DNA of 64,000 bases. Source: Nitrosopumilus sp. Lineage in GTDB: Archaea; Thermoproteota; Nitrososphaeria; Nitrososphaerales; Nitrosopumilaceae. A model generated the notes under the pieces. The model saw only the letters and a list, made by a program, of their open reading frames with translations. It did not search any database and was not told the DNA's origin. Location of the stretch: contig OZ240211.1 of the NCBI GenBank assembly GCA_965197525.1, positions 1,792,001 through 1,856,000 on the forward strand. Direction: 5' to 3'. Made by a program: the position numbers and the translations under genes. Below are positions 1 to 64,000 of this stretch, in pieces (positions within the stretch are counted from its first letter, which is position 1; the number at the start of each line of letters is the position of its first letter).

Positions 1-1331
1 CATCAGACAAGGTAGGCTTTTTTGAGATGCAGACTCTGTATGATACATGTCAAAAATTTGAGAATATCGAGTATCTTAATGAATGGTTTGTAACGTCAAT
101 CATCCATGACGGAAGGCGTTTCATGGGTGTTACTGCAATAGAGTTGGGCTCTGGCACATTTTACACAATAAAGGGGCATGCTCTCATAATTGCCACTGGT
201 GGTGCAGGCAGATTGTACAGCTTTTCGACTTATGCCTTGTCCTCTACCCCTGACGGTCTGGATATGGGACTACGTGCAGGAATGGCGCTAAAAGATATGG
301 AATTTGTACAGTTTCATCCTACAGGAATTTTACCATCTGGCATATTAATTACAGAAGGTGCACGTGGGGAAGGTGGTTATCTGCTTAACAACAAAGGTGA
401 GCGATTCATGAAATCTTATGCATCAAAACTAATGGAGCTTGCTCCGCGCGATATCGTATCAAGATCCATCATGACTGAGATCAAACATGGTCGTGGATTC
501 AAACATGAGACAGGTCCTGACTGTATGAAACTTGACTTGCGTCATATAGGAGATGAGAAGATCAAAGAAAAGCTCGGAGGTATTAGGGAGATATCAATCA
601 AATTTTCAGGTGTTGATCCTGCAGATGAACTGCTTGACATAAGACCTGTGTGCCATTATATGATGGGCGGAATACACACAGACATTAATGGTACAACTGA
701 GATTCAAGGAGTCTGGACTGCAGGCGAGGCTGCCTGCAACAGCGTTCATGGTTCCAACCGTCTGGGGGCAAACTCAACTTCTGAGTGTATAGTGTGGGGT
801 AAAATTACAGGAGAGATGGCAGTGGAATATATCCAAAAGAGTTCCTCTTCTCTTTCTTCTGAACCATGGCCACATCATCTAGTCAAACTAGAAGAGAAGC
901 GCATCTATGATGGCATATTTAGGGGATCTGGTGGTGCTAATCCTTATGAGATAAAACAACAGCTTACAGATACCATGAATGACAAGGCCTACGTATATAG
1001 AAATGAGGCTGATCTCATTGATGGATTAAAGACAGTTCGCGCGCTAAAAAAACAGACTTGGAAGCATGTTGATGACCGAGCCTCTGAGTATAACACCAAC
1101 TTTGTCAACGTTATGGAACTTGATTCCATGTTCAGGGTATCTGAGATAGTTTTATTGGGCGCAATCAATCGCAAGGAATCCCGTGGCGCTCATGCGAGAA
1201 TTGACTATCCCAAACGTAACGACGCTAACTTTTTACATCACACACTTGCCTATTATGATCCGGAGGAACCAATTATGAAAAAATATCCAGTTACCATCAC
1301 GAAGTATCAACCGGTGGAGAGAAAGTACTGA
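1..1331 (+). CDS. sdhA: Succinate dehydrogenase flavoprotein subunit (5' partial; frame is open upstream of the ORF-track start)
   Basis: Motifs QFHPTG, TEGARGEGG, HYMMGG, HGSNRLGANS, ESRGAH; first gene of the sdh cluster. Confidence 0.97.
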   Translation, partial: SDKVGFFEMQTLYDTCQKFENIEYLNEWFVTSIIHDGRRFMGVTAIELGSGTFYTIKGHALIIATGGAGRLYSFSTYALSSTPDGLDMGLRAGMALKDMEFVQFHPTGILPSGILITEGARGEGGYLLNNKGERFMKSYASKLMELAPRDIVSRSIMTEIKHGRGFKHETGPDCMKLDLRHIGDEKIKEKLGGIREISIKFSGVDPADELLDIRPVCHYMMGGIHTDINGTTEIQGVWTAGEAACNSVHGSNRLGANSTSECIVWGKITGEMAVEYIQKSSSSLSSEPWPHHLVKLEEKRIYDGIFRGSGGANPYEIKQQLTDTMNDKAYVYRNEADLIDGLKTVRALKKQTWKHVDDRASEYNTNFVNVMELDSMFRVSEIVLLGAINRKESRGAHARIDYPKRNDANFLHHTLAYYDPEEPIMKKYPVTITKYQPVERKY

Positions 1332-1768
1332 TGCCTCCATTAGATGATGACAACCGTGAAGGCATTAAAGGCATGATCAATCCACGTCGTTACGGAATTG
1401 AACGTGTTGCATATTGGTTGATGCGTCTTAGTGGATTGGGATTATTGGCATACTTTATTGCTCACATATATGAAACAAGTTCAATTCTGCAAGGCCGGTT
1501 TGGCTGGAATGAATTTTTAGCATTAACTCAGACTACTGAAGGGCACCTGTTCTTGGTTCTTGTAATCGGAATGTGTGTATTTCATACCGTAAATGGTATC
1601 CGAGTAATGTTGGGACACGGTGGAGTCGGCGTCGGAAAACCTGCAAGGCCTGACTATCCATATGTACCCGCATCTCAGAACTATCGACATAAAATAGGAA
1701 TCTACTCTGCAATACTGCTTGCAGCAGTAGCAATGATGTACGGTACAGCAGTGCTGTTTGGTGAGTGA
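1331..1768 (+). CDS. sdhC: Succinate dehydrogenase cytochrome b/membrane subunit C
   Basis: Hydrophobic helices, heme-ligand motif FHTVNGIR, operon position. Confidence 0.9.
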   Translation: MPPLDDDNREGIKGMINPRRYGIERVAYWLMRLSGLGLLAYFIAHIYETSSILQGRFGWNEFLALTQTTEGHLFLVLVIGMCVFHTVNGIRVMLGHGGVGVGKPARPDYPYVPASQNYRHKIGIYSAILLAAVAMMYGTAVLFGE

Positions 1769-1769
1769 T

Positions 1770-2123
1770 ATGATACTATTACGAGAGAGCCACATCATGA
1801 AGATTCATTACGGAACTGCCTTGGCAGCTGTCGCACTTGTGGCAGTTCATATACTGATGCGTCTCACACAGGGATTTGCAGAATCTCTAGAGTATGAGAG
1901 TGTTCTTGCAAATTATAGATTTCTACCATACGCTCTGATGCTGGAATTGATTCTAATTCTTCTTTCAATACATGGATTCAATGGTCTGCGCGTTATCTTG
2001 CTTGAATTAAAACAGGGTCCAAGGTATGAAAAAGCCGTATCATACGGTTGTGTTGCTGCCATGATAGGATTAATAGCGTACGGTTCAAGAACGATTATTA
2101 TGACTAACGCGGGGATGGTATAG
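1770..2123 (+). CDS. sdhD: Succinate dehydrogenase membrane anchor subunit D
   Basis: Three TM segments, HGFNGLRVIL motif; exact start uncertain (1758-1780). Confidence 0.85.
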   Translation: MILLRESHIMKIHYGTALAAVALVAVHILMRLTQGFAESLEYESVLANYRFLPYALMLELILILLSIHGFNGLRVILLELKQGPRYEKAVSYGCVAAMIGLIAYGSRTIIMTNAGMV

Positions 2124-2124
2124 C

Positions 2125-2907
2125 ATGGCTCAGGTATCGACTATAAATAATAGCGGCGGCACTAGTGGCGCTTCTGGACAGCAGCAGCAACCAGCAGATC
2201 TAATCACACTTCGAATATCCAGATACAATCCAGAACATGATGACTCTCCTCAATTCATGGAGTTTTCTATATCATATGAAAAATGGACTACAGTTCTCGA
2301 GGCAATTCTTGAAGTAAAAAAACAATTGGATCACTCAGTAGCAGTCAGATACTCTTGTAGACAGGCAACATGCGGTTCATGTGGCATGATAATTAATGGA
2401 AAACCTCGACTTGCCTGCTTTACCAAAATCAGTGAGTTGAATTCTAATGTTGTTACAGTCGAACCTATGAATAATTTTCCTATCATTCGTGATCTAGCAG
2501 TAAAGTTTGAGCGATTATTTGACACTCATCACAAGATGAAACCATATCTGATTCATGATGAGCCTGAATTGACAGATGATAAAAAAGAGTTTCTCCAGTC
2601 TCCTGAAGATCTTGAGCAGTACATCCAATTTGCTAACTGTATAAAATGCGGCCTATGTAATTCAGCATGTCCTACAATGGCTACTGATTCTTCATTTGTT
2701 GGACCTCAAGCACTAGCGCAGGCTTATCGGTATGTTGCAGACAGCAGAGACAAAGGCAAAGACACTCGATTGAAGATAATTGATGACTCTCACGGTATAT
2801 GGAGATGTCATTTTGCAGGCTCTTGTAGCCAGGTATGCCCAAAAGGTGTTGATCCTGCAATGGGAATTCAGCTTCTTCGAGGCTACATGCTAGGGTTTAA
2901 GGACTAA
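2125..2907 (+). CDS. sdhB: Succinate dehydrogenase iron-sulfur subunit
   Basis: SCRQATCGSC 2Fe-2S motif, CIKCGLCNSACP and CHFAGSCSQVCP clusters. Confidence 0.97.
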   Translation: MAQVSTINNSGGTSGASGQQQQPADLITLRISRYNPEHDDSPQFMEFSISYEKWTTVLEAILEVKKQLDHSVAVRYSCRQATCGSCGMIINGKPRLACFTKISELNSNVVTVEPMNNFPIIRDLAVKFERLFDTHHKMKPYLIHDEPELTDDKKEFLQSPEDLEQYIQFANCIKCGLCNSACPTMATDSSFVGPQALAQAYRYVADSRDKGKDTRLKIIDDSHGIWRCHFAGSCSQVCPKGVDPAMGIQLLRGYMLGFKD

Positions 2908-2955
2908 AATACGTACGTACGTACTGTATTCTGCAGTCTTTCTCTTTTCCTTATC

Positions 2956-3279
2956 TCAACCTAGTTTCTTTGGATTTGGGCTATTGTTTACTTGATTGTT
3001 TATCTGCTCTGCCATAAAGTGGTTTGAGACATTAACTTTTACGTCATCTACTCCATCCACCTTTAACAGGTTGTCATGCACGTCTTGGCAGATCTTAAAA
3101 CCGAACACTGCCGGACAGAATGGACTAGTAAGATGCAGATCAACTTTGACATTACTATCAGCAATATCTACTTCATCAATTAGTTCTAGCTCTACAATCG
3201 ACGTGTTTATCTCTGGATCTACAATTTTTGATAGCTCATCGAATATCTTTACTCTCAACTGTTTGATTTCTTGGCTCAT
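2956..3279 (-). CDS. DUF59/MIP18-family Fe-S cluster assembly protein
   Basis: DPEI...IVELELI...LTSPFCP motif; start moved to ATG at 3279 (MSQEIK). Confidence 0.88.
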   Translation of the reverse strand: MSQEIKQLRVKIFDELSKIVDPEINTSIVELELIDEVDIADSNVKVDLHLTSPFCPAVFGFKICQDVHDNLLKVDGVDDVKVNVSNHFMAEQINNQVNNSPNPKKLG

Positions 3280-3328
3280 ACCGACAAAAGCGTTGATGCT
3301 ATATATAACCATTTGAAACTGTTACATA

Positions 3329-4804
3329 ATGTATCGTTCTCGACTTGGTACCGGCCTCAGCGACATAACTTTGGACTATGTATCATCCATTGATGATGAC
3401 TCTGAAATTGCCCTTTATGACATACTTGGGAGCCAAGCTCACTCTTTGATGCTGTACCAAAACAAGATCATTACAAGAAACAATGCAAAAAAAATCCTAG
3501 CTTCATTGGAGAGTCTAAAAGATGTCAAGTTTGGTGTTGCTGCTACTGCTACTGCCACTGATGCAGAAGATATTCATGAATTAATTGAGTCACTAGTTAT
3601 CAAAAAAGCTGGCATGGTAAGTGGAGGTAGGATGCATACTGCACGATCGCGCAACGATCAAATTGCACTTGATATGAGAATGAAGGTTCGAGACGATGTT
3701 AATGCTATTTGCAATTGCTTGCTTGATATGATTGATACACTAGTATGTGCGGCCAAAAATCATACTAAAACCATTATGCCATTGTACACTCATCTTCAAC
3801 AAGCTCAGGCAGGCCTCTTTTCGCATTATCTATTATCCTATGCCGATATGCTGTTTCGTGATTTTGCACGCCTCTCAGAAACATTTCATCGAGTAAACCA
3901 AAGCCCGTTAGGTGCTGGTCCTATAGGCGGTACTAGTATTAAGATAGATAGACACAGTACTGCTGAGATGTTGGGTTTTGATGGATTAGTTGAAAACTCT
4001 ATTGATGCAACTAGCACACGCGATTTTGTAGCAGAGTATGTAGCTGCCATCTCGATTCTGATGACTAACCTCAGTAAGATATCTGAAGACTTTGTGATCT
4101 GGTCCACATCTGAATTCTCTTTCATTGAGCTGTCCGACGAGTTTACCTCTCCATCAAGTGTCATGCCTCAAAAAAAGAATCCTGATATCTTAGAGCTAAC
4201 ACGTGGCAAGACAGCACAGGTCATAGGACACTTGACTGCAGTTTTAACTACAGTCAAAGGATTGGCTTCAGGGTATGGACGTGACTTGCAACAGATAAAA
4301 TCATCTATCTGGTCTACATCTCGTATATCCATTAGCGCACTGTTAATCATGAGATCCGTTATCTTGACTCTAAAGGTAAATAAAAAACAGATGAGAAAAG
4401 TAACTGAATCAAGCAACTTGATTGCCTTGGATATCGCAGAGAGGCTAGTCCAAGAAAATATTCCATTTAGACTAGCCCATAAAATCTCTGGGGCTCTAGT
4501 CCAGTCAGCATCGCAATCTAAAAAATCCATCTCAAAGCTGTCTCTCTCTAAAGTAGCAAAATCTGTCGCAGATTCCAAAGTTGACTCTAAACTTGTCTTT
4601 GACATTATTTCTACGACAACTGTCGTTACATCTCTTGAAGATAGGCGTTCTTATGGCTCATCAGGATATGATGAACAAACACGAATGATTGCAGATAGAA
4701 CTATGCAAATCAAGCAGTGTAGGGAAGATGTTTTGGCCAGGGAATCTAAAATTAATTCCTCGATTGCGGATTTACAAAAACAGATTGACGAGATAATTCA
4801 CTAA
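3329..4804 (+). CDS. argH: Argininosuccinate lyase
   Basis: HTARSRNDQ, PLYTHLQQAQ, SSVMPQKKNPD signature. Confidence 0.96.
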   Translation: MYRSRLGTGLSDITLDYVSSIDDDSEIALYDILGSQAHSLMLYQNKIITRNNAKKILASLESLKDVKFGVAATATATDAEDIHELIESLVIKKAGMVSGGRMHTARSRNDQIALDMRMKVRDDVNAICNCLLDMIDTLVCAAKNHTKTIMPLYTHLQQAQAGLFSHYLLSYADMLFRDFARLSETFHRVNQSPLGAGPIGGTSIKIDRHSTAEMLGFDGLVENSIDATSTRDFVAEYVAAISILMTNLSKISEDFVIWSTSEFSFIELSDEFTSPSSVMPQKKNPDILELTRGKTAQVIGHLTAVLTTVKGLASGYGRDLQQIKSSIWSTSRISISALLIMRSVILTLKVNKKQMRKVTESSNLIALDIAERLVQENIPFRLAHKISGALVQSASQSKKSISKLSLSKVAKSVADSKVDSKLVFDIISTTTVVTSLEDRRSYGSSGYDEQTRMIADRTMQIKQCREDVLARESKINSSIADLQKQIDEIIH

Positions 4805-4985
4805 ATGGTGATCATCGATGATCTTTTGGTAATCTTGTGCATTAGTTCTTCTCAGTACTAATGTATGTGTTTTATTAAGTGTGTTCTTGATGATTAAGGT
4901 TTAATCTGTTTACCTGTTATGTGGCAGCATCTGTCTTTGATGTATGTGGATGGATCAAGTGTTACTTGACACACAGATAGTTTTT

Positions 4986-5405
4986 TCATTCCCTATCAAT
5001 GGCAGGATATAGACTACGTTTAGCCAGTATTGCAAGATTTGCAGTTATCTCAGAATCATCTTCTGTATATCCAAATATACCTGTATGTGATTTATCGAGA
5101 TACTCTGGCAAAAGTTTTATTCTCAGTTCTATGTCTGCATTGCGTCCAACAGATTTTGTTTCTCCTACGTTAAGAATAGCAAATCTTCCATTCTGTTTTA
5201 TGATAAACCCTTTTGAGTGAAAAATCTCGCGAATTTTCACAATAGCATCTACAAAGTTTGATTCCTTAAAATACTCCAGCCAGTTGGCGGAGAGATAATT
5301 ATCGGATGTACGCGGTTCGAAGGCCATTGGTGACGGATTTCCATCTGACTCTATAGTTCTAGGACTACAATACCGTGACATGTGGTCACTATCTTTCAAT
5401 GCCAT
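4986..5405 (-). CDS. Hypothetical protein, possibly ADP-ribosyltransferase-like toxin
   Basis: 139 aa; SRY...LSANW...SHTGI pattern loosely resembles small ART-fold toxins; last gene of a coupled trio. Confidence 0.45.
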   Translation of the reverse strand: MALKDSDHMSRYCSPRTIESDGNPSPMAFEPRTSDNYLSANWLEYFKESNFVDAIVKIREIFHSKGFIIKQNGRFAILNVGETKSVGRNADIELRIKLLPEYLDKSHTGIFGYTEDDSEITANLAILAKRSLYPAIDRE

Positions 5406-5410
5406 ATTAT

Positions 5411-6166
5411 TTATGACTGTAGTTTGTCAATGAATGGTTTGACTGTTCTCAGCATATCATCTGATGACATGAAACCACTGACACTCCATCGTTTAGAGTT
5501 CAAGCTTGGATTATGCATGATGGCAGTAAATCTGATTGAAGTGGATGGCAAGAATTTCATCCCTAGAGTATCTTTTAGTCCCGATTGCAATCTCAGATAA
5601 ATCAATCCTTCATAACTGACGGTAATTTCTGGATTAGGCATCCATGTGTTTTCTATTATATTTTCCATTATGAATCTAGCAGCTATTCTTAATGATTCTA
5701 TATTTATGGGGTTTCCATCCGACTCTTCGTCAGTGATTTCTTTCAGATCTGTCAGGCGCTTTGCAATGGTTGTCAAACCTGCGGATCGAAGTACGGTGAT
5801 TATCTCCTCAACACTATTAGAATTAGATATGGATCTGCGCCAATCTAGCATTAACGATACGTCAAGCATCTCTTTGATTCTTGAATCTGAGATGGACTGT
5901 GAAATAGGTGGAACCAATGACTCTTTTTCTATATTCAACTTGATTTCGATCATCTGAAGTACTAATGTGTCAATAACAGCAGATAAATCAATTAGATTTG
6001 CAGTCGCCTGTTGCGCATTATTATAATGGAATAGGTTTTGGCTCATGTCTGAGAGTGACTGATTTGCTTTTGTGTCCATATGTACCATAAAGTTGTATTT
6101 CAAGGAATGATGATTGTTTATCTTATCTGAATCTGTAGGTCGATCCTCAGTTAAAACAGTCTGCAC
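5411..6166 (-). CDS. Hypothetical protein (middle gene of three-gene module)
   Basis: 251-aa ORF whose start overlaps the upstream stop; low-complexity N-half, compact alpha/beta C-half. Confidence 0.6.
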   Translation of the reverse strand: MQTVLTEDRPTDSDKINNHHSLKYNFMVHMDTKANQSLSDMSQNLFHYNNAQQATANLIDLSAVIDTLVLQMIEIKLNIEKESLVPPISQSISDSRIKEMLDVSLMLDWRRSISNSNSVEEIITVLRSAGLTTIAKRLTDLKEITDEESDGNPINIESLRIAARFIMENIIENTWMPNPEITVSYEGLIYLRLQSGLKDTLGMKFLPSTSIRFTAIMHNPSLNSKRWSVSGFMSSDDMLRTVKPFIDKLQS

Positions 6167-6792
6167 TATTCACCACCCTGTATGAGATTATCAATGATGC
6201 GTTTAATATCTTTCTGACGAGATGGCCACTCATTTATCCTTTGAGATAGTAATGCGTGATCTAACTTTCCGTTGTAATGAACATTGCAATTTACAACTAC
6301 TTCATTGTTCTTGCGAGAGCTGAATACCAAGTTAATTACATACTCTTTATTTGTTATGATAAATTTGGGCATCATGTAAAGTTTAGTATCCTGTGAAGAT
6401 GTTTTGAGAAATCGTTTTGTGAGCCATTCTTGTGAATTATTACGAATCATAGACACTACACAGTTTAATCCTAATCTACTGTATGGGATGTGAGGAAGTG
6501 CTTTGACATACTGGGTGGCTATTTTGTATATTTCACTATTGGCATCTTTTTGGAATGATTCGTTCTGATCCTGCGATATATTTAGGCTGTTGGGTTCCAC
6601 AACTAACTGGACATTATTGTCATACTTTAAGACTGACAATCCTGGAGTAGTTATGGTTTGAGTTATTTGCCATTTCTCGGGTATTATTTTGTTGTATTTC
6701 ACAAAGTCGGGGTTGATAATAGATGGATTGTGTTGTTCTGCCAATATGACCACGCTGAGCGAATGAAGTGTGATTGTGTTTTCTTCACTCAT
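6166..6792 (-). CDS. Hypothetical protein resembling TIGR04255-like family
   Basis: 208 aa; N-terminal SVVILAEQHNPSIINPDF pattern; family call from memory only. Confidence 0.45.
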   Translation of the reverse strand: MSEENTITLHSLSVVILAEQHNPSIINPDFVKYNKIIPEKWQITQTITTPGLSVLKYDNNVQLVVEPNSLNISQDQNESFQKDANSEIYKIATQYVKALPHIPYSRLGLNCVVSMIRNNSQEWLTKRFLKTSSQDTKLYMMPKFIITNKEYVINLVFSSRKNNEVVVNCNVHYNGKLDHALLSQRINEWPSRQKDIKRIIDNLIQGGE

Positions 6793-7199
6793 AATACATC
6801 CGTATTTTTTTGCATATACACGAATTTAAATCGAAGATCATTATAAAACATGTTTTCAAGATAACTCTATGCAACACTTATTTATTATTTATCGAGACTG
6901 GATTTTCACGCGTTATAACATCAAATTATGGGCTCACGATCAAAACATGGTAAGCACTGGAAAAACAGGCATTATTACGTTCAATCAGACACTGACTAGG
7001 GACCCGTCAAGAATAATTGATTATGCTGCAATTCATAAATTTCGTCATTTGAAAATCAATGATCATTCGACAAGATTTTGACCATTATTAGAAAAATTTA
7101 TGCCAGATTATTTTACACATAAGAAATGGTTAGAAGATCACTCTAGTGAATTATTGATCTAATCTCTGCCAAAAATAGTACTAGTTATGGTCTTCTAGA

Positions 7200-7790
7200 T
7201 CGTGGATGTTTATCTGATTCTAAATCAAATATTATTATCTTTCATTGCAAACTATCTTGAGATCAATACCTTTCCTCCTAGCAACACGAATAAGCGAGAT
7301 GGTACGAAACGCATTCCGACCTTGATTCTCATGGAGACTATGTGTACTACGAGCATACTTTGACACACAACTACTAGTAGCATAATCCAAAGGAAAGATT
7401 GCATATGATTTCTGCATTTTCTTTATGGGTCACACGGGAAGCATCGAATCAAGGTACGCTACCAACAAAAGGCAGTTATCTTATGCGTTATTTAATGAAA
7501 TGCGTAATGTATTTGATCGCTCAGAAAAATACCTGAATCAGGTAACACAGATCCATTACAAGAGCAACGGATGGAATTCCAACAGATCATAGAGAATGCG
7601 GCATCAGAGGACATTGACGACATGTTAAAGGCGATAAAGATGCTGGCAAATTGAGCCAAGTAACCAGATAGTCGTAGACGCCACGCATGCAGAAATTCTG
7701 CTAAGGCTAGAATGCCAATTTGTATGCAGCCTGCCAAACGGCAAGTGCATTTTAACAAAGAAAACCCAATCTGGTAAAATGAACAGATCT
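7200..7790 (+). pseudogene. Degraded archaeal tyrosine integrase (C-terminal half)
   Basis: Hand translation: ...FRP*FSWRLCVLRAYFDTQLLVA*SKGKIAYDFCIFFMGHTGSIESRYATNK...; after frameshifts DPLQEQR... and NQIVVDATHAEILLRLECQFVCSLPNGKCIL. Box II-like VLRAYF, MGH and RY are recognisable; two in-frame stops. Confidence 0.8.
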
Positions 7791-7818
7791 TCTGCTCCCC
7801 TGAATCGGGAAGCAGAAG
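7789..7818. terminator. GC-rich hairpin just beyond the tRNA-Lys 3' end
   Basis: CTTCTGCT-CCC ... GGG-A-AGCAGAAG inverted repeat; function not established. Confidence 0.35.
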
Positions 7819-7839
7819 GACCTGGCCCATTAGCGAAAG

Positions 7840-7913
7840 CGGGTCTAAAGGGATTCGGACCCTTGACAACCGGATTAAAAGTCCGGTGCGCTACCTGGCT
7901 GCGCCATAGACCC
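7840..7913 (-). tRNA. tRNA-Lys(TTT)
   Basis: Cloverleaf GGGTCTA/TAGACCC acceptor, CCGGA-CTTTTAA-TCCGG anticodon arm, AAGGG-TCCGAAT-CCCTT T arm. Confidence 0.95.
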
Positions 7914-8007
7914 TCCTACAAATTTTTCTAACTGTATAATTTAGCCTTTTACAAAATTTTATTATTACAGAAACTTTTAATCTAGCAGTTTGTCTTAGTT
8001 TATTTGT

Positions 8008-8085
8008 GCCCTTGTAGTATAGCCCGGTCTAGAATTCGGCCCTGTCACGGCTGAGACGCGTGTTCAAATCCCGCCGAGGGCGCCA
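8008..8085 (+). tRNA. tRNA-Asp(GTC) with encoded CCA
   Basis: GCCCTTG/CGAGGGC acceptor, CGGCC-CTGTCAC-GGCTG anticodon arm, TTCAAAT loop; one T-C mismatch in the T stem at 8061. Confidence 0.92.
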
Positions 8086-8217
8086 TTATCTTTATCCTGC
8101 TATTCTGATTCAGTTGATGCTAGTTTATGCTGTTTATTTGCTGGTATTTCTACAAAAGAAGATTTGATGGTTAGTTCTACAAGAATATTAAAATTCAGGC
8201 AGTTTCAGTAAAATTTA

Positions 8218-8949
8218 ATGTCTAAAGAAAAGGAAGAATCAGAACCTGTCACTACTAAACCAACTAGCAAACCAGCTGAAAAACCAACTAGCAAACCAGC
8301 TGCCAAAAAACCGTCCAGTGACAATGCCGCCACTACTGCTGAACTTGAGACCAAAACAACAGACGCTGCCATAAAAAAAGCAGAAGCCGCATCAAAGGCT
8401 CTTCAGGACGCTGAACTAGCAGTCAAAGAAGCGCTTGAAAAAGCAAGGATAGCAAAAGAGGAGGCAGAGGCTGCAGCAGAAGAAGAGTACAAATCAATTG
8501 CAGCTGAAGTCAAAGCAGAGACTGCCAAGAAATCTGATTATACCCTCAAGAGACAAAGCGAGGTGATCTTTAGACGTGATATGGGAGAGCCAGAATTCTT
8601 TTTAGACAAAAAAGATAGATTCCCCCGACCAATATTAACACAGGCTCAACAAGAATCTCTTACAAGACAAGCTGAGATTCCACGTGACCAAACTCCTGCA
8701 TACGTACCTGAACATGTTCTTAGTCCAGAATTTGCAGGCCTTTCAAATTATGAACGCGGTGTTGATTCCTTTTTACAAGACAATTTGACAAAACTTGAGA
8801 AATTAAAAAATGATCCCAATGCAACTCTCAAAGACATCCAAGATCTCAAAGACGAGATAGCTTATTTAGAATCCTTACATGAAAATTTCTATATCGGAAT
8901 GAACGTTTTTAGAACAGCCAAAGGTGGACGAGACAAACTTAAAGTATAG
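8218..8949 (+). CDS. Hypothetical protein with KP/A-rich low-complexity N-terminus and coiled coil
   Basis: 243-aa ORF, host-like codon use, coupled to the downstream HemA-like gene. Confidence 0.8.
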   Translation: MSKEKEESEPVTTKPTSKPAEKPTSKPAAKKPSSDNAATTAELETKTTDAAIKKAEAASKALQDAELAVKEALEKARIAKEEAEAAAEEEYKSIAAEVKAETAKKSDYTLKRQSEVIFRRDMGEPEFFLDKKDRFPRPILTQAQQESLTRQAEIPRDQTPAYVPEHVLSPEFAGLSNYERGVDSFLQDNLTKLEKLKNDPNATLKDIQDLKDEIAYLESLHENFYIGMNVFRTAKGGRDKLKV

Positions 8950-8971
8950 TATGTATGTGTGGTGAGATGGT

Positions 8972-10048
8972 TTGAAACATGTATCTTTTGACGTAATGAA
9001 TGCACGAGTAACTTTTAAAAATATTCCTTTGCACACTTTGTCAAAATTTACCTTCAAGGATGTAGACGCTGCTTGTTTGGAGTTTCAAAAAATTCCTAGT
9101 GTTGATGAGTGTACTATAATCCAAACTGCCAGTAGAGTTGAAATATTTACTGTTAGTAATGTAGAGGATAGTGATTCACCTGATGCACGAAGGGTAGAAG
9201 GCAAGGATCTTTTACTCAATAAAATCAAAGACACTTGGGTATCTCTTTCATCTCTGGAGCAAATTGACATTGATCATTTTGATCAAACACTCGAAGTTTA
9301 CAGAGGTGATGACGCATACCTGCATCTTTTACGATTGGCAACAGGTTTGGACTCGCTTGTTGTAGGGAAGAAAGAAATTTTTGATGAGATAATCAAATCT
9401 CTAACTCGCGCCAAGACTGCTGGTACAACTGGTGATATTCTCAACAAATTATTTGAAAATATACTTCGACTAGCAACGCGAATAAGGGATACCACGGAGA
9501 TAGCCAAGGATGTGCTCTCACTTGGTGATGTTGCCGTAAAACTTGTCAATGAAAAAGCAGGGCTTGATGCTAAAAAGAAAGTGCTACTAATTGGTACTGG
9601 GGAATCAGCTGCTATGGTTGCAAAAACCTTGACCCAGATAAACATACCATTTAATGTTACAAGTAGAACTCTCCAACGCGCTACTGGCTTTACATCAATT
9701 CTTGGTGGAACTCCTGTGGATTTTTATGATGTCTTGACAGGCTTTGACAAGTACGATATTGTTTTTGTAGCAACAACATCTGATTACTTTTTAATTACCT
9801 ATGATAGTATTCATCTGGTTATGGAGGAGAAGAAGAAAGGGACACTAATCTTAGATTTGTCAGATCCCAGAACTGTTGATGAAGGAATTACTGGACTTCC
9901 TGGAATCAAACTATTATTCCGGGACCAAATTGCAGAAATCTATGATGAGAATGTAAAATCTCGAATAGGTATAGCTCCTGCAGTAGAGAAGATAATTGTC
10001 AAAGAACTTCCAGTTTTATCTGCTAGGATGCAGCTAATGGACAGTTAA
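8972..10048 (+). CDS. Glutamyl-tRNA reductase-like protein lacking the catalytic Cys
   Basis: GlutR N-domain (QTASRVEIF where TCNRxE is canonical; GLDSLVVGKKEI) plus Rossmann IGTGESA; ends soon after the NAD(P) domain. Confidence 0.8.
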   Translation: MKHVSFDVMNARVTFKNIPLHTLSKFTFKDVDAACLEFQKIPSVDECTIIQTASRVEIFTVSNVEDSDSPDARRVEGKDLLLNKIKDTWVSLSSLEQIDIDHFDQTLEVYRGDDAYLHLLRLATGLDSLVVGKKEIFDEIIKSLTRAKTAGTTGDILNKLFENILRLATRIRDTTEIAKDVLSLGDVAVKLVNEKAGLDAKKKVLLIGTGESAAMVAKTLTQINIPFNVTSRTLQRATGFTSILGGTPVDFYDVLTGFDKYDIVFVATTSDYFLITYDSIHLVMEEKKKGTLILDLSDPRTVDEGITGLPGIKLLFRDQIAEIYDENVKSRIGIAPAVEKIIVKELPVLSARMQLMDS

Positions 10049-10051
10049 CTG

Positions 10052-10219
10052 TTATTGTTTTTGTTTTCTCAATAGAAATTGCATTACGGCCTCTCTGGAA
10101 TAGTCTATTCCGTGCTCTTCCTCATTATGCGTTCTGAATTTATCAACAACCACATCAATCTCTCCATCAGCTATAAAATCACACTCAAATCCATAATTTT
10201 TACATTTGAGCTCGACCAT
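10052..10219 (-). CDS. DUF1059-like small metal-binding protein (55 aa, absent from ORF track)
   Basis: Hand translation MVELKCKNYGFECDFIADGEIDVVVDKFRTHNEEEHGIDYSREAVMQFLLRKQKQ; C..C/H..H pattern. Confidence 0.8.
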   Translation of the reverse strand: MVELKCKNYGFECDFIADGEIDVVVDKFRTHNEEEHGIDYSREAVMQFLLRKQKQ

Positions 10220-10337
10220 ACTACTTTTTTAACAAGTTTACAATATAAAAATCCACAGGTACTACGTATGTAGTTGCGTCATCTCTAAAATTATTTTATT
10301 GTGTAAGTCACACTTGGTTCATTCCGCCTTTTTATTA

Positions 10338-11222
10338 TCATCCATATGACTCGAACTTTATCCCGAAACTACCATCAGGATTTTTCTCATGTTCTGTTAC
10401 GAATCCTTTTGCCCCTATTGAATCAATTACTCCGTCAATTGTCCCCTGGTAGCCACAAATGTATATAATTGTATTCACTGGAGTTATCTCTTCTCCTACT
10501 ATCTCTTCAATTGGCGACAACCCTGTTTTTTTGTTGGGTGTAAAAAATGATTCAACCCTTCCAACATGACCATTCCATGATCTGTTAAAATACTCTTTTG
10601 GTCTGCTAATTGCAGCTCTGTACCTGAAATTCCATTGATCTCTACCTCTCTTTTCGCTTTCCATCTCTAGATCAGTTAAAAGACGTTTGTAGCTTAACTC
10701 ATCAACGTAGCTTGCACCGTGCAGTATTACAACCTCACGTTTGTCATTGATGTCATGGAAATGTTTTGCAAATGCGATAAATGGTGCTAATCCTGTTCCT
10801 CCACCTACGCAAATTATTCGTCTGCTGTCTTTTTTACCATTGTGTAGCTTGTCGCTGATCTGTAATGCTGCACCTGTTGGTTCTCCTAGGTACACCTCGT
10901 CTCCTACATTTGCATAGAATAATTCAGTTGTTACTCTGCCCGGGAGTGGTTTTCTTACCCATCTAATTACAAATTCAAAATAGTCTCTATTTTCAGGATG
11001 TGATGCTATGGAATATGCTCTTCTTACTATCTTCTTCTCTGATGGTATTGGAACCCCTACTGTTAGGAACTGACCTGTCTTATATTTGGGCATTCCAGTC
11101 TCTGGTACCAGTCGTATAATTACCAGATCCTCCTTTAATAGTTCCATGTATGTGACTTTTGCTTTTACTTCTGATACCATCAAGTTATTTTTTGTTACTT
11201 TGGATAAATACATTTCTGTCAT
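10338..11222 (-). CDS. fpr: Ferredoxin-NADP(+) reductase
   Basis: RAYSIAS, GGGTGLAPF, YICG and C-terminal FESYG motifs. Confidence 0.9.
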   Translation of the reverse strand: MTEMYLSKVTKNNLMVSEVKAKVTYMELLKEDLVIIRLVPETGMPKYKTGQFLTVGVPIPSEKKIVRRAYSIASHPENRDYFEFVIRWVRKPLPGRVTTELFYANVGDEVYLGEPTGAALQISDKLHNGKKDSRRIICVGGGTGLAPFIAFAKHFHDINDKREVVILHGASYVDELSYKRLLTDLEMESEKRGRDQWNFRYRAAISRPKEYFNRSWNGHVGRVESFFTPNKKTGLSPIEEIVGEEITPVNTIIYICGYQGTIDGVIDSIGAKGFVTEHEKNPDGSFGIKFESYG

Positions 11223-11350
11223 GTTTCATTTCTACAATGTCCAAAAAATAGTATACCCCTTAAAATTTGGATGAAATTCTGGTGGCAGAATCTGAAAGAA
11301 GTCAAGGTATGTGAGCCATTACACAAAACAGGATCAATCCAAGAGCAATC

Positions 11351-11691
11351 ATGGGAAGACTAGACGAAGCAAAGATGCGATGGATAATTCGTGAGAAGAG
11401 GAAAAGAGATCTCACAAATCGGCAGATAGCAGAATCCATGAAAATCTCCATAATTTGTATCACGAAACTGTGGGCCAGATACGGGTACGTGGAATATGCA
11501 AAAATAATATATTCGACACGTATTGGACGGCAGGAAGCTGGCACGCCTGGACGCAAAGAAAACTCTGTAGTGATATCTGTACGCCACAAGTATGCCTGTG
11601 TGGCAGTCAAACTTGAAGAATGCATCAGAGATGACAGCGGTGTTCATATACCGCATATGACTATTCACAGTATACTGGCAGAGGATGACTA
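11351..11691 (+). pseudogene. IS481-like transposase N-terminal (HTH) fragment interrupted by IS630
   Basis: RWIIREK...QIAESMKIS...KLWARY HTH and HMTIHSIL motif; no integrase core follows. Confidence 0.6.
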
Positions 11692-12790
11692 TAGCTAAAA
11701 GAATAGGTTCATTCGGATAAATATTTTGCACTGAAATACATAGCTCAAACCTAGCCACAAACCTGCATGGCAAGCACAGAACACGACAGGCTTAAGATGA
11801 CATATAAAAAAGAAAGGGATCCTCGAATTCGTTCACGAATTTTTGCAGTGCATATGGTATGCGTGTTGAAGAAAAGTGTCAACGAGACTGCCGAAATTAC
11901 CATGCAGTAATCCAGAATGGGTCACAAAGTGGGTACAAAGATACCGTGAGGGCAAAATAGAAGCCCTTGCGGATCTTCTTAGATCTGGAAGACCTCCTGT
12001 CATACCGCAATGCGACATGGACTGCATAATGAAAGATGCAATACAGAACAAGACTACTCCTGTCATGTTGCAACAAAAAATACAACAAGACTATGGCGTG
12101 TCTTATCATATAACACATGTTCGAAATATCATGCGCAGATACAATATGTCTCCAAAGGTTTCACAACTACTCCACATAAACCACGCCACAGTATCTCAGG
12201 TACGTAACTGGCAGTATCGACTAAATGAAGCTATTTCATGCCTAAAATCCGACGGTTTTACAGTTTGTGTAATGGGTGAAGCAATCTTCATACATGATTC
12301 GATGAGAGGACGAAAATATTGGTCTCCAATAGGGACTAGAATCATTACACCATATATCAGAAACCATAAGAGAATTATCGTGTATGGTGTCATCACAGAT
12401 GATGGTAGGCAGACGTTCAGGACCCATGAAAAATTCAACGGCGATGTATTTTATGATTATGTCATACAACTGCATCGAAAGTGGGGCAAGATTGACATAT
12501 TGTGTGACAGGGCATCATCACACAAGACACACAAGATCAAAAGATTATTGCGCAACAATAAGAGTATTCGAATCATCTATCTGCCACGTGGTTCTCCATA
12601 TCTTAATGCCGTAGAGGCTTGTTGGCATATTGGTAAACGTGAGCTACTGGTATCTGAATACTATTCAACGTTTACTGCCATGTGCAACGCAATTTCAAAA
12701 TATTACAGAACAGTCAGGTTTAAGCTTGATCTGTTTACATATCTGTACAGATCTCCTTTGAAGATCCTAACGAACTTTGTCTCGTAGCTA
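11692..12790 (+). mobile_element. IS630-family element, probably inactive
   Basis: Imperfect TIRs TAGCTAAAAGAATAGGTTCATTCGGAT / TAGCTACGAGACAAAGTTCGTTAGGAT (rc), flanked by TA at 11690-91 and 12791-92. Confidence 0.88.
11767..12787 (+). pseudogene. IS630 transposase, frameshifted
   Basis: 47-aa N-terminus (MASTEHDRLK...) stops at 11910 and continues in another frame; DDE reads VMGEAIF (first Asp replaced by Gly), LCDRASSH, LNAVEACW. Confidence 0.85.
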
Positions 12791-12867
12791 TACATCCAGT
12801 CAGAATATTGAACAATACCTTTTCAGAAAACCGATTGCAAAGACTTTTTGACGTCACTCTACTATGT

Positions 12868-12981
12868 CAAATAAGGGGGGAGGGGGGACTACTTTTCATA
12901 TATCACAAATAAGGGGGGAGGGGGGACTACTTTTCATATATCACAAATAAGGGAGGAGGGGGGACTACTTTTCATATATTA
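12868..12981 (+). repeat. 3 x 38-bp G-rich tandem repeat
   Basis: Unit CAAATAAGGGGGGAGGGGGGACTACTTTTCATATATCA at 12868, 12906 and 12944 (third copy slightly varied); no spacers. Confidence 0.97.
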
Positions 12982-13039
12982 CAATCTACTGTATTAATAG
13001 ATACACCTAATACCGTCCATTTATTCATATGATAGCATC

Positions 13040-16000
13040 ATGAGACATATAATGTTGGATTTTAATGTATGGCGAGATGAAGTTTTTCGATGCAGAATAA
13101 TCCATTCCAGGAATCTGCTGCACCGCAGGCAGAATCTAGGTTTGGCTGCTACACTGGTAGCAATCGCTGCGCTGGCAATTGGGATGACGGCAGGGCTCTT
13201 GGTCGTGCAGCCTGGGGGCTCGATCGGTACACCCCATGGGATAGGTGTTGGGGGGGATGCCGTTCCAGATGCGTGGCCCCTGTCCAGTGATATCGCATTC
13301 ACGTGGCTGTTGTCAGGATACGCGTTTGCACAGCTTCTGGAGGACGCGTTTGTAACCACTTGGAAGACCGACTCTGCCGGCCAGTCCATCACCATACCCG
13401 TGGGGGGTGCTACGGGTAACTACACCGTGGACTGGGGCGACGGCACCATGAGCGAGAACGTCACGGGAGACCAAATGCACCCGTACGCTTCCGCAGGCAA
13501 CCACACCGTCCGCATATCGGGCAACTTTACCATGATATACCTGAACAACGACCTTGACAATGCACCCAAGCTTGTGTCAATAGACCAATGGGGCGCCATC
13601 AAGTGGGAGTCGACGGCAAGGGCCTTCTACGGTGCGTCCGACATGGTCTACAAAGCCACAGACGTGCCGGATCTGTCTGAGGTGACCGACATGGTCTCAA
13701 TGTTTCACGACGCCCGCAATTTCAACGGCAACATCTCCAACTGGGACGTCTCGAATGTGACCGACATGAACAGCTTGTTCGAAGGCGCCCGCAATTTCAA
13801 CCAGCCGCTCAACGACTGGGACGTTTCGAACGTCGATTCCATGGCCAATATGTTCGACGGCGCCACCACGTTCGACCAGAACTTGGGGGAATGGTACGTG
13901 GTGCCCGCCGACACGGCATTTAACGCTGGCGACGCGTCACTCAACGTCACCACCATATCGGCCCAAAACGGCTTTCTGGATGACCAGCGTCCTAGGTACG
14001 GCATCGGAGCCGGCCAAAACTCGACGCTCTTCAACGTGACCGGCAATACCCTGATGTTCAAGAGCCCTACGGATCCAGGCAACTACAGGGTCAACGTGAC
14101 CGCGTCGGGCCCTGTCTTCGAGTCCAGCAACAACTGGCGCGTGCTTGGAGTGACGGTATCGGGTACATCCGACTTCGCCCCGACGGCAAGCGCCGGTCCA
14201 GACCTTGTTCTCACGGAGGGTGCTGTCTTCATGCTGAACGGCTCGGCCACAGATCCGAACGGCGGCGGGCTGACGTACTTGTGGACTCAGAGTCCAGCGT
14301 CCACGGTGGTCGCTTTCAGCGACACGTCCTCGCCCACCGCCACCATCACAGTGCCGCAGGTCACGGCAAACACCAACGTCACTCTCACCCTGACCGCAAC
14401 CAACACCTCCTTGGCCTCAGCAACCGACTCGCTGGTCCTGGCGATAAGGGAGACGGGCTCAGCATTTCTCACCACTTGGAACGTGACCGAAACCGGCACG
14501 ACCGTGTCCATACCGACGTATGGTGCGTACGAGATAATCTGGGGCGACGGCAGCGCGGAGGCCGTCAGATTCAACGGTCTCCAGTCGCACTCCTACTCTG
14601 CCGCCGGGATGTACCAGGTGGCCATGACCTCTGGCCTCTCAAGGATAGGCCTTTCTGGCTCTGACGCCACGCCGAAGAGATTGGCCTCAATCGACCAGTG
14701 GGGGGAGATCCAGTGGACGTCTATGCAGGCCGCCTTTCAGAGTGCCTCCGCCATGACCTACGGCGCGACCGATGCCCCAGACCTCTCCGGTGTGACCAGC
14801 ATGGTCAACATGTTCTGGGGCGCCACCTCCTTCAACGGAAACATCTCCTCCTGGGACGTCTCAAACGTCGTGAACATGAACAGCATGTTTACGAGCGCCA
14901 CCTCCTTCAACGGAAACATCTCCTCTTGGGACGTCTCAAACGTCGTGAACATGAACAGCATGTTTACGAGCGCCACCTCCTTCAACGGAAACATCTCCTC
15001 CTGGGACGTCTCGAGAGTCACAGATATGGCCCACATGTTCAATGGCGCCACCTCCTTCAACGGAAACATCTCCTCCTGGGACGTCTCGAGAGTCACAGAT
15101 ATGGTCCACATGTTCTATGGCGCCACCTCCTTCAATCATGACATCTCCTCCTGGGACGTCTCGAGAGTCACCGACATGCGCAACATGTTCCGGGACGCCA
15201 CCTCCTTCAACGGAAACATCTCCTCTTGGGACGTCTCGAGAGTCACCGACATGTCCGGCATGTTCTATCGAGCCACCTCCTTCAACGGGAACATCTCCTC
15301 CTGGGACGTCTCGAGCGTCACCGACATGTACGTCATGTTCTATCGAGCCACCTCCTTCAATCAGGACATCTCCTCCTGGGACGTCTCGGATGTAGCCGTC
15401 ATGCGCGCCATGTTCCAGCGAGCCACCTCCTTCAACGGGAACATCTCCTCCTGGGACGTCTCGAGCGTCACCGACATACGCACCATGTTCCAGCACGCCA
15501 CCTCCTTCAATCAGGACATCTCCTCCTGGGACGTCTCGGATGTAGCCGTCATGCACGCCATGTTCCAAGGCGCATCTGCCTTTGACCAGAATCTGGGTAA
15601 TTGGTATGTCGTACTCGATGATACCGTGATATTCAACGCGACTGAGACACTTGCCATAAGGGCACAAAACTCGTGGCTTGACAACCGGAATCCCACGTAC
15701 GGCCTTGGCACGGGCGGCGACTCGGATCTCTTTGTGATCACTGGCGATATCTTGGGGCGGAACTCTACTGTTGATTATTCTGGCAAGACTGGGTATTCGG
15801 TCAACATTACCTCTACTGGAGATTTTGGCACCAGTAACTACCGTATATATGATATAACCGTAACCGGCGAAGACACGATTCCCGATACCGTCCCAACTGT
15901 TACGTCAATCGAGAGGAGCAACCCGGTAGCGGAGACCACTTCCGCGCAGACCTTGGTCTTTGCGGTCACGTTCAGCGAGGACGTCACCGACGTGGATGCC

Positions 16001-19000
16001 GGTGACTTTGCGCTGTCATCGGACAGCACTGGAACAGGCAGCGTGACAAACCTGGTAGGCTCGGGCAGCCAGTACCTAGTGGGCGTCTCGACCACGCAGG
16101 ACGGCACCTACAACCTTGATCTGGTATCGTCAGGACACGGTATAACAGATGAATCAAACAACCCTCTAACAAACGTGATTCCAACTACAGGTACTGACGA
16201 GACGTATACCGTCAATACTGTACCTGCTGACACCACTGCGCCAACATTATCATCAATTGAGCGGTACAATCCATCTACAGAAAACACCGACAGCCAGACG
16301 CTGACCTACAAGGTGACCTTTAGCGAGGACGTCACCGGAGTGGACACGACTGACTTTACCCTGTCTTCTGATAGCACGGGCGGATCAAGCTCTGCCCAGT
16401 TCACACAGACACGTTCTCCTGCCATTGCCATAACTGCAGCTAACACCATAACAGATACCATTACAGTTACCGGCTCTGGTACTGTTATGTCAGTCTCTGT
16501 CGCCGTGGACGTCTCCCACACGTACAAAGGCGATCTCAAGGTTGATCTTATTGCACCTGATGGTACAATCAAGACCGTCCACAACCGCTCTGGAGGCAGC
16601 GCCGATGACATAGACCAGACATACACACCAGACTTTGCCGGTGTTTCAATTGCAGGTACCTGGACTTTGAGGATAAACGACAACTATGCAGCTGCAGACG
16701 ACGGTACCCTGAACAGCTGGACGCTTACGATCAATTCTGGTAGTAGTAGCGGTACGTCAAACCCCGTAACATCGATCTCAGGTTCTGGTGACACGTACCA
16801 AGTGACAGTCTCTGCCACACAGGACGGCACATACAACCTTGATCTGATATCGTCAGGACACGGCATCGAAGACGAATCAAACAATCCACTAACAGACGTG
16901 ACTCCAACTACAGGTACTGACGAGACGTATACCGTCAATACTGCACCTGCTGACACCACTGAACCTGCTGACACCACTGCACCAACATTATCATCAATTG
17001 AGCGGTCCAGTCCAGCTACACAAAACACAGACAACCAGACGCTAGTCTACGAGGTGACATTCAGCGAGAACGTCACCGGAGTGGATACGACTGACTTTGC
17101 CCTGTCTTCTGATAGCACGGGCGGATCAAGCTCTGCCCAGTTCACACAGACACGTTCTCCTGCCATTGCCATAACTGCAGCTAACACCATAACAGATACC
17201 ATCACAGTCCCAGACTCTGGTACTGTTACGTCAGTCTCTGTCGCAATAGATGTCTCCCACACGTACAAAGGCGATCTCAAGGTTGATCTTATTGCACCTG
17301 ATGGTACAATCAAGACCGTCCACAACCGCTCTGGAGGCAGCGCCGATGACATAGACCAGACATACACACCAGACTTTGCAGGCGTTCCAATTGCAGGTAT
17401 CTGGACGCTACAGATAAACGACAACTATGCCACCGCAGACGACGGCACCCTGAACAGCTGGACGCTTACGATCAATCCTGATAGTAGTAGTGGTACATCA
17501 AACCCTGTAACATCGATCTCAGGTTCTGGCGACACGTACCAAGTGACGGTTTCGGCCACACAGGACGGCACATACAACCTTGATCTGATATCGTCAGGAC
17601 ACGGCATCGAAGACGAATCAAACAATCCACTAACAGACGTGACTCCAACTACAGGTACTGACGAGACGTATACCGTCAATACTGTACCTGCTGACACCAC
17701 TGCGCCAACACTATCATCAATTGAGCGGTACAATCCATCTACAGAAAACACCGACAACCAGACGCTGACCTACAAGGTGATCTTCAGCGAGGATGTCACC
17801 GGAGTGGACACGACTGACTTTACCCTGTCTTCTGATAGCACGGGCGGATCAAGCTCTGCCCAGTTCACACAGACACGTTCTCCTGCCATTGCCATAACTG
17901 CAGCTAACACCATAACAGATACCATTACAGTTACCGGCTCTGGTACTGTTATGTCAGTCTCTGTCGCCGTGGATGTCTCCCACACGTACAAAGGCGATCT
18001 CAAGGTTGATCTTATTGCACCTGATGGAACCATCAAGACCGTCCACAACCGCTCTGGAGGCAGCGCCGATGACATAGACCAGACATACACACCAGACTTT
18101 GCAGGCGTTCCAATTGCAGGTATCTGGACGCTACAGATAAACGACAACTATGCCACCGCAGACGACGGCACCCTGAACAGCTGGACGCTTACGATCAATC
18201 CTGATAATAGTAGTGGTACATCAAACCCTGTAACATCGATCTCAGGTTCTGGCGACACGTACCAAGTGACGGTTTCGGCCACACAGGACGGCACATACAA
18301 CCTTGATCTGATATCGTCAGGACACGGCATCGAAGACGAATCAAACAATCCACTAACAGACGTGACTCCAACTACAGGTACTGACGAGACGTATACCGTC
18401 AATACTGTACCTGCTGACACCACTGCGCCAACACTATCATCAATTGAGCGGTACAATCCATCTACAGAAAACACCGACAACCAGACGCTGACCTACAAGG
18501 TGATCTTCAGCGAGGATGTCACCGGAGTGGACACGACTGACTTTACCCTGTCTTCTGATAGCACGGGCGGATCAAGCTCTGCCCAGTTCACACAGACACG
18601 TTCTCCTGCCATTGCCATAACTGCAGCTAACACCATAACAGATACCATTACAGTTACCGGCTCTGGTACTGTTATGTCAGTCTCTGTCGCCGTGGATGTC
18701 TCCCACACGTACAAAGGCGATCTCAAGGTTGATCTTATTGCACCTGATGGAACCATCAAGACCGTCCACAACCGCTCTGGAGGCAGCGCCGATGACATAG
18801 ACCAGACATACACACCAGACTTTGCAGGCGTTCCAATTGCAGGTATCTGGACGCTACAGATAAACGACAACTATGCCACCGCAGACGACGGCACCCTGAA
18901 CAGCTGGACGCTTACGATCAATCCTGATAGTAGTAGTGGTACATCAAACCCTGTAACATCGATCTCAGGTTCTGGCGACACGTACCAAGTGACGGTTTCG

Positions 19001-20585
19001 GCCACACAGGACGGCACATACAACCTTGATCTGATATCGTCAGGACACGGCATCGAAGACGAATCAAACAATCCACTAACAGACGTGACTCCAACTACAG
19101 GTACTGACGAGACGTATACCGTCAATACTGTACCTGCTGACACCACTGCGCCAACACTATCATCAATTGAGCGGTACAATCCATCTACAGAAAACACCGA
19201 CAACCAGACGCTGACCTACAAGGTGATCTTCAGCGAGGATGTCACCGGAGTGGACACGACTGACTTTACCCTGTCTTCTGATAGCACGGGCGGATCAAGC
19301 TCTGCCCAGTTCACACAGACACGTTCTCCTGCCATTGCCATAACTGCAGCTAACACCATAACAGATACCATTACAGTTACCGGCTCTGGTACTGTTATGT
19401 CAGTCTCTGTCGCCGTGGATGTCTCCCACACGTACAAAGGCGATCTCAAGGTTGATCTTATTGCACCTGATGGAACCATCAAGACCGTCCACAACCGCTC
19501 TGGAGGCAGCGCCGATGACATAGACCAGACATACACACCAGACTTTGCAGGCGTTCCAATTGCAGGTATCTGGACGCTACAGATAAACGACAACTATGCC
19601 ACCGCAGACGACGGCACCCTGAACAGCTGGACGCTTACGATCAATCCTGATAGTAAGTAGTGGTACATCAAACCCTGTAACATCGATCTCAGGTTCTGGC
19701 GACACGTACCAAGTGACGGTTTCGGCCACACAGGACGGCACATACAACCTTGATCTGATATCGTCAGGACACGGCATCGAAGACGAATCAAACAATCCAC
19801 TAACAGACGTGACTCCAACTACAGGTACTGACGAGACGTATACCGTCAATACTGTACCTGCTGACACCACTGCGCCAACACTATCATCAATTGAGCGGTA
19901 CAATCCATCTACAGAAAACACCGACAACCAGACGCTGACCTACAAGGTGATCTTCAGCGAGGATGTCACCGGAGTGGACACGACTGACTTTACCCTGTCT
20001 TCTGATAGCACGGGCGGATCAAGCTCTGCCCAGTTCACACAGACACGTTCTCCTGCCATTGCCATAACTGCAGCTAACACCATAACAGATACCATTACAG
20101 TCCCAGATTCTGGCACTGTTACGTCAGTCTCTGTCGCCGTGGACGTCTCCCACACGTACAAAGGCGACCTCAAGATAGATCTTATTGCACCTGATGGAAC
20201 CATCAAGACCGTCCACAACCGCTCTGGAGGCAGCGCCGATGACATAGACCAGACATACACACCAGACTTTGCAGGCGTTCCAATTGCAGGTATCTGGACG
20301 CTACAGATAAACGACAACTATGCAGCTGCCGATGACGGTACCCTGAACAGCTGGACGCTTACGATCAATCCTGGTAGCAGCAGCAGTAGCAGCGATACGT
20401 CAAACCCTGTAACATCGATCTCAGGTTCTGGCAATACGTATTACGTGACAGTCTCTGCTGTACAGGACGGCACATACAATCTTGATCTGGTGTCATCAGG
20501 GCACGGTATAACGGATGAATCAAGCAACCCGTTGACCGACACCGTTTCCACCGGAGCGGATCACACCTACACAGTTGGTGTGTAG
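13040..20585 (+). CDS. Giant secreted/surface protein: DUF285 (BspA-like LRR), PKD/Ig-like domains and six proprotein-convertase P-domain units; frameshift at ~19655
   Basis: N-terminal hydrophobic segment; WDVS repeats; VDWGDG/IIWGDG PKD motifs; HTYKGDLKVDLIAPDG P-domain x6; extra A at 19655-56 relative to sister repeats splits the gene into 13040-19660 and the 19713-20585 frame. Confidence 0.88.
14821..15590 (+). repeat. About ten 75-bp (25-aa) DUF285 tandem repeats
   Basis: ATSFNGNISSWDVSxVxxMxxMFxx units with near-identical GCCACCTCCTTCAA...CTCCTCCTGGGACGTCTC DNA. Confidence 0.95.
16220..20570 (+). repeat. Six ~723-bp tandem units (Ig-like domain with inserted P-domain)
   Basis: Homologous antisense ORFs start at 16306, 17047, 17770, 18493, 19216, 19940 (periods 741, 723, 723, 723, 724). 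Confidence 0.97.
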
Positions 20586-20813
20586 TTGGTGGATTATATA
20601 CATATGTAACTAGTTTGTTCAGGTTGCAAATGTGACAACAATGCACGATGACAGGTTAAGGCATTCAAACTAAAGTGCGCTAAGCACAGTTTCGCATAGG
20701 GGTCGATCCATCACTTGGACTACGACGAGGATGTTTTTACATGCATTCAAACTAAAGTTATTTTTACTTACATCATGAAAAAAAAAAGATTTAGAATCAC
20801 CGATTCTGTAAAT

Positions 20814-21626
20814 CTAATTTTTGATACTGCCATCAATCTGTAGCAGTATCTCATCGAGAACCTTTTGATTTGCAGCAGCAATAAATGACAATCTTGTCTC
20901 ATAACTCAGATCCCCGTCAAGCGGTTTTAGATCTGCATCTAGCAGTAATCCTTCTGCCTCTTTGATAATTATATAACCTGCAGCAATATCTTGAACTCTG
21001 ATCTTATCTCTCCAATCAATAAAGATATCCATCACCCCTCTTGCAAACAATGCCATCTCCAAAGCGTTTGCACCAAAGTGTCTGATATGATTATGATTCT
21101 CAAATATTGGATATAACTTTCTCACAAGCTCTTCAGTTGCGCCTGACGTATTGACTCCAACTATTTTGTATATTGGTTCCTTTTTGTGCACTGTAATCCG
21201 GGTATTGTCAAAAAATGCACCCTTGCCCTTTGATGCCCAATACATCTCTCCATTTGATAGATTCATGATGACCCCGTCAGTGATTGAACTCAGGCTGTTA
21301 TCTGTTGCAAATGCTAGAGAACTACAAAAGAATGGCACTCCACGTACTGCGTTTGCAGAACCGTCAATTGCATCCATAATGACAAATCCGTCTGGATTCT
21401 CTGAAAATTCTACGCGTCCACACTCTTCACCTAAAACCGTACCTTTGAATCCCATCTCTTTTAGGTAGTCAAGAACCGTCTTCTCTGCAACGATGTCTAT
21501 ATTTCGTGAAATATCTCCTCCTGCACCAACGCCAAAATCGCCTGCAGCTTCTTGCGTTCCTGCTAGATCTTTTACATTTTCATAAATCTTTTTTGAAGCC
21601 TCTTTGAGAATTTCTAACATATCCAC
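20814..21626 (-). CDS. suhB: Inositol monophosphatase / FBPase family protein
   Basis: LGEE, MDAIDGSAN, RHFGANA, DIAAG motifs. Confidence 0.9.
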   Translation of the reverse strand: MDMLEILKEASKKIYENVKDLAGTQEAAGDFGVGAGGDISRNIDIVAEKTVLDYLKEMGFKGTVLGEECGRVEFSENPDGFVIMDAIDGSANAVRGVPFFCSSLAFATDNSLSSITDGVIMNLSNGEMYWASKGKGAFFDNTRITVHKKEPIYKIVGVNTSGATEELVRKLYPIFENHNHIRHFGANALEMALFARGVMDIFIDWRDKIRVQDIAAGYIIIKEAEGLLLDADLKPLDGDLSYETRLSFIAAANQKVLDEILLQIDGSIKN

Positions 21627-21729
21627 GCAGTCAATCTAGTTAATCGTAATTTAAGTCAAGGAGGATCTGAGGAATTAAGAGAAGAGTTTGTTTTGAAAGC
21701 ATAAATAACAATCCACAGTCTTAACATTT

Positions 21730-22884
21730 GTGAGTAGCAAAGACCAGTCAGTTTTTAGCAAAAGGGCATTGATGAGTACAAAACCTGGAAAACAGATATT
21801 AATACAGGCCATGTTCAAATCTAAAGGTTACAAACTATTTAACAAATACAAAGATGAGACTGAACTTGAATTTCCAAACTTTGCCCAACGATTTGCACAT
21901 GGACTATTGCAACAAATAAAATCCGATACTGACCCTAACTCCACACAACAAGCGTTTGGTAATGAAGTTGGTTCAACTGAGATAATACTAAACGCATCTG
22001 AGATTGACCCTATAAAATCAAAATTAGAAGACTTGGATGTACTTCAAGATCGAGTCAATCGAATCTTAAATTCCAATTTTGTAAAGATGACGTTTCCAGT
22101 ATTTAATGCACTGTTTGATGGTGCATCTAATTACTCTGGAAGGGATGATCCTCAATTAAAACAAGATATGGTTGAAGGCCACATTCTTGCCATCGATCTT
22201 AGTGAACCAATGGATAGAATTGTAGATAAAGACGAAGATCTTGATTTTCTTGATGATTATAAACTGATGAATCCCTATATTCTAAAACTCGCAAGGGACA
22301 AAATCTCAAAGGGCGGAGATCTAGTTCTCAAAGAATTTGAGGAAGGGTTCAAAGATGCACGAGTCGGTCAATATCTTGATGAAAAATTAAAATCACAACC
22401 AACAGAGATCACTGATGAAAAAATGATCCTCTCTTACAAAAAATACCGTGCTGTGATGGGCACTGCGGGAAGAAACATGGCGCTCTCTGAACGACCATTA
22501 GGTGAGATATTCTATCTAGGTATGGCAAGAGCTGCAGAAGGTGTAGGATGTGGAAATGAGATAGAAGACTCTATTAAAAATGGATTTGTCAAAATTCCTT
22601 CTTGGCCGCTTTATTATTCGCTGTTAACTGATGACGTAAAAAGAGGGTTTGAAATTACTTTGGATAAAAGTAATCTGTATCTGCAAGACGCTCGCCTAGC
22701 CCTTGAATTACTGCCTGAAGGATTCTCTCATAAAGATTTTCTATCATTTCTATTTTTGACTGTAGAGCACTATAATCAATACTGGTACAACAAACTACAA
22801 AAGGCCAACATGTGGTCTGACTTTAAATCTAAACTTCCTAGTCGTAGTAGTAATAATAGCAGTGGTAACATTGATGTGGTCTGA
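21730..22884 (+). CDS. Conserved hypothetical protein
   Basis: 384-aa ORF with host-like composition, overlapping rfcL start. Confidence 0.8.
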   Translation: MSSKDQSVFSKRALMSTKPGKQILIQAMFKSKGYKLFNKYKDETELEFPNFAQRFAHGLLQQIKSDTDPNSTQQAFGNEVGSTEIILNASEIDPIKSKLEDLDVLQDRVNRILNSNFVKMTFPVFNALFDGASNYSGRDDPQLKQDMVEGHILAIDLSEPMDRIVDKDEDLDFLDDYKLMNPYILKLARDKISKGGDLVLKEFEEGFKDARVGQYLDEKLKSQPTEITDEKMILSYKKYRAVMGTAGRNMALSERPLGEIFYLGMARAAEGVGCGNEIEDSIKNGFVKIPSWPLYYSLLTDDVKRGFEITLDKSNLYLQDARLALELLPEGFSHKDFLSFLFLTVEHYNQYWYNKLQKANMWSDFKSKLPSRSSNNSSGNIDVV

Positions 22885-24031
22885 AAAGTACAGGCCTGAA
22901 CACATCTCTGATATGGTAGGAAATGAACAGGCACGAGCGTCAGTCATTGAATGGTTTACTAAGTGGAAAAAGGGCACAAAACCACTACTTTTAGTGGGTC
23001 CCCCCGGAATTGGCAAGACAACTATTGCAAATATTATATCTACACAATTCGGCTATGATACAATCGGGCTTAATGCAAGTGATGCTAGAAGCAAGTCTAG
23101 AATAAACGAGATTCTTCTCCCCGTGCTGGGAAATGTAAGCGTGTTGGGAACTCCCATGATCTTCATCGATGAGGTTGACGGAATTCATGGCCGCAGTGAT
23201 TTTGGAGGGGCAGCAGCACTAGTTGACGTATTAAAGGAACCTACAGTGCCAATCATTCTTGCCGCAAACAGCGATACAGCTGACAAGATGAAGAATATCA
23301 AAAAAGCAACCAAGACAGTCTACTTTAAAAAAATTCCTCCTCGTCTGTTACACGTTTATCTTCAAAGCATCCTAAGTAGACAGGGCGTAACACTAAGTCC
23401 TGGCTCTTTAGTCAAAGTCATTGATCGTTCCCGCGGTGACATTCGTTCCATGATAAATCTTGCACAATCATTGGTTACTGGATTCAACCCTCAGACTGAT
23501 CAGTCTTTTGAGAATCTTGACGTTGAAGCTGGCATAAATGCATTCTTTAAAGCAAATTCTATTGAAGAGGCAAAAAGTGTATTGTACTCTATGCAAATTG
23601 ATCCTAGAAATAAGATTAATGCATTTTATTCAAGCATAATAACCAGCAAGTTAGATGATGGCACGCTTGCCAAATACTTGCAGGTCTTATCTGATGCTGA
23701 CATACTATTAGGTAAGATAATGAAGACGCAGAATTGGCGATTGTTACGATATCTCAATGATATCCTAATACGTCTATACCAAAAGGACGCCCAAGTGCGT
23801 TATTCTCAGTACAATCTGTCTTGGCCGTTACTTAATAGAATTCGTTGGGACGGTGCCAAAATCAAGTCATTATCATCTATTATGGCAAAACAGTTGCATC
23901 TGTCATCAAGTGCGTTTGTAACACTGTGCCTGCCTTTTGTTTTATTCTGTATTAAACACAAGACCCTGCAATTGGACTTGGAGGAGACATTTGCTGACAT
24001 TATCAAAAAAGAGATAGAGATGATACCATGA
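22874..24031 (+). CDS. rfcL: Replication factor C large subunit-like AAA+ ATPase
   Basis: WSEKYRP, GPPGIGKTT, LNASDAR, IDEVD, GDIRSMIN. Confidence 0.9.
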   Translation: MWSEKYRPEHISDMVGNEQARASVIEWFTKWKKGTKPLLLVGPPGIGKTTIANIISTQFGYDTIGLNASDARSKSRINEILLPVLGNVSVLGTPMIFIDEVDGIHGRSDFGGAAALVDVLKEPTVPIILAANSDTADKMKNIKKATKTVYFKKIPPRLLHVYLQSILSRQGVTLSPGSLVKVIDRSRGDIRSMINLAQSLVTGFNPQTDQSFENLDVEAGINAFFKANSIEEAKSVLYSMQIDPRNKINAFYSSIITSKLDDGTLAKYLQVLSDADILLGKIMKTQNWRLLRYLNDILIRLYQKDAQVRYSQYNLSWPLLNRIRWDGAKIKSLSSIMAKQLHLSSSAFVTLCLPFVLFCIKHKTLQLDLEETFADIIKKEIEMIP

Positions 24032-24345
24032 GCTGGATAAAGATGACAATGAGATTTCCAGGTATGTGTATCGTATGTCACAAACCAGTACCTGCAAAAG
24101 AGATTGGTTTTTGGGCAAAAGGATTGGGAGTAAAACATGAAAAATGTGCTGTACCTGATACGCAGGAACTGCAGTGTGGTGTATGTGGTGCATCAGCTGG
24201 TTGTGCCATATGTGAGTTCAGTGACGTCTGTGATATTCCAAATGTATCTCAGTCATGTATATGCAAAAAGTGCAGTACGGATAAAAAGGCGTTTGATCTT
24301 TACAAAATGGCTGTAAACAAAAAATTCCCTCATCTAAACACTTGA
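24028..24345 (+). CDS. Cys-rich (Zn-finger) hypothetical protein
   Basis: CxxC...HxxC and CxxC/CxxC/CxCxxC patterns; overlaps upstream stop. Confidence 0.8.
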   Translation: MSWIKMTMRFPGMCIVCHKPVPAKEIGFWAKGLGVKHEKCAVPDTQELQCGVCGASAGCAICEFSDVCDIPNVSQSCICKKCSTDKKAFDLYKMAVNKKFPHLNT

Positions 24346-24529
24346 CTACAACATGATGTTAATTTACGTGTAGTTATCTCCATTAACATCTGAATATTTG
24401 GTATTTTTGAAACTATGCTATGAGAATTCATCTGGAATTTTTAACGATCTTGATTTTATGCTCCCAACTAATAATACAGGAGAACCTCTCTCTTACAAGG
24501 TTTATAACCATATTGTGTATATTTTTTGT

Positions 24530-24856
24530 ATGTCTGTTGATGTAACGCCTAAATTGAGAGCGTTATGCGACGTCTTGAAGAATTTTTCTGAGTTTATGGT
24601 ACTGTTGAGTAAAACGAGTCAAAAACATCAAATGTCAATTGGTGAAGTTGGTAATTTCCGTTCCCTAAACATCTCTCCACAAGATTTAACAAAATCCGTA
24701 CCCCCTGAAAAGTTAGGATTTGTAATAGGTGCAATGACTGACATGCAGGCACTCACCGAAATGAATAATTTTATGAATTGCACTTCTGAGGAACTTGATG
24801 AACTTGGTGATGGATTGGATACGGTAATGCATAAACTTGAACATGGGTTGGAATAG
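24530..24856 (+). CDS. Hypothetical protein
   Basis: Probable ATG at 24530 (MSVDVTPK); stop abuts next start. Confidence 0.55.
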   Translation: MSVDVTPKLRALCDVLKNFSEFMVLLSKTSQKHQMSIGEVGNFRSLNISPQDLTKSVPPEKLGFVIGAMTDMQALTEMNNFMNCTSEELDELGDGLDTVMHKLEHGLE

Positions 24857-25396
24857 ATGGTTGAGATAAATGATTCAACGTTGTCACAGATGGAGGACAA
24901 TGTCACCAATATTTTTAATGGGATGCAGAATGGTGTATTCAGTGTATTTGATAAAAACATGCCAGAACATAAACAGGAAGACATGATAGTAGATGCGTTG
25001 CTACGTCTACGCGATAATGCAATGAATGAGACATTTGAGGATGGTATGGACACTAAATTTAGCATCGGTTTGAGAACTATAATCCAAAACTGCGGCACAC
25101 CCTCTATTAAAGCACTTGATAAGGCAATGCCGTTGGAGACAACAAGCGCTACGATCATGGAGGAACTATTGAGGCAAATTGGTAATATGGATGATCCTCC
25201 TACTCACAAACTCCGATTGGCACTCTTAGAGCGCGCATTAGAGTCTCCTGACTCTCGTATTCGCGATGCTGCTACAATAGGGATGGATGCTATGGGCGAT
25301 CCTAAAGCAATCCCCAGTATCAAAAAGGCAATCGCCTGCGAACCAGACGAATGGATACGAAAAAATCTCAAGACAATACTTGAACAATTAGAATAA
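24857..25396 (+). CDS. HEAT-repeat-containing hypothetical protein
   Basis: C-terminal PDSRIRDAATIGMDAMGDPKAIPSIKKAIACEPDEWIRKNL HEAT_2-like motif. Confidence 0.7.
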   Translation: MVEINDSTLSQMEDNVTNIFNGMQNGVFSVFDKNMPEHKQEDMIVDALLRLRDNAMNETFEDGMDTKFSIGLRTIIQNCGTPSIKALDKAMPLETTSATIMEELLRQIGNMDDPPTHKLRLALLERALESPDSRIRDAATIGMDAMGDPKAIPSIKKAIACEPDEWIRKNLKTILEQLE

Positions 25397-25775
25397 TTAT
25401 CATGAGACATTTCCTACGACTTATAGGCCTACGAGATGGTGTGGATCCCACACCACGAATTGGCTTGGCAATAATGTTCCAGACGTTCATGACAAGAAGA
25501 TCTTGTATGATGTCCTGTAATAAAATAGAACCAAGAGAAACCTATTTTTTCGATCAATCCCCATCTATATCCTGCACAATGTTAGGCATTCTGTTTCTTT
25601 TAAAAGCCCGAATTGACATACCATCCCTGTAATCAGCAGGATTTAGCCTCATAATGTATCTAATCGCATATTTGTGTCTAATTACGGATGATATCTCTTG
25701 TATATGTCACCATTACATAATTTTTCTTTTATTCTGTTTAAATTAATATATGAAACTATTTTATCGTACACTGTT

Positions 25776-27323
25776 ATGCACTCTGAAAAGATTGAAGGGT
25801 ATTCTAAAAAGACAAATACTGCATTACAAGGCGGAGGCAAGGATCGGATTGATGCCCAACATGAAAAGGGCAAACTTACTGCGCGTGAACGAATTAATCT
25901 ATTACTAGATGAAGGTACATTCACAGAAGTTGATCCGTTAACTACACATCATTATCACGAGTATGACATGCAGAAGAAGAAATTCTTCACAGACGGCGTT
26001 GTTGGTGGATATGGTAATGTCTTTGGCAGACAGATCTTTGTCTTTGCGTATGATTTTACTGTTCTCGGAGGCACGTTAAGCCAGATGGGATCTAAAAAAA
26101 TCACTAAACTAATGAAACATGCAGTTAAAACCGGATGTCCAATTATCGGAATAATGGATTCTGGCGGCGCAAGAATCCAAGAAGGAATAATGAGCCTTGA
26201 TGGCTTTGCAGATATATTCTATCACAATCAATTAGCATCTGGTGTAATCCCACAAATTACTGCTAGCATAGGGCCGTCTGCTGGCGGTTCTGTGTACTCT
26301 CCTGCAATAACTGATTTTGTAATTATGGTCGAAAAAGTTGGTACAATGTTTGTTACCGGACCTGACGTAGTCAAAACCGTATTAGGTGAGGACATCTCCT
26401 TTGATGATCTTGGTGGTGCAATGACCCATGGTTCAAAGAGCGGCGTTGCACATTTTGTAGCACAAAACGAATACGAGTGTATGGATTACATCAAAAAACT
26501 GATATCCTATATCCCTCAAAACAATACTCAAAGTCCTCCCAAGATTGCTACTGATGATGATCCAAATCGGTTGGATCATAATTTAATCAACATCATTCCC
26601 GTAAATCCATTACAGCCTTATGACATGAAAGAGATAATACATTCAATTGTTGATAACAACGAGTTCTTTGAAATTCATGAATTGTTTGCTCCAAATATTA
26701 TTGTAGGCTATGCTAGAATGAATGGCTCAGCTGTTGGAATTGTTGCAAATCAACCAATACACCTTGCAGGTGCACTGGATATTGACTCTTCAAACAAAGC
26801 TGCACGTTTTATACGATTCTGTGATGCCTTTAACATTCCCCTTATCACTCTAGTTGATACCCCTGGATATATGCCAGGTTCCAATCAAGAGCACAATGGT
26901 ATAATCAGACATGGTAGTAAACTACTCTATGCGTACTGTGAGGCTACTGTTCCTAGAATCACTCTAGTTATTGGCAAGGCATACGGAGGCGCGTACATTG
27001 CAATGGGAAGTAAGAATCTTAGAACTGATGTCAACTATGCATGGCCTACTGCTAGATGTGCTGTTTTAGGAGGTGAGGCAGCTGTCAGAATCATGTACCG
27101 AAAAGAACTTGATGCATCAAAGAACACAGAGGCACTCAAAAAACAATTAATTGATGAATTTACCGAGAAATTTGAAAATCCATACGTTGCAGCATCGCAT
27201 GGAACAGTTGACAACGTAATTGATCCAGCTCAAACTAGACCAATGTTGATCAAGGCACTTCAAATGCTTGAAAACAAAAGAGAGAAGCAACTTCCAAGAA
27301 AGCATGGAAACATTAACCTGTGA
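25776..27323 (+). CDS. pccB: Acetyl-/propionyl-CoA carboxylase carboxyltransferase subunit (3HP/4HB cycle)
   Basis: GKLTARERI, DSGGARIQEG, DTPGYMPG, RKHGNINL; start moved to ATG 25776. Confidence 0.96.
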   Translation: MHSEKIEGYSKKTNTALQGGGKDRIDAQHEKGKLTARERINLLLDEGTFTEVDPLTTHHYHEYDMQKKKFFTDGVVGGYGNVFGRQIFVFAYDFTVLGGTLSQMGSKKITKLMKHAVKTGCPIIGIMDSGGARIQEGIMSLDGFADIFYHNQLASGVIPQITASIGPSAGGSVYSPAITDFVIMVEKVGTMFVTGPDVVKTVLGEDISFDDLGGAMTHGSKSGVAHFVAQNEYECMDYIKKLISYIPQNNTQSPPKIATDDDPNRLDHNLINIIPVNPLQPYDMKEIIHSIVDNNEFFEIHELFAPNIIVGYARMNGSAVGIVANQPIHLAGALDIDSSNKAARFIRFCDAFNIPLITLVDTPGYMPGSNQEHNGIIRHGSKLLYAYCEATVPRITLVIGKAYGGAYIAMGSKNLRTDVNYAWPTARCAVLGGEAAVRIMYRKELDASKNTEALKKQLIDEFTEKFENPYVAASHGTVDNVIDPAQTRPMLIKALQMLENKREKQLPRKHGNINL

Positions 27324-27329
27324 TTTGAT

Positions 27330-28841
27330 ATGATAGAAAAAGTACTTGTTGCAAACCGAGGCGAAATAGCGTTACGTGTCATTCGAACATGCAAGTTGCT
27401 AGGAATTAAAACAGTAGCAATCTATTCTGATGAGGATTACAACTCTATGCATGTAAAACAAGCTAGTGAAGCATATCACATTGGAGAGGCAGCCCCTGCA
27501 AGTTCATACCTTAACCAAGAAAAGATACTAGAGGTTATTCTCAAATCTGGTGCTGATGCCGTTCATCCTGGTTATGGTTTTCTCTCCGAGAATGACGATT
27601 TTGCAAGATTATGTGAGCAAAACAACATTATCTTTATCGGTCCAACTGCCGATTCCATGAATCTATGTGGAGACAAGATGAAGTGCAAAGCTGCAATGCT
27701 CAAGGCTAATGTTCCAACAGTTCCTGGCAGTCCTGGCCTTGTAAAGGATGCAGATGATGCGCTACAAATTGCAAACAAGATAGGATATCCTGTCATGTTA
27801 AAGTCGGTGTATGGCGGAGGTGGTCGTGGAATTCGTATAGTTCGTAACGATCAAGAGCTGCGCGATGGCTATGATTCAGTCACAGGCGAATCGATTGCCG
27901 CTGTAGGCAAATCTGCAATTCTCGTAGAAAAGTTCCTAGAGAAGACAAGACATATCGAATACCAGTTTGCACGAGACACCCATGGCAACACAGTTCACAT
28001 ATTTGAGCGGGAATGCTCGATTCAGAGACGTAATCAGAAATTAATTGAACAGACCCCCTCACCTGTAGTTGATGAAAAGACAAGAGAACGTGTGGGCAAA
28101 CTGGTCTGCGATGCAGCAGTCGCAGTTGGTTATACCAATCTGGGCACTGCTGAATTTCTCAGATCTGATGATGGAGAGTTTTACTTTATTGAGATTAACG
28201 CACGACTGCAAGTAGAGCATCCAATCACTGAATTTGTTTCAGGATTAGACTTGGTTAAACTACAACTAGATATTGCAAACGGCGAGCCTATTCCATTTAA
28301 ACAAAAAGATCTCAAGATGAATGGCTATGCAATAGAATGCAGAATTAATGCCGAAGACACTTTTCTTGATTTTGCCCCCTCTACTGGTCCTGTTCCTGAC
28401 GTACAGATTCCTGCAGGACCTAGTGTGCGGTGCGACACTTATCTGTATCCTGGGTGCTCTGTATCGCCATTTTATGACTCACTTATGGCAAAACTTGTTA
28501 CGTGGGGGCAGACGTTTGAAGAGTCCCGCACTAGAATGCTTTCTGCTTTAAATGACTTTTACATTGAAGGTGTAGAGACCTCGATTCCACTCTACAAGAC
28601 AATCCTTGATTCTGATGAATACAAAAATGGAAACTTGTCTACTGACTTTCTCAAGCGCTATGATATGATTAATAGATTAACTGCTGATCTTCAAAAAGAG
28701 AGAGAAGATAACATTCAACCGGCATTGGCTGCTGCAATAATTCACTCTGAATACTTTAAGAGCAAAGTGCAGAATAATGCTACTACTGGTGCTACTACTA
28801 TTGACAACGGCGCTTCTAACTGGAAATATAGATTGGATTGA
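27330..28841 (+). CDS. accC: Biotin carboxylase subunit
   Basis: ANRGEIA, HPGYGFLSEN, GGGGRGIR, RLQVEHP. Confidence 0.97.
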   Translation: MIEKVLVANRGEIALRVIRTCKLLGIKTVAIYSDEDYNSMHVKQASEAYHIGEAAPASSYLNQEKILEVILKSGADAVHPGYGFLSENDDFARLCEQNNIIFIGPTADSMNLCGDKMKCKAAMLKANVPTVPGSPGLVKDADDALQIANKIGYPVMLKSVYGGGGRGIRIVRNDQELRDGYDSVTGESIAAVGKSAILVEKFLEKTRHIEYQFARDTHGNTVHIFERECSIQRRNQKLIEQTPSPVVDEKTRERVGKLVCDAAVAVGYTNLGTAEFLRSDDGEFYFIEINARLQVEHPITEFVSGLDLVKLQLDIANGEPIPFKQKDLKMNGYAIECRINAEDTFLDFAPSTGPVPDVQIPAGPSVRCDTYLYPGCSVSPFYDSLMAKLVTWGQTFEESRTRMLSALNDFYIEGVETSIPLYKTILDSDEYKNGNLSTDFLKRYDMINRLTADLQKEREDNIQPALAAAIIHSEYFKSKVQNNATTGATTIDNGASNWKYRLD

Positions 28842-28846
28842 TGTAA

Positions 28847-29359
28847 ATGAATTACAAAATAAAAGATATAGAAGAATCATTTGATGGCCATATAGAGCAG
28901 AATCTTGGTAATGGTGCTTACATCATTAAAATTAACGATACCGAACATCAATTAAAAATTACATCTATTAGCTCAAACGGAATTGAGTTTATCTTGGATC
29001 AAAAATACCACAAGGCAAAATATCTTGGCAACACTACAAACGAGATGAATCTTGTAGTTAACCATGTTCCTACCACTATCAACTTACATACACACTATGA
29101 CAGCATTGTCTACAAGAACTCTGGCGGTTCAGCAACTGGTAATGCAGAATTATCACTAAAGAGTCAAATTCCAGGCAAAGTCGTATCTCTGGCTGTTGCA
29201 CAAGGCGATACAGTAAAGAAAGGAGACGTCATATGCACTTTGGAATCAATGAAGATGCAAGTTGCCATAAAGGCACACAAAGACGGAGTTGTAAGTATGC
29301 TTAAAATCAAAGAATCTGATACTATTGCCAAAGGCGACGTTATTGCAGAGATTCAATAG
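28847..29359 (+). CDS. accB: Biotin carboxyl carrier protein
   Basis: ESMKM biotinylation motif. Confidence 0.95.
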   Translation: MNYKIKDIEESFDGHIEQNLGNGAYIIKINDTEHQLKITSISSNGIEFILDQKYHKAKYLGNTTNEMNLVVNHVPTTINLHTHYDSIVYKNSGGSATGNAELSLKSQIPGKVVSLAVAQGDTVKKGDVICTLESMKMQVAIKAHKDGVVSMLKIKESDTIAKGDVIAEIQ

Positions 29360-29755
29360 CTGTATTGACAAACCCTGATATCATACAATCAGAACAATGC
29401 TCTGAATCTTTTCTTTACACTGTTTAAAAATTCGAAAGGCTCGTTTTTCTTTTTGATGCATGTGATACCAAAGATTGTATTTTGTACATATGTCAAATGA
29501 TGATGATGGTGGGCTGTTCCAGACTACGATTTGTAAAGATCAAATCTTGTGCTGTAATGAATATTTATCATAACTCTTTTTGGAATTTATCTGATGATTT
29601 CTCATTTGACGCAAATCTATAATTCTTGCAGGTTGGAACTATTACTCTACTGCCAATCTTGAACCCTGCATCAAACTAGTGAACTTTTAAGCAACACCCT
29701 TCTGCATTTTTGTACTTTTTTCTCTATACCTGCTTATTTACAGAGAAATTTATTA

Positions 29756-29782
29756 TTTTTTTTTTTTTTTTTTTTTTTTTTT
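29756..29782 (+). repeat. 27-nt poly-T tract
   Basis: Direct reading; about 50 bp upstream of the 29834 CDS. Confidence 0.9.
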
Positions 29783-29833
29783 GAGAAATTTTGATAATAT
29801 TTTTAACTATTTCCTTAGTATTTCGTATTATCG

Positions 29834-31306
29834 TTGAATCAAATTGTACTCTCTATCACCGTTGTTGTCACTATATTGCTATTAGGCTCAATTATTAGCC
29901 ATACTGCATCTGCTCAATTCCAATCAGGAGGAATTCACAAGGACGGAACATGGTATCCTGGTGAGGGTCTCAAACACGGTGACTTTTTCTCTTATCGCAT
30001 ATGTCATATCGATTACAAGGAATGCACTGCATTTAATCTAGAAATGTGGATTAAAGATGACATACAAGTTGGTACTGAGACTCAATGGTTGACAAAAGTT
30101 GTAGTTTATGATGGCAATAAACGTATTGTAGGTGATTTACATCTATCAAAAATTTCCACTGAACCCACTGGTAGTAATGATGAACTGGATCTTTATAGTC
30201 GAATATTCAAATCGTCTATAGTTTGGCTATCATCGTTTGCAACATCAGATACTAGTCTTGGAGCAAAAGGTCCCGAAGAGTTTCGTGCTCCATCTTGGGG
30301 TAATATTAGCACCATTGGTGGCGTGCAACCATCCCCACAAACTATTGAGATTGTTACTGTTCCTGCTGGTAGCTGGGAGGCTGTAGTAGTGGGTTGGAGA
30401 ACTGGTGGCTATGAAAGCAAAATATGGGTTGTAGATGACTTCCCATTCCCAGTTCGTGCTTTGACATATACTCATGTTTCAGAAGGAATTCCTCCAAAAG
30501 AGTATGAGTTTGAGTTACTATACTATAACGAAAATGTGACTGAAGATCCATTTGAAGGAATCACCTCAAATATTAATCAATTTGAAGCAGCTGGTTGTGA
30601 TGTAGACCCAGCAAAAGATGTTACCATAAAAAAATCCACAAATAATTTCCAGTATCAAATACATGCATCTTATGGTCCTGAAGATCCAGTTCAAGGTTGT
30701 GAGATGTATTGGCTGATCAAATTCCTACAGTCCAATGATGACATGGAGTTTTTGAATCAAGTTCAATACGACTTTTTAGTTGTTGATGATGATTTAAATC
30801 CTGTCAGATCAATTGCAACAGAAGAAGATAGACAGTTTCTTTATTCTCCATCAGGACAGGCTCTTGTCACTTTTCCTGTAAAAGAGAATCCGGGTACTGC
30901 CAACTATGTGATATGGGTATATGGTTTAGCACCTCAAGTAATTGTTCCATCAGAGGCTGACGATTATCTACAACTAGAAGTTGAGATATTCCCAAATGAT
31001 AATACCTCTGTTCTTCAAACAGGTGTTATTCCGAAATGGATTAAGACCAATGCAGGATGGTGGGCTGAAGATGTTTTGGATGATCATTCATTTCTGACCG
31101 GAATTACCTATCTTATTGATAATGGAGTTGTACGAATACCCCACATATCACAGGGTACTAGCGATACCACTGATAACAGTATTCCTACTTGGGTTAAGAC
31201 TAATGCAGGGCTATGGGCAGAAGATGTTTTGGATGACTATTCATTTATTTCCGGAATTCAGTTCCTTGTAGAAAAAGGAATCATTACTATTGATTCTTCT
31301 TCTTAA
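29834..31306 (+). CDS. Secreted protein with duplicated thaumarchaeal C-terminal IPxWxKxNAGxWA module
   Basis: Signal peptide; two IP(K/T)W(I/V)KTNAG(W/L)WAEDVLDD repeats. Confidence 0.85.
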   Translation: MNQIVLSITVVVTILLLGSIISHTASAQFQSGGIHKDGTWYPGEGLKHGDFFSYRICHIDYKECTAFNLEMWIKDDIQVGTETQWLTKVVVYDGNKRIVGDLHLSKISTEPTGSNDELDLYSRIFKSSIVWLSSFATSDTSLGAKGPEEFRAPSWGNISTIGGVQPSPQTIEIVTVPAGSWEAVVVGWRTGGYESKIWVVDDFPFPVRALTYTHVSEGIPPKEYEFELLYYNENVTEDPFEGITSNINQFEAAGCDVDPAKDVTIKKSTNNFQYQIHASYGPEDPVQGCEMYWLIKFLQSNDDMEFLNQVQYDFLVVDDDLNPVRSIATEEDRQFLYSPSGQALVTFPVKENPGTANYVIWVYGLAPQVIVPSEADDYLQLEVEIFPNDNTSVLQTGVIPKWIKTNAGWWAEDVLDDHSFLTGITYLIDNGVVRIPHISQGTSDTTDNSIPTWVKTNAGLWAEDVLDDYSFISGIQFLVEKGIITIDSSS

Positions 31307-31350
31307 TTGCACTCAAATTGATACATAAAATGCAAAACTAATGATTTGAT

Positions 31351-31560
31351 ATGACAAGTCTCTTTAAACATCCTAAACGTCGTCTGAAAAAATTACTCGA
31401 AGATGACAAATACAACAAAGCAGTAGACTGACAATAGCTTAGAATCTTAGTATACTGCCGATCATGATTTATGTTTATTATGAGAAGCAATACTCGATAA
31501 TTGGTACAACCATTAACAATTTCTTGAAAACATGTGTTTAAATCAATAATTGTGGCATGA
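31351..31560 (+). pseudogene. Probable decayed TPR-protein gene
   Basis: MTSLFKHPKRRLKKLLED..., then stops/frameshift and ...DHDFMFIM; recalled similarity to a Nitrosopumilus TPR N-terminus. Confidence 0.45.
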
Positions 31561-31571
31561 GGAAGTGCAAA

Positions 31572-32036
31572 CTATTTTAAGAAATCTTTAATCTCTTGAT
31601 AATTTGGTTCTTTTAGCGGATCATCTGAGACCCATTTGTATCCGATTGTTCCGTCATTCATGATTATGAATAGTGAACGTTTAGCAGCATTATACCCCTT
31701 TATATGAAGCAAGTCTGGCATTAGAACGCCATACTCTCTAATTGTATTGCTGGTATAGTCTGCCAACAATGGAAAACCAAAGTTGTTTGCCTCTGCAAAC
31801 GCCTTGTTTGCAAATGGGCCATCGTTACTAATTGCAACTACTTGTGCGTCCATATCTGATAATTCTTTCCAAGAGTCCCGTAGTGTGCAAAGCTCAACTT
31901 TGCATACGGGTGAACTAGCTGCAACTATAAACGTCAATACTATCTTTTTACCTTTGAATTCATCTAGATTTCTTAGTTTTAAATCAGTGTCCTGCAGCTC
32001 AAATCCTGGAGCAACATCCCCTACATTCAACGGCAT
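31572..32036 (-). CDS. Peroxiredoxin (AhpC/TSA, Bcp-like)
   Basis: GDVAPGFEL, SPVCKVELC, AAKRSLFI. Confidence 0.92.
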   Translation of the reverse strand: MPLNVGDVAPGFELQDTDLKLRNLDEFKGKKIVLTFIVAASSPVCKVELCTLRDSWKELSDMDAQVVAISNDGPFANKAFAEANNFGFPLLADYTSNTIREYGVLMPDLLHIKGYNAAKRSLFIIMNDGTIGYKWVSDDPLKEPNYQEIKDFLK

Positions 32037-32254
32037 ACTTGCCGTATAATTTTGTGTTATTAATCTTTTTACAAAAACAGTTTTTTGGAGGCTTTTAGAG
32101 GAGACACGGTTTTCAATTATTGGCGTTTGAAGGCGTTGTCATCTGTAGGTATTAATCAACGCACACACTCTGTTGACTGTCACCTTTACTATGGATTGTA
32201 TCTCATATAGTTTACAAATACTTGTTTTATCCAACTCGTTGCTTGTGGCAAGTA

Positions 32255-32277
32255 CTAAAACGATTGAATTATATACA
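32255..32277 (+). repeat. attL-like 23-bp direct repeat
   Basis: CTAAAACGATTGAATTATATACA, identical to 57561-57583. Confidence 0.92.
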
Positions 32278-32545
32278 TAAAAATTTTTTTCGTGCGTGTA
32301 AAAAACAGATTCCTTTGTTGGTAATTTTGAATGAAAACTAGTAGACATTATGCAATGTTTTTTTGGTTGCATGTTACACAAGTCATGATTGTATCTAATT
32401 TAACGTTTCTTTGATTTTGGTTTTGGTAAATGTTGGGTCAATTGATATTATTTGATATCTCTTGATGTGGGGTTGATCCTTATTTGAGCTACTCTTTGAT
32501 ATTCTATCAAAAATAATGATGGCTTGGAAAAATCTGAATCTTTGT

Positions 32546-32850
32546 AATTGTTAGAAGATTAATTACCTTGCATGTAAGTAATTGTTAAAACAATTGTTAG
32601 AAAATATTTTGTAATTATACAAACTATTAGAGAGTTGCTCAACTTACGAGTAAGAAAAAGTTAGAAATAAAATTAGTGCGTAAGTTTTGCAGTAATCCGC
32701 GCGTAAGTTTCCAAGCTAGGATCTAGTTTTAACTTCTAACAAATTAGAACTTTCTCACAATTACTAAATTTGTTAATTTTCTAACTTTTTGGAATATGTT
32801 AGATTGATCAGAAATCATGTATATTGATTTATGTACAATTCTAACTTTTT
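32546..32850. repeat. Dyad-symmetric array of six TTCTAAC motifs
   Basis: Minus-strand copies at 32550, 32596, 32660; plus-strand copies at 32734, 32779, 32839; central GCGTAAGTTT x2 (32678, 32701). Confidence 0.75.
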
Positions 32851-33086
32851 ATCTATAGTAATCAAATCAATTTTGTAATTGTAAACGTCACTAATTCCTA
32901 TCTGATTATTATACCATGTCTGAAAAACCTAATTTTCACCCTTTATAATATGGATACTTCTTTCACAATTTGTAACAACACCTGACACAAAAATCTTCAT
33001 AATCTGGACATTCCTCATATGTAAGGATTAATTTTTCTTCTGCACTGGAACATAAATTTCAATAACACTATTTATCCTATCATGCA

Positions 33087-33749
33087 TTATTTTTCTTCTA
33101 CTCGGTAATCTATTCTTTTTATCACGTTTACCACAAAGTCAAAATTCTGAATCAATGTTTGATCTTTTTCTGGATGAAGATTCTTTTTTATTTCCTCTAT
33201 GCCGCACTCGACTAGCAGACTTGCTATATCTCTATAATATTTTTTGTACTTGTCTCTGTACTGATCGTCACTATCTTCTTTGGATTTTTTGTATGTGACA
33301 CGTCTACCAAGATCTTGACGTATTATTCCCTGTGGATGAAATGCAAATATAGAATCTAATAGTTTTTTCATCATATCCAAATTAAAGATATCTGTGGCAA
33401 GTTCTCTTTGAAGATTCTTAAACTGTTGTAATACGTACTCCTCTCCTATGAGATTGAAACTTAGAGTAGATCTTACTATATCTGAATTCAGATCCGTGTA
33501 TTTCTCTCTTATGTATTTTGTATTCTGATCTGTGGATTTGTCTGGAGTAATGTTGGATATTTTGATTACTTCCGATAACAACATAAATGCATCCATAGTG
33601 TTTGTTATCTTGCTTCTGATATCCTTTTTTGCCTTGGATAACCTCTTAGTCTCTGTCTTTGACTTGTATTTTACTCCAAATTGTTGGTTATAATGACCCT
33701 TGAGAAAATCTAATATCTTTTTTTCAAATTGACTGGGTTCATCACTCAT
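33087..33749 (-). CDS. Hypothetical protein (first ORF inside the island)
   Basis: 220-aa Lys-rich ORF, no recognised motif. Confidence 0.65.
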   Translation of the reverse strand: MSDEPSQFEKKILDFLKGHYNQQFGVKYKSKTETKRLSKAKKDIRSKITNTMDAFMLLSEVIKISNITPDKSTDQNTKYIREKYTDLNSDIVRSTLSFNLIGEEYVLQQFKNLQRELATDIFNLDMMKKLLDSIFAFHPQGIIRQDLGRRVTYKKSKEDSDDQYRDKYKKYYRDIASLLVECGIEEIKKNLHPEKDQTLIQNFDFVVNVIKRIDYRVEEK

Positions 33750-34018
33750 GATTAATATTGGTCGAACTATCTTAAAAATCTACTATATATAACGAGACAT
33801 TATATTTTACAGAGCATAGTTTGGATTTGCATTGTTAAATCTTTGATTGTTTTCAACCATCTGTTAAATTAAATTGATAAAATTTTCACTCTGGTACATC
33901 TTCGAGGAATTTCGTCAAATTGAAACTACTGTTACATTTGAGTGTCAATGTGTTACTTTAGAGGGATGATTTACATGCTTTTGACATGTGTTTTATATGC
34001 TTAAATCCTACATTTCTA

Positions 34019-34835
34019 ATGGGTAACATGGGTGAAAATCTTCCAATCCGTATTCATCAAACTTTGGTGAATCTTTTGGGAATGTACACATATGATGATG
34101 AAGTGCTGATACTTGAATCTGTTGCCAACGGAATTGACGCAAAAGCTTCTGAAATAAAAATAAATTTCCATAAAGAAGAAAGTAACAATTTCATAGATAT
34201 ACACAATAATGGAGATCCCATGTCCAAATCGGATTTTGCAAATTATCATACGATTTCACTATCCAGTAAAAAAAGGACAGCCGATCGGTTTTGCTGGTGT
34301 GGGAGCAAAAATATTTTTAGGTTCACCACATGGCAAAGAGATAATTACAATTACAGGGGATGGTAAGAACTTCTTTCTTTCGAGAATGTATAGGAATAAA
34401 AGTGATGTTAAATATGAAACGAGTTTGAAAAATTTAAAAACCGACGACGGAAAACTGGTGCCAAAAAACTATAGACAGTTAAAAGGAACTACATACAAGG
34501 TTAAGTTACCAGTTCTAATTTTGAATCATTTACAAGAATACATTGTAGACATAATCCAATTTTGGTTTAATCAAGGAATACTGACAAATAAGTTATCAAT
34601 CAGCGTAGACGGTAAAAAAATAAATGCATGGGAGCCGGTAGGATAGAAGTTCAAAAGAACACTAAAACACAAATCCCATGAAATACCATGTTACTTTTAT
34701 ATATGTAAGGAACCAATTATGGAAGACCGCCGACACCTGACGTCAGATTTGGAGTACGTTTTGGTTAGATGCATATGCAGATTGTTTAAAATGTGGGTCA
34801 GATATGGACTCTTGTACGTGTTATACTTGATTTAA
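34019..34835 (+). pseudogene. GHKL (Hsp90/MORC-like) ATPase pseudogene
   Basis: ESVANGIDA, NNGDPM, GFAGVGAK motifs split by a frameshift at A7 (34268-34274); in-frame TAG at 34644-46; truncated. Confidence 0.8.
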
Positions 34836-34965
34836 TCATCCGTATCTAATCGAGGTCGTATTTTGTTTATCTCATCCTTCATGTTTTGTGGGAGTTGTTC
34901 GTATTTTATCGCACCAAACTGTAAAGCCATTAGAACCTGGTGAGCATTTAGTGTCTTGAACTCGG

Positions 34966-35202
34966 CGCAATTTCAAAATATTACAGAACAATCAGGTTTA
35001 ATCTTGATCTATTTAAATATCTGTACAGATCTACTCCGAAGATCCTAACGAACTTTGTCTCGTAGATATGCTATTCAGCGTTTACTGTCATGTGCAACGC
35101 AATTTCAAAATATTACAGAACAATCAGGTTTAATCTTGATCTATTTAAATATCTGTACAGATCTCCTTCGAAGATCCTAACGAACTTTGTCTCGTAGCTA
35201 TA
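34966..35202 (+). mobile_element. Two tandem IS630 right-end remnants
   Basis: Both copies match the 3' end of the 11692-12790 element (...GAAGATCCTAACGAACTTTGTCTCGTAG); second ends TAGCTA-TA. Confidence 0.9.
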
Positions 35203-35455
35203 CATTGTTCATGAAATAAATCAGACATGCTATTTACAAAGATGCGCTTGGGTTTCTTCCAAGTTAGAGGTAGTCTTATGTCATCGGGATGTTCTATGAA
35301 TTGAAAGTTGTTCTTGTATTTTGATATGCCCTGGCTTGTAATTGCTTTGATAGTTTTTCAGCATAGCAATTTTTACAACCTAGGGATACTGTAGTGCATC
35401 CTGTTGTAGGATTCCATGTTGCATTGGTTCATTCAATAGAAGAAATATTTGCCAT
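35203..35455 (-). pseudogene. DUF5131 (phage Gp37/Gp68, radical-SAM-like) pseudogene
   Basis: [32 protein letters not shown]...WKKPKRIFVNSMSDLFHE; Trp-to-stop, frameshift, cut at the IS630 TA. Confidence 0.85.
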
Positions 35456-35528
35456 GTTCTTATTAGATCTGCATCTTACTAAAACCATTCATTAAACAAT
35501 ATATCTTGGAATTTATGGTATTTGGTAG

Positions 35529-36179
35529 ATGGTTGAATTAATTAATAAAATAATGATTGTGGGGATAATTTCTGCAGTAATTATTATTGGCATGATGTCT
35601 TCTACAATAAACACATCTTTGTTTGATGATTCTTTAACTTGGGCAGCACTCATAATTTCAATATCTGCCGGAGTGATCATAACCCTAATTGTAGATAAAA
35701 AATCTTCAGATTCACATAATGAAGTAGTTGGTGCACAGAATGAAATTTCTAATCTTTTAGCACGTTTAGATGAAACTGATCAAAAACATGATGAAGCATT
35801 ATCTAAATTAAATCAAAGTAGAATAAAAAATGAAGAATTAGCAAAAAATTCAGTACTTTCGTCTTTATGCTATATCGAATCTATGTTTGATAAATTAATT
35901 TCAGCTTTAAAGAATAATCCCTTAACGGGTAAAGACATGAAATTAATTGTAAATGTGCTAGATCATTTAGAATCTCCCTTAAACATAATTGAACAAGCTA
36001 TACCACAAAGTAGTATTGAATTTAAGAGACATGGAACGGAAATACAAGATATAACTATGCTTATTCGAAGATTAATTATTGCGTCAGTAGCAGTATCTGA
36101 TGAGGAAGCAAAGAGAACATTTACTTTGATAGAAAAAACTCATCCAAAATTGAAGGCATTGATTCATAAAATCTCTTAA
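35529..36179 (+). CDS. Membrane protein with two N-terminal TM segments and coiled coil
   Basis: Hydrophobic stretches near aa 8-28 and 38-56; converges on the ASCH gene with 4-nt overlap. Confidence 0.7.
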   Translation: MVELINKIMIVGIISAVIIIGMMSSTINTSLFDDSLTWAALIISISAGVIITLIVDKKSSDSHNEVVGAQNEISNLLARLDETDQKHDEALSKLNQSRIKNEELAKNSVLSSLCYIESMFDKLISALKNNPLTGKDMKLIVNVLDHLESPLNIIEQAIPQSSIEFKRHGTEIQDITMLIRRLIIASVAVSDEEAKRTFTLIEKTHPKLKALIHKIS

Positions 36180-36562
36180 AGATAATAGTTTATTTTCCCT
36201 TTCATGTATTGCTGCAAAGAAATAACATTTTTTACCCACACTTGTGCCCCTTGAGGATGAAAATACCGTTTTGGACGAACAAATTTCTCAGTAACTTCCA
36301 CTTCCCAGACATAAGTTGAAAAAGAATCATCCAAACCATCTAAATTGGAATTATGCAGATGAACAGTTTTTTTTAATTCATCTACATCAAACGGACCTAA
36401 ATTTTTTTTAATTTTGATCTTGCCCAACATGTTTCCTTGGCTTAAAAGGAGAATTGTATTTCCTATTTTTGATTTTGGTACGGGTTTACTTCTTAATTCC
36501 CATCGTTTATTTCCGTCTATTATAAGATCTGCAAAAGGAGATTTTACAATTAATCCGTCCAT
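36176..36562 (-). CDS. ASCH-domain protein
   Basis: LIVKSPFADLIIDGNKRWELRS (GxKxxExR), G.I.I, YVWEV, GAQVW motifs. Confidence 0.88.
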   Translation of the reverse strand: MDGLIVKSPFADLIIDGNKRWELRSKPVPKSKIGNTILLLSQGNMLGKIKIKKNLGPFDVDELKKTVHLHNSNLDGLDDSFSTYVWEVEVTEKFVRPKRYFHPQGAQVWVKNVISLQQYMKGKINYYL

Positions 36563-36565
36563 ATA

Positions 36566-37816
36566 TCATCCACTTTTATAATTCTTAATTTTTCTTTCTA
36601 ACGAACTAACTCTATTTTCGATTACGTCCTTGTCTATAATTGTCAAATCATTCCTAGCTAACTGGGCTAATGTAGATTTTCCTTCATTGTTATCTAGATA
36701 TTTTTTCAATCCTACAAACATATCTAAAGAGTGCTTCATTAGTACTTGATGTCTTTTGGTTAAATTCCTATAATCTGTTTTTTCTAATGAGATAGGAGAT
36801 AAGTCAGGATGAATCAAATGTTTCCAAAATTCCAAACAATTTATTAATATTCTAACTTTTTCTTTCCTTCTTATTTTTAACTTAGTTTCTGAGGATTCCA
36901 ACACATTAAACTCATAACACTTGTTGAGATTTTCACCTTCATTAATTGCATACAACGATAAAATCCTTACAAAACATGCCATGCAGATACCACACATTTT
37001 TGAAATCCCTTGAGACGTAGAACAGGACCATGTATATTGAATTAGTTTAGGTTCTTTGCTTGCTAAAATCACTTCCGATTTAGTTAATTCACTAAATGGC
37101 ATTTCAATTTGGAATTTTTTACCTGAAATTTCTTCAAAAATCCTTGTCCATTCTGAAATCATGTACGGATCTGTCGTTCGTGTAGGAGAAACTAACATTG
37201 AAACTGGATAATTTATCATGAAAGGTCCGTTTTCTGGTATTATTACTCGTTTGATGTCATATTCTGCTGCCATACACAGTAAGTTTGTGAGAAATGTTAC
37301 GCCCCTAACATGCAACAAAGGGATGTCTACAGTACGTTCTAACCCTAAATCAGTTTCAACTTTTGCGTGGTTATGTGGTATGCAATTTTGATAAACTGTT
37401 CTTGCAACTCCTTGCATTCTGTTACTGGTTATGGTGTGATTCAACAATCCACATTTGGTTCTATTTTGTTGTAACAATGGAAAAGATGAACTGTCAAGAC
37501 CGCCTGAGTAGAGACTCACAAAATCAAATGTAGCATCGCCAGGAAAACGTGTTTGTATTCCTGTTTTTGTTCTTTGTGAAAACTTAATTTTTATGACTCT
37601 GTCAGTCATAGTTTCATAAAATAACATTATATCGTCTAATTTTACATTAAATCGTTCAGGATCTGTAACTTTGATTTCAATTTCAGTGGAAAGGTGTTGT
37701 CTTGCTTCTGCAAGATGCACTCCAATTAGCAATTGTTGAAAATCTAAATATTCATCAGAAATTTTAAAATGTGCTTGATTTTGCCCGAATGTATTTTTTG
37801 GGGAAGTGTTAGTCAT
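36566..37816 (-). CDS. QueC-family PP-loop enzyme of the QatC/Cap9-like (defence) type
   Basis: SLYSGGLDS, PENGPFMINYP...TRTTDP, TKSEVI, WSCS...CGICMACFVR; N- and C-terminal extensions beyond tRNA-pathway QueC. Confidence 0.88.
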   Translation of the reverse strand: MTNTSPKNTFGQNQAHFKISDEYLDFQQLLIGVHLAEARQHLSTEIEIKVTDPERFNVKLDDIMLFYETMTDRVIKIKFSQRTKTGIQTRFPGDATFDFVSLYSGGLDSSSFPLLQQNRTKCGLLNHTITSNRMQGVARTVYQNCIPHNHAKVETDLGLERTVDIPLLHVRGVTFLTNLLCMAAEYDIKRVIIPENGPFMINYPVSMLVSPTRTTDPYMISEWTRIFEEISGKKFQIEMPFSELTKSEVILASKEPKLIQYTWSCSTSQGISKMCGICMACFVRILSLYAINEGENLNKCYEFNVLESSETKLKIRRKEKVRILINCLEFWKHLIHPDLSPISLEKTDYRNLTKRHQVLMKHSLDMFVGLKKYLDNNEGKSTLAQLARNDLTIIDKDVIENRVSSLERKIKNYKSG

Positions 37817-38122
37817 TTATATCACTTCATCTCCAATTTCGTTTTCAAGTTCTGATAAAAGAGAATCTCCAAAATCTTTATTTTGGCTAGAATTGATAAT
37901 TGTTTTTAGTTCTTCTATTGTTTTATTTTTAATCTCTCTTACTATTTTCCTAGCTGATTGCGCAGCATTGTGTTCCGCTTCTCTAAGTAACAGATCCCGT
38001 TGTTTTCTAACTTCGGGTTTTTCAATTTCTGTTAACGACGCTTCGATTTCTAATTTATAAGCTGAATAAAATGTATTTTTATATAACTTAAAAAAATATT
38101 CCTGCTGATCTATTGTCAGCAT
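37817..38122 (-). CDS. Small helical hypothetical protein, translationally coupled
   Basis: TAATG overlap with upstream gene; stop abuts the QueC start. Confidence 0.75.
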   Translation of the reverse strand: MLTIDQQEYFFKLYKNTFYSAYKLEIEASLTEIEKPEVRKQRDLLLREAEHNAAQSARKIVREIKNKTIEELKTIINSSQNKDFGDSLLSELENEIGDEVI

Positions 38123-38475
38123 TAGTTTTCACCTCTATCAGATAATGTGTTGTAAAGTGCTTGACGAATGGAGTCTTTTCCAGCTAATGTTAGGTTTTTC
38201 TTAATATCACTAGGTATTTTTGAAACTGCATTACCAGAAATTTTTTTGATTGATTGTTCAGTAGTTGTTTTTGGAGATCTGTACGCAGAAATACCTGCTG
38301 CCAAAATACCGGTAATATAATCAGAACCGCCACTTTCTCTTACAGCTTTAGAAACTGTATATGCTGCTTTTTTATAATCGCCTTTGCTTATGTGGCTATC
38401 AAGTTCTTTTTTGAATTTTCTAGTTCGAACTTTCGTCCCTCGTCTGGTTAATTTTCTGCTAGGTTGGGTCCCCAT
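38122..38475 (-). CDS. Basic hypothetical protein starting MGTQPS (QatB-like candidate substrate)
   Basis: Start reassigned from 38520 to ATG 38475, 28 nt below a TTATATA box; 117 aa. Confidence 0.65.
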   Translation of the reverse strand: MGTQPSRKLTRRGTKVRTRKFKKELDSHISKGDYKKAAYTVSKAVRESGGSDYITGILAAGISAYRSPKTTTEQSIKKISGNAVSKIPSDIKKNLTLAGKDSIRQALYNTLSDRGEN

Positions 38476-38501
38476 AACTTTAATTAAAAACATGCATAAA
38501 A

Positions 38502-38510
38502 ATATATAAG
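38502..38510 (-). promoter_or_regulatory. TATA box of the QueC-ASCH operon
   Basis: CTTATATAT on the minus strand at leaderless-promoter distance from ATG 38475. Confidence 0.6.
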
Positions 38511-38876
38511 TTTTCAACACATCTTGGGATTGTGGAGGGCAGTATGATGAAAAACACTATTGTATCTACTTGTTATATTATAACATACAGAGATTCGGCG
38601 TTAGGCTCAATTGCATAACAGCCTCATTACAAATTCCACTTAAATATCATATTATCTATAGAATATAAAGAGGAGACAATATGGGGAAATAGATCTTGAA
38701 TAGCGAAAATGTCAAAATCACTGTCAGTACGCCATTATTCGGCCTTGAAAATTATTCACATATTGAAAGAATTTTCAAAGTTGAAGCAGAAGAAGAGCCC
38801 TCTTCCAAGTTTCGTTTTCAAGAAACAACGTGTATTGAGAACAATCTGATTGTTTTGGCAGAGCAAAATTAATTCG

Positions 38877-40043
38877 TTAAATTTCTTTCCACATCATTTT
38901 TTCATTATGAAGATCTATTGCATCAACTGGCATACTATTGTTTAGTTGATCAACAATCATAGTTCCTACTTGACTAGCTATATTTTGTTGCATTTGTTGT
39001 AATATTTGTTGAATTTGTACAGGTACACTTTGGACTAGAATGTCGGGTGGAAGTTGGATTGGAACATTGATGTTGAGGTTAAGCTGTGGCGGAGCCCGTC
39101 TAATTTTTTTCAACTGAAGTGGTCCGGAATATTCATGGCATTTGTTTACTGACTCTATACATGCAATAATTGCATTCTTCTCTGTATATTCCTCATGATC
39201 GTCGTTATCAAAATAAGCCAAAGGATTTGCAAATGAGTTAAGTTGTAAATCCTCTTCATACTGTAAGAATAAATCCCAGCATAGTTTTTCTAACTCTTTG
39301 TCCATATCCTCAACTTGTAATCCTATCTGTTTTGCTTCATGTCTTCCAATAGAATGACCGTGAATGAATGTTCGTTCAGTTAACGTTGCTATTATTTCTT
39401 GAATCTTCGTTGTAGTTAATGCAGGTTCTACTTGAGAAAGCATTTTTTTTGCAACTGCTCTAATATGGGAATGTACACGATTCACTTGACCCAGTGTAGG
39501 AGGGCTCAATGTATCTGTAAGGGATTTTGTTAATGACGCTAATGCATTTTGATCCGTAATCCCAACTTTATCCTTTATGAAAGATATGTATGATGATACA
39601 TCTTCTGTACTCATTGGTTTCATAACAGGACTTGTTCCAGGTGGTCCTTTTCCTTTTTGCTCTTCAATCATTTGTGGATCGATTGGACCCAGTTCTCCTT
39701 TCCTACTCATTACAATCTTGTCTGCACCTAATGCAGTTAAGGTGGTAGCACTGAATGCTTTATAGGGAATCAATACGTTCAAACTTTCACAATATTCTCT
39801 TAGTATGCTAATAATTGGCCATGGGGTATCCAAATTACCGCCTAGTGAGTAGAGATAGAAATCAATTTTTTTAATTTTCTCATCACTGTTCATATTTTTT
39901 AGATGTTCGTAAAGCCATCTAATGGAATCACCTGCGATTCTAGCATTTAAAATAGGTCTATCCCCTACAAAATACACTAGAACTTTCGAATCACGATGTG
40001 ATTCTATTTTCCTTATAATCTCCTTACGTTCGGTTCTTCCCAA
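38877..40043 (-). CDS. SDH-family (DUF114) ClpP-fold serine protease
   Basis: LYSLGGN, AFSATTLTALGAD, GELGPIDPQ, FIHGHSI motifs. Confidence 0.85.
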   Translation of the reverse strand: MGRTERKEIIRKIESHRDSKVLVYFVGDRPILNARIAGDSIRWLYEHLKNMNSDEKIKKIDFYLYSLGGNLDTPWPIISILREYCESLNVLIPYKAFSATTLTALGADKIVMSRKGELGPIDPQMIEEQKGKGPPGTSPVMKPMSTEDVSSYISFIKDKVGITDQNALASLTKSLTDTLSPPTLGQVNRVHSHIRAVAKKMLSQVEPALTTTKIQEIIATLTERTFIHGHSIGRHEAKQIGLQVEDMDKELEKLCWDLFLQYEEDLQLNSFANPLAYFDNDDHEEYTEKNAIIACIESVNKCHEYSGPLQLKKIRRAPPQLNLNINVPIQLPPDILVQSVPVQIQQILQQMQQNIASQVGTMIVDQLNNSMPVDAIDLHNEKMMWKEI

Positions 40044-40200
40044 TTATAGATTTGACTTTAATACCTCTACATTAAAAATCTATAGAATTTATCAGCTAAG
40101 CGAAATGTGTTCCAAATCTGATGTTAGGTGGGTGGTTTGGGCTCTCGCATCAGATATTATTCTACCTGTATCTTAAATATCAACATGATTATGGTAAAAA

Positions 40201-40250
40201 GTTGATTCATCGCACCGATTATGATGAGGATGTTTTTACATGCGTTCAAA
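40201..40250 (+). repeat. Dispersed repeat C, also at 20702-20751
   Basis: 40/50 identical by hand count; core GAGGATGTTTTTACATGC.TTCAAA. Confidence 0.75.
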
Positions 40251-40339
40251 TTACAGGTAGTTTTTTCTCGGCTCTTGACATAACAAAACACCTCTCGACA
40301 GTTAACACGACGAATTATCTCTCAACAAGCTAACAAAAC

Positions 40340-40406
40340 CGAAACAAATACGACTTTATGTCCCTAATTTAACACCTTACTGAAAACTCCCTAATTTTTA
40401 AGTGTA
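40340..40406 (+). repeat. Dispersed intergenic repeat A, also at 51226-51294
   Basis: CGAAACAAATACGACT(T/C)TATGTCCC(T/G)AATTTAACACC...AAAACTCCC...AGTGTA. Confidence 0.85.
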
Positions 40407-40448
40407 CCAAAATGTATCAGTTATATGGATCGTTTGAAAGATTAAATC

Positions 40449-40781
40449 GTGCCCCTATCTGAAGACCAATGGGATAAAGGAGAGACAGACATCATTTCCC
40501 AATTAAAATCCGAGATACTAAACATTCTCAGATCAACAAAAGATGCGTATAATGTAAAGGAACTCATGGAGGCACTATCCAAGAATGATGTGAACCTTCC
40601 TGACGAGATTGAGGATAGTTTCAAGTCCCATGATGATGGACGATTATTAATTGACCCTCCACATCACGAAGTCGTTCTTGTGCAAGCGTTAAAGGACCTG
40701 TCCAATAATGGGATAATCCAAATCAAGAAGATCAACAATACCCAAGGCATGCCTGTTGAGTATTATAAAGAAAATAACTGA
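40449..40781 (+). CDS. Small winged-helix-like hypothetical protein
   Basis: EILNILRSTKDAYNVKELMEAL...ALKDLSNNGII pattern. Confidence 0.6.
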   Translation: MPLSEDQWDKGETDIISQLKSEILNILRSTKDAYNVKELMEALSKNDVNLPDEIEDSFKSHDDGRLLIDPPHHEVVLVQALKDLSNNGIIQIKKINNTQGMPVEYYKENN

Positions 40782-41050
40782 CTTGCACATCTGGAGAAGA
40801 TCCACATATCTCCCCTATGTTACACATAGAATTATCTCCCTAAGGTGTTACAGTTCCAAATTCAATAGGTTGTTTCATAACCTTCTCAGTTATGCCCAGA
40901 CGGTTGGTAGGTGGCAGGTATTTTGCGTATGTGATTTAGAGTTATGAAACACACTAAAGTTCAGAAAATCCTTAAAAAGAGCGTACATAGATAACCTACT
41001 GCGTATCCGACTAATGAAGACTTATTAACAGCTTTTAAGAGTTTAGATTA

Positions 41051-41434
41051 TTGCTTTCAGATACAACTCAATCAAGTAAGAATTATAGAATTAAAGCAAA
41101 TCAAACACACAACGCTGATTGGAAGCGGGCAATAAAATTTGTCGCAAATATTGATGAAAAAATGCCGATTGCAAGCTCTCAAATTTTAGATCTGTCAGAA
41201 CATAATAGTACATTCGCTTTTGCTACCGAACTACATGTAAATTTTCTGACTTCAGCGATGCCGAAAATTGAAAAACCTCCAGTATATGTCGAATATTCTA
41301 ACAACCAAGAACATCTAATTTATAAAACCAAACAAATGATAATAGGAGAATTGTACCATATAACATGGAAAGGGCAAGAAATTGCATTACGAAAAACTGA
41401 AAAAGGTGAAGTTCAAATTCTAGAGTTGATTTGA
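41051..41434 (+). CDS. Hypothetical protein
   Basis: 127 aa, TTG start, first of three coupled ORFs. Confidence 0.55.
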   Translation: MLSDTTQSSKNYRIKANQTHNADWKRAIKFVANIDEKMPIASSQILDLSEHNSTFAFATELHVNFLTSAMPKIEKPPVYVEYSNNQEHLIYKTKQMIIGELYHITWKGQEIALRKTEKGEVQILELI

Positions 41435-41640
41435 TAGAAATGGTAAACATAGAAGCAGGCATAAATGCAAAAGTAGTCGGTGGAAAGTTTAAAGTAGTAA
41501 GTAGTTATCCTGCAAATTTACTTCCATGTAACTCTCTTGTCGACAAAATAAAATTGAAGAAAGAAAAAACAGTTGTAGTAGTAGTACATACAGATGATCA
41601 TGGCGAAACATCAATTACTGAAAAAAAGATCGGTGAATAA
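41431..41640 (+). CDS. Small hypothetical protein
   Basis: Overlapping start/stop with both neighbours. Confidence 0.5.
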   Translation: MIEMVNIEAGINAKVVGGKFKVVSSYPANLLPCNSLVDKIKLKKEKTVVVVVHTDDHGETSITEKKIGE

Positions 41641-42097
41641 CATGCATGTTAAAGATTTAGCTGAAGATTTTAGAAAAATGGGATATACTCCGTTTACTGT
41701 TAAAATTGAAAGACCTAATTTTTATCGACTAAGTGACGGTTCAATATTAAAACTATATTCCATACTCAATGGGATTGAGCTTGATCAAGCTAAACTAGAG
41801 GCTATCAGTATCAATGCGCAAAGCATTGTAACTGCATTTATTCCAAAAAATCTTAGAAAACAGCCATCGAATATTGTATACACACAAAAGGATTACATCA
41901 AACATATGGATGAGGAAGACATGGCGTTTGATGTGATTTTTGAAGATTTTAACCAATATGATTTAGATGGAAAATTCATTTTGAGCCTTAAGACAACTTT
42001 GTCACAAGTTAGTCGTACGAAACTATACAATATACGAGGAGAGCCTATTTATCTGACAAATACTGCCGCTATACCAAAAATTATAAATAAAAAGTAG
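41641..42097 (+). CDS. Hypothetical protein with internal two-fold repeat
   Basis: ERPNFYRLSDGSILKL and EDFNQYDLDGKFILSL; probable ATG at 41641. Confidence 0.65.
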
Positions 42098-42152
42098 TAA
42101 AATCTCATGATTAATACATGATTTAATTTCAGCTTTTTTTAAAATACTGTTC

Positions 42153-42515
42153 GTGGAACTAAAACTTTGTGCAATAACAGGTTCTATAATTTTTGGACTG
42201 TTCCTGTTAATACCAAGTGTGAACATGCATGAACTAGGGCATGCAGTTGCTTGTGTAGGACAAGGTTTTGAGTTATTTGAAATCAATTTTCTTGCAAGTT
42301 ATGTAAGATGCTCGGATTCTGGCAATCAACTTGTCGATATTATGGGGGGTGCTACTGGAAGCATTTCCATGTTGTTATTTATATTTGAACGTGTCAAGCA
42401 CTCACATCATGCTGACGGTGACCCTTCGGGCCCAAACCATAAGGCTCTTGTCCCTTGCATCTTTTTGAGATCTTCCCATTTAGTATCGTCCATGCATCTA
42501 TGGAATAGGAGATGA
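42153..42515 (+). CDS. HExxH membrane metalloprotease-like fragment (M50-like), possibly truncated
   Basis: TM segment then HELGH and IMGGATG; C-terminus loses hydrophobic character. Confidence 0.45.
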   Translation: MELKLCAITGSIIFGLFLLIPSVNMHELGHAVACVGQGFELFEINFLASYVRCSDSGNQLVDIMGGATGSISMLLFIFERVKHSHHADGDPSGPNHKALVPCIFLRSSHLVSSMHLWNRR

Positions 42516-42586
42516 TCTACAAACTTTTCAATTATTTACACGCGAACTTTGAAACGTCGCCATAACATGATTAGTTACTGATATTT

Positions 42587-43372
42587 TCAATCTTCTATGT
42601 TCGTTTTAATATCTGGATTAAGAGCAATTGGATCTTTTGATGAAAGAATTTTTTTCTTGTACAGAAAATTGATTCTTCTTTTAATAAATCGTTTGTTGAA
42701 TTTTAATTCTTCATATAATGATTCATAGTTATCTTTGCCATTATATATAGCAAGAATTAACTCTTCATCATAATTCCTTAGGAATTTACCATATTGGTCA
42801 AGCAAGAAATTTCTGAATTTTGAATTAGATGTCAGTTTTTTCCTGTTCTTGGGAGTGATTTTCCATAACCAGATTGTGCATGATATGGCTATCCCATAAA
42901 CTATGACCAAAAAAAGCAATAGAAGATGCATCCCAAATATTCTTGATTCAACTTCATCCTTGCTTAAATACCATGTATCTGCAGTTCTGTCTTCTTCTGA
43001 AATCAGTGCATACCCAATACTAGTGTTGTTTTTTCCAACAAACGTTAAACTGCACTCAAAACCAATGGACATTTTTGGAAAATGAATTTTTAGATAGTCA
43101 TCAGTATCGACGTCATCACTTATGGTTCCTTCAAGACAGAAACTATCGGTCAAATTCATGTTATTTTTCTTTATGAACACATCAACATTTTTTGCCTGTA
43201 TAATTCCACGATTGGAGATAGCCAATGTTTCGATATGGCGCTCATTGTTTGTAGATTCTTCAATTGGTTCTAAATATAGAGTGGTCAGATATCCAAAATG
43301 ATTCACTATAGGAAATACAACAACTGCTGAAAGTGTAATCATGATTGCCACTATATTAAGCCATTTTTCCAT
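42587..43372 (-). CDS. Two-TM membrane protein with extracellular beta domain and C-terminal wHTH-like tail
   Basis: N-terminal TM, second TM near aa 146-170, ELKFNKRFIKRRINFLYKKKIL. Confidence 0.65.
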   Translation of the reverse strand: MEKWLNIVAIMITLSAVVVFPIVNHFGYLTTLYLEPIEESTNNERHIETLAISNRGIIQAKNVDVFIKKNNMNLTDSFCLEGTISDDVDTDDYLKIHFPKMSIGFECSLTFVGKNNTSIGYALISEEDRTADTWYLSKDEVESRIFGMHLLLLFLVIVYGIAISCTIWLWKITPKNRKKLTSNSKFRNFLLDQYGKFLRNYDEELILAIYNGKDNYESLYEELKFNKRFIKRRINFLYKKKILSSKDPIALNPDIKTNIED

Positions 43373-43423
43373 TCAAATACAACCATGTGCTACATCAATT
43401 AAGATATTTCTAACGTTAATCAA

Positions 43424-43514
43424 TATGCACTCAGATCCGGTGTCTGCGTAGGCACAAAAAAAAACGTAGTGCATTATAAAATCACACCTAGAACTAGATG
43501 GATCTGAGTGCATA
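43424..43514. repeat. 15-bp perfect inverted repeat around 61 nt
   Basis: TATGCACTCAGATCC (43424-38) / GGATCTGAGTGCATA (43500-14). Confidence 0.9.
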
Positions 43515-43859
43515 CCACACGTTTATGGCAAGTACCATACCTCCTGTTGGAATCATGCCAATGGCAAATGGCGTCCAAATCACAGTAGATGCCATGGGTA
43601 CAAATACAACTGCTAGAACGACTAAACTACTATTGTTACATCAAATTTATTCATGTGTTAAACTGCGTTTGATTTTTGTGTTTTCTAAATTATTCTAACA
43701 AAATAATTGATGGCCCCTGTAGAAATATATGAAAAAATAACAAAGAGATGAAAATCTTCATTGCCGGTCTTGCCTCTTTCACTCATAAAGAAGTTGAAAA
43801 ACCCTAGTGAAAATTACACTTAATTTTAATAAAGGGTTCCAACAGGTAGATTCTAAATA

Positions 43860-44537
43860 ATGAATTCAAATATCAAAGTATTTCTCAGTCATTCTCACAT
43901 GGACAAAAAAATCGCTTCTGAACTAAAATCGAATTTATCAAGATATGGATTGTCTGTTTTTCTTGCCCATGAAGATATTGAGGCAGGTGCACATTGGCCA
44001 TCCAAGTTGTATGAAGAAATTCAAAATTCAAAAATATTTATCATGCTGCTTACTAAAAACTTTCATTCTTCACAATATACAGATCAGGAAACCGGTATTG
44101 CAATTGGTTGTAAGAAAACGATCATACCAATTTGTATAGATGGAACAATACCCTACGGGTTTGCACATACTAGACAAGCAATAACCTGTTCGTATCCATT
44201 TGAAGAATCTAAAATTGAGAATATTGCAAAAATTTGTAAAATAAAGCCTGTATCTAACAGTTTCTCAGACTTGGATAAACTACTTTCAGAATTAGCAAAT
44301 TCTGATTCATATGCTGAATCTATAAGGATCTCTTCAAAATTAAAACAATATGGTAATTTTTCAGAATCTCAAATCTTTCAACTTATTTCAGCACTTGACA
44401 ATCCTCAGGTGTCTTACTCGTATGTTACCAACACGATCATAAATGAGATCCTAGAGGAGTACATTGATAATGCTAGGCCTGCTTTGCGTAGTTTACTAGA
44501 ACAATATCATGATCCTTCACATCCTTCTCTCAACTAG
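43860..44537 (+). CDS. TIR-domain protein
   Basis: KVFLSHSHMD, AHEDIEAG, SQYTDQETGIA (catalytic Glu position intact), IPICID. Confidence 0.92.
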   Translation: MNSNIKVFLSHSHMDKKIASELKSNLSRYGLSVFLAHEDIEAGAHWPSKLYEEIQNSKIFIMLLTKNFHSSQYTDQETGIAIGCKKTIIPICIDGTIPYGFAHTRQAITCSYPFEESKIENIAKICKIKPVSNSFSDLDKLLSELANSDSYAESIRISSKLKQYGNFSESQIFQLISALDNPQVSYSYVTNTIINEILEEYIDNARPALRSLLEQYHDPSHPSLN

Positions 44538-44736
44538 GATTAAATAAACAATAATCAAATATTTTAATAGTATTATACTGTTCCAAACTAGGGACATTTG
44601 TCATTAGTGTTCAATTAGAAACATGTCACAGCTATATGTTTTCCGACTGTTAAATTAGAGACATAAAATTTGAATAGTTAGGTAATAATGGAACATATGT
44701 ACAGAAAATCCAATCCTAGTACAGTGTTTCTGTGTT

Positions 44737-45531
44737 CTACACCTTCATATTATACTTACACTTCTCAATTTGTCTATAAAGATAGCTAATAAAACTGAGT
44801 ATATCTAAAGCGTCTTGTTTGTTTATTTGGTGATCGGATTGAGGTTCATGTTCAACGGGGTTTCGTATTGCTTTCATCAAGCCCATACATAAATACATTA
44901 AGCCGTCTTGTAAATTTTGTTCTGTCATAGTTGTGTTTTTATTTAATTTTAATGAGCCATTCTGATTTAGTGCACTAGACATCAATTTACTGCCGTGTTC
45001 TGTTACTTTGGATTTTTTTGAAACACATTTTTCAAATGCTTTACAACATTCATCGACTGCATCAAAATAATGCTCTGCTTTAAATTGCGGTCTAGCATTT
45101 TTTGCTACTTGACTATGAAATTGTCGCATGTTGAACAAATTGTTATTTTTAATTGTTTTATTGGAGGTTCCTTGTTTTCTAGGAATTGCTTCTACTTTGT
45201 TTTGATTATTTATATGGAGAGAACAAGATTTCAAACACTCGTTAAATTTTTTGATAATTTTTTCTTGTCTCTTTGAGTTTCCGATATGTTCTTGAGAATC
45301 ACATATACTTTCTATAAGTACAAGAATTTTATCTGATCCTGATACATGTTGGATTTTTATAAAGATGTCATGTAGCTGGCTCCGTATTTTCCAAGATGTA
45401 ACAGAATAATCATCATCTATTTCTTTGAGAATTCTATTAATTTGGGATATTTCTCTAAACTCTTTAACGATGATCTTCGCAAATGCATACAGAGTAGGTG
45501 ATTTAAATTTCGTTATGTCGCCATTTATCAT
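44737..45531 (-). CDS. TIGR02391-family protein (HEPN-like RNase domain)
   Basis: FHSQV...HYFDAVDECCKAFE...GSKLMSSAL...IRNPVEHE (RxxxxH intact). Confidence 0.88.
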   Translation of the reverse strand: MINGDITKFKSPTLYAFAKIIVKEFREISQINRILKEIDDDYSVTSWKIRSQLHDIFIKIQHVSGSDKILVLIESICDSQEHIGNSKRQEKIIKKFNECLKSCSLHINNQNKVEAIPRKQGTSNKTIKNNNLFNMRQFHSQVAKNARPQFKAEHYFDAVDECCKAFEKCVSKKSKVTEHGSKLMSSALNQNGSLKLNKNTTMTEQNLQDGLMYLCMGLMKAIRNPVEHEPQSDHQINKQDALDILSFISYLYRQIEKCKYNMKV

Positions 45532-45569
45532 AATTTTATGTATTATTAACGCTCTAATAACCTCTTTTC

Positions 45570-46131
45570 ATCCCAGTTATAGACGGATACAACGCATACA
45601 ACATGTTTGCCACAAAACAGAGATATCGGATACATCTGTTAGGTGATGCCAAAAAATACGCCATATAGAATGATGTCAATGATCTAACTATTACCTAGGT
45701 TACGGTCCTTGTACAAACGCATCAAAAACAAGGAATCTGCCAGCTGTGCAGAATACCTTGATCTGCAAAAGATGTCACTTCAAATAGCAAATGTGTACGG
45801 TTCATCTCACAAGTTGTGTAAAAAATTGGAAAATGCAATTCCGTACACGTTCACATTTTTACTGTATCCGGGTATACCGCTACATAACAATGCAGCAGAG
45901 CTTGAGATACGCGACGCATTAGTATTGCAGAGAAACGTGCGCCATCAGTTGTCAGAACCTGGAGGTATGCGTGTCTTTTCCGTGTTGATCTCTATTGCAC
46001 GTACATGTCACAAACAAGGGTTCTTCCAGCGTGTTGCAGCGTAAAATATGGTTATGAATTCTAACTGGAATCCGTTTGAACCACCGGATCAGTGTCAGAA
46101 AAAGATTCCAGTACCAGTAGTTACTGCATAA
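45570..46131 (+). pseudogene. IS66-family transposase C-terminal remnant
   Basis: VIDGYNAY...QR fragment and PLHNNAAELEIR...GMRVFSVLISIARTCHKQG. Confidence 0.8.
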
Positions 46132-46226
46132 TGTTAAGATAATGATGTTATATGTTATCTGATACCTCAATACTGGCAATTTGCCTATCTGGGTAAACAT
46201 GGGATCTGAGTGCTTAATGGTAATAG

Positions 46227-46418
46227 GTTATCTATGTACACTCTTTTTAAAGATTTTCTAGATTTTTGTGCGTTGGCGTACAGCATCAGCTGGGAATAGT
46301 GTTTCGCCAAGAAGATGGTTGGACACATATCTATACGAGCTCTATCACTCAGTACCATTCTCCATCCATTCATTAAGGTTAATTGCAGTTAGATCCAGAG
46401 CATAAAACTATTATCTGC
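46227..46418 (-). repeat. Dispersed ~190-bp repeat B (inverted copy)
   Basis: Reverse complement of 51033-51215, about 87% identical by hand count; partial third copy 40948-40998. Confidence 0.92.
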
Positions 46419-46502
46419 TAAATGATATATTGGATTTAATTTCATATGATTTAAAGACCAGGTTAAAATCAAAAAACTTCGGATCTTTTTACCCTTTCGC
46501 CC

Positions 46503-47477
46503 TCACTCAGATTCAAGCGTGACTGATATAGGAAAGTGGTCAGAAAATCCATTCTCATCATAAGTTCTGTTTCTGGAAGGACGGCCAAACCTGCGCGGCT
46601 TGCCTCTGCGTGCCATCTCAGATGAATTCTCAATTCTCATCGAATCCAGTTTAACTGATAGTCCTGTCTTCCTGCTAGGCAATAGTCCTTTTGAGACCAT
46701 CATCTGGTCAAGAGCAGATCCTGTTCCTCCATAATAGTGGGTACCCAATCCCTTGGCCATCAGAGGCCACATCAGGTTGTAGAATTTGGGTTTTCTGGCT
46801 CTCAGTACTTGTCCCTTATTATTAGTGGCCAGTGCATGTTCCATTACAGAGCGGTTAAATGGCTCGTCATTAAAATCCCCCATTGCGATTACTGCTACGT
46901 CTTTTCCGTGTACCTCTACTATTCTCTCATGAAAATATGCCAAGGTTTCACCAGCTATGAGCCTGTAGGGCTCAGACTCAAATGTTCCGCCCATTCTTGC
47001 AGGCCAGTGATTCCCCACCAGCACCAGCAGCCTGCCACTCTTCTTTATCTTCAGATTCACCTGGAACAGGTCCCGTGTCGCATTTCTTTTTACAATAAAG
47101 TGCGAAAATTTTTCTTTCAACTGAAATAAATCCGCATCGTAGATGAACGCAGTATCGATCCCACGGTTATCCTTGCCATCATAATGTGCAATTTTGTAAT
47201 TTCTCTCAAGGGGGATTTTAGTAGCTAGTTTTTTCAACACTTCTCTACTCTCTACCTCGCAGACTCCCAAGATGTCAGGCCCTGCACCGTCGTTTATCTG
47301 TACTATTATTTTTGATAGCTGTGAGATCTTTTTATTCAGAACAGTACTGTTCCATCCCTTTAACTCCTTTCCAAGCATGCGCTTCAGCTTGTTCCCACGT
47401 GGCGCATTTTGAGAATCAAAAAGGTTCTCAACATTCCACCAGGATATACAATATTCTTTCACGCGTATCCTATACAC
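46503..47477 (-). CDS. Endonuclease/exonuclease/phosphatase (EEP) family nuclease
   Basis: WWNVENLFD, LGVCEVE, GNHWPAR, MGDFNDEP, LDQMMVS, SDHFPI. Confidence 0.93.
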   Translation of the reverse strand: MYRIRVKEYCISWWNVENLFDSQNAPRGNKLKRMLGKELKGWNSTVLNKKISQLSKIIVQINDGAGPDILGVCEVESREVLKKLATKIPLERNYKIAHYDGKDNRGIDTAFIYDADLFQLKEKFSHFIVKRNATRDLFQVNLKIKKSGRLLVLVGNHWPARMGGTFESEPYRLIAGETLAYFHERIVEVHGKDVAVIAMGDFNDEPFNRSVMEHALATNNKGQVLRARKPKFYNLMWPLMAKGLGTHYYGGTGSALDQMMVSKGLLPSRKTGLSVKLDSMRIENSSEMARRGKPRRFGRPSRNRTYDENGFSDHFPISVTLESE

Positions 47478-47533
47478 ATCATTGTTTTAAGTATTATGTT
47501 CAAATCTATCATTTATACCTAATATGCTGTAAG

Positions 47534-47785
47534 CTAGCTGTCCTTGTTTGATGCAGCTGAAAATAAAAAAGTTGCAGCAGATCCAGCAATGCCTGAAAGA
47601 ATTGCAATCAAGGCAATGTTGTCCTCTTTCATCGTTACGAGTAAATTCAGCGTATAAAATAATATGGTCGTGGCAATTATTGTCCTGATTAACCGCGTCT
47701 GTTTTATAAAAGCCCCTGCTCCTTCCCAACGGGTTCCTTTCTTTGGATCAGTATCTTTTCCTGCAACCATGGTAAGACTTTGCAA
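47534..47785 (-). CDS. Small two-TM hypothetical protein
   Basis: Two hydrophobic helices; start uncertain. Confidence 0.4.
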   Translation of the reverse strand: MQSLTMVAGKDTDPKKGTRWEGAGAFIKQTRLIRTIIATTILFYTLNLLVTMKEDNIALIAILSGIAGSAATFLFSAASNKDS

Positions 47786-47963
47786 TACAGAATAAAATAT
47801 TTCCGGATCACAAACATGTACACTGTCAATAGAACTGGGTAAAACAACATGTTTATTACCGACGCTGTTTACATGATAATTTGTTTTTGGGATATGTTAT
47901 TTGAATTGAAAAAATACTATGAATGATACCAAGATCATATGTCAAATTTCTTTTTTCAAAAAT

Positions 47964-48710
47964 TTAGATCAACTTGATTTTTTTCAAAGCCTCTGTCAAT
48001 CCTACTAACATATCTTCCATCTTCTTATGTGAGAAAGTTAGATAAGTAGCACGCATTTGTATGTTGGAGGGAATTTCAACTTTCTCTTCTGCAATAATTA
48101 TTACGGGCTTGTTAGTTGCCTGCCCAATCTCATCTATCACGTTTTGACTTGAATAAAAAACCTCTTGTCCATTTTTATCTGACTTGATGTCCTTTGTAAG
48201 TATGGCTAGTAGTGCGTTTGATTGACTAATCAAATCACTTGCTTGACTACTGGGAGACAAGTCTGCCCTTCCTGTTTCTTTAGCAGAAAGAACGGTGAAC
48301 CCTAGAGCCTTAAACAACCTACTCACTAGATCATAGAGATTATCATTCTTCTCCTGCATAGCAAAACTGATGAATATTGTAATACCTTCTAAAGAGAATG
48401 GTGGCATTCCCTCTTTGAAGGGAACAGACGTTCTCAAGGGCCCATCATCTGCACGATATCTAAACTCACATCTAATTCCTGAATTGCATTGAATAACTAC
48501 AAGTCCATTTTGTCTCCTTAGTTTGCGAATTTTTACCAGTTCAATGAGTTTAGAGCCAAAGGGTTTTACTTTGTCACGCTTAGTTTCATAAACTATACCT
48601 CCATTAGAATCAAAAAACTTTATCGAGTATTCCTGTTCGAGACTGCTTAAATTCACCAATATCATCTCGCTGTGCCCCCACTGCATGTCATAAATTCCGG
48701 TTAAATACAC
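47964..48710 (-). CDS. Beta-rich N-terminal domain fused to a TIR-like nucleotide-binding domain
   Basis: C-half IFISFA...ALLAILTKD...SQNVIDEIGQA...PVIIIAE...IPSNI. Confidence 0.75.
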   Translation of the reverse strand: MYLTGIYDMQWGHSEMILVNLSSLEQEYSIKFFDSNGGIVYETKRDKVKPFGSKLIELVKIRKLRRQNGLVVIQCNSGIRCEFRYRADDGPLRTSVPFKEGMPPFSLEGITIFISFAMQEKNDNLYDLVSRLFKALGFTVLSAKETGRADLSPSSQASDLISQSNALLAILTKDIKSDKNGQEVFYSSQNVIDEIGQATNKPVIIIAEEKVEIPSNIQMRATYLTFSHKKMEDMLVGLTEALKKIKLI

Positions 48711-48856
48711 TCCTTGACTATCTGACTATCTTATTTTAATGTTGAACAGATCTGTAAAATGCATTTCATTAAAAGTAAATTACAATATCAAATTTTGTTG
48801 CTATTTGCAATTTCTTACAAAATTGAGCATACGCTTTAATTGAATACGTTAGTAAT

Positions 48857-49378
48857 GTGAACATGAGCAAACATATACCAAACAACTACCCTGATGTGTC
48901 TGATGACATAACAGTAACTCTTGATACTATGTGTTTTATAGAAAAAGAAAAGGATGAAGATATTTCTAAATTATTTCAACTAAACCGTAACGGGTACATT
49001 ACAATATTTAAGACTGATGTTGCAGATACAGAAATGTCGGAATCCTCAAAAGAGAAAAGTAAAGACATTCCTGAAGATATGGGCGTTGGCCGTGTGTGTC
49101 ATAGCAGGATTGGTCATGCGATTGTGGGGGGAGAAGATGATTCGCTGTATCAAAACATCATGAACGTTGTTTTTCCTGAAACCAAAGGTGAGCCTCCAAA
49201 TAAAAATAAAGTTCGTGACGTTATGGCATTAACTGTTCATACTGAGAAAAAGCGAACCGTGTTTGTTACCAAGGATGGGGCAATTTGTAGGGCAAAAGAA
49301 TCATTAAAAAATCAATTTGGCATTACAGTCATGTCACCTCTTGAATGTGTTGAATACATATTGCAGAAATTCACTTAG
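48857..49378 (+). CDS. PIN-like domain protein
   Basis: VTLDTMCFI, RDVMAL, VFVTKDG acidic-residue pattern. Confidence 0.6.
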   Translation: MNMSKHIPNNYPDVSDDITVTLDTMCFIEKEKDEDISKLFQLNRNGYITIFKTDVADTEMSESSKEKSKDIPEDMGVGRVCHSRIGHAIVGGEDDSLYQNIMNVVFPETKGEPPNKNKVRDVMALTVHTEKKRTVFVTKDGAICRAKESLKNQFGITVMSPLECVEYILQKFT

Positions 49379-49631
49379 ATAACATCCAGTATGATATCTA
49401 TTACTTGAAATTACCAGTTTTAATTCGTAATTTGGCCTAAATTTTTCATCAGCTGTGTTACCACAACTGACATGGAATGAAATCTCACGGGAAAGCAAAA
49501 CTATCTCGTCAACCTACGTTTCCACCAGAAGAAAATCTCTTCTTCATCATAATTTTAGCTTACACTAGTATTTGTTGATTACTCATTTTTCTGCCAAAGA
49601 TGGATTCAAGCATTCAACATGGGCAGAGTGA

Positions 49632-51032
49632 CTAAGCACCTAACCATATGTGCTAAGCAGACAAAGAAATTCAGATGGTACAAAGCATAAACCGGCAGAC
49701 GGCAAGACATCTCGTGTAAAGAGGGTAAAAAAGACTGGAAAAACAAAGAAACAGATTACCCTCAAAAAGAGTGTAGCTGTGAAACAGAAATCCGTTATGC
49801 AAGCCAGGACTGCAACAAAACCCTCTGCTACAAGGATCAAAAAAACCAAGGTGGAGCAAAAAATATTTTTTGGGTTGGACCTGCACAAAAAATCCCTTCA
49901 GGTTGCGGCTGTAGATCCAAAAGGAAATCTTTTGATGAACAAGAGGATTGAAAACGACTTTAAGATAATCGAGCAAGAGTTTTCAGCGTTTCCAAAAAAT
50001 GCAAAATATGTATTGGAGTCATCATCCGTGTGGTATGGCGTATACCAAAAACTTGTGAGGGATCTGGATCTTGACGTGGTCATGTCAAACCCCTATCTTA
50101 CGCGCCTTATAGCAAAATCCAAAAAGAAGACCGACCGGTTTGATGCGCATGCACTAGCAGACCTGCTCAGGGGAGGTTACATCCATGAATCGTATGTCTC
50201 GCCTCCAAAAACCGTCGAGGAAAAACGGGCCATACGCTTTCGTACAAGAATGGTACGGAGCAGAACCAGTATGAAGAACATGATCCACGGCATACTGCTC
50301 CAAGAATCAATCAAGATTCCAGGACCCACATTTACATCTGCATTTAACAGGGCACTGCACGGCCTGAAGAATTGGAGGATAGATGAGTATCTGCAAGGCA
50401 TCAGATCCCTCGATGAGCGCATAGGCAGTGCCAATCTTAAGATAAACGACATGGTCAAAGACAACGAATATGCACAAATTCTCATGTCAATACCTGGAGT
50501 AGGCAAGTTTACCGCACTTTCCATCGCATCAGAGATAGATGATATCAGCAGATTCCAGAACCCTGACAAGCTAGTATCATACATTGGATTGGCTCCATCA
50601 GTGAGAAACTCTGCAGGAATAACACATCATGGAAAGATAACCCATGCCGGTAACGCGACTGTGCGATGGGTTCTCACAGAGGCTGCACTTGTACATAGGA
50701 TACATGCAAAAGAGACGACTGTCTTGACAGAGTTTTACAAACGTGTTGCAAGAAAGCGAGGAACAGCCAAGGCCATCGTTGCAACGGCGGCTAAGATGTT
50801 GCGTATTATATTTTGGATGCTAAAAAAACGAATTACCTTTGCAGAATGTCAAAGACAACGTACAGAATCATGTAGAAATGCAAAGGCAAAGCATTTGAAG
50901 AATATAAAGGATAAGAAAAGTGTAAAGAGTAAGAAAAGTGTAAAGAGTGTGAAACAACTTGCAAAAAAATGAATTGCGTATGACTGAATGTCAGGAGATT
51001 ATGGTTAGGGATTTGCGCGATGTAAAGTGTGA
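49632..51032 (+). mobile_element. IS110-family element with 10-bp sub-terminal inverted repeats
   Basis: CCTAACCATA (49639-48) / TATGGTTAGG (51000-09); GTGA at 49628-31 and 51029-32; boundaries inferred from reconstruction of the empty site. Confidence 0.7.
49650..50972 (+). CDS. IS110-family DEDD recombinase/transposase, apparently intact
   Basis: GLDLHK, VLESS, KTDRFDA; SIPGVG and GLAPSVRNSAG; Lys-rich N- and C-terminal tails; true start may be internal. Confidence 0.93.
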   Translation: MLSRQRNSDGTKHKPADGKTSRVKRVKKTGKTKKQITLKKSVAVKQKSVMQARTATKPSATRIKKTKVEQKIFFGLDLHKKSLQVAAVDPKGNLLMNKRIENDFKIIEQEFSAFPKNAKYVLESSSVWYGVYQKLVRDLDLDVVMSNPYLTRLIAKSKKKTDRFDAHALADLLRGGYIHESYVSPPKTVEEKRAIRFRTRMVRSRTSMKNMIHGILLQESIKIPGPTFTSAFNRALHGLKNWRIDEYLQGIRSLDERIGSANLKINDMVKDNEYAQILMSIPGVGKFTALSIASEIDDISRFQNPDKLVSYIGLAPSVRNSAGITHHGKITHAGNATVRWVLTEAALVHRIHAKETTVLTEFYKRVARKRGTAKAIVATAAKMLRIIFWMLKKRITFAECQRQRTESCRNAKAKHLKNIKDKKSVKSKKSVKSVKQLAKK

Positions 51033-51294
51033 GTTTTTATGCTCGGAGCCTAACTGCGATTAACTCTAATGAATGGATGAAGAATGGTGCTGAGTGATAG
51101 TGCTCGTATAGATATGTGTCCAACCATCTTCTAAGTGAAACATTATTCCTAGCCTGCGCTGTACTCCAACGCACAAAAATCCAGAAAATCTTTAAAAAGA
51201 GTGCACATAGATAACTTTACAGTCTCGAAACAAATACGACTCTATGTCCCGAATTTAACACCATGTCGAAAACTCCCAAGTTTGTAACAGTGTA
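51033..51294 (+). repeat. Repeat B (51033-51215) followed by repeat A (51226-51294)
   Basis: See copies at 46227-46418 (inverted), 40948-40998 and 40340-40406. Confidence 0.9.
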
Positions 51295-51335
51295 TTCTAG
51301 TCATAACATAGATAATACCAATACTTGAACTGAGT

Positions 51336-51803
51336 TTGTTGGAATTGATTGAATTTATTTCACTGCTTGTAGTCATCGTCACTATTCAAATATTGTTCGC
51401 CAGATATGCTGAGGACATCATACGGAATAAATCACAGAAGAAATCTACCTCGGTACAACTATGTATGAAGTTATCAGAAAAGTGGGAAAGTGACGACATG
51501 TTTACAAAAATGATTCTCAAACTGAAAAAACCCCATACTGAGTTCATAGATAAGGATGATAATGTGCACTCTGTTCTGAGTAAATTTGATAACATAGCCT
51601 TATTATGGAAAGACAAAACGATAACCGAGACACATGTACAATGGTTCTTCGGGAAGAATATAGTCCGTATTACTGCCAACAAATCCGTAATGAAAATCTT
51701 AGACAAGTATCACAACGAAGATGTTAAGAATAACTACAACCATCTCAAGAAACTGTTAAAAGAATCTAAAAGTTGGAAGATATCTCCTTATCCGTCTGAA
51801 TAA
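51336..51803 (+). CDS. Membrane-anchored DUF4760-like protein
   Basis: N-terminal TM; VLSKFDNIALLW...WFFGKNIV pattern. Confidence 0.6.
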   Translation: MLELIEFISLLVVIVTIQILFARYAEDIIRNKSQKKSTSVQLCMKLSEKWESDDMFTKMILKLKKPHTEFIDKDDNVHSVLSKFDNIALLWKDKTITETHVQWFFGKNIVRITANKSVMKILDKYHNEDVKNNYNHLKKLLKESKSWKISPYPSE

Positions 51804-52381
51804 TTGCCCTCAGATGGGTTGATACCATAACATTACCTGTTCCATCTCTACGATCCTAATGAAAAATAACAATCTATTTTGTGCGCCAAAATTTACACAA
51901 GAGTAATAAAGTACATGATTTTATATACATCCAGTATGAAACCCAGTCCAGAATTTCACTTTAAATTAATAAAACAGTATGAAAAAGTAGTATTTACTTT
52001 AAAATAAACAAACAGACTGAGATGTGGCCGATAATTTTCCTTGGAACAGATCGGTAGATGATGCAGTTGAGTTATCAAGGTTGCTGTAAAAACCGATAAC
52101 TCTGTTCAATCTTAGTCGCTTTTCACACGTCTGTTATTTCGTCTGAATCCGAAACGTAACGGGCTTGGGCGTGTCTTTTGAACCGGAGGTTGACTGTTTT
52201 TATGCTGTTTTATTTTTGTGTTGTTTTTGTTTTTGGCTCAATTCCGTATTTTTTAGACGCGCCGCACACCATCGACTCATCACTCTAACATAACACTTCA
52301 TCCCTCGAATGTACCACTACTTCAAAATCAATGAAATCCCTCGAAGTACCAGAGTGACGAAATGCAAATTATTAAAAGTCC

Positions 52382-54745
52382 GTGAAAATATATCTAGTTA
52401 TGGATCACATTAATGTAGCATTTCCAGAAGAAAAACGTCCCATGATGTATAAGATGATGAAGTGGTGGGGAGGGAAGCCACATAATATTTGGTCAGAGTA
52501 CATAGAACGATATTCAAAGAAAAACGATATTGTTTTGGATCCGTTTTGTGGCCGAGGAGTTGGCGTTATAGAATCTGCAAGACTTGGAAGAAAAGCTATA
52601 GGTGTGGATATGAACCCAATAGCAATTTTTCAAACCAAGATATTATCCTCAAAATTAGATATTGACACCTTCAAATTAGAATGGGACAAGATGAAGCAAA
52701 TATTGGTAGATATTGAAGAGTGTTCTGGATTGTTCCATACAAAATGTATCAAATGTAAACAGAACGCACGACTGGGTACAATGAATCGAGATAATGGAAC
52801 ACCTTATCGAATATTTTACTATTGTAAATGTACTCCAAAGAAAGCATTAAAGAAAGAACCTACATCTGAGGACATTGCGGTGGTTGAAAAATCAGACAAT
52901 ATGGAGATAAAACTTCCATATCCAAAGGACAAATTTCCAAAATCTCAGGCTTTCAAGGTAGCAATAAAGAATTTTGGTGATACGTATGACAAACTTTTCA
53001 CAAGACGCAATTTGTATGCATTGGCAGTAATTTTTGACCAAATTGAAAAAATCAAAGATAAGGACATAAAACAATTCTTTCAGTTCGCATTTATATCCAT
53101 GATTCATCTGGTTACCAAAATTCCAAGTGTACGAGAAAACTCAAACCGTGTAATGTCTGGAAGTTGGGGTCGCCCTGGTTTTCTTAAAATGAAAAAGAAC
53201 ATGGAACTGAACCCATTTATCATATTTGAGAGATCTATAGAGGGTAGGCAGGGTGTGATAAAAGGAAAAATGAACTCAAACAAACGATTGAAAGATGGTA
53301 TAAAATATGCTAAAGAAATGAATGATCTGTCATCCAAAAATAATATATTATTGCTTAATCACAATACCGCAGAGCTAACCAATCTGATTCCTGAAAATAG
53401 CGTTGATTATGTAATTACTGATCCTCCATATGGTGGGTTAATTCCATATTTTGATCTTAGTTCAGTATGGAGTATGTGGTTGAAGTTAACCGACACGTCA
53501 TTTTCAATGCCATTTGATGATGAAATTACAATCGACGATTATAAAGATAAACCGTTTGATGAATATCACAGAATGCTATCATTATGTTTTGGAGAAATCT
53601 ACAAAGTGCTCAAACCTGGAAAATATATGACTGTAACATTTCATAATAAAAAACCGAAAATATTCAACTCAATCTTAAGAGCATGTCAGGATCATGGATT
53701 TGTTCTTGAAAAAATATTATTTCAGATGAATAAAAGAGCTGGAGAGACAGGTGCTTCTAGTCCGTGGGGGACATCAGTCAGTGATTTTTATATTCGATTT
53801 TTCAAACCGAAGGAAAAAGTCCACACATTATCAGAATATCTTCCAACAAAATTTCAAATGATTGTAAAGAATGAAGCAAAAAAAATCATAGCTAATCGTG
53901 GGGAACCAACAGAAATTTCTGCTATGATACCTCACATATACACAGAGATGGGAAAATCAGGAATGCGAATAGATTTTACTGGAGATAAACAAATATCCAC
54001 AATTTTACACGGTGATAGTGACTTTGTAGAAATGCCAAATAAACAATGGTGGTTGTCTACAGATGCGTTACAAAAACACAGGCTTCAAACTCCGTTGTCC
54101 GAACGGGTTGAAATAGCAGTGTTGTCAATTTTGCAGAAAAAATACAAGGTGTCTTTTGACGAAGCCCTGCAATCTATATTTGAACAATTTCCAAACTCAA
54201 TGACGCCAAATACGGAAAGTGTAAACAATTATCTAAAACAATATGCGAAAAAAACATCTGACGGAAAATGGAAGTTGAACCCTGGTTTTGACGAGAATAC
54301 GTTATCTCGAGAACACACTAGAATGGAAGCCATTTTATGTAAACTTGGAAAGCGTTTTGGATACAAGGTGTGGTGTCCAGACCGTAACAAAGACAAAGAA
54401 ATGAATGAGATATGCGAAGAGTTTGATTTAGAAATGATTCATGCGGATAGGATTAAACAAATTGATGTATTGTGGATAAGAGATAATGAAGTAAAGTATG
54501 CATTTGAGGTAGAAAATTCAACAAGCATAACATCAGCTCTTGAAAGATGCTCACATATCACAAATATGGGTGTGAATAAAATTATAGTGATTCCAAAGGA
54601 AAGAGAAACTTTTCTTGCACGAAAGAAGAAAGAACCGATGTTTTTAGATTATTTCCAAAAAGATAACTGGAAAGTGTTATTGTATGATGATCTTGAAAAC
54701 CATGATCGTGGAACTGAACAAGCATTATTACAGCTGGCACAATAA
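52382..54745 (+). CDS. Amino-DNA methyltransferase with Zn ribbon and C-terminal PD-(D/E)xK-like domain (MTase-nuclease fusion)
   Basis: DPFCGRG (motif I), CxxC...CxC, TDPPY (motif IV), IDVLW...AFEVENST. Confidence 0.85.
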   Translation: MKIYLVMDHINVAFPEEKRPMMYKMMKWWGGKPHNIWSEYIERYSKKNDIVLDPFCGRGVGVIESARLGRKAIGVDMNPIAIFQTKILSSKLDIDTFKLEWDKMKQILVDIEECSGLFHTKCIKCKQNARLGTMNRDNGTPYRIFYYCKCTPKKALKKEPTSEDIAVVEKSDNMEIKLPYPKDKFPKSQAFKVAIKNFGDTYDKLFTRRNLYALAVIFDQIEKIKDKDIKQFFQFAFISMIHLVTKIPSVRENSNRVMSGSWGRPGFLKMKKNMELNPFIIFERSIEGRQGVIKGKMNSNKRLKDGIKYAKEMNDLSSKNNILLLNHNTAELTNLIPENSVDYVITDPPYGGLIPYFDLSSVWSMWLKLTDTSFSMPFDDEITIDDYKDKPFDEYHRMLSLCFGEIYKVLKPGKYMTVTFHNKKPKIFNSILRACQDHGFVLEKILFQMNKRAGETGASSPWGTSVSDFYIRFFKPKEKVHTLSEYLPTKFQMIVKNEAKKIIANRGEPTEISAMIPHIYTEMGKSGMRIDFTGDKQISTILHGDSDFVEMPNKQWWLSTDALQKHRLQTPLSERVEIAVLSILQKKYKVSFDEALQSIFEQFPNSMTPNTESVNNYLKQYAKKTSDGKWKLNPGFDENTLSREHTRMEAILCKLGKRFGYKVWCPDRNKDKEMNEICEEFDLEMIHADRIKQIDVLWIRDNEVKYAFEVENSTSITSALERCSHITNMGVNKIIVIPKERETFLARKKKEPMFLDYFQKDNWKVLLYDDLENHDRGTEQALLQLAQ

Positions 54746-55582
54746 TCAGATTTTTCTAAAATTTAAAAGATATTGGTGTACATGATTTATTTTGAAAGCA
54801 TATGGGTATCCAAAAGGGTACAAAGGTTTGCTGTCCTGAATAAGTACAATATTGCCAACAAACTCAAAGCCTATGTCCTGCATGAGTTGTATCATATCTC
54901 CATGTGCGTTGATCTCTTTCTTGTTTACTGTGAAATCGCTGATTACTATGGTACAATATTTTTTCTGCTTGAGTTTCTTATACAATTGAATCATTATTTT
55001 TTTGACTGATGTAAGATACGAGTTGTATGTTTTCTTATTTCCTACATCATTGGCGTCATCAGAATAATATTCAACTCCTTGTCTCGTCTGGCTACCGTCA
55101 TGTCTTATTCCTAATCCCTTGTTTTTCAATATGTTGTGATATGGAGGGGATGTAACGCAATAATCAATCATATCTAATTTTTTAATAACTTGTAAAGAAT
55201 CATCATTGATTATGGTGTAATCTTTTTTCATTATTTTGGCCTTGCGAAGTCTCTTTCTTGCAAGTTTACAATAATCCTTATTCAATTCAATACCTATACC
55301 AAAACGATTAGTCATACCAGCCGATAATATTGTAGTTCCACTCCCCATAAACATGTCTAGAACACGATCATTTTCCTTTGTAAATAGCTGAATTAGTCGT
55401 TTAATATCCTCCGTTAAAAATGGGGCTGGATGTTCAAAGGCATCTTTATCTAGAACGTTTTTTTTACTCGTCCAGACACTTTTTGATAACCGTAACCATT
55501 CCTTCCCTGTAAGATTATTGACTTTGTTTCTCTTATCATAGATCCCTCGCTCTCCTTTGTCTATCTTTGATATTATGGACAT
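54746..55582 (-). CDS. N4/N6 amino-DNA methyltransferase
   Basis: HPAPF, LDMFMGSGTT, TSPPY. Confidence 0.92.
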   Translation of the reverse strand: MSIISKIDKGERGIYDKRNKVNNLTGKEWLRLSKSVWTSKKNVLDKDAFEHPAPFLTEDIKRLIQLFTKENDRVLDMFMGSGTTILSAGMTNRFGIGIELNKDYCKLARKRLRKAKIMKKDYTIINDDSLQVIKKLDMIDYCVTSPPYHNILKNKGLGIRHDGSQTRQGVEYYSDDANDVGNKKTYNSYLTSVKKIMIQLYKKLKQKKYCTIVISDFTVNKKEINAHGDMIQLMQDIGFEFVGNIVLIQDSKPLYPFGYPYAFKINHVHQYLLNFRKI

Positions 55583-55765
55583 CTACTCTACACTACCTTT
55601 TCTTTTTACTTTATCTAAAAACATATTATTGTTTTCAAGCCAGTATATGACTCTTGTAATATTTGTGGGATTTGTTACATATTTTCCGATCAAACCATCT
55701 ATGATTTTTATATGGGTTTTAGTAAAAGATGAATAAATTTTCTCATTATATTGTGTTGTTTTCAT
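55583..55765 (-). CDS. Small ribbon-helix-helix-like protein, possible regulator
   Basis: 60 aa; stop abuts the MTase start; strand-helix-helix pattern. Confidence 0.5.
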   Translation of the reverse strand: MKTTQYNEKIYSSFTKTHIKIIDGLIGKYVTNPTNITRVIYWLENNNMFLDKVKRKGSVE

Positions 55766-56588
55766 ATTTACTCATAAGTAGATCTATTATTAAAAGACTG
55801 ATTAACAACGATTCGTAAGGATTTAAGACCGTACCTGAATGTTTACCTTTGGTCATACTTAATTCCACAATCTACGTACATGGATCACGGATTCAACACA
55901 AACAATATGGGTACGTCTGGTACAATCCTTCCATACAATGAGTTGCAAACATGGTAGATCAATTTAAAATTTATCAGACAAAACAGTGAACGAATACACA
56001 AATAAATTGAAACAATCCGATTCTGAAATTGATCTATTAAGCATAAACACTTGATATAGGTATTTTTCCCATTACTGTGTTTGAGGTAAAATTTGGCATC
56101 CAATATTCTTCAAAACAAGGATTATTTTTCCAATAACGCTTTTTTGTTTTTTATCATCAAAAGGAATTGTTATATTGAAGATGTTGGGTTTTACTTGTGA
56201 ATAATATTTTGTACACAGTAGCTGGCCTTTGTCTCTACCTTAATCATGATTCTAAATCTGGTTTTTACATCAGTTTGTCTATTCTTCTTTACTGAATATC
56301 TTTTGCTAGATGAATAATTTGAATAATTCCTTTAATCCATCTAGTATCAGAGCCAGTATTAATTATTATTTTTAACTATTATTTAATTTAATTTTTAATT
56401 AATCTTTGATTGTCATAATCACACATTACAGATCTTTAAATAAACATCTTGCTGAAAACTAAGAAAACATTCTAAGGTTGAGCAAAGCAAAATAATAAAC
56501 TATGTTGCATTTGGACTGAATAAATAATATAATCGTGTTTCTGATATCAAAAAATTCTATAATTTTTTATTTAAATACATGATATATT

Positions 56589-57542
56589 TTATTTAGAATT
56601 ATTTATCAGCAGATCAGGCTCAAATTTGATATAGTGTTCCAATCTTTCACTCACTGTCAATCTGTCATACATAAGCAAATCTCTTGACTGTTCCTGTCCT
56701 GCAAAATATTTTGCAAGATTTGGATCGTGGCGTGAGATCTTGGTAATAAAAAATGCCCTAAAACTATGTGTTGTTATCTTGTGATGTCCTGATTCATATT
56801 TCTGATCAAGTCCTGCTCTCTCTAGATACTTTGTTAGCATCAATTCGTAATGATTACATATGTTTACAGGATTTGCACCTCCTCGGAAAAAGACTCTATC
56901 ACTATCATCTATTCTTCTCAGAATAGGTATCAGCAATGGTCTCACCTCTTTGCTAAAAAAAGTCACCCTTGACTTCTTTGTTTTTGTAATGCTGGCAGGA
57001 ACATTTACCATAATTCTCTCCTGAGTGGTATCTAGGTCTTTTTTGCGCAATTGTAGTAATTCTCCTCTTCTTAGTCCACTTGATGACTGTGCCAATATCT
57101 TGATTGCATTGTTCTTGTTACTTACTGCCAATATTCTCGTCATCTCTTCTCTTGAAAGTGGGTGTCTCTCTTCCTTAATCCTGTGAGGAAAATTCAACTG
57201 CTCTACCACATCCTCTTTTGCGATCTTTATTCCATGATATCTGAGATATGCTTTAAGATGTGAAAACAGTGTAGGGATGCTATTTGCATATATTCTATTA
57301 CTATTCCAATTTATCCAGTCTTGTAGAGAATCATAGACCAGTTCCATCTCGACTTTACGATATTCTTTTATTGTATCATCTACCGTCCTGTTATACCTCT
57401 TACTGCAGAATAACTCAAAATTCCTTATAGATGACTGGGATGCCTTTTGTGTATTGATCGCTTTTGTGCGTATTTTTTCCTCAAAACTCACTCGATCTCT
57501 GGTTTTCTGTAAAAAGGTAGACATATATCTAATATCTACCAT
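56589..57542 (-). CDS. int: Tyrosine recombinase/integrase
   Basis: SSGLRRGELLQL (R), TKTKK (K), HSFRAFF (HxxR), LLMYDR (Y); starts 19 bp from attR. Confidence 0.93.
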   Translation of the reverse strand: MVDIRYMSTFLQKTRDRVSFEEKIRTKAINTQKASQSSIRNFELFCSKRYNRTVDDTIKEYRKVEMELVYDSLQDWINWNSNRIYANSIPTLFSHLKAYLRYHGIKIAKEDVVEQLNFPHRIKEERHPLSREEMTRILAVSNKNNAIKILAQSSSGLRRGELLQLRKKDLDTTQERIMVNVPASITKTKKSRVTFFSKEVRPLLIPILRRIDDSDRVFFRGGANPVNICNHYELMLTKYLERAGLDQKYESGHHKITTHSFRAFFITKISRHDPNLAKYFAGQEQSRDLLMYDRLTVSERLEHYIKFEPDLLINNSK

Positions 57543-57560
57543 TCTCTCTTAAAAGTGTGC

Positions 57561-57583
57561 CTAAAACGATTGAATTATATACA
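57561..57583 (+). repeat. attR-like 23-bp direct repeat
   Basis: CTAAAACGATTGAATTATATACA, identical to 32255-32277. Confidence 0.92.
57575..57581 (+). promoter_or_regulatory. Probable TATA box of the nuo operon, inside the att core
   Basis: TTATATA about 25 nt upstream of in-frame TTG at 57606. Confidence 0.55.
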
Positions 57584-57605
57584 AAAATCAGGGTCAAAAG
57601 CTAAA

Positions 57606-57980
57606 TTGGTCGGAGAATTAGCGGGCAATTATAGTACCGTGGTCTTGATGTTTGGATTTGCAATGGCAGCTATGGCTCCAGCGTTACTTATTTCAAGAAT
57701 GATCTCTCCGCGTAAAAGAAGTAATCCTGTCAAATTTTTACCGATGGAATGCGGTCAAGTTCCGACAGGAGAAGGTAGGACTCATTTTATGATGCAGTAC
57801 TATCCGTACATCTTGATGTTTGTTGTATTTGACGTTATGGCAATATTTTTGTATGCATGGGGAAGTGCACTTTTAGAAATTCCTAAATCTGCAACACTTC
57901 CAATGATCGGATTTTTAGGAATTACGTTTGGGGCAATGGCCTTTGCACTATATCAATCAGGGAGAAGAAGAATATGGTAG
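57606..57980 (+). CDS. nuoA: Complex I subunit A
   Basis: MECG, YILMFVVFDV; start uncertain (57606-57648). Confidence 0.93.
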   Translation: MVGELAGNYSTVVLMFGFAMAAMAPALLISRMISPRKRSNPVKFLPMECGQVPTGEGRTHFMMQYYPYILMFVVFDVMAIFLYAWGSALLEIPKSATLPMIGFLGITFGAMAFALYQSGRRRIW

Positions 57981-58008
57981 TTTTTTATAGATATAACATC
58001 TATGAGGA

Positions 58009-58545
58009 ATGGGGATAAAATTGCTAAAAGACTTGGTAACACCAGAGAACGCGAATGTTTTTGTAGGCAAGTTAGGTGATATTTTAGAAAAAGCAATTGA
58101 TAAACCATTGGGCTATGCCATTAATTGGGGTAGAATTTGGTCGCTCTGGCCTGTACACATTGAAACAGCTTGTTGTAGTGTTGAATTTGGTGCAGCATCT
58201 AGTCCTAGATACGATGTTGAAAGATTTGGTATCATTGAAGCGTTTGGTTCGTTAAGACAATGCGATTTAGTAGTTGTTCAAGGAACCATTACAAGAAAGA
58301 TGGCACCACGTCTAAGGTTAGTTTATGATCAGATGCCAGAACCCAAATACGTCATTGCTATGGGTGCCTGTGCAATTACTGGGGGGCTGTATTTTGATTC
58401 ATATAATGTACTTCCAGGAATTGACGGAGTTATTCCAGTTGATGTGTATGTTCCAGGTTGTCCACCTAGACCTGAAACTCTTATCCAAGGATGTATGCTA
58501 CTGCAGGAAAAAATTAAGAGAATGAAGGCTAGGAAGTTTGTATAA
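58009..58545 (+). CDS. nuoB: Complex I subunit B
   Basis: TACCSVE, AMGACA, VPGCPPRPE. Confidence 0.97.
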   Translation: MGIKLLKDLVTPENANVFVGKLGDILEKAIDKPLGYAINWGRIWSLWPVHIETACCSVEFGAASSPRYDVERFGIIEAFGSLRQCDLVVVQGTITRKMAPRLRLVYDQMPEPKYVIAMGACAITGGLYFDSYNVLPGIDGVIPVDVYVPGCPPRPETLIQGCMLLQEKIKRMKARKFV

Positions 58546-59219
58546 TGAGTTCTGATTCTAAACCTGTTTCGCCTGATGAAAAACCTGCAGCTAAACCCGC
58601 AGCCAAACCAGAACCAAAACCTGCAGCTAAACCCGCAGCCAAACCAGAACCAAAACCTGCAGCTAAACCCGCACCAAAGCCTGTAGCTAAACCCGCAACC
58701 AAACTAGAACCAAAACCTGCAGACGTCCCTGCGTTTGAAAAGAGCATTTCTGATAAAATTGTTGAAAAATTTGGTGAAAAAACCAAAGTCGCATTTGTAA
58801 AACCAGATAGGGTTAGAATAGATGTTAACAGAGACGATATTCATGATGTAGCTGAGTTTATCCGTGACGGTCTAAACTACGATCACGTCGAATCAGTATC
58901 AGGCGTTGATTACCCTCAAGATAACGAGATCGAGGTAGTTTATCATATAGGGTCTTATTCTGATGATTCATTGGCAAGGCAGATTCTGGTATTAGCTACC
59001 AGGGCACAACGAGAGACAAATCCAATTCCTGGAAACGATGCTACAGTACTACCAACTCTAAGAGATATATTTTACAGTGTAGAATTTCATGAAAGGGAAG
59101 TCTTTGAGATGTTTGGTGTCTACTTTAGTGATCATCCGGATAATAGGCGACTACTATTACCTGAGGACTGGGCAGACCTGCCTCCACTTCGAAAGGACTT
59201 TGCAATAAAAGGAAGATAA
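58545..59219 (+). CDS. nuoC: Complex I subunit C with Pro/Lys/Ala-rich repeat N-terminus
   Basis: GVDYP, EREVFEMFG, PLRKDF. Confidence 0.95.
   Translation: MSSDSKPVSPDEKPAAKPAAKPEPKPAAKPAAKPEPKPAAKPAPKPVAKPATKLEPKPADVPAFEKSISDKIVEKFGEKTKVAFVKPDRVRIDVNRDDIHDVAEFIRDGLNYDHVESVSGVDYPQDNEIEVVYHIGSYSDDSLARQILVLATRAQRETNPIPGNDATVLPTLRDIFYSVEFHEREVFEMFGVYFSDHPDNRRLLLPEDWADLPPLRKDFAIKGR
58581..58720 (+). repeat. 36-bp tandem repeat (KPAAKPAAKPEP) in nuoC
   Basis: Two exact units from 58581, then degenerate units. Confidence 0.9.
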
Positions 59220-59224
59220 TACCG

Positions 59225-60361
59225 ATGACTGTAGAATTACCACCAGGACTAGCACTCCAAAAAGTTGACGAGAGAATAATGACTCTCAATGTTGGGCCTC
59301 AACATCCTGGCTCAGGACATATGCGAATTATCGTACAAATTGACGGTGATTACATTGTTGCATGCGATCCTGATCCGGGATACGTTCATCGTGGCGAAGA
59401 AAAGATGGCAGAGTATAGAAACTATATCACCAACATTCCTCATTTGGAGAGACCTGTAATTCATGACTCGTGTAATATATTGTATCCTTATGTATTGGGA
59501 GTTGAGGAATTGCTTGGGATTGAAGTTCCTGAACGCGCAAAGTATGTACGCGTAATTTCATCTGAACTAAACAGATGTATTTACACCATGTACTGGCTTG
59601 CAATTTACGGAATCTTTTTGGGCCATTCTACAATGTTTATGTGGCCTGCAGGTGACCGTGAACTACTCATCGATTTGATGGAAAAGATGACAGGCGCACG
59701 AGTTACACACGCACATTTCGTTCCAGGTGGCGTTAGAAACGATCTTCCTCCAAACTTTGAAGAAGTGTGTCTGCGACAAGTTAACTATTTTGAGAAGCGT
59801 ATTAAAGAATACGCTGCAATATTTTATGATAATCCAATTCTAATCTCTAGAACTCGAGATACTGGAGTCCTGTCGCGTCATGATGCAATCCGACTTGGAA
59901 CAACCGGTTCGGTATTACGCGCTAGTGGCGTTGATTATGATCTTCGATTGAAGGAACCATATGACGTCTACGAAGAATTAGATGTACACACTAATGTTAT
60001 GAAAGAAGGTGACTCTTATGCGAGATCTAGGGTACCATGGCTTGACATGTTGGACAGTTGTAAAATAATTCGTCAAGCCTTACAAAAAATGCCAAAATCA
60101 GGATCCGTTAGGGTAAAGTTAAAGCCAAATCCAAAAGGGAAGGGACTTGACTCTGTTTACAAACGTGTAGAATCCGGACGCGGTTCTTTAGGTTGCTATA
60201 TTGTATCTGATGGAAAACCTGAACCATATAGGGTAAAACTAAGTGTTGGTTCTTTTAGAAATCTGATTGCGTTACCATATCTTCTCAAAGGTGAAAAACT
60301 TGGGAATATGCCGTCAGTTTACTGGAGTCTAAATTATTGGCCTGTGGAGGCGGATAGATAA
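59225..60361 (+). CDS. nuoD: Complex I subunit D
   Basis: GPQHPGSG, GYVHRGEEK, GARVTH, PGGVRND. Confidence 0.97.
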   Translation: MTVELPPGLALQKVDERIMTLNVGPQHPGSGHMRIIVQIDGDYIVACDPDPGYVHRGEEKMAEYRNYITNIPHLERPVIHDSCNILYPYVLGVEELLGIEVPERAKYVRVISSELNRCIYTMYWLAIYGIFLGHSTMFMWPAGDRELLIDLMEKMTGARVTHAHFVPGGVRNDLPPNFEEVCLRQVNYFEKRIKEYAAIFYDNPILISRTRDTGVLSRHDAIRLGTTGSVLRASGVDYDLRLKEPYDVYEELDVHTNVMKEGDSYARSRVPWLDMLDSCKIIRQALQKMPKSGSVRVKLKPNPKGKGLDSVYKRVESGRGSLGCYIVSDGKPEPYRVKLSVGSFRNLIALPYLLKGEKLGNMPSVYWSLNYWPVEADR

Positions 60362-61659
60362 TGTCTGTCATCGCACCAAATTTCAAATTAAGTGAATTCA
60401 TTAAATCGTTAATTGATAACCTATTTTGGATTTTATTGCTGATGGTTATCATCGGTCTTCCAGCTGTCTTTATGGTTCTGTTTGTTATAGAGATGCCTGT
60501 AATTGATGGTGAATTACTGACTCCTTTTCTTGCATTGACATGGCTTGCTGACCCGTCGCGTCTCTTGCCTATCGTGCATGCATTTATGGCAACTGATATA
60601 TTTCGAGTTGTGGTATTCCCAGGATTTGGATTTGCCGCATTGCTTGCAGCAGGTACCATATTTGTAGAGCGAAAGATGCTTGCAAAATTACAGTTACGAG
60701 TTGGTCCATTTTATTGTGGCAAGGTAGAGGGCATACTGCAACTCATGGGCGATGGACTCAAGCTCATATCAAAAGAGATTATTATTCCTGCAAAAGCTGA
60801 CAAACCGATATTCTGGGCAGCACCAGTGCTGTTTGTGGCAACAGCTGCTGCATTTGTTGCATTCATTCCAGTTGCCCCGGGATGGGTCGTTGCAGATGTT
60901 GATATGGGACTGTTAGGCGTATTTGCAGTTATCGGATTCTTCCCAATCATTACCATTTTATCTGCATGGTCTGCTAATAGCAAGTTCCCATTCATTGGTG
61001 GAATCAGGGCACTATTCCAAATGGTCTCATTTGAGATTCCGTTGATTTTATCTTTGTTGGGCGTAGTTATGTTGACTGGCACCCTGAATCTATCTGAGAT
61101 TGCAGCCAGTCAGTCAAGCTTTCCATGGATAGTATTCCTTCCTGTTGGGGCTATCGTATTCTTTATTACCATGCTTGCAGAGCTTGAGAGAATTCCATTT
61201 GATCTGCCAGAGGCAGAAAGTGAGATTGTAGCCGGATGGTTAACTGAGCTATCTGGTATGATGTATGGCCTTGTTCAGTTGGGTACCTATCTGAAACTTT
61301 ATGCATTTGCAGCATTGTTTGTTGTGTTGTTCCTTGGGGGCTGGCATGGTCCTATGGTGGTACCTCCATTCCCTGCAGAGCTAATCACAGAAGGTATCGA
61401 GTTGGGTCCTGTTACTGCAAATATTCCTGGGCTTCCACTGTTCACTCAAGAGATGCTTAACGGCGCACTTTGGTTTGTCCTAAAGACGGTAGCTGTTATA
61501 TTCTTTATATTACTCCCAAGAGGCGTATTTCCAAGAATTCGAGTTGATATGCTATTGAGTCTTGGATGGAGCAAACTAATTGGGCTGGCCTTTGTTAACA
61601 TCTTTATTGCACTAGGATTGCTTTATGCTGGAGTGCTCGGATCGGGAGGATTACAATAA
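60361..61659 (+). CDS. nuoH: Complex I subunit H
   Basis: ERKMLAKLQLRVGP, DGLKLISKE, RIPFDLPEAESE. Confidence 0.97.
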   Translation: MSVIAPNFKLSEFIKSLIDNLFWILLLMVIIGLPAVFMVLFVIEMPVIDGELLTPFLALTWLADPSRLLPIVHAFMATDIFRVVVFPGFGFAALLAAGTIFVERKMLAKLQLRVGPFYCGKVEGILQLMGDGLKLISKEIIIPAKADKPIFWAAPVLFVATAAAFVAFIPVAPGWVVADVDMGLLGVFAVIGFFPIITILSAWSANSKFPFIGGIRALFQMVSFEIPLILSLLGVVMLTGTLNLSEIAASQSSFPWIVFLPVGAIVFFITMLAELERIPFDLPEAESEIVAGWLTELSGMMYGLVQLGTYLKLYAFAALFVVLFLGGWHGPMVVPPFPAELITEGIELGPVTANIPGLPLFTQEMLNGALWFVLKTVAVIFFILLPRGVFPRIRVDMLLSLGWSKLIGLAFVNIFIALGLLYAGVLGSGGLQ

Positions 61660-62156
61660 TGGGAACTGCTACTGGTATTATCCGTGCCCTAAATTCTGGA
61701 ATTAAACATATTGCCACTAAGCGATTTACGCTTCGTTATCCTGAGGAGAAACTAAAGTTTGTCGGTGACGGATACCAGTTTGATCCCTCTACTGGTGTTG
61801 GAATTGCAGGTCTCAAGGGCCGTCACATGTTGTTTCATGATCATTGTACCGGCTGTCAGCTGTGCTCCATTGCATGTGAGGGCGTGGCAGAAGCCATTGG
61901 AATGGTAAAAGTTCCAGAAGAACACAAGCAGAACAAAAAGGCCATTATGCCTCAGATTGACTATGGAAAATGCGTGTTTTGCGGTCTCTGCGTTGATGCA
62001 TGTCCTTTTTACGCACTTTACATGACTAATGATTACGAACTATCTTCCTTTTCAAAAGAGGGTTTGATTTACACTCCTGCTCAACTGGCTGTAAAACCAT
62101 ATGTTGCACAAGACAGTGAGATTCAGATATCTGATAGAGGTGCAACGCATGGCTGA
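61659..62156 (+). CDS. nuoI: Complex I subunit I
   Basis: CTGCQLCSIAC and CVFCGLCVDACP. Confidence 0.96.
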   Translation: MGTATGIIRALNSGIKHIATKRFTLRYPEEKLKFVGDGYQFDPSTGVGIAGLKGRHMLFHDHCTGCQLCSIACEGVAEAIGMVKVPEEHKQNKKAIMPQIDYGKCVFCGLCVDACPFYALYMTNDYELSSFSKEGLIYTPAQLAVKPYVAQDSEIQISDRGATHG

Positions 62157-62661
62157 TGCTGTATTTCTTGGACTGGCAGTCATTACAATTGGCTCTGCAA
62201 TTGCAGCATTGGAGCTACGCTCATTAATCTATGGTTCAATTGCCCTGATGGGTGTTTTGGGCGGTATTGCCGGATTCTTCTTTTTACTTGATGCACCATT
62301 TGTTGCCTTGTTCCAGATAGCAGTGTACGTTGGCTCTATCGCTGTTTTAATCTTGTTTACTGTAATGCTTGTAAAGCGGGAGTTAATCTTTAAAAAGATC
62401 GAAGACAAGAGACGAAAGTTTGCAGGAATCGGATTGATGCTTGTAGTTATGGTGTCACTGGGTGCCGTCTTTTTGGATTCTGGAATTAAAACTATAACTA
62501 CTGATGAACCCCCTGTTGATTTTAGAGCTATTGGTGCTGACTTTGTAACATATTATTGGCCTGCACTAATACTGATGGGGTTGATACTTGCAGGTTCTGT
62601 TACAGGCGCACTAGTTTTGGCTAAACGTGAGGATTTGGAGAATGACAAGCGAACTAGTTGA
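62149..62661 (+). CDS. nuoJ: Complex I subunit J
   Basis: QIAVYVGSIAVLILF; start moved to ATG 62149. Confidence 0.93.
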   Translation: MADAVFLGLAVITIGSAIAALELRSLIYGSIALMGVLGGIAGFFFLLDAPFVALFQIAVYVGSIAVLILFTVMLVKRELIFKKIEDKRRKFAGIGLMLVVMVSLGAVFLDSGIKTITTDEPPVDFRAIGADFVTYYWPALILMGLILAGSVTGALVLAKREDLENDKRTS

Positions 62662-62947
62662 TTTTACCCTAGTCTCTGTTGCTTTGCTGGGGATAGGAAT
62701 TTACGGTCTAGCAGTAAAACGTAACTTTATTCGAATGCTCTTTGCAGTCGAAATCATTATCAATGCTGCAAACTTGAATTTGGTGGCATTTGCCAGATTC
62801 TTACCTCACAGTGGCGGACAGACTATGGCGTTATTCTCAATTGCAATAGCCGCAGCCGAGGTTGCAGTAGGACTATCTTTAATCATTGTTGCTTATCGTA
62901 TGTATCAAAATGTCGATATTGCAGACTTTAGGAGCTTGAAGGGCTAA
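62642..62947 (+). CDS. nuoK: Complex I subunit K
   Basis: VEIIINAANL, AAAEVAVGL; start at ATG 62642. Confidence 0.95.
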   Translation: MTSELVDFTLVSVALLGIGIYGLAVKRNFIRMLFAVEIIINAANLNLVAFARFLPHSGGQTMALFSIAIAAAEVAVGLSLIIVAYRMYQNVDIADFRSLKG

Positions 62948-64000
62948 TGGAATATGCATTACTACAGGCAGTCTTCTTGCCTCTATTGTTATCCCCTGTG
63001 GCATATATCATTGGACGAAAGATGGGTCCGACACCTGCAATGTGGTTTACATTTGGACTTTTGTTGTATACTACCACTCTTGTCATTCATTCAGCACTTT
63101 CAGGCACTGTTGAGGAGCACTATCCTTGGACTACACAGTTCGGTGAGTTTGGATTCTTACTTGATGGTTTAGCATCACCATTTGCAATAATGATATATGT
63201 TCTATCTACCATCCTGGCATTGTATTCTAAACCATACATGGTACACAAATTCCACGAACAGTTCAAAGAAGAGAATGGTATTGATGTTGCTGCTACTGCT
63301 ACCGGTGATGTTGCAGACAGCAGCAGCAACAATAGTAGCAGCAGTAGCAGCAGCAGGACACAAACATCTCTAGTAGAGTCGTCTGCTCTTACAAATTACG
63401 TCAATGCCAAATCCGGACTGTATTTTGCATTATATCTGGTATTTGCAATGGGAATGCTAGGGACAGTCCTAGCTACAAACCTCATTGAATTTTATATCTT
63501 CTTTGAGGTTATGCTCATCCCTGGTTTCTTTCTAGTTGCACTTTGGGGTGATGGTCCGCGAAGAAAGATCGGTCTAATGTTCTTGTTTTGGACTCATACC
63601 GGCGCAGTTGTTTTGTTGTTGGGATTTTTGATGATCGGTCTGACTATTGGCAGCTTTGATTTTGCAGACATCTCAGAATCTGAGATCCCGCCTGATATTG
63701 TAATGCTATCTGCAGTTGCTATTACCATAGGGTTGGGAGTAAAGCTGGCAGTATTCATGTTCCATATATGGCTACCATACGTTCACGGTTCTGCCCCGAC
63801 ACCAATTAGCGCGCTGTTGTCACCTGCCATGATCGGTATCGGCGCTTATGGTATATTTCGATTAATTATAGAGTTCTTACCCTCAACATTTGCTGAATTA
63901 TCAATATGGTTCCACATTTGGGGTCTTGTAACTATGATTTATGGTGGGGCAATGGCATTGATGCAAGATGACCTAAAACGACTGTTGGCATACTCTAGTA
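62947..64000 (+). CDS. nuoM: Complex I antiporter-like subunit M (3' partial; absent from ORF track)
   Basis: Starts MEYALLQAVFLP; FYIFFEVMLIPG, VKLAVFMFHIWLPYVHGSAP, ALMQDDLKRLLAYS. Confidence 0.9.
   Translation, partial: MEYALLQAVFLPLLLSPVAYIIGRKMGPTPAMWFTFGLLLYTTTLVIHSALSGTVEEHYPWTTQFGEFGFLLDGLASPFAIMIYVLSTILALYSKPYMVHKFHEQFKEENGIDVAATATGDVADSSSNNSSSSSSSRTQTSLVESSALTNYVNAKSGLYFALYLVFAMGMLGTVLATNLIEFYIFFEVMLIPGFFLVALWGDGPRRKIGLMFLFWTHTGAVVLLLGFLMIGLTIGSFDFADISESEIPPDIVMLSAVAITIGLGVKLAVFMFHIWLPYVHGSAPTPISALLSPAMIGIGAYGIFRLIIEFLPSTFAELSIWFHIWGLVTMIYGGAMALMQDDLKRLLAYSS

Follow-up and report, generated by a model that had tools for sequence, protein, structure and literature searches.

The DNA between the peroxiredoxin gene ahpC and the complex I (nuo) operon in Nitrosopumilus sp. 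(GCA_965197525.1, contig OZ240211.1) raises the question of what kind of element is lodged there and what its insertion would have done to the promoter of nuoA. Ammonia-oxidising archaea rank with the ocean's most abundant microbes, and to our knowledge their mobile elements are known almost solely from sequence. The host in this case is a marine ammonia-oxidising archaeon. The DNA analysed, hereafter the window, comprises 64,000 nt (positions 1,792,001-1,856,000 of the contig), and all coordinates refer to it.

An exact-repeat search recovers a 23-mer on the plus strand at 32255..32277 (attL) and 57561..57583 (attR), with the copies 25,306 bp apart. The perfect direct repeat reported in a preliminary description of this locus is confirmed as exact, and its two copies are the only ones in the 2,210,164-bp genome at up to two mismatches; no third copy occurs in the window at up to three mismatches, and shuffles give an expectation of zero chance matches. 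When extended, the repeat is identical at 26 of 27 positions. The left host flank consists of ahpC (31572..32036, minus strand; PF00578, E 2.6e-30), which has retained a TATA-like TTAATA beginning 27 nt before its ATG. Homology to relatives extends to 32086 and is followed by a 168-bp filler (32087..32254), which stands in place of ~30 nt of ancestral intergenic DNA that is missing here; neither 121 genomes of the genus nor the rest of this genome yielded a homolog of the filler. Adjoining attL on the island side is a non-coding P' arm (32278..32400, plus strand), which alignment shows to be conserved in the related elements of genomes G017, G216, G347 and G392, and which includes a T7 run together with an inverted repeat of 6 bp (ATGCAA/TTGCAT). 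The right flank is the complex I operon (nuoA, nuoB, nuoC, nuoD and nuoH; 57606..61659, plus strand; PF00507, PF01058, PF00329, PF00346 and PF00146). The 3' part of attR, TTATATACA, is the nuoA TATA box, and TTATATA was found where the preliminary description had placed it, at 57575-57581, with the in-frame TTG that starts nuoA (57606) 25 nt further downstream. The GC content of the island is 34.4%, compared to 39.6% for the genome, and none of the sampled 25.3-kb chromosome windows falls below it, the lowest (34.5%) presumably overlapping the island itself. Its lowest GC content among 25-kb windows, together with its defence cargo, marks the island as foreign.

Next to attR lies a gene for a 317-aa tyrosine integrase with a XerA-like fold (56589..57542, minus strand; PF00589, E 4.9e-13), so that the island has both the flanking direct repeats and the adjoining integrase of a site-specific element. 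The first ATG of the integrase is 19 bp from the right 23-mer copy, in agreement with the intact integrase described previously, while comparison of homologs places the conserved start at Met7 (57524), 37 bp from that copy. The integrase profile matches the XerA structures 5hxy (E 8e-12) and 4a8e, and in alignment with both the catalytic residues R158, K187, H259, R262 and Y292 are invariant throughout the family, with Gln at the position of the second histidine (H/W). Identity with the chromosomal XerA was considered and rejected, as the protein reaches a score of 63.5 for NCBIfam NF040815, whose cut-off is 220, has a homolog in only 85 of 301 family genomes and, unlike XerA, carries this Gln. 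It also differs from the suicidal SSV-type integrases in having an undisrupted open reading frame, with the core 37 bp beyond the gene; as with the non-suicidal integrases of the pNOB8 type, the gene stays intact beside the att site. It is unlikely that int is transcribed from the core TATA as well, as had been suggested earlier, since the integrase has a TATA-like box of its own, the proposed promoter TTTTAAGA (57547..57554, minus strand), 22 nt upstream of Met7, compared to 51 nt between the core TATATAA and Met7. A TATA-like box is found at the same position in integrase homologs, and the spacing of TTTTAAGA to Met7 matches the TATA geometry at ahpC, at nuoA and genome-wide. No excisionase was recognised in the island.

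The remaining genes of the island are dominated by defence functions. A candidate defence system is encoded by a four-gene cassette (36176..38520, minus strand) comprising an ASCH protein (PF04266), a 416-aa QatC/QueC-like protein (PF06508; PADLOC QatC, E 4.7e-20) and two small proteins without assignment. Clustered with it are genes coding for a ThsB-like TIR-domain protein (43860..44537, plus strand; PF13676, E 2.7e-21; PADLOC ThsB), a Hypoth_Ymh/HEPN-like protein resembling PD-Lambda-3_B (44737..45531, minus strand; PF09509, E 8.7e-33; PADLOC, E 3.4e-23) and two DNA methyltransferases (52382..55582; PF01555, PADLOC), namely a PglX/type IIG-like protein of 787 aa (plus strand) and a type II N6/N4 enzyme of 278 aa (minus strand), an assemblage characteristic of a defence island. 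Also encoded are a ClpP-like serine protease of the SDH type (38877..40043, minus strand; PF01972, and NCBIfam NF047768 below its cut-off), an endonuclease/exonuclease/phosphatase family protein (46503..47477, minus strand; PF19580, E 2.2e-63) and a second, weaker TIR-like protein (47964..48710, minus strand; PF10137, E 1.8e-5), and an IS110-family transposase (49650..50972, plus strand; PF01548, PF02371) has inserted in the island. A HATPase_c_3 gene, recognised by its domain match (33986..34646, plus strand), is split into two overlapping open reading frames and is a probable pseudogene. Aside from int, the sole gene conserved across the element family codes for an orphan protein of 220 aa (33087..33749, minus strand), with homologs in the elements of G216, G392, G327, G427 and L096 and, at the DNA level, in G347 and G397. 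It has 24 database relatives and matches no Pfam, PHROG or NCBIfam family, and its structure model (pLDDT 62.8) gives generic helical matches only. An 800-bp non-coding stretch holds a mirror array of six TTCTAAC 7-mers, three on the minus strand followed by three on the plus strand (32550..32845), which is not conserved in related elements. The reported lack of recognisable replication, conjugation and virion genes was borne out: no replication genes were recognised in the island, and the scanned island ORFs, several of which are without annotation, have no Pfam, PHROG or NCBIfam match to capsid, portal or terminase proteins and none by Pfam or NCBIfam to VirB4/VirD4-type ATPases or a mating-pore set. 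Searches of IMG/VR recovered no match to the integrase or to the core.

A survey of the ahpC-nuoA site in relatives, proposed in the preliminary description, revealed both empty and occupied sites. Uninterrupted targets are found in ~19 inspected genomes of the same genus, in which ahpC and nuoA lie ~85 bp apart and island-free. This spacing without an island is the rule in the genus. The inspected genomes, like the majority of the 151 available for the genus, among which an ancestral 21-mer is widespread, read CATACCTTTTTATACAAAAAT where occupied sites have the 23-mer. Common to both are ~11-13 nt, TATACAAAAAT, which span the TATA box of nuoA and the bases immediately following, and a CC-AAAACGA block further upstream. 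A 20-mer of the core is present at up to two mismatches in 13 of the 151 genomes, and was verified to adjoin nuoA in G017, G216, G392, G343, G396, G397, G327, G331, G347 and G402, as well as on a TARA scaffold. The hotspot is thereby verified beside nuoA in 11 of 151 species-level genomes, the present one included, and at least ten others hold related elements or remnants at the ahpC-nuoA site. The repeat, the integrase, the flanks and the empty sites together uphold the earlier view of an integrase-borne island targeting the ahpC-nuoA intergenic promoter region rather than a tRNA gene, and mark the complex I promoter of Nitrosopumilus as a hotspot of repeated integration, through which changing sets of defence genes arrive.

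The preliminary description had further taken the entire 23-mer as the native nuoA promoter and host attB, duplicated on integration, and had expected a single copy in island-free relatives. The perfect 23-bp repeat and a TTATATA spaced as expected from nuoA would fit such a duplication, which is nevertheless very improbable: none of the ~19 empty sites carries the 23-mer, the 20-mer is absent from 138 of the 151 genomes even at two mismatches, and the empty sites share just its 3' 11-13 nt, so that the model fails by its own expectation. The junctions in G017, G216 and G392 are equally at odds with it. At attL of these three genomes the ancestral flank runs to TTTTTATACA(AAA) and is followed by a P' arm homologous to 32278-32400, while the 23-mer occurs at attR alone, joined to nuoA; it is thus the element that brings in the left part of the 23-mer, and the crossover would fall within TATACAAAA(A). 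Of the 23-mer, the left 14-17 nt are element DNA which replaces the upstream half of the promoter. What stands of the earlier equation of the att core with the nuo promoter is that the core overlaps the TATA box.

The assignment of the nuoA promoter is putative and draws on position and conservation. Genome-wide, the positions richest in TATA-like hexamers are -31 to -27 relative to the start codon (20-28 per position against a background of ~6), and the nuoA TATA lies within this range at -31 (-30 in the ancestral form). The XerA-like integrase would recombine the short core overlapping the TATA of this leaderless-type promoter, such that the host retains the TATA box and all downstream DNA. 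The region just upstream (BRE and beyond) would come from the element, first the left 14-17 nt of the 23-mer and beyond them the divergently oriented promoter of the integrase, and the ancestral upstream promoter half would end at attL, facing into the island. The transcription start of nuoA is expected ~25 nt downstream of TTATATAC. To this extent the preliminary description is supported: nuoA keeps a TATA box at its usual distance. It would not keep the DNA upstream of that box, and in all ten occupied genomes nuo appears to lie behind element-derived upstream DNA. In its own genome, the element would have entered not the ancestral site but an att scar that a previous element had left and that already held the complete 23-mer; this previous element would by now be reduced to the 168-bp filler, and the perfect 23-bp repeat probably reflects this insertion into a scar. 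Since the filler has no relatives, the earlier element is a step that we infer. Unrelated DNA abuts the core at nearly the same base in G000, G331, G396 and G347, for which different elements with one conserved core are the only explanation we offer.

Short repeats arise easily in AT-rich intergenic DNA, and the repeat might be a chance match or assembly artefact in ordinary strain-specific DNA. The probability of this is negligible, given the two genome copies against the zero expected from shuffles and the recurrence of this core beside integrases of the one family in ten further genomes; X1 contigs, moreover, show no differences over the parts of the island they cover. A fossil hotspot, with an island that is now immobile and site variation arising mainly through vertical decay and homologous recombination via the conserved flanks, deserves more weight but is still clearly unlikely. 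The integrases at nuoA are truncated or fragmented in G017, G392, G327, G397 and G427, and with so many decayed copies much of the distribution could be old. Large rearrangements have also affected the site, ahpC being located 156 kb away and inverted in G343 and 94 kb away in G396. No circular attP junction or excised site was found among the assembled contigs, which cannot reveal rare forms, and the lack of a recognised excisionase points the same way. In one X3 contig a different left flank begins exactly at 57561. Immobility is, however, difficult to reconcile with an integrase that is full length with all catalytic residues and a perfect 23-bp repeat, or with a 20-mer unchanged between genomes that have diverged by 12-16% in nuoAB. 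In a nuoAB tree, which is short (962 columns) and built on genes adjoining the site, occupied genomes are scattered among clean empty ones, for example G343 and G392 with the empty G007 (support 99/97). G427 carries a nuoA-type core and integrase fragment upstream of another gene while its own nuoA site is empty. The likely account is therefore a defence-carrying, site-specific cryptic integrated element at the nuoA TATA, with a XerA-like integrase and a two-step history, which may still be mobile.

Mobile elements at host control regions include Listeria phi10403S in comK and SpyCIM1 at mutL, which interrupt gene expression until excised. As with these, the presence of the nuoA island at a control region could change host expression; in contrast to them, the nuo operon appears to be still expressed, from a hybrid promoter. 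If such hybrid promoters work in this manner, an archaeal element can enter an essential promoter without host death by supplying a replacement upstream half. The hotspot also constitutes a natural experiment on the dispensability of archaeal promoter DNA upstream of the TATA box. The short, defined attB/attP pair could also serve as a candidate integration tool for organisms still without genetics.

We rate the island as a thaumarchaeal cryptic integrated element. Such elements have a median size of 17 kb (range 2.6-98 kb), and the island, near this median, shares with them a XerC/D-like tyrosine integrase at one end, short att repeats, no recognised replication or virion genes, restriction-modification and other defence cargo and the repeated use of a single site in tandem (Krupovic et al. 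2019, PMC6563490). The generalisation that integration in archaea is mostly into tRNA genes holds less well for the thaumarchaeal phylum, in which 15 of 68 elements occupy intergenic DNA and another 14 the 3' ends of protein genes (PMC6563490). None of the elements in Table S2 of that study is at the nuoA site or has the nuoA core, and the word 'promoter' was not found in its main text. New relative to these elements are the TATA-overlapping core, the replaced upstream promoter half and the recurrence of this geometry at three genes. In the pTN3-like elements of Thermococcales, the element provides the promoter DNA from which the host gene, reconstituted on integration, is transcribed (PMC8371274), a situation that the upstream DNA at nuoA would resemble. 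Those elements, however, target the 5' half of tRNA genes with long att sites and a suicidal integrase split by integration, whereas the nuoA island targets the promoter of a protein operon with an intact integrase and a core of ~11-13 nt.

Close relatives of the integrase are found at two further genes, each checked against empty sites, with the junction at the TATA box. An AsnC-type gene is occupied in L096, L119 and L117, with a remnant in G392, and the site is empty in 27 of 401 family genomes from four genera; an amino-acid-kinase gene is occupied in L116 and empty in 44 of 151 genomes. The attL of the elements at these two targets was not located. This Nitrosopumilaceae integrase subfamily thus appears, from junction positions, to dock repeatedly at promoters, at the TATA of three genes. 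It is possible, though rather doubtful, that the subfamily is specialised on archaeal core promoters, with an attP that imitates BRE/TATA, a core on the TBP/TFB site and insertions that swap upstream control and could tune, or hold hostage, essential operons such as complex I; in that case some elements catalogued as 'intergenic' or at the '3' end of a protein gene' may be promoter insertions. The junctions lie directly 5' of CGGTTTATTGATATA at the AsnC-type gene and of CTTTTTAATTG at the amino-acid-kinase gene, and at all three targets 81-84 nt separate the integrase Met7 from the host start codon.

The 25.3-kb element is delimited by two exact copies of a 23-mer, at 32255-32277 (attL) and 57561-57583 (attR), which are the only two in the whole 2.21-Mb chromosome. 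No other copy occurs in the window at up to three mismatches, none being expected by chance, and the extended repeat matches at 26 of 27 positions. The left flank carries an AhpC/peroxiredoxin gene (31572-32036, minus strand) and the right flank the nuoA-B-C-D-H genes, while the minus strand encodes a 317-aa integrase (PF00589) next to the right copy, on its island side. Both the repeat and the integrase-borne element of the preliminary description are thus real, the former exact and limited to two copies and the latter with an intact PF00589 ORF. The G+C content between the repeats is 34.4%, versus 39.6% for the genome, and no other sampled 25-kb chromosomal window is as low. There is no tRNA gene near the island, with an Rfam scan of the window identifying two tRNAs only.

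The nuoA-nuoB stretch was used as a query against 40 relatives. The empty peroxiredoxin-nuoA site, for which a search had been suggested, was found in approximately 19 genomes of the same genus, where ahpC and nuoA are divergent and approximately 85 bp apart. At these empty sites the intergenic DNA has the sequence ...CCAAAAACGAAACATACCTTTTTATACAAAAAT... ahead of the conserved nuoA start, and matches the 23-mer only over TATACAAAAAT and, further to the left, over CC-AAAACGA. The 23-mer expected at island-free sites is missing from all of these, which carry an ancestral form instead. Among 151 species-level genomes of the genus this ancestral 21-mer is the common form, and the element-type 20-mer core occurs in 13. 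A survey of the site for other islands, as had also been proposed, placed the 20-mer directly upstream of nuoA in ten further genomes (G017, G216, G392, G343, G396, G397, G327, G331, G347 and G402), and a TARA ocean scaffold shows it in the same position. In genomes that retain ahpC close to the site, the inserts measure approximately 1.2 kb (G327), 7 kb (G017), 12 kb (G392) and 14 kb (G216 and G331), alongside the 25.3 kb of this genome. On G343:C1, 156 kb separate ahpC, which is inverted, from the attR-nuoA junction, and on G396:C1 it lies 94 kb away; these distances reflect either extensive rearrangements or very large insertions of which one end is at the att site. In two more distant species of the genus (G018, locus L040; G002, locus L041), a GC-rich insert of 1.8-2 kb occurs between ahpC and nuoA, with the ancestral CATACCTTTTTATACA still directly upstream of nuoA.

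Occupied sites are scattered among empty ones in a nuoAB tree (G000 with empty G023, G017 with empty G015, G343 and G392 with empty G007, and G216 with empty G014). Since the nuoAB marker is short and adjoins the site, the tree shows repeated gain or loss, and does not give the number of events.

The composition of the junctions in G017, G216 and G392 locates the strand exchange. At attL in these genomes, the ancestral flank continues through TTTTTATACA(AAA) and is followed by a non-coding arm homologous to window positions 32278-32400, while at attR the integrase arm, the 23-mer and nuoA follow in order, which places strand exchange inside TATACAAAA(A). Accordingly, 14-17 nt at the left of the 23-mer would be element rather than host DNA, and the actual attB/attP identity is put at approximately 11-13 nt, a length typical of thaumarchaeal elements (PMC6563490, PMC8371274). 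The proposal that the nuoA promoter is the target therefore holds to the extent that the att core lies on the predicted TATA box; the view of the whole 23-mer as host site does not, most of it being element-borne.

The assignment of this TATA box is based on the genome itself. Upstream of 1,606 long ORFs, TT[TA]A[TA]A hexamers form a sharp peak at -31 to -27 from the ATG (20-28 per position versus approximately six elsewhere), a pattern that reads as the signature of leaderless or short-leader genes. For nuoA, TTATAT occurs at -31 from the TTG start codon, and at the ancestral sites TTTATA occurs at -30; as this position matches the genome-wide peak, the att core is predicted to coincide with the nuoA TATA box. 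The ahpC gene has TTAATA at -27, and its promoter is unaffected by the insertion. Integration leaves the TATA box intact, along with the 22-23 nt that separate it from the start codon, and the BRE region upstream of it then consists of element DNA. Complex I is retained behind this hybrid sequence in every occupied genome, even in those now lacking the integrase, which argues that the hybrid nuoA promoter is functional. Transcription of nuoA would be predicted to start approximately 25 nt downstream of TTATATAC, near 57605; for int the predicted start is near 57524, and a short transcript from attL would end at a T7 run near 32358. The literature searched contained no study of promoter-targeting archaeal integrases, nor one of transcription start sites in Nitrosopumilus.

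The left end of the island in this genome differs from that pattern. Similarity to relatives stops at 32086, the ancestral intergenic DNA has lost approximately 30 nt, among them its TATA region, and 168 bp without relatives (32087-32254) stands before a full core copy at attL. No homolog of this filler was found in 121 genomes of the genus or elsewhere in the window's own genome. The same pattern occurs in G347, with the 20-mer at attL and foreign DNA to its left. The simplest history, which we infer from these junctions, has two steps. An earlier element would have integrated in the ancestral manner, leaving its attR (the 23-mer) before nuoA, and the present element would then have recombined with this scar over a fully matching core, the earlier element subsequently decaying to 168 bp. 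Tandem re-use of a single site has been documented in the phylum (PMC6563490). In G000, G331, G396 and G347, unrelated DNA meets the core at a nearly identical position, and this is otherwise unexplained, the sole explanation offered being that different elements share a conserved core.

The family profile of the integrase matches the archaeal XerA structures 5hxy and 4a8e; this match required the profile, a PDB search with the single sequence returning none. Residues R158, K187, H259, R262 and Y292 are invariant in the family, and the second histidine is replaced by Gln throughout. Identity with the chromosomal XerA was rejected on NCBIfam comparison. The near relatives derive from Nitrosopumilus MAGs, and a search of IMG/VR found none. 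The conserved start is Met7, at 57524: codon 6 is a stop followed by ATG in the G216 and G009 homologs, the gene call on the 2.1-Mb ENA contig L096 begins at the equivalent ATG, and loci L116, L117 and L119 have no start codon upstream of it. Met7 is preceded at a distance of 22 nt by a TATA-like box, TTTTAAGA (57554-57547, minus strand), and homologs have a TATA-like box at the corresponding position. This fixed position suggests that the integrase has its own divergent promoter, and it is thus unlikely that the TATATAA of the core, 51 nt from Met7, also drives int as had been supposed.

The most interesting result is the recurrence of the promoter-docking geometry at other genes. On L096, an integrase of 62% identity and a homolog of the gene for the 220-aa orphan protein described below close an island with restriction-modification and HicAB genes, with 83 nt between the integrase start and the ATG of an AsnC-type gene of 79 aa. 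The AsnC-type site is empty in 27 of 401 family genomes, belonging to four genera, and there consists of the upstream gene's stop codon, ...CATAAT and CGGTTTATTGATATAG, with the ATG 21-22 nt beyond. In L096, L119, L117 and a remnant in G392, element DNA starts directly 5' of the TATA-containing CGGTTTATTGATATAG block. Similarly, an integrase of 58% identity on L116 starts 84 nt from an amino-acid-kinase gene, with the junction directly 5' of CTTTTTAATTG; this site is empty in 44 of the 151 genus genomes. In locus L093 (G427:C5, core at 116085), a nuoA-type 23-mer and an integrase fragment are linked, after AAAATCA, to the gene of a signal-peptide protein, with its ATG approximately 22 nt past the TATA box, and the ahpC-nuoA site of G427 itself is empty. 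Either the site is a secondary target, or the core is a remnant that has been translocated. In all of these cases, 81-84 nt separate the integrase start from the start codon of the host gene, the junction is at -31 to -37, and a C[CT]AAAA[CT]G motif occurs on the element side. On sequence grounds, docking at predicted promoters thus recurs at three verified targets, the pattern not being clear for more distant integrase homologs. Of 29 loci with integrase homologs, only three have a tRNA gene within 1.5 kb.

Just one other gene is conserved together with this integrase. It codes for the 220-aa orphan protein (33087-33749), which matched no Pfam, PHROG, NCBIfam or PADLOC family and had no usable Atlas match. 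Its AlphaFold model is poor (pLDDT 62.8), and a structure search gave generic helical matches (Z ≤7.2). The remaining cargo includes an ASCH and QatC/QueC-like cassette, an SDH-type protease, two TIR proteins, a HEPN/Hypoth_Ymh protein, an EEP nuclease, an IS110 transposase and two DNA methyltransferases. A HATPase_c_3 (MORC/GHKL-like) gene at 33986-34646 is split into two overlapping ORFs (126 and 145 aa) and is probably a frameshifted pseudogene. As previously described, no replication, conjugation or virion genes were recognised, here in PHROG and NCBIfam scans of the island ORFs. IMG/VR yielded no core matches, and two JGI metagenome matches had unrelated flanks and were dismissed as chance. 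Under the classification of PMC6563490 the element counts as a cryptic integrated element. Of the 68 thaumarchaeal elements in that paper 15 are intergenic; none of those listed there is at nuoA or has this core, and promoters are not a subject of its main text. Functionally, the closest precedent is provided by the pTN3-like elements, in which the reconstituted tRNA gene is transcribed from the integrase promoter. The element may still be mobile today. The metagenome sequences matching the window were assembled contigs, and those among the matches listed have neither a joint nor a loose end at the att sites, which is evidence neither for nor against excision; the same applies to one contig of metagenome run X3 that changes flank exactly at 57561, where a foreign flank of 194 nt begins.

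Further integrase-related proteins (approximately 310, 400 and 480 aa) are common to the nuoA-site inserts of G216, G392, G331 and G343 (loci L076, L088, L094 and L095), together with a 490-aa partner. Several are adjacent and recall recombinase-in-trio modules, PF00589 being confirmed for the 310-aa protein only.

Within the non-coding island DNA, a 132-bp unit occurs in two tandem copies at 34966-35201 (104 nt at 97% identity). A 181-nt inverted repeat (46227-46407 and 51035-51215, 88% complementary) encloses the EEP nuclease, second TIR and IS110 genes, and a 62-nt direct repeat (85%) is found at 40340-40401 and 51226-51287. Metagenome-run contigs matching 50-51.3 kb have a depth much above that of the rest of the island. 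Six TTCTAAC copies at 32550-32845, within an 800-bp non-coding stretch adjoining attL, are arranged in mirror order, three on the minus strand and then three on the plus strand, around two GCGTAAGTTT copies. This array is real in this element and missing from related ones, and was rejected as a conserved origin or arm site. Arm-type integrase sites were likewise rejected: GTAGACAT is present close to each arm, but in its extended form the motif has two matches against 1.5 expected.

Outside the island, the biotin-carboxyl-carrier gene and ahpC are separated by a 2.2-kb segment (29360-31571), a second insertion distinct from the first; the two genes are adjacent in G017, G216, G392 and G327. 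The 490-aa ORF of this segment (29834-31306) has no Pfam or NCBIfam match. The region at 13000-20600 has 50-57% GC and a strong negative GC skew; rRNA was rejected as the basis of the GC-rich 13-20 kb stretch, which instead contains a giant repeat-protein gene. The nuoA-site insert of G017 codes for a repeat protein of 1053 aa (L039, 4671-7832), and its nucleotide similarity to 14.7-15.6 kb of the window is 65-67%.
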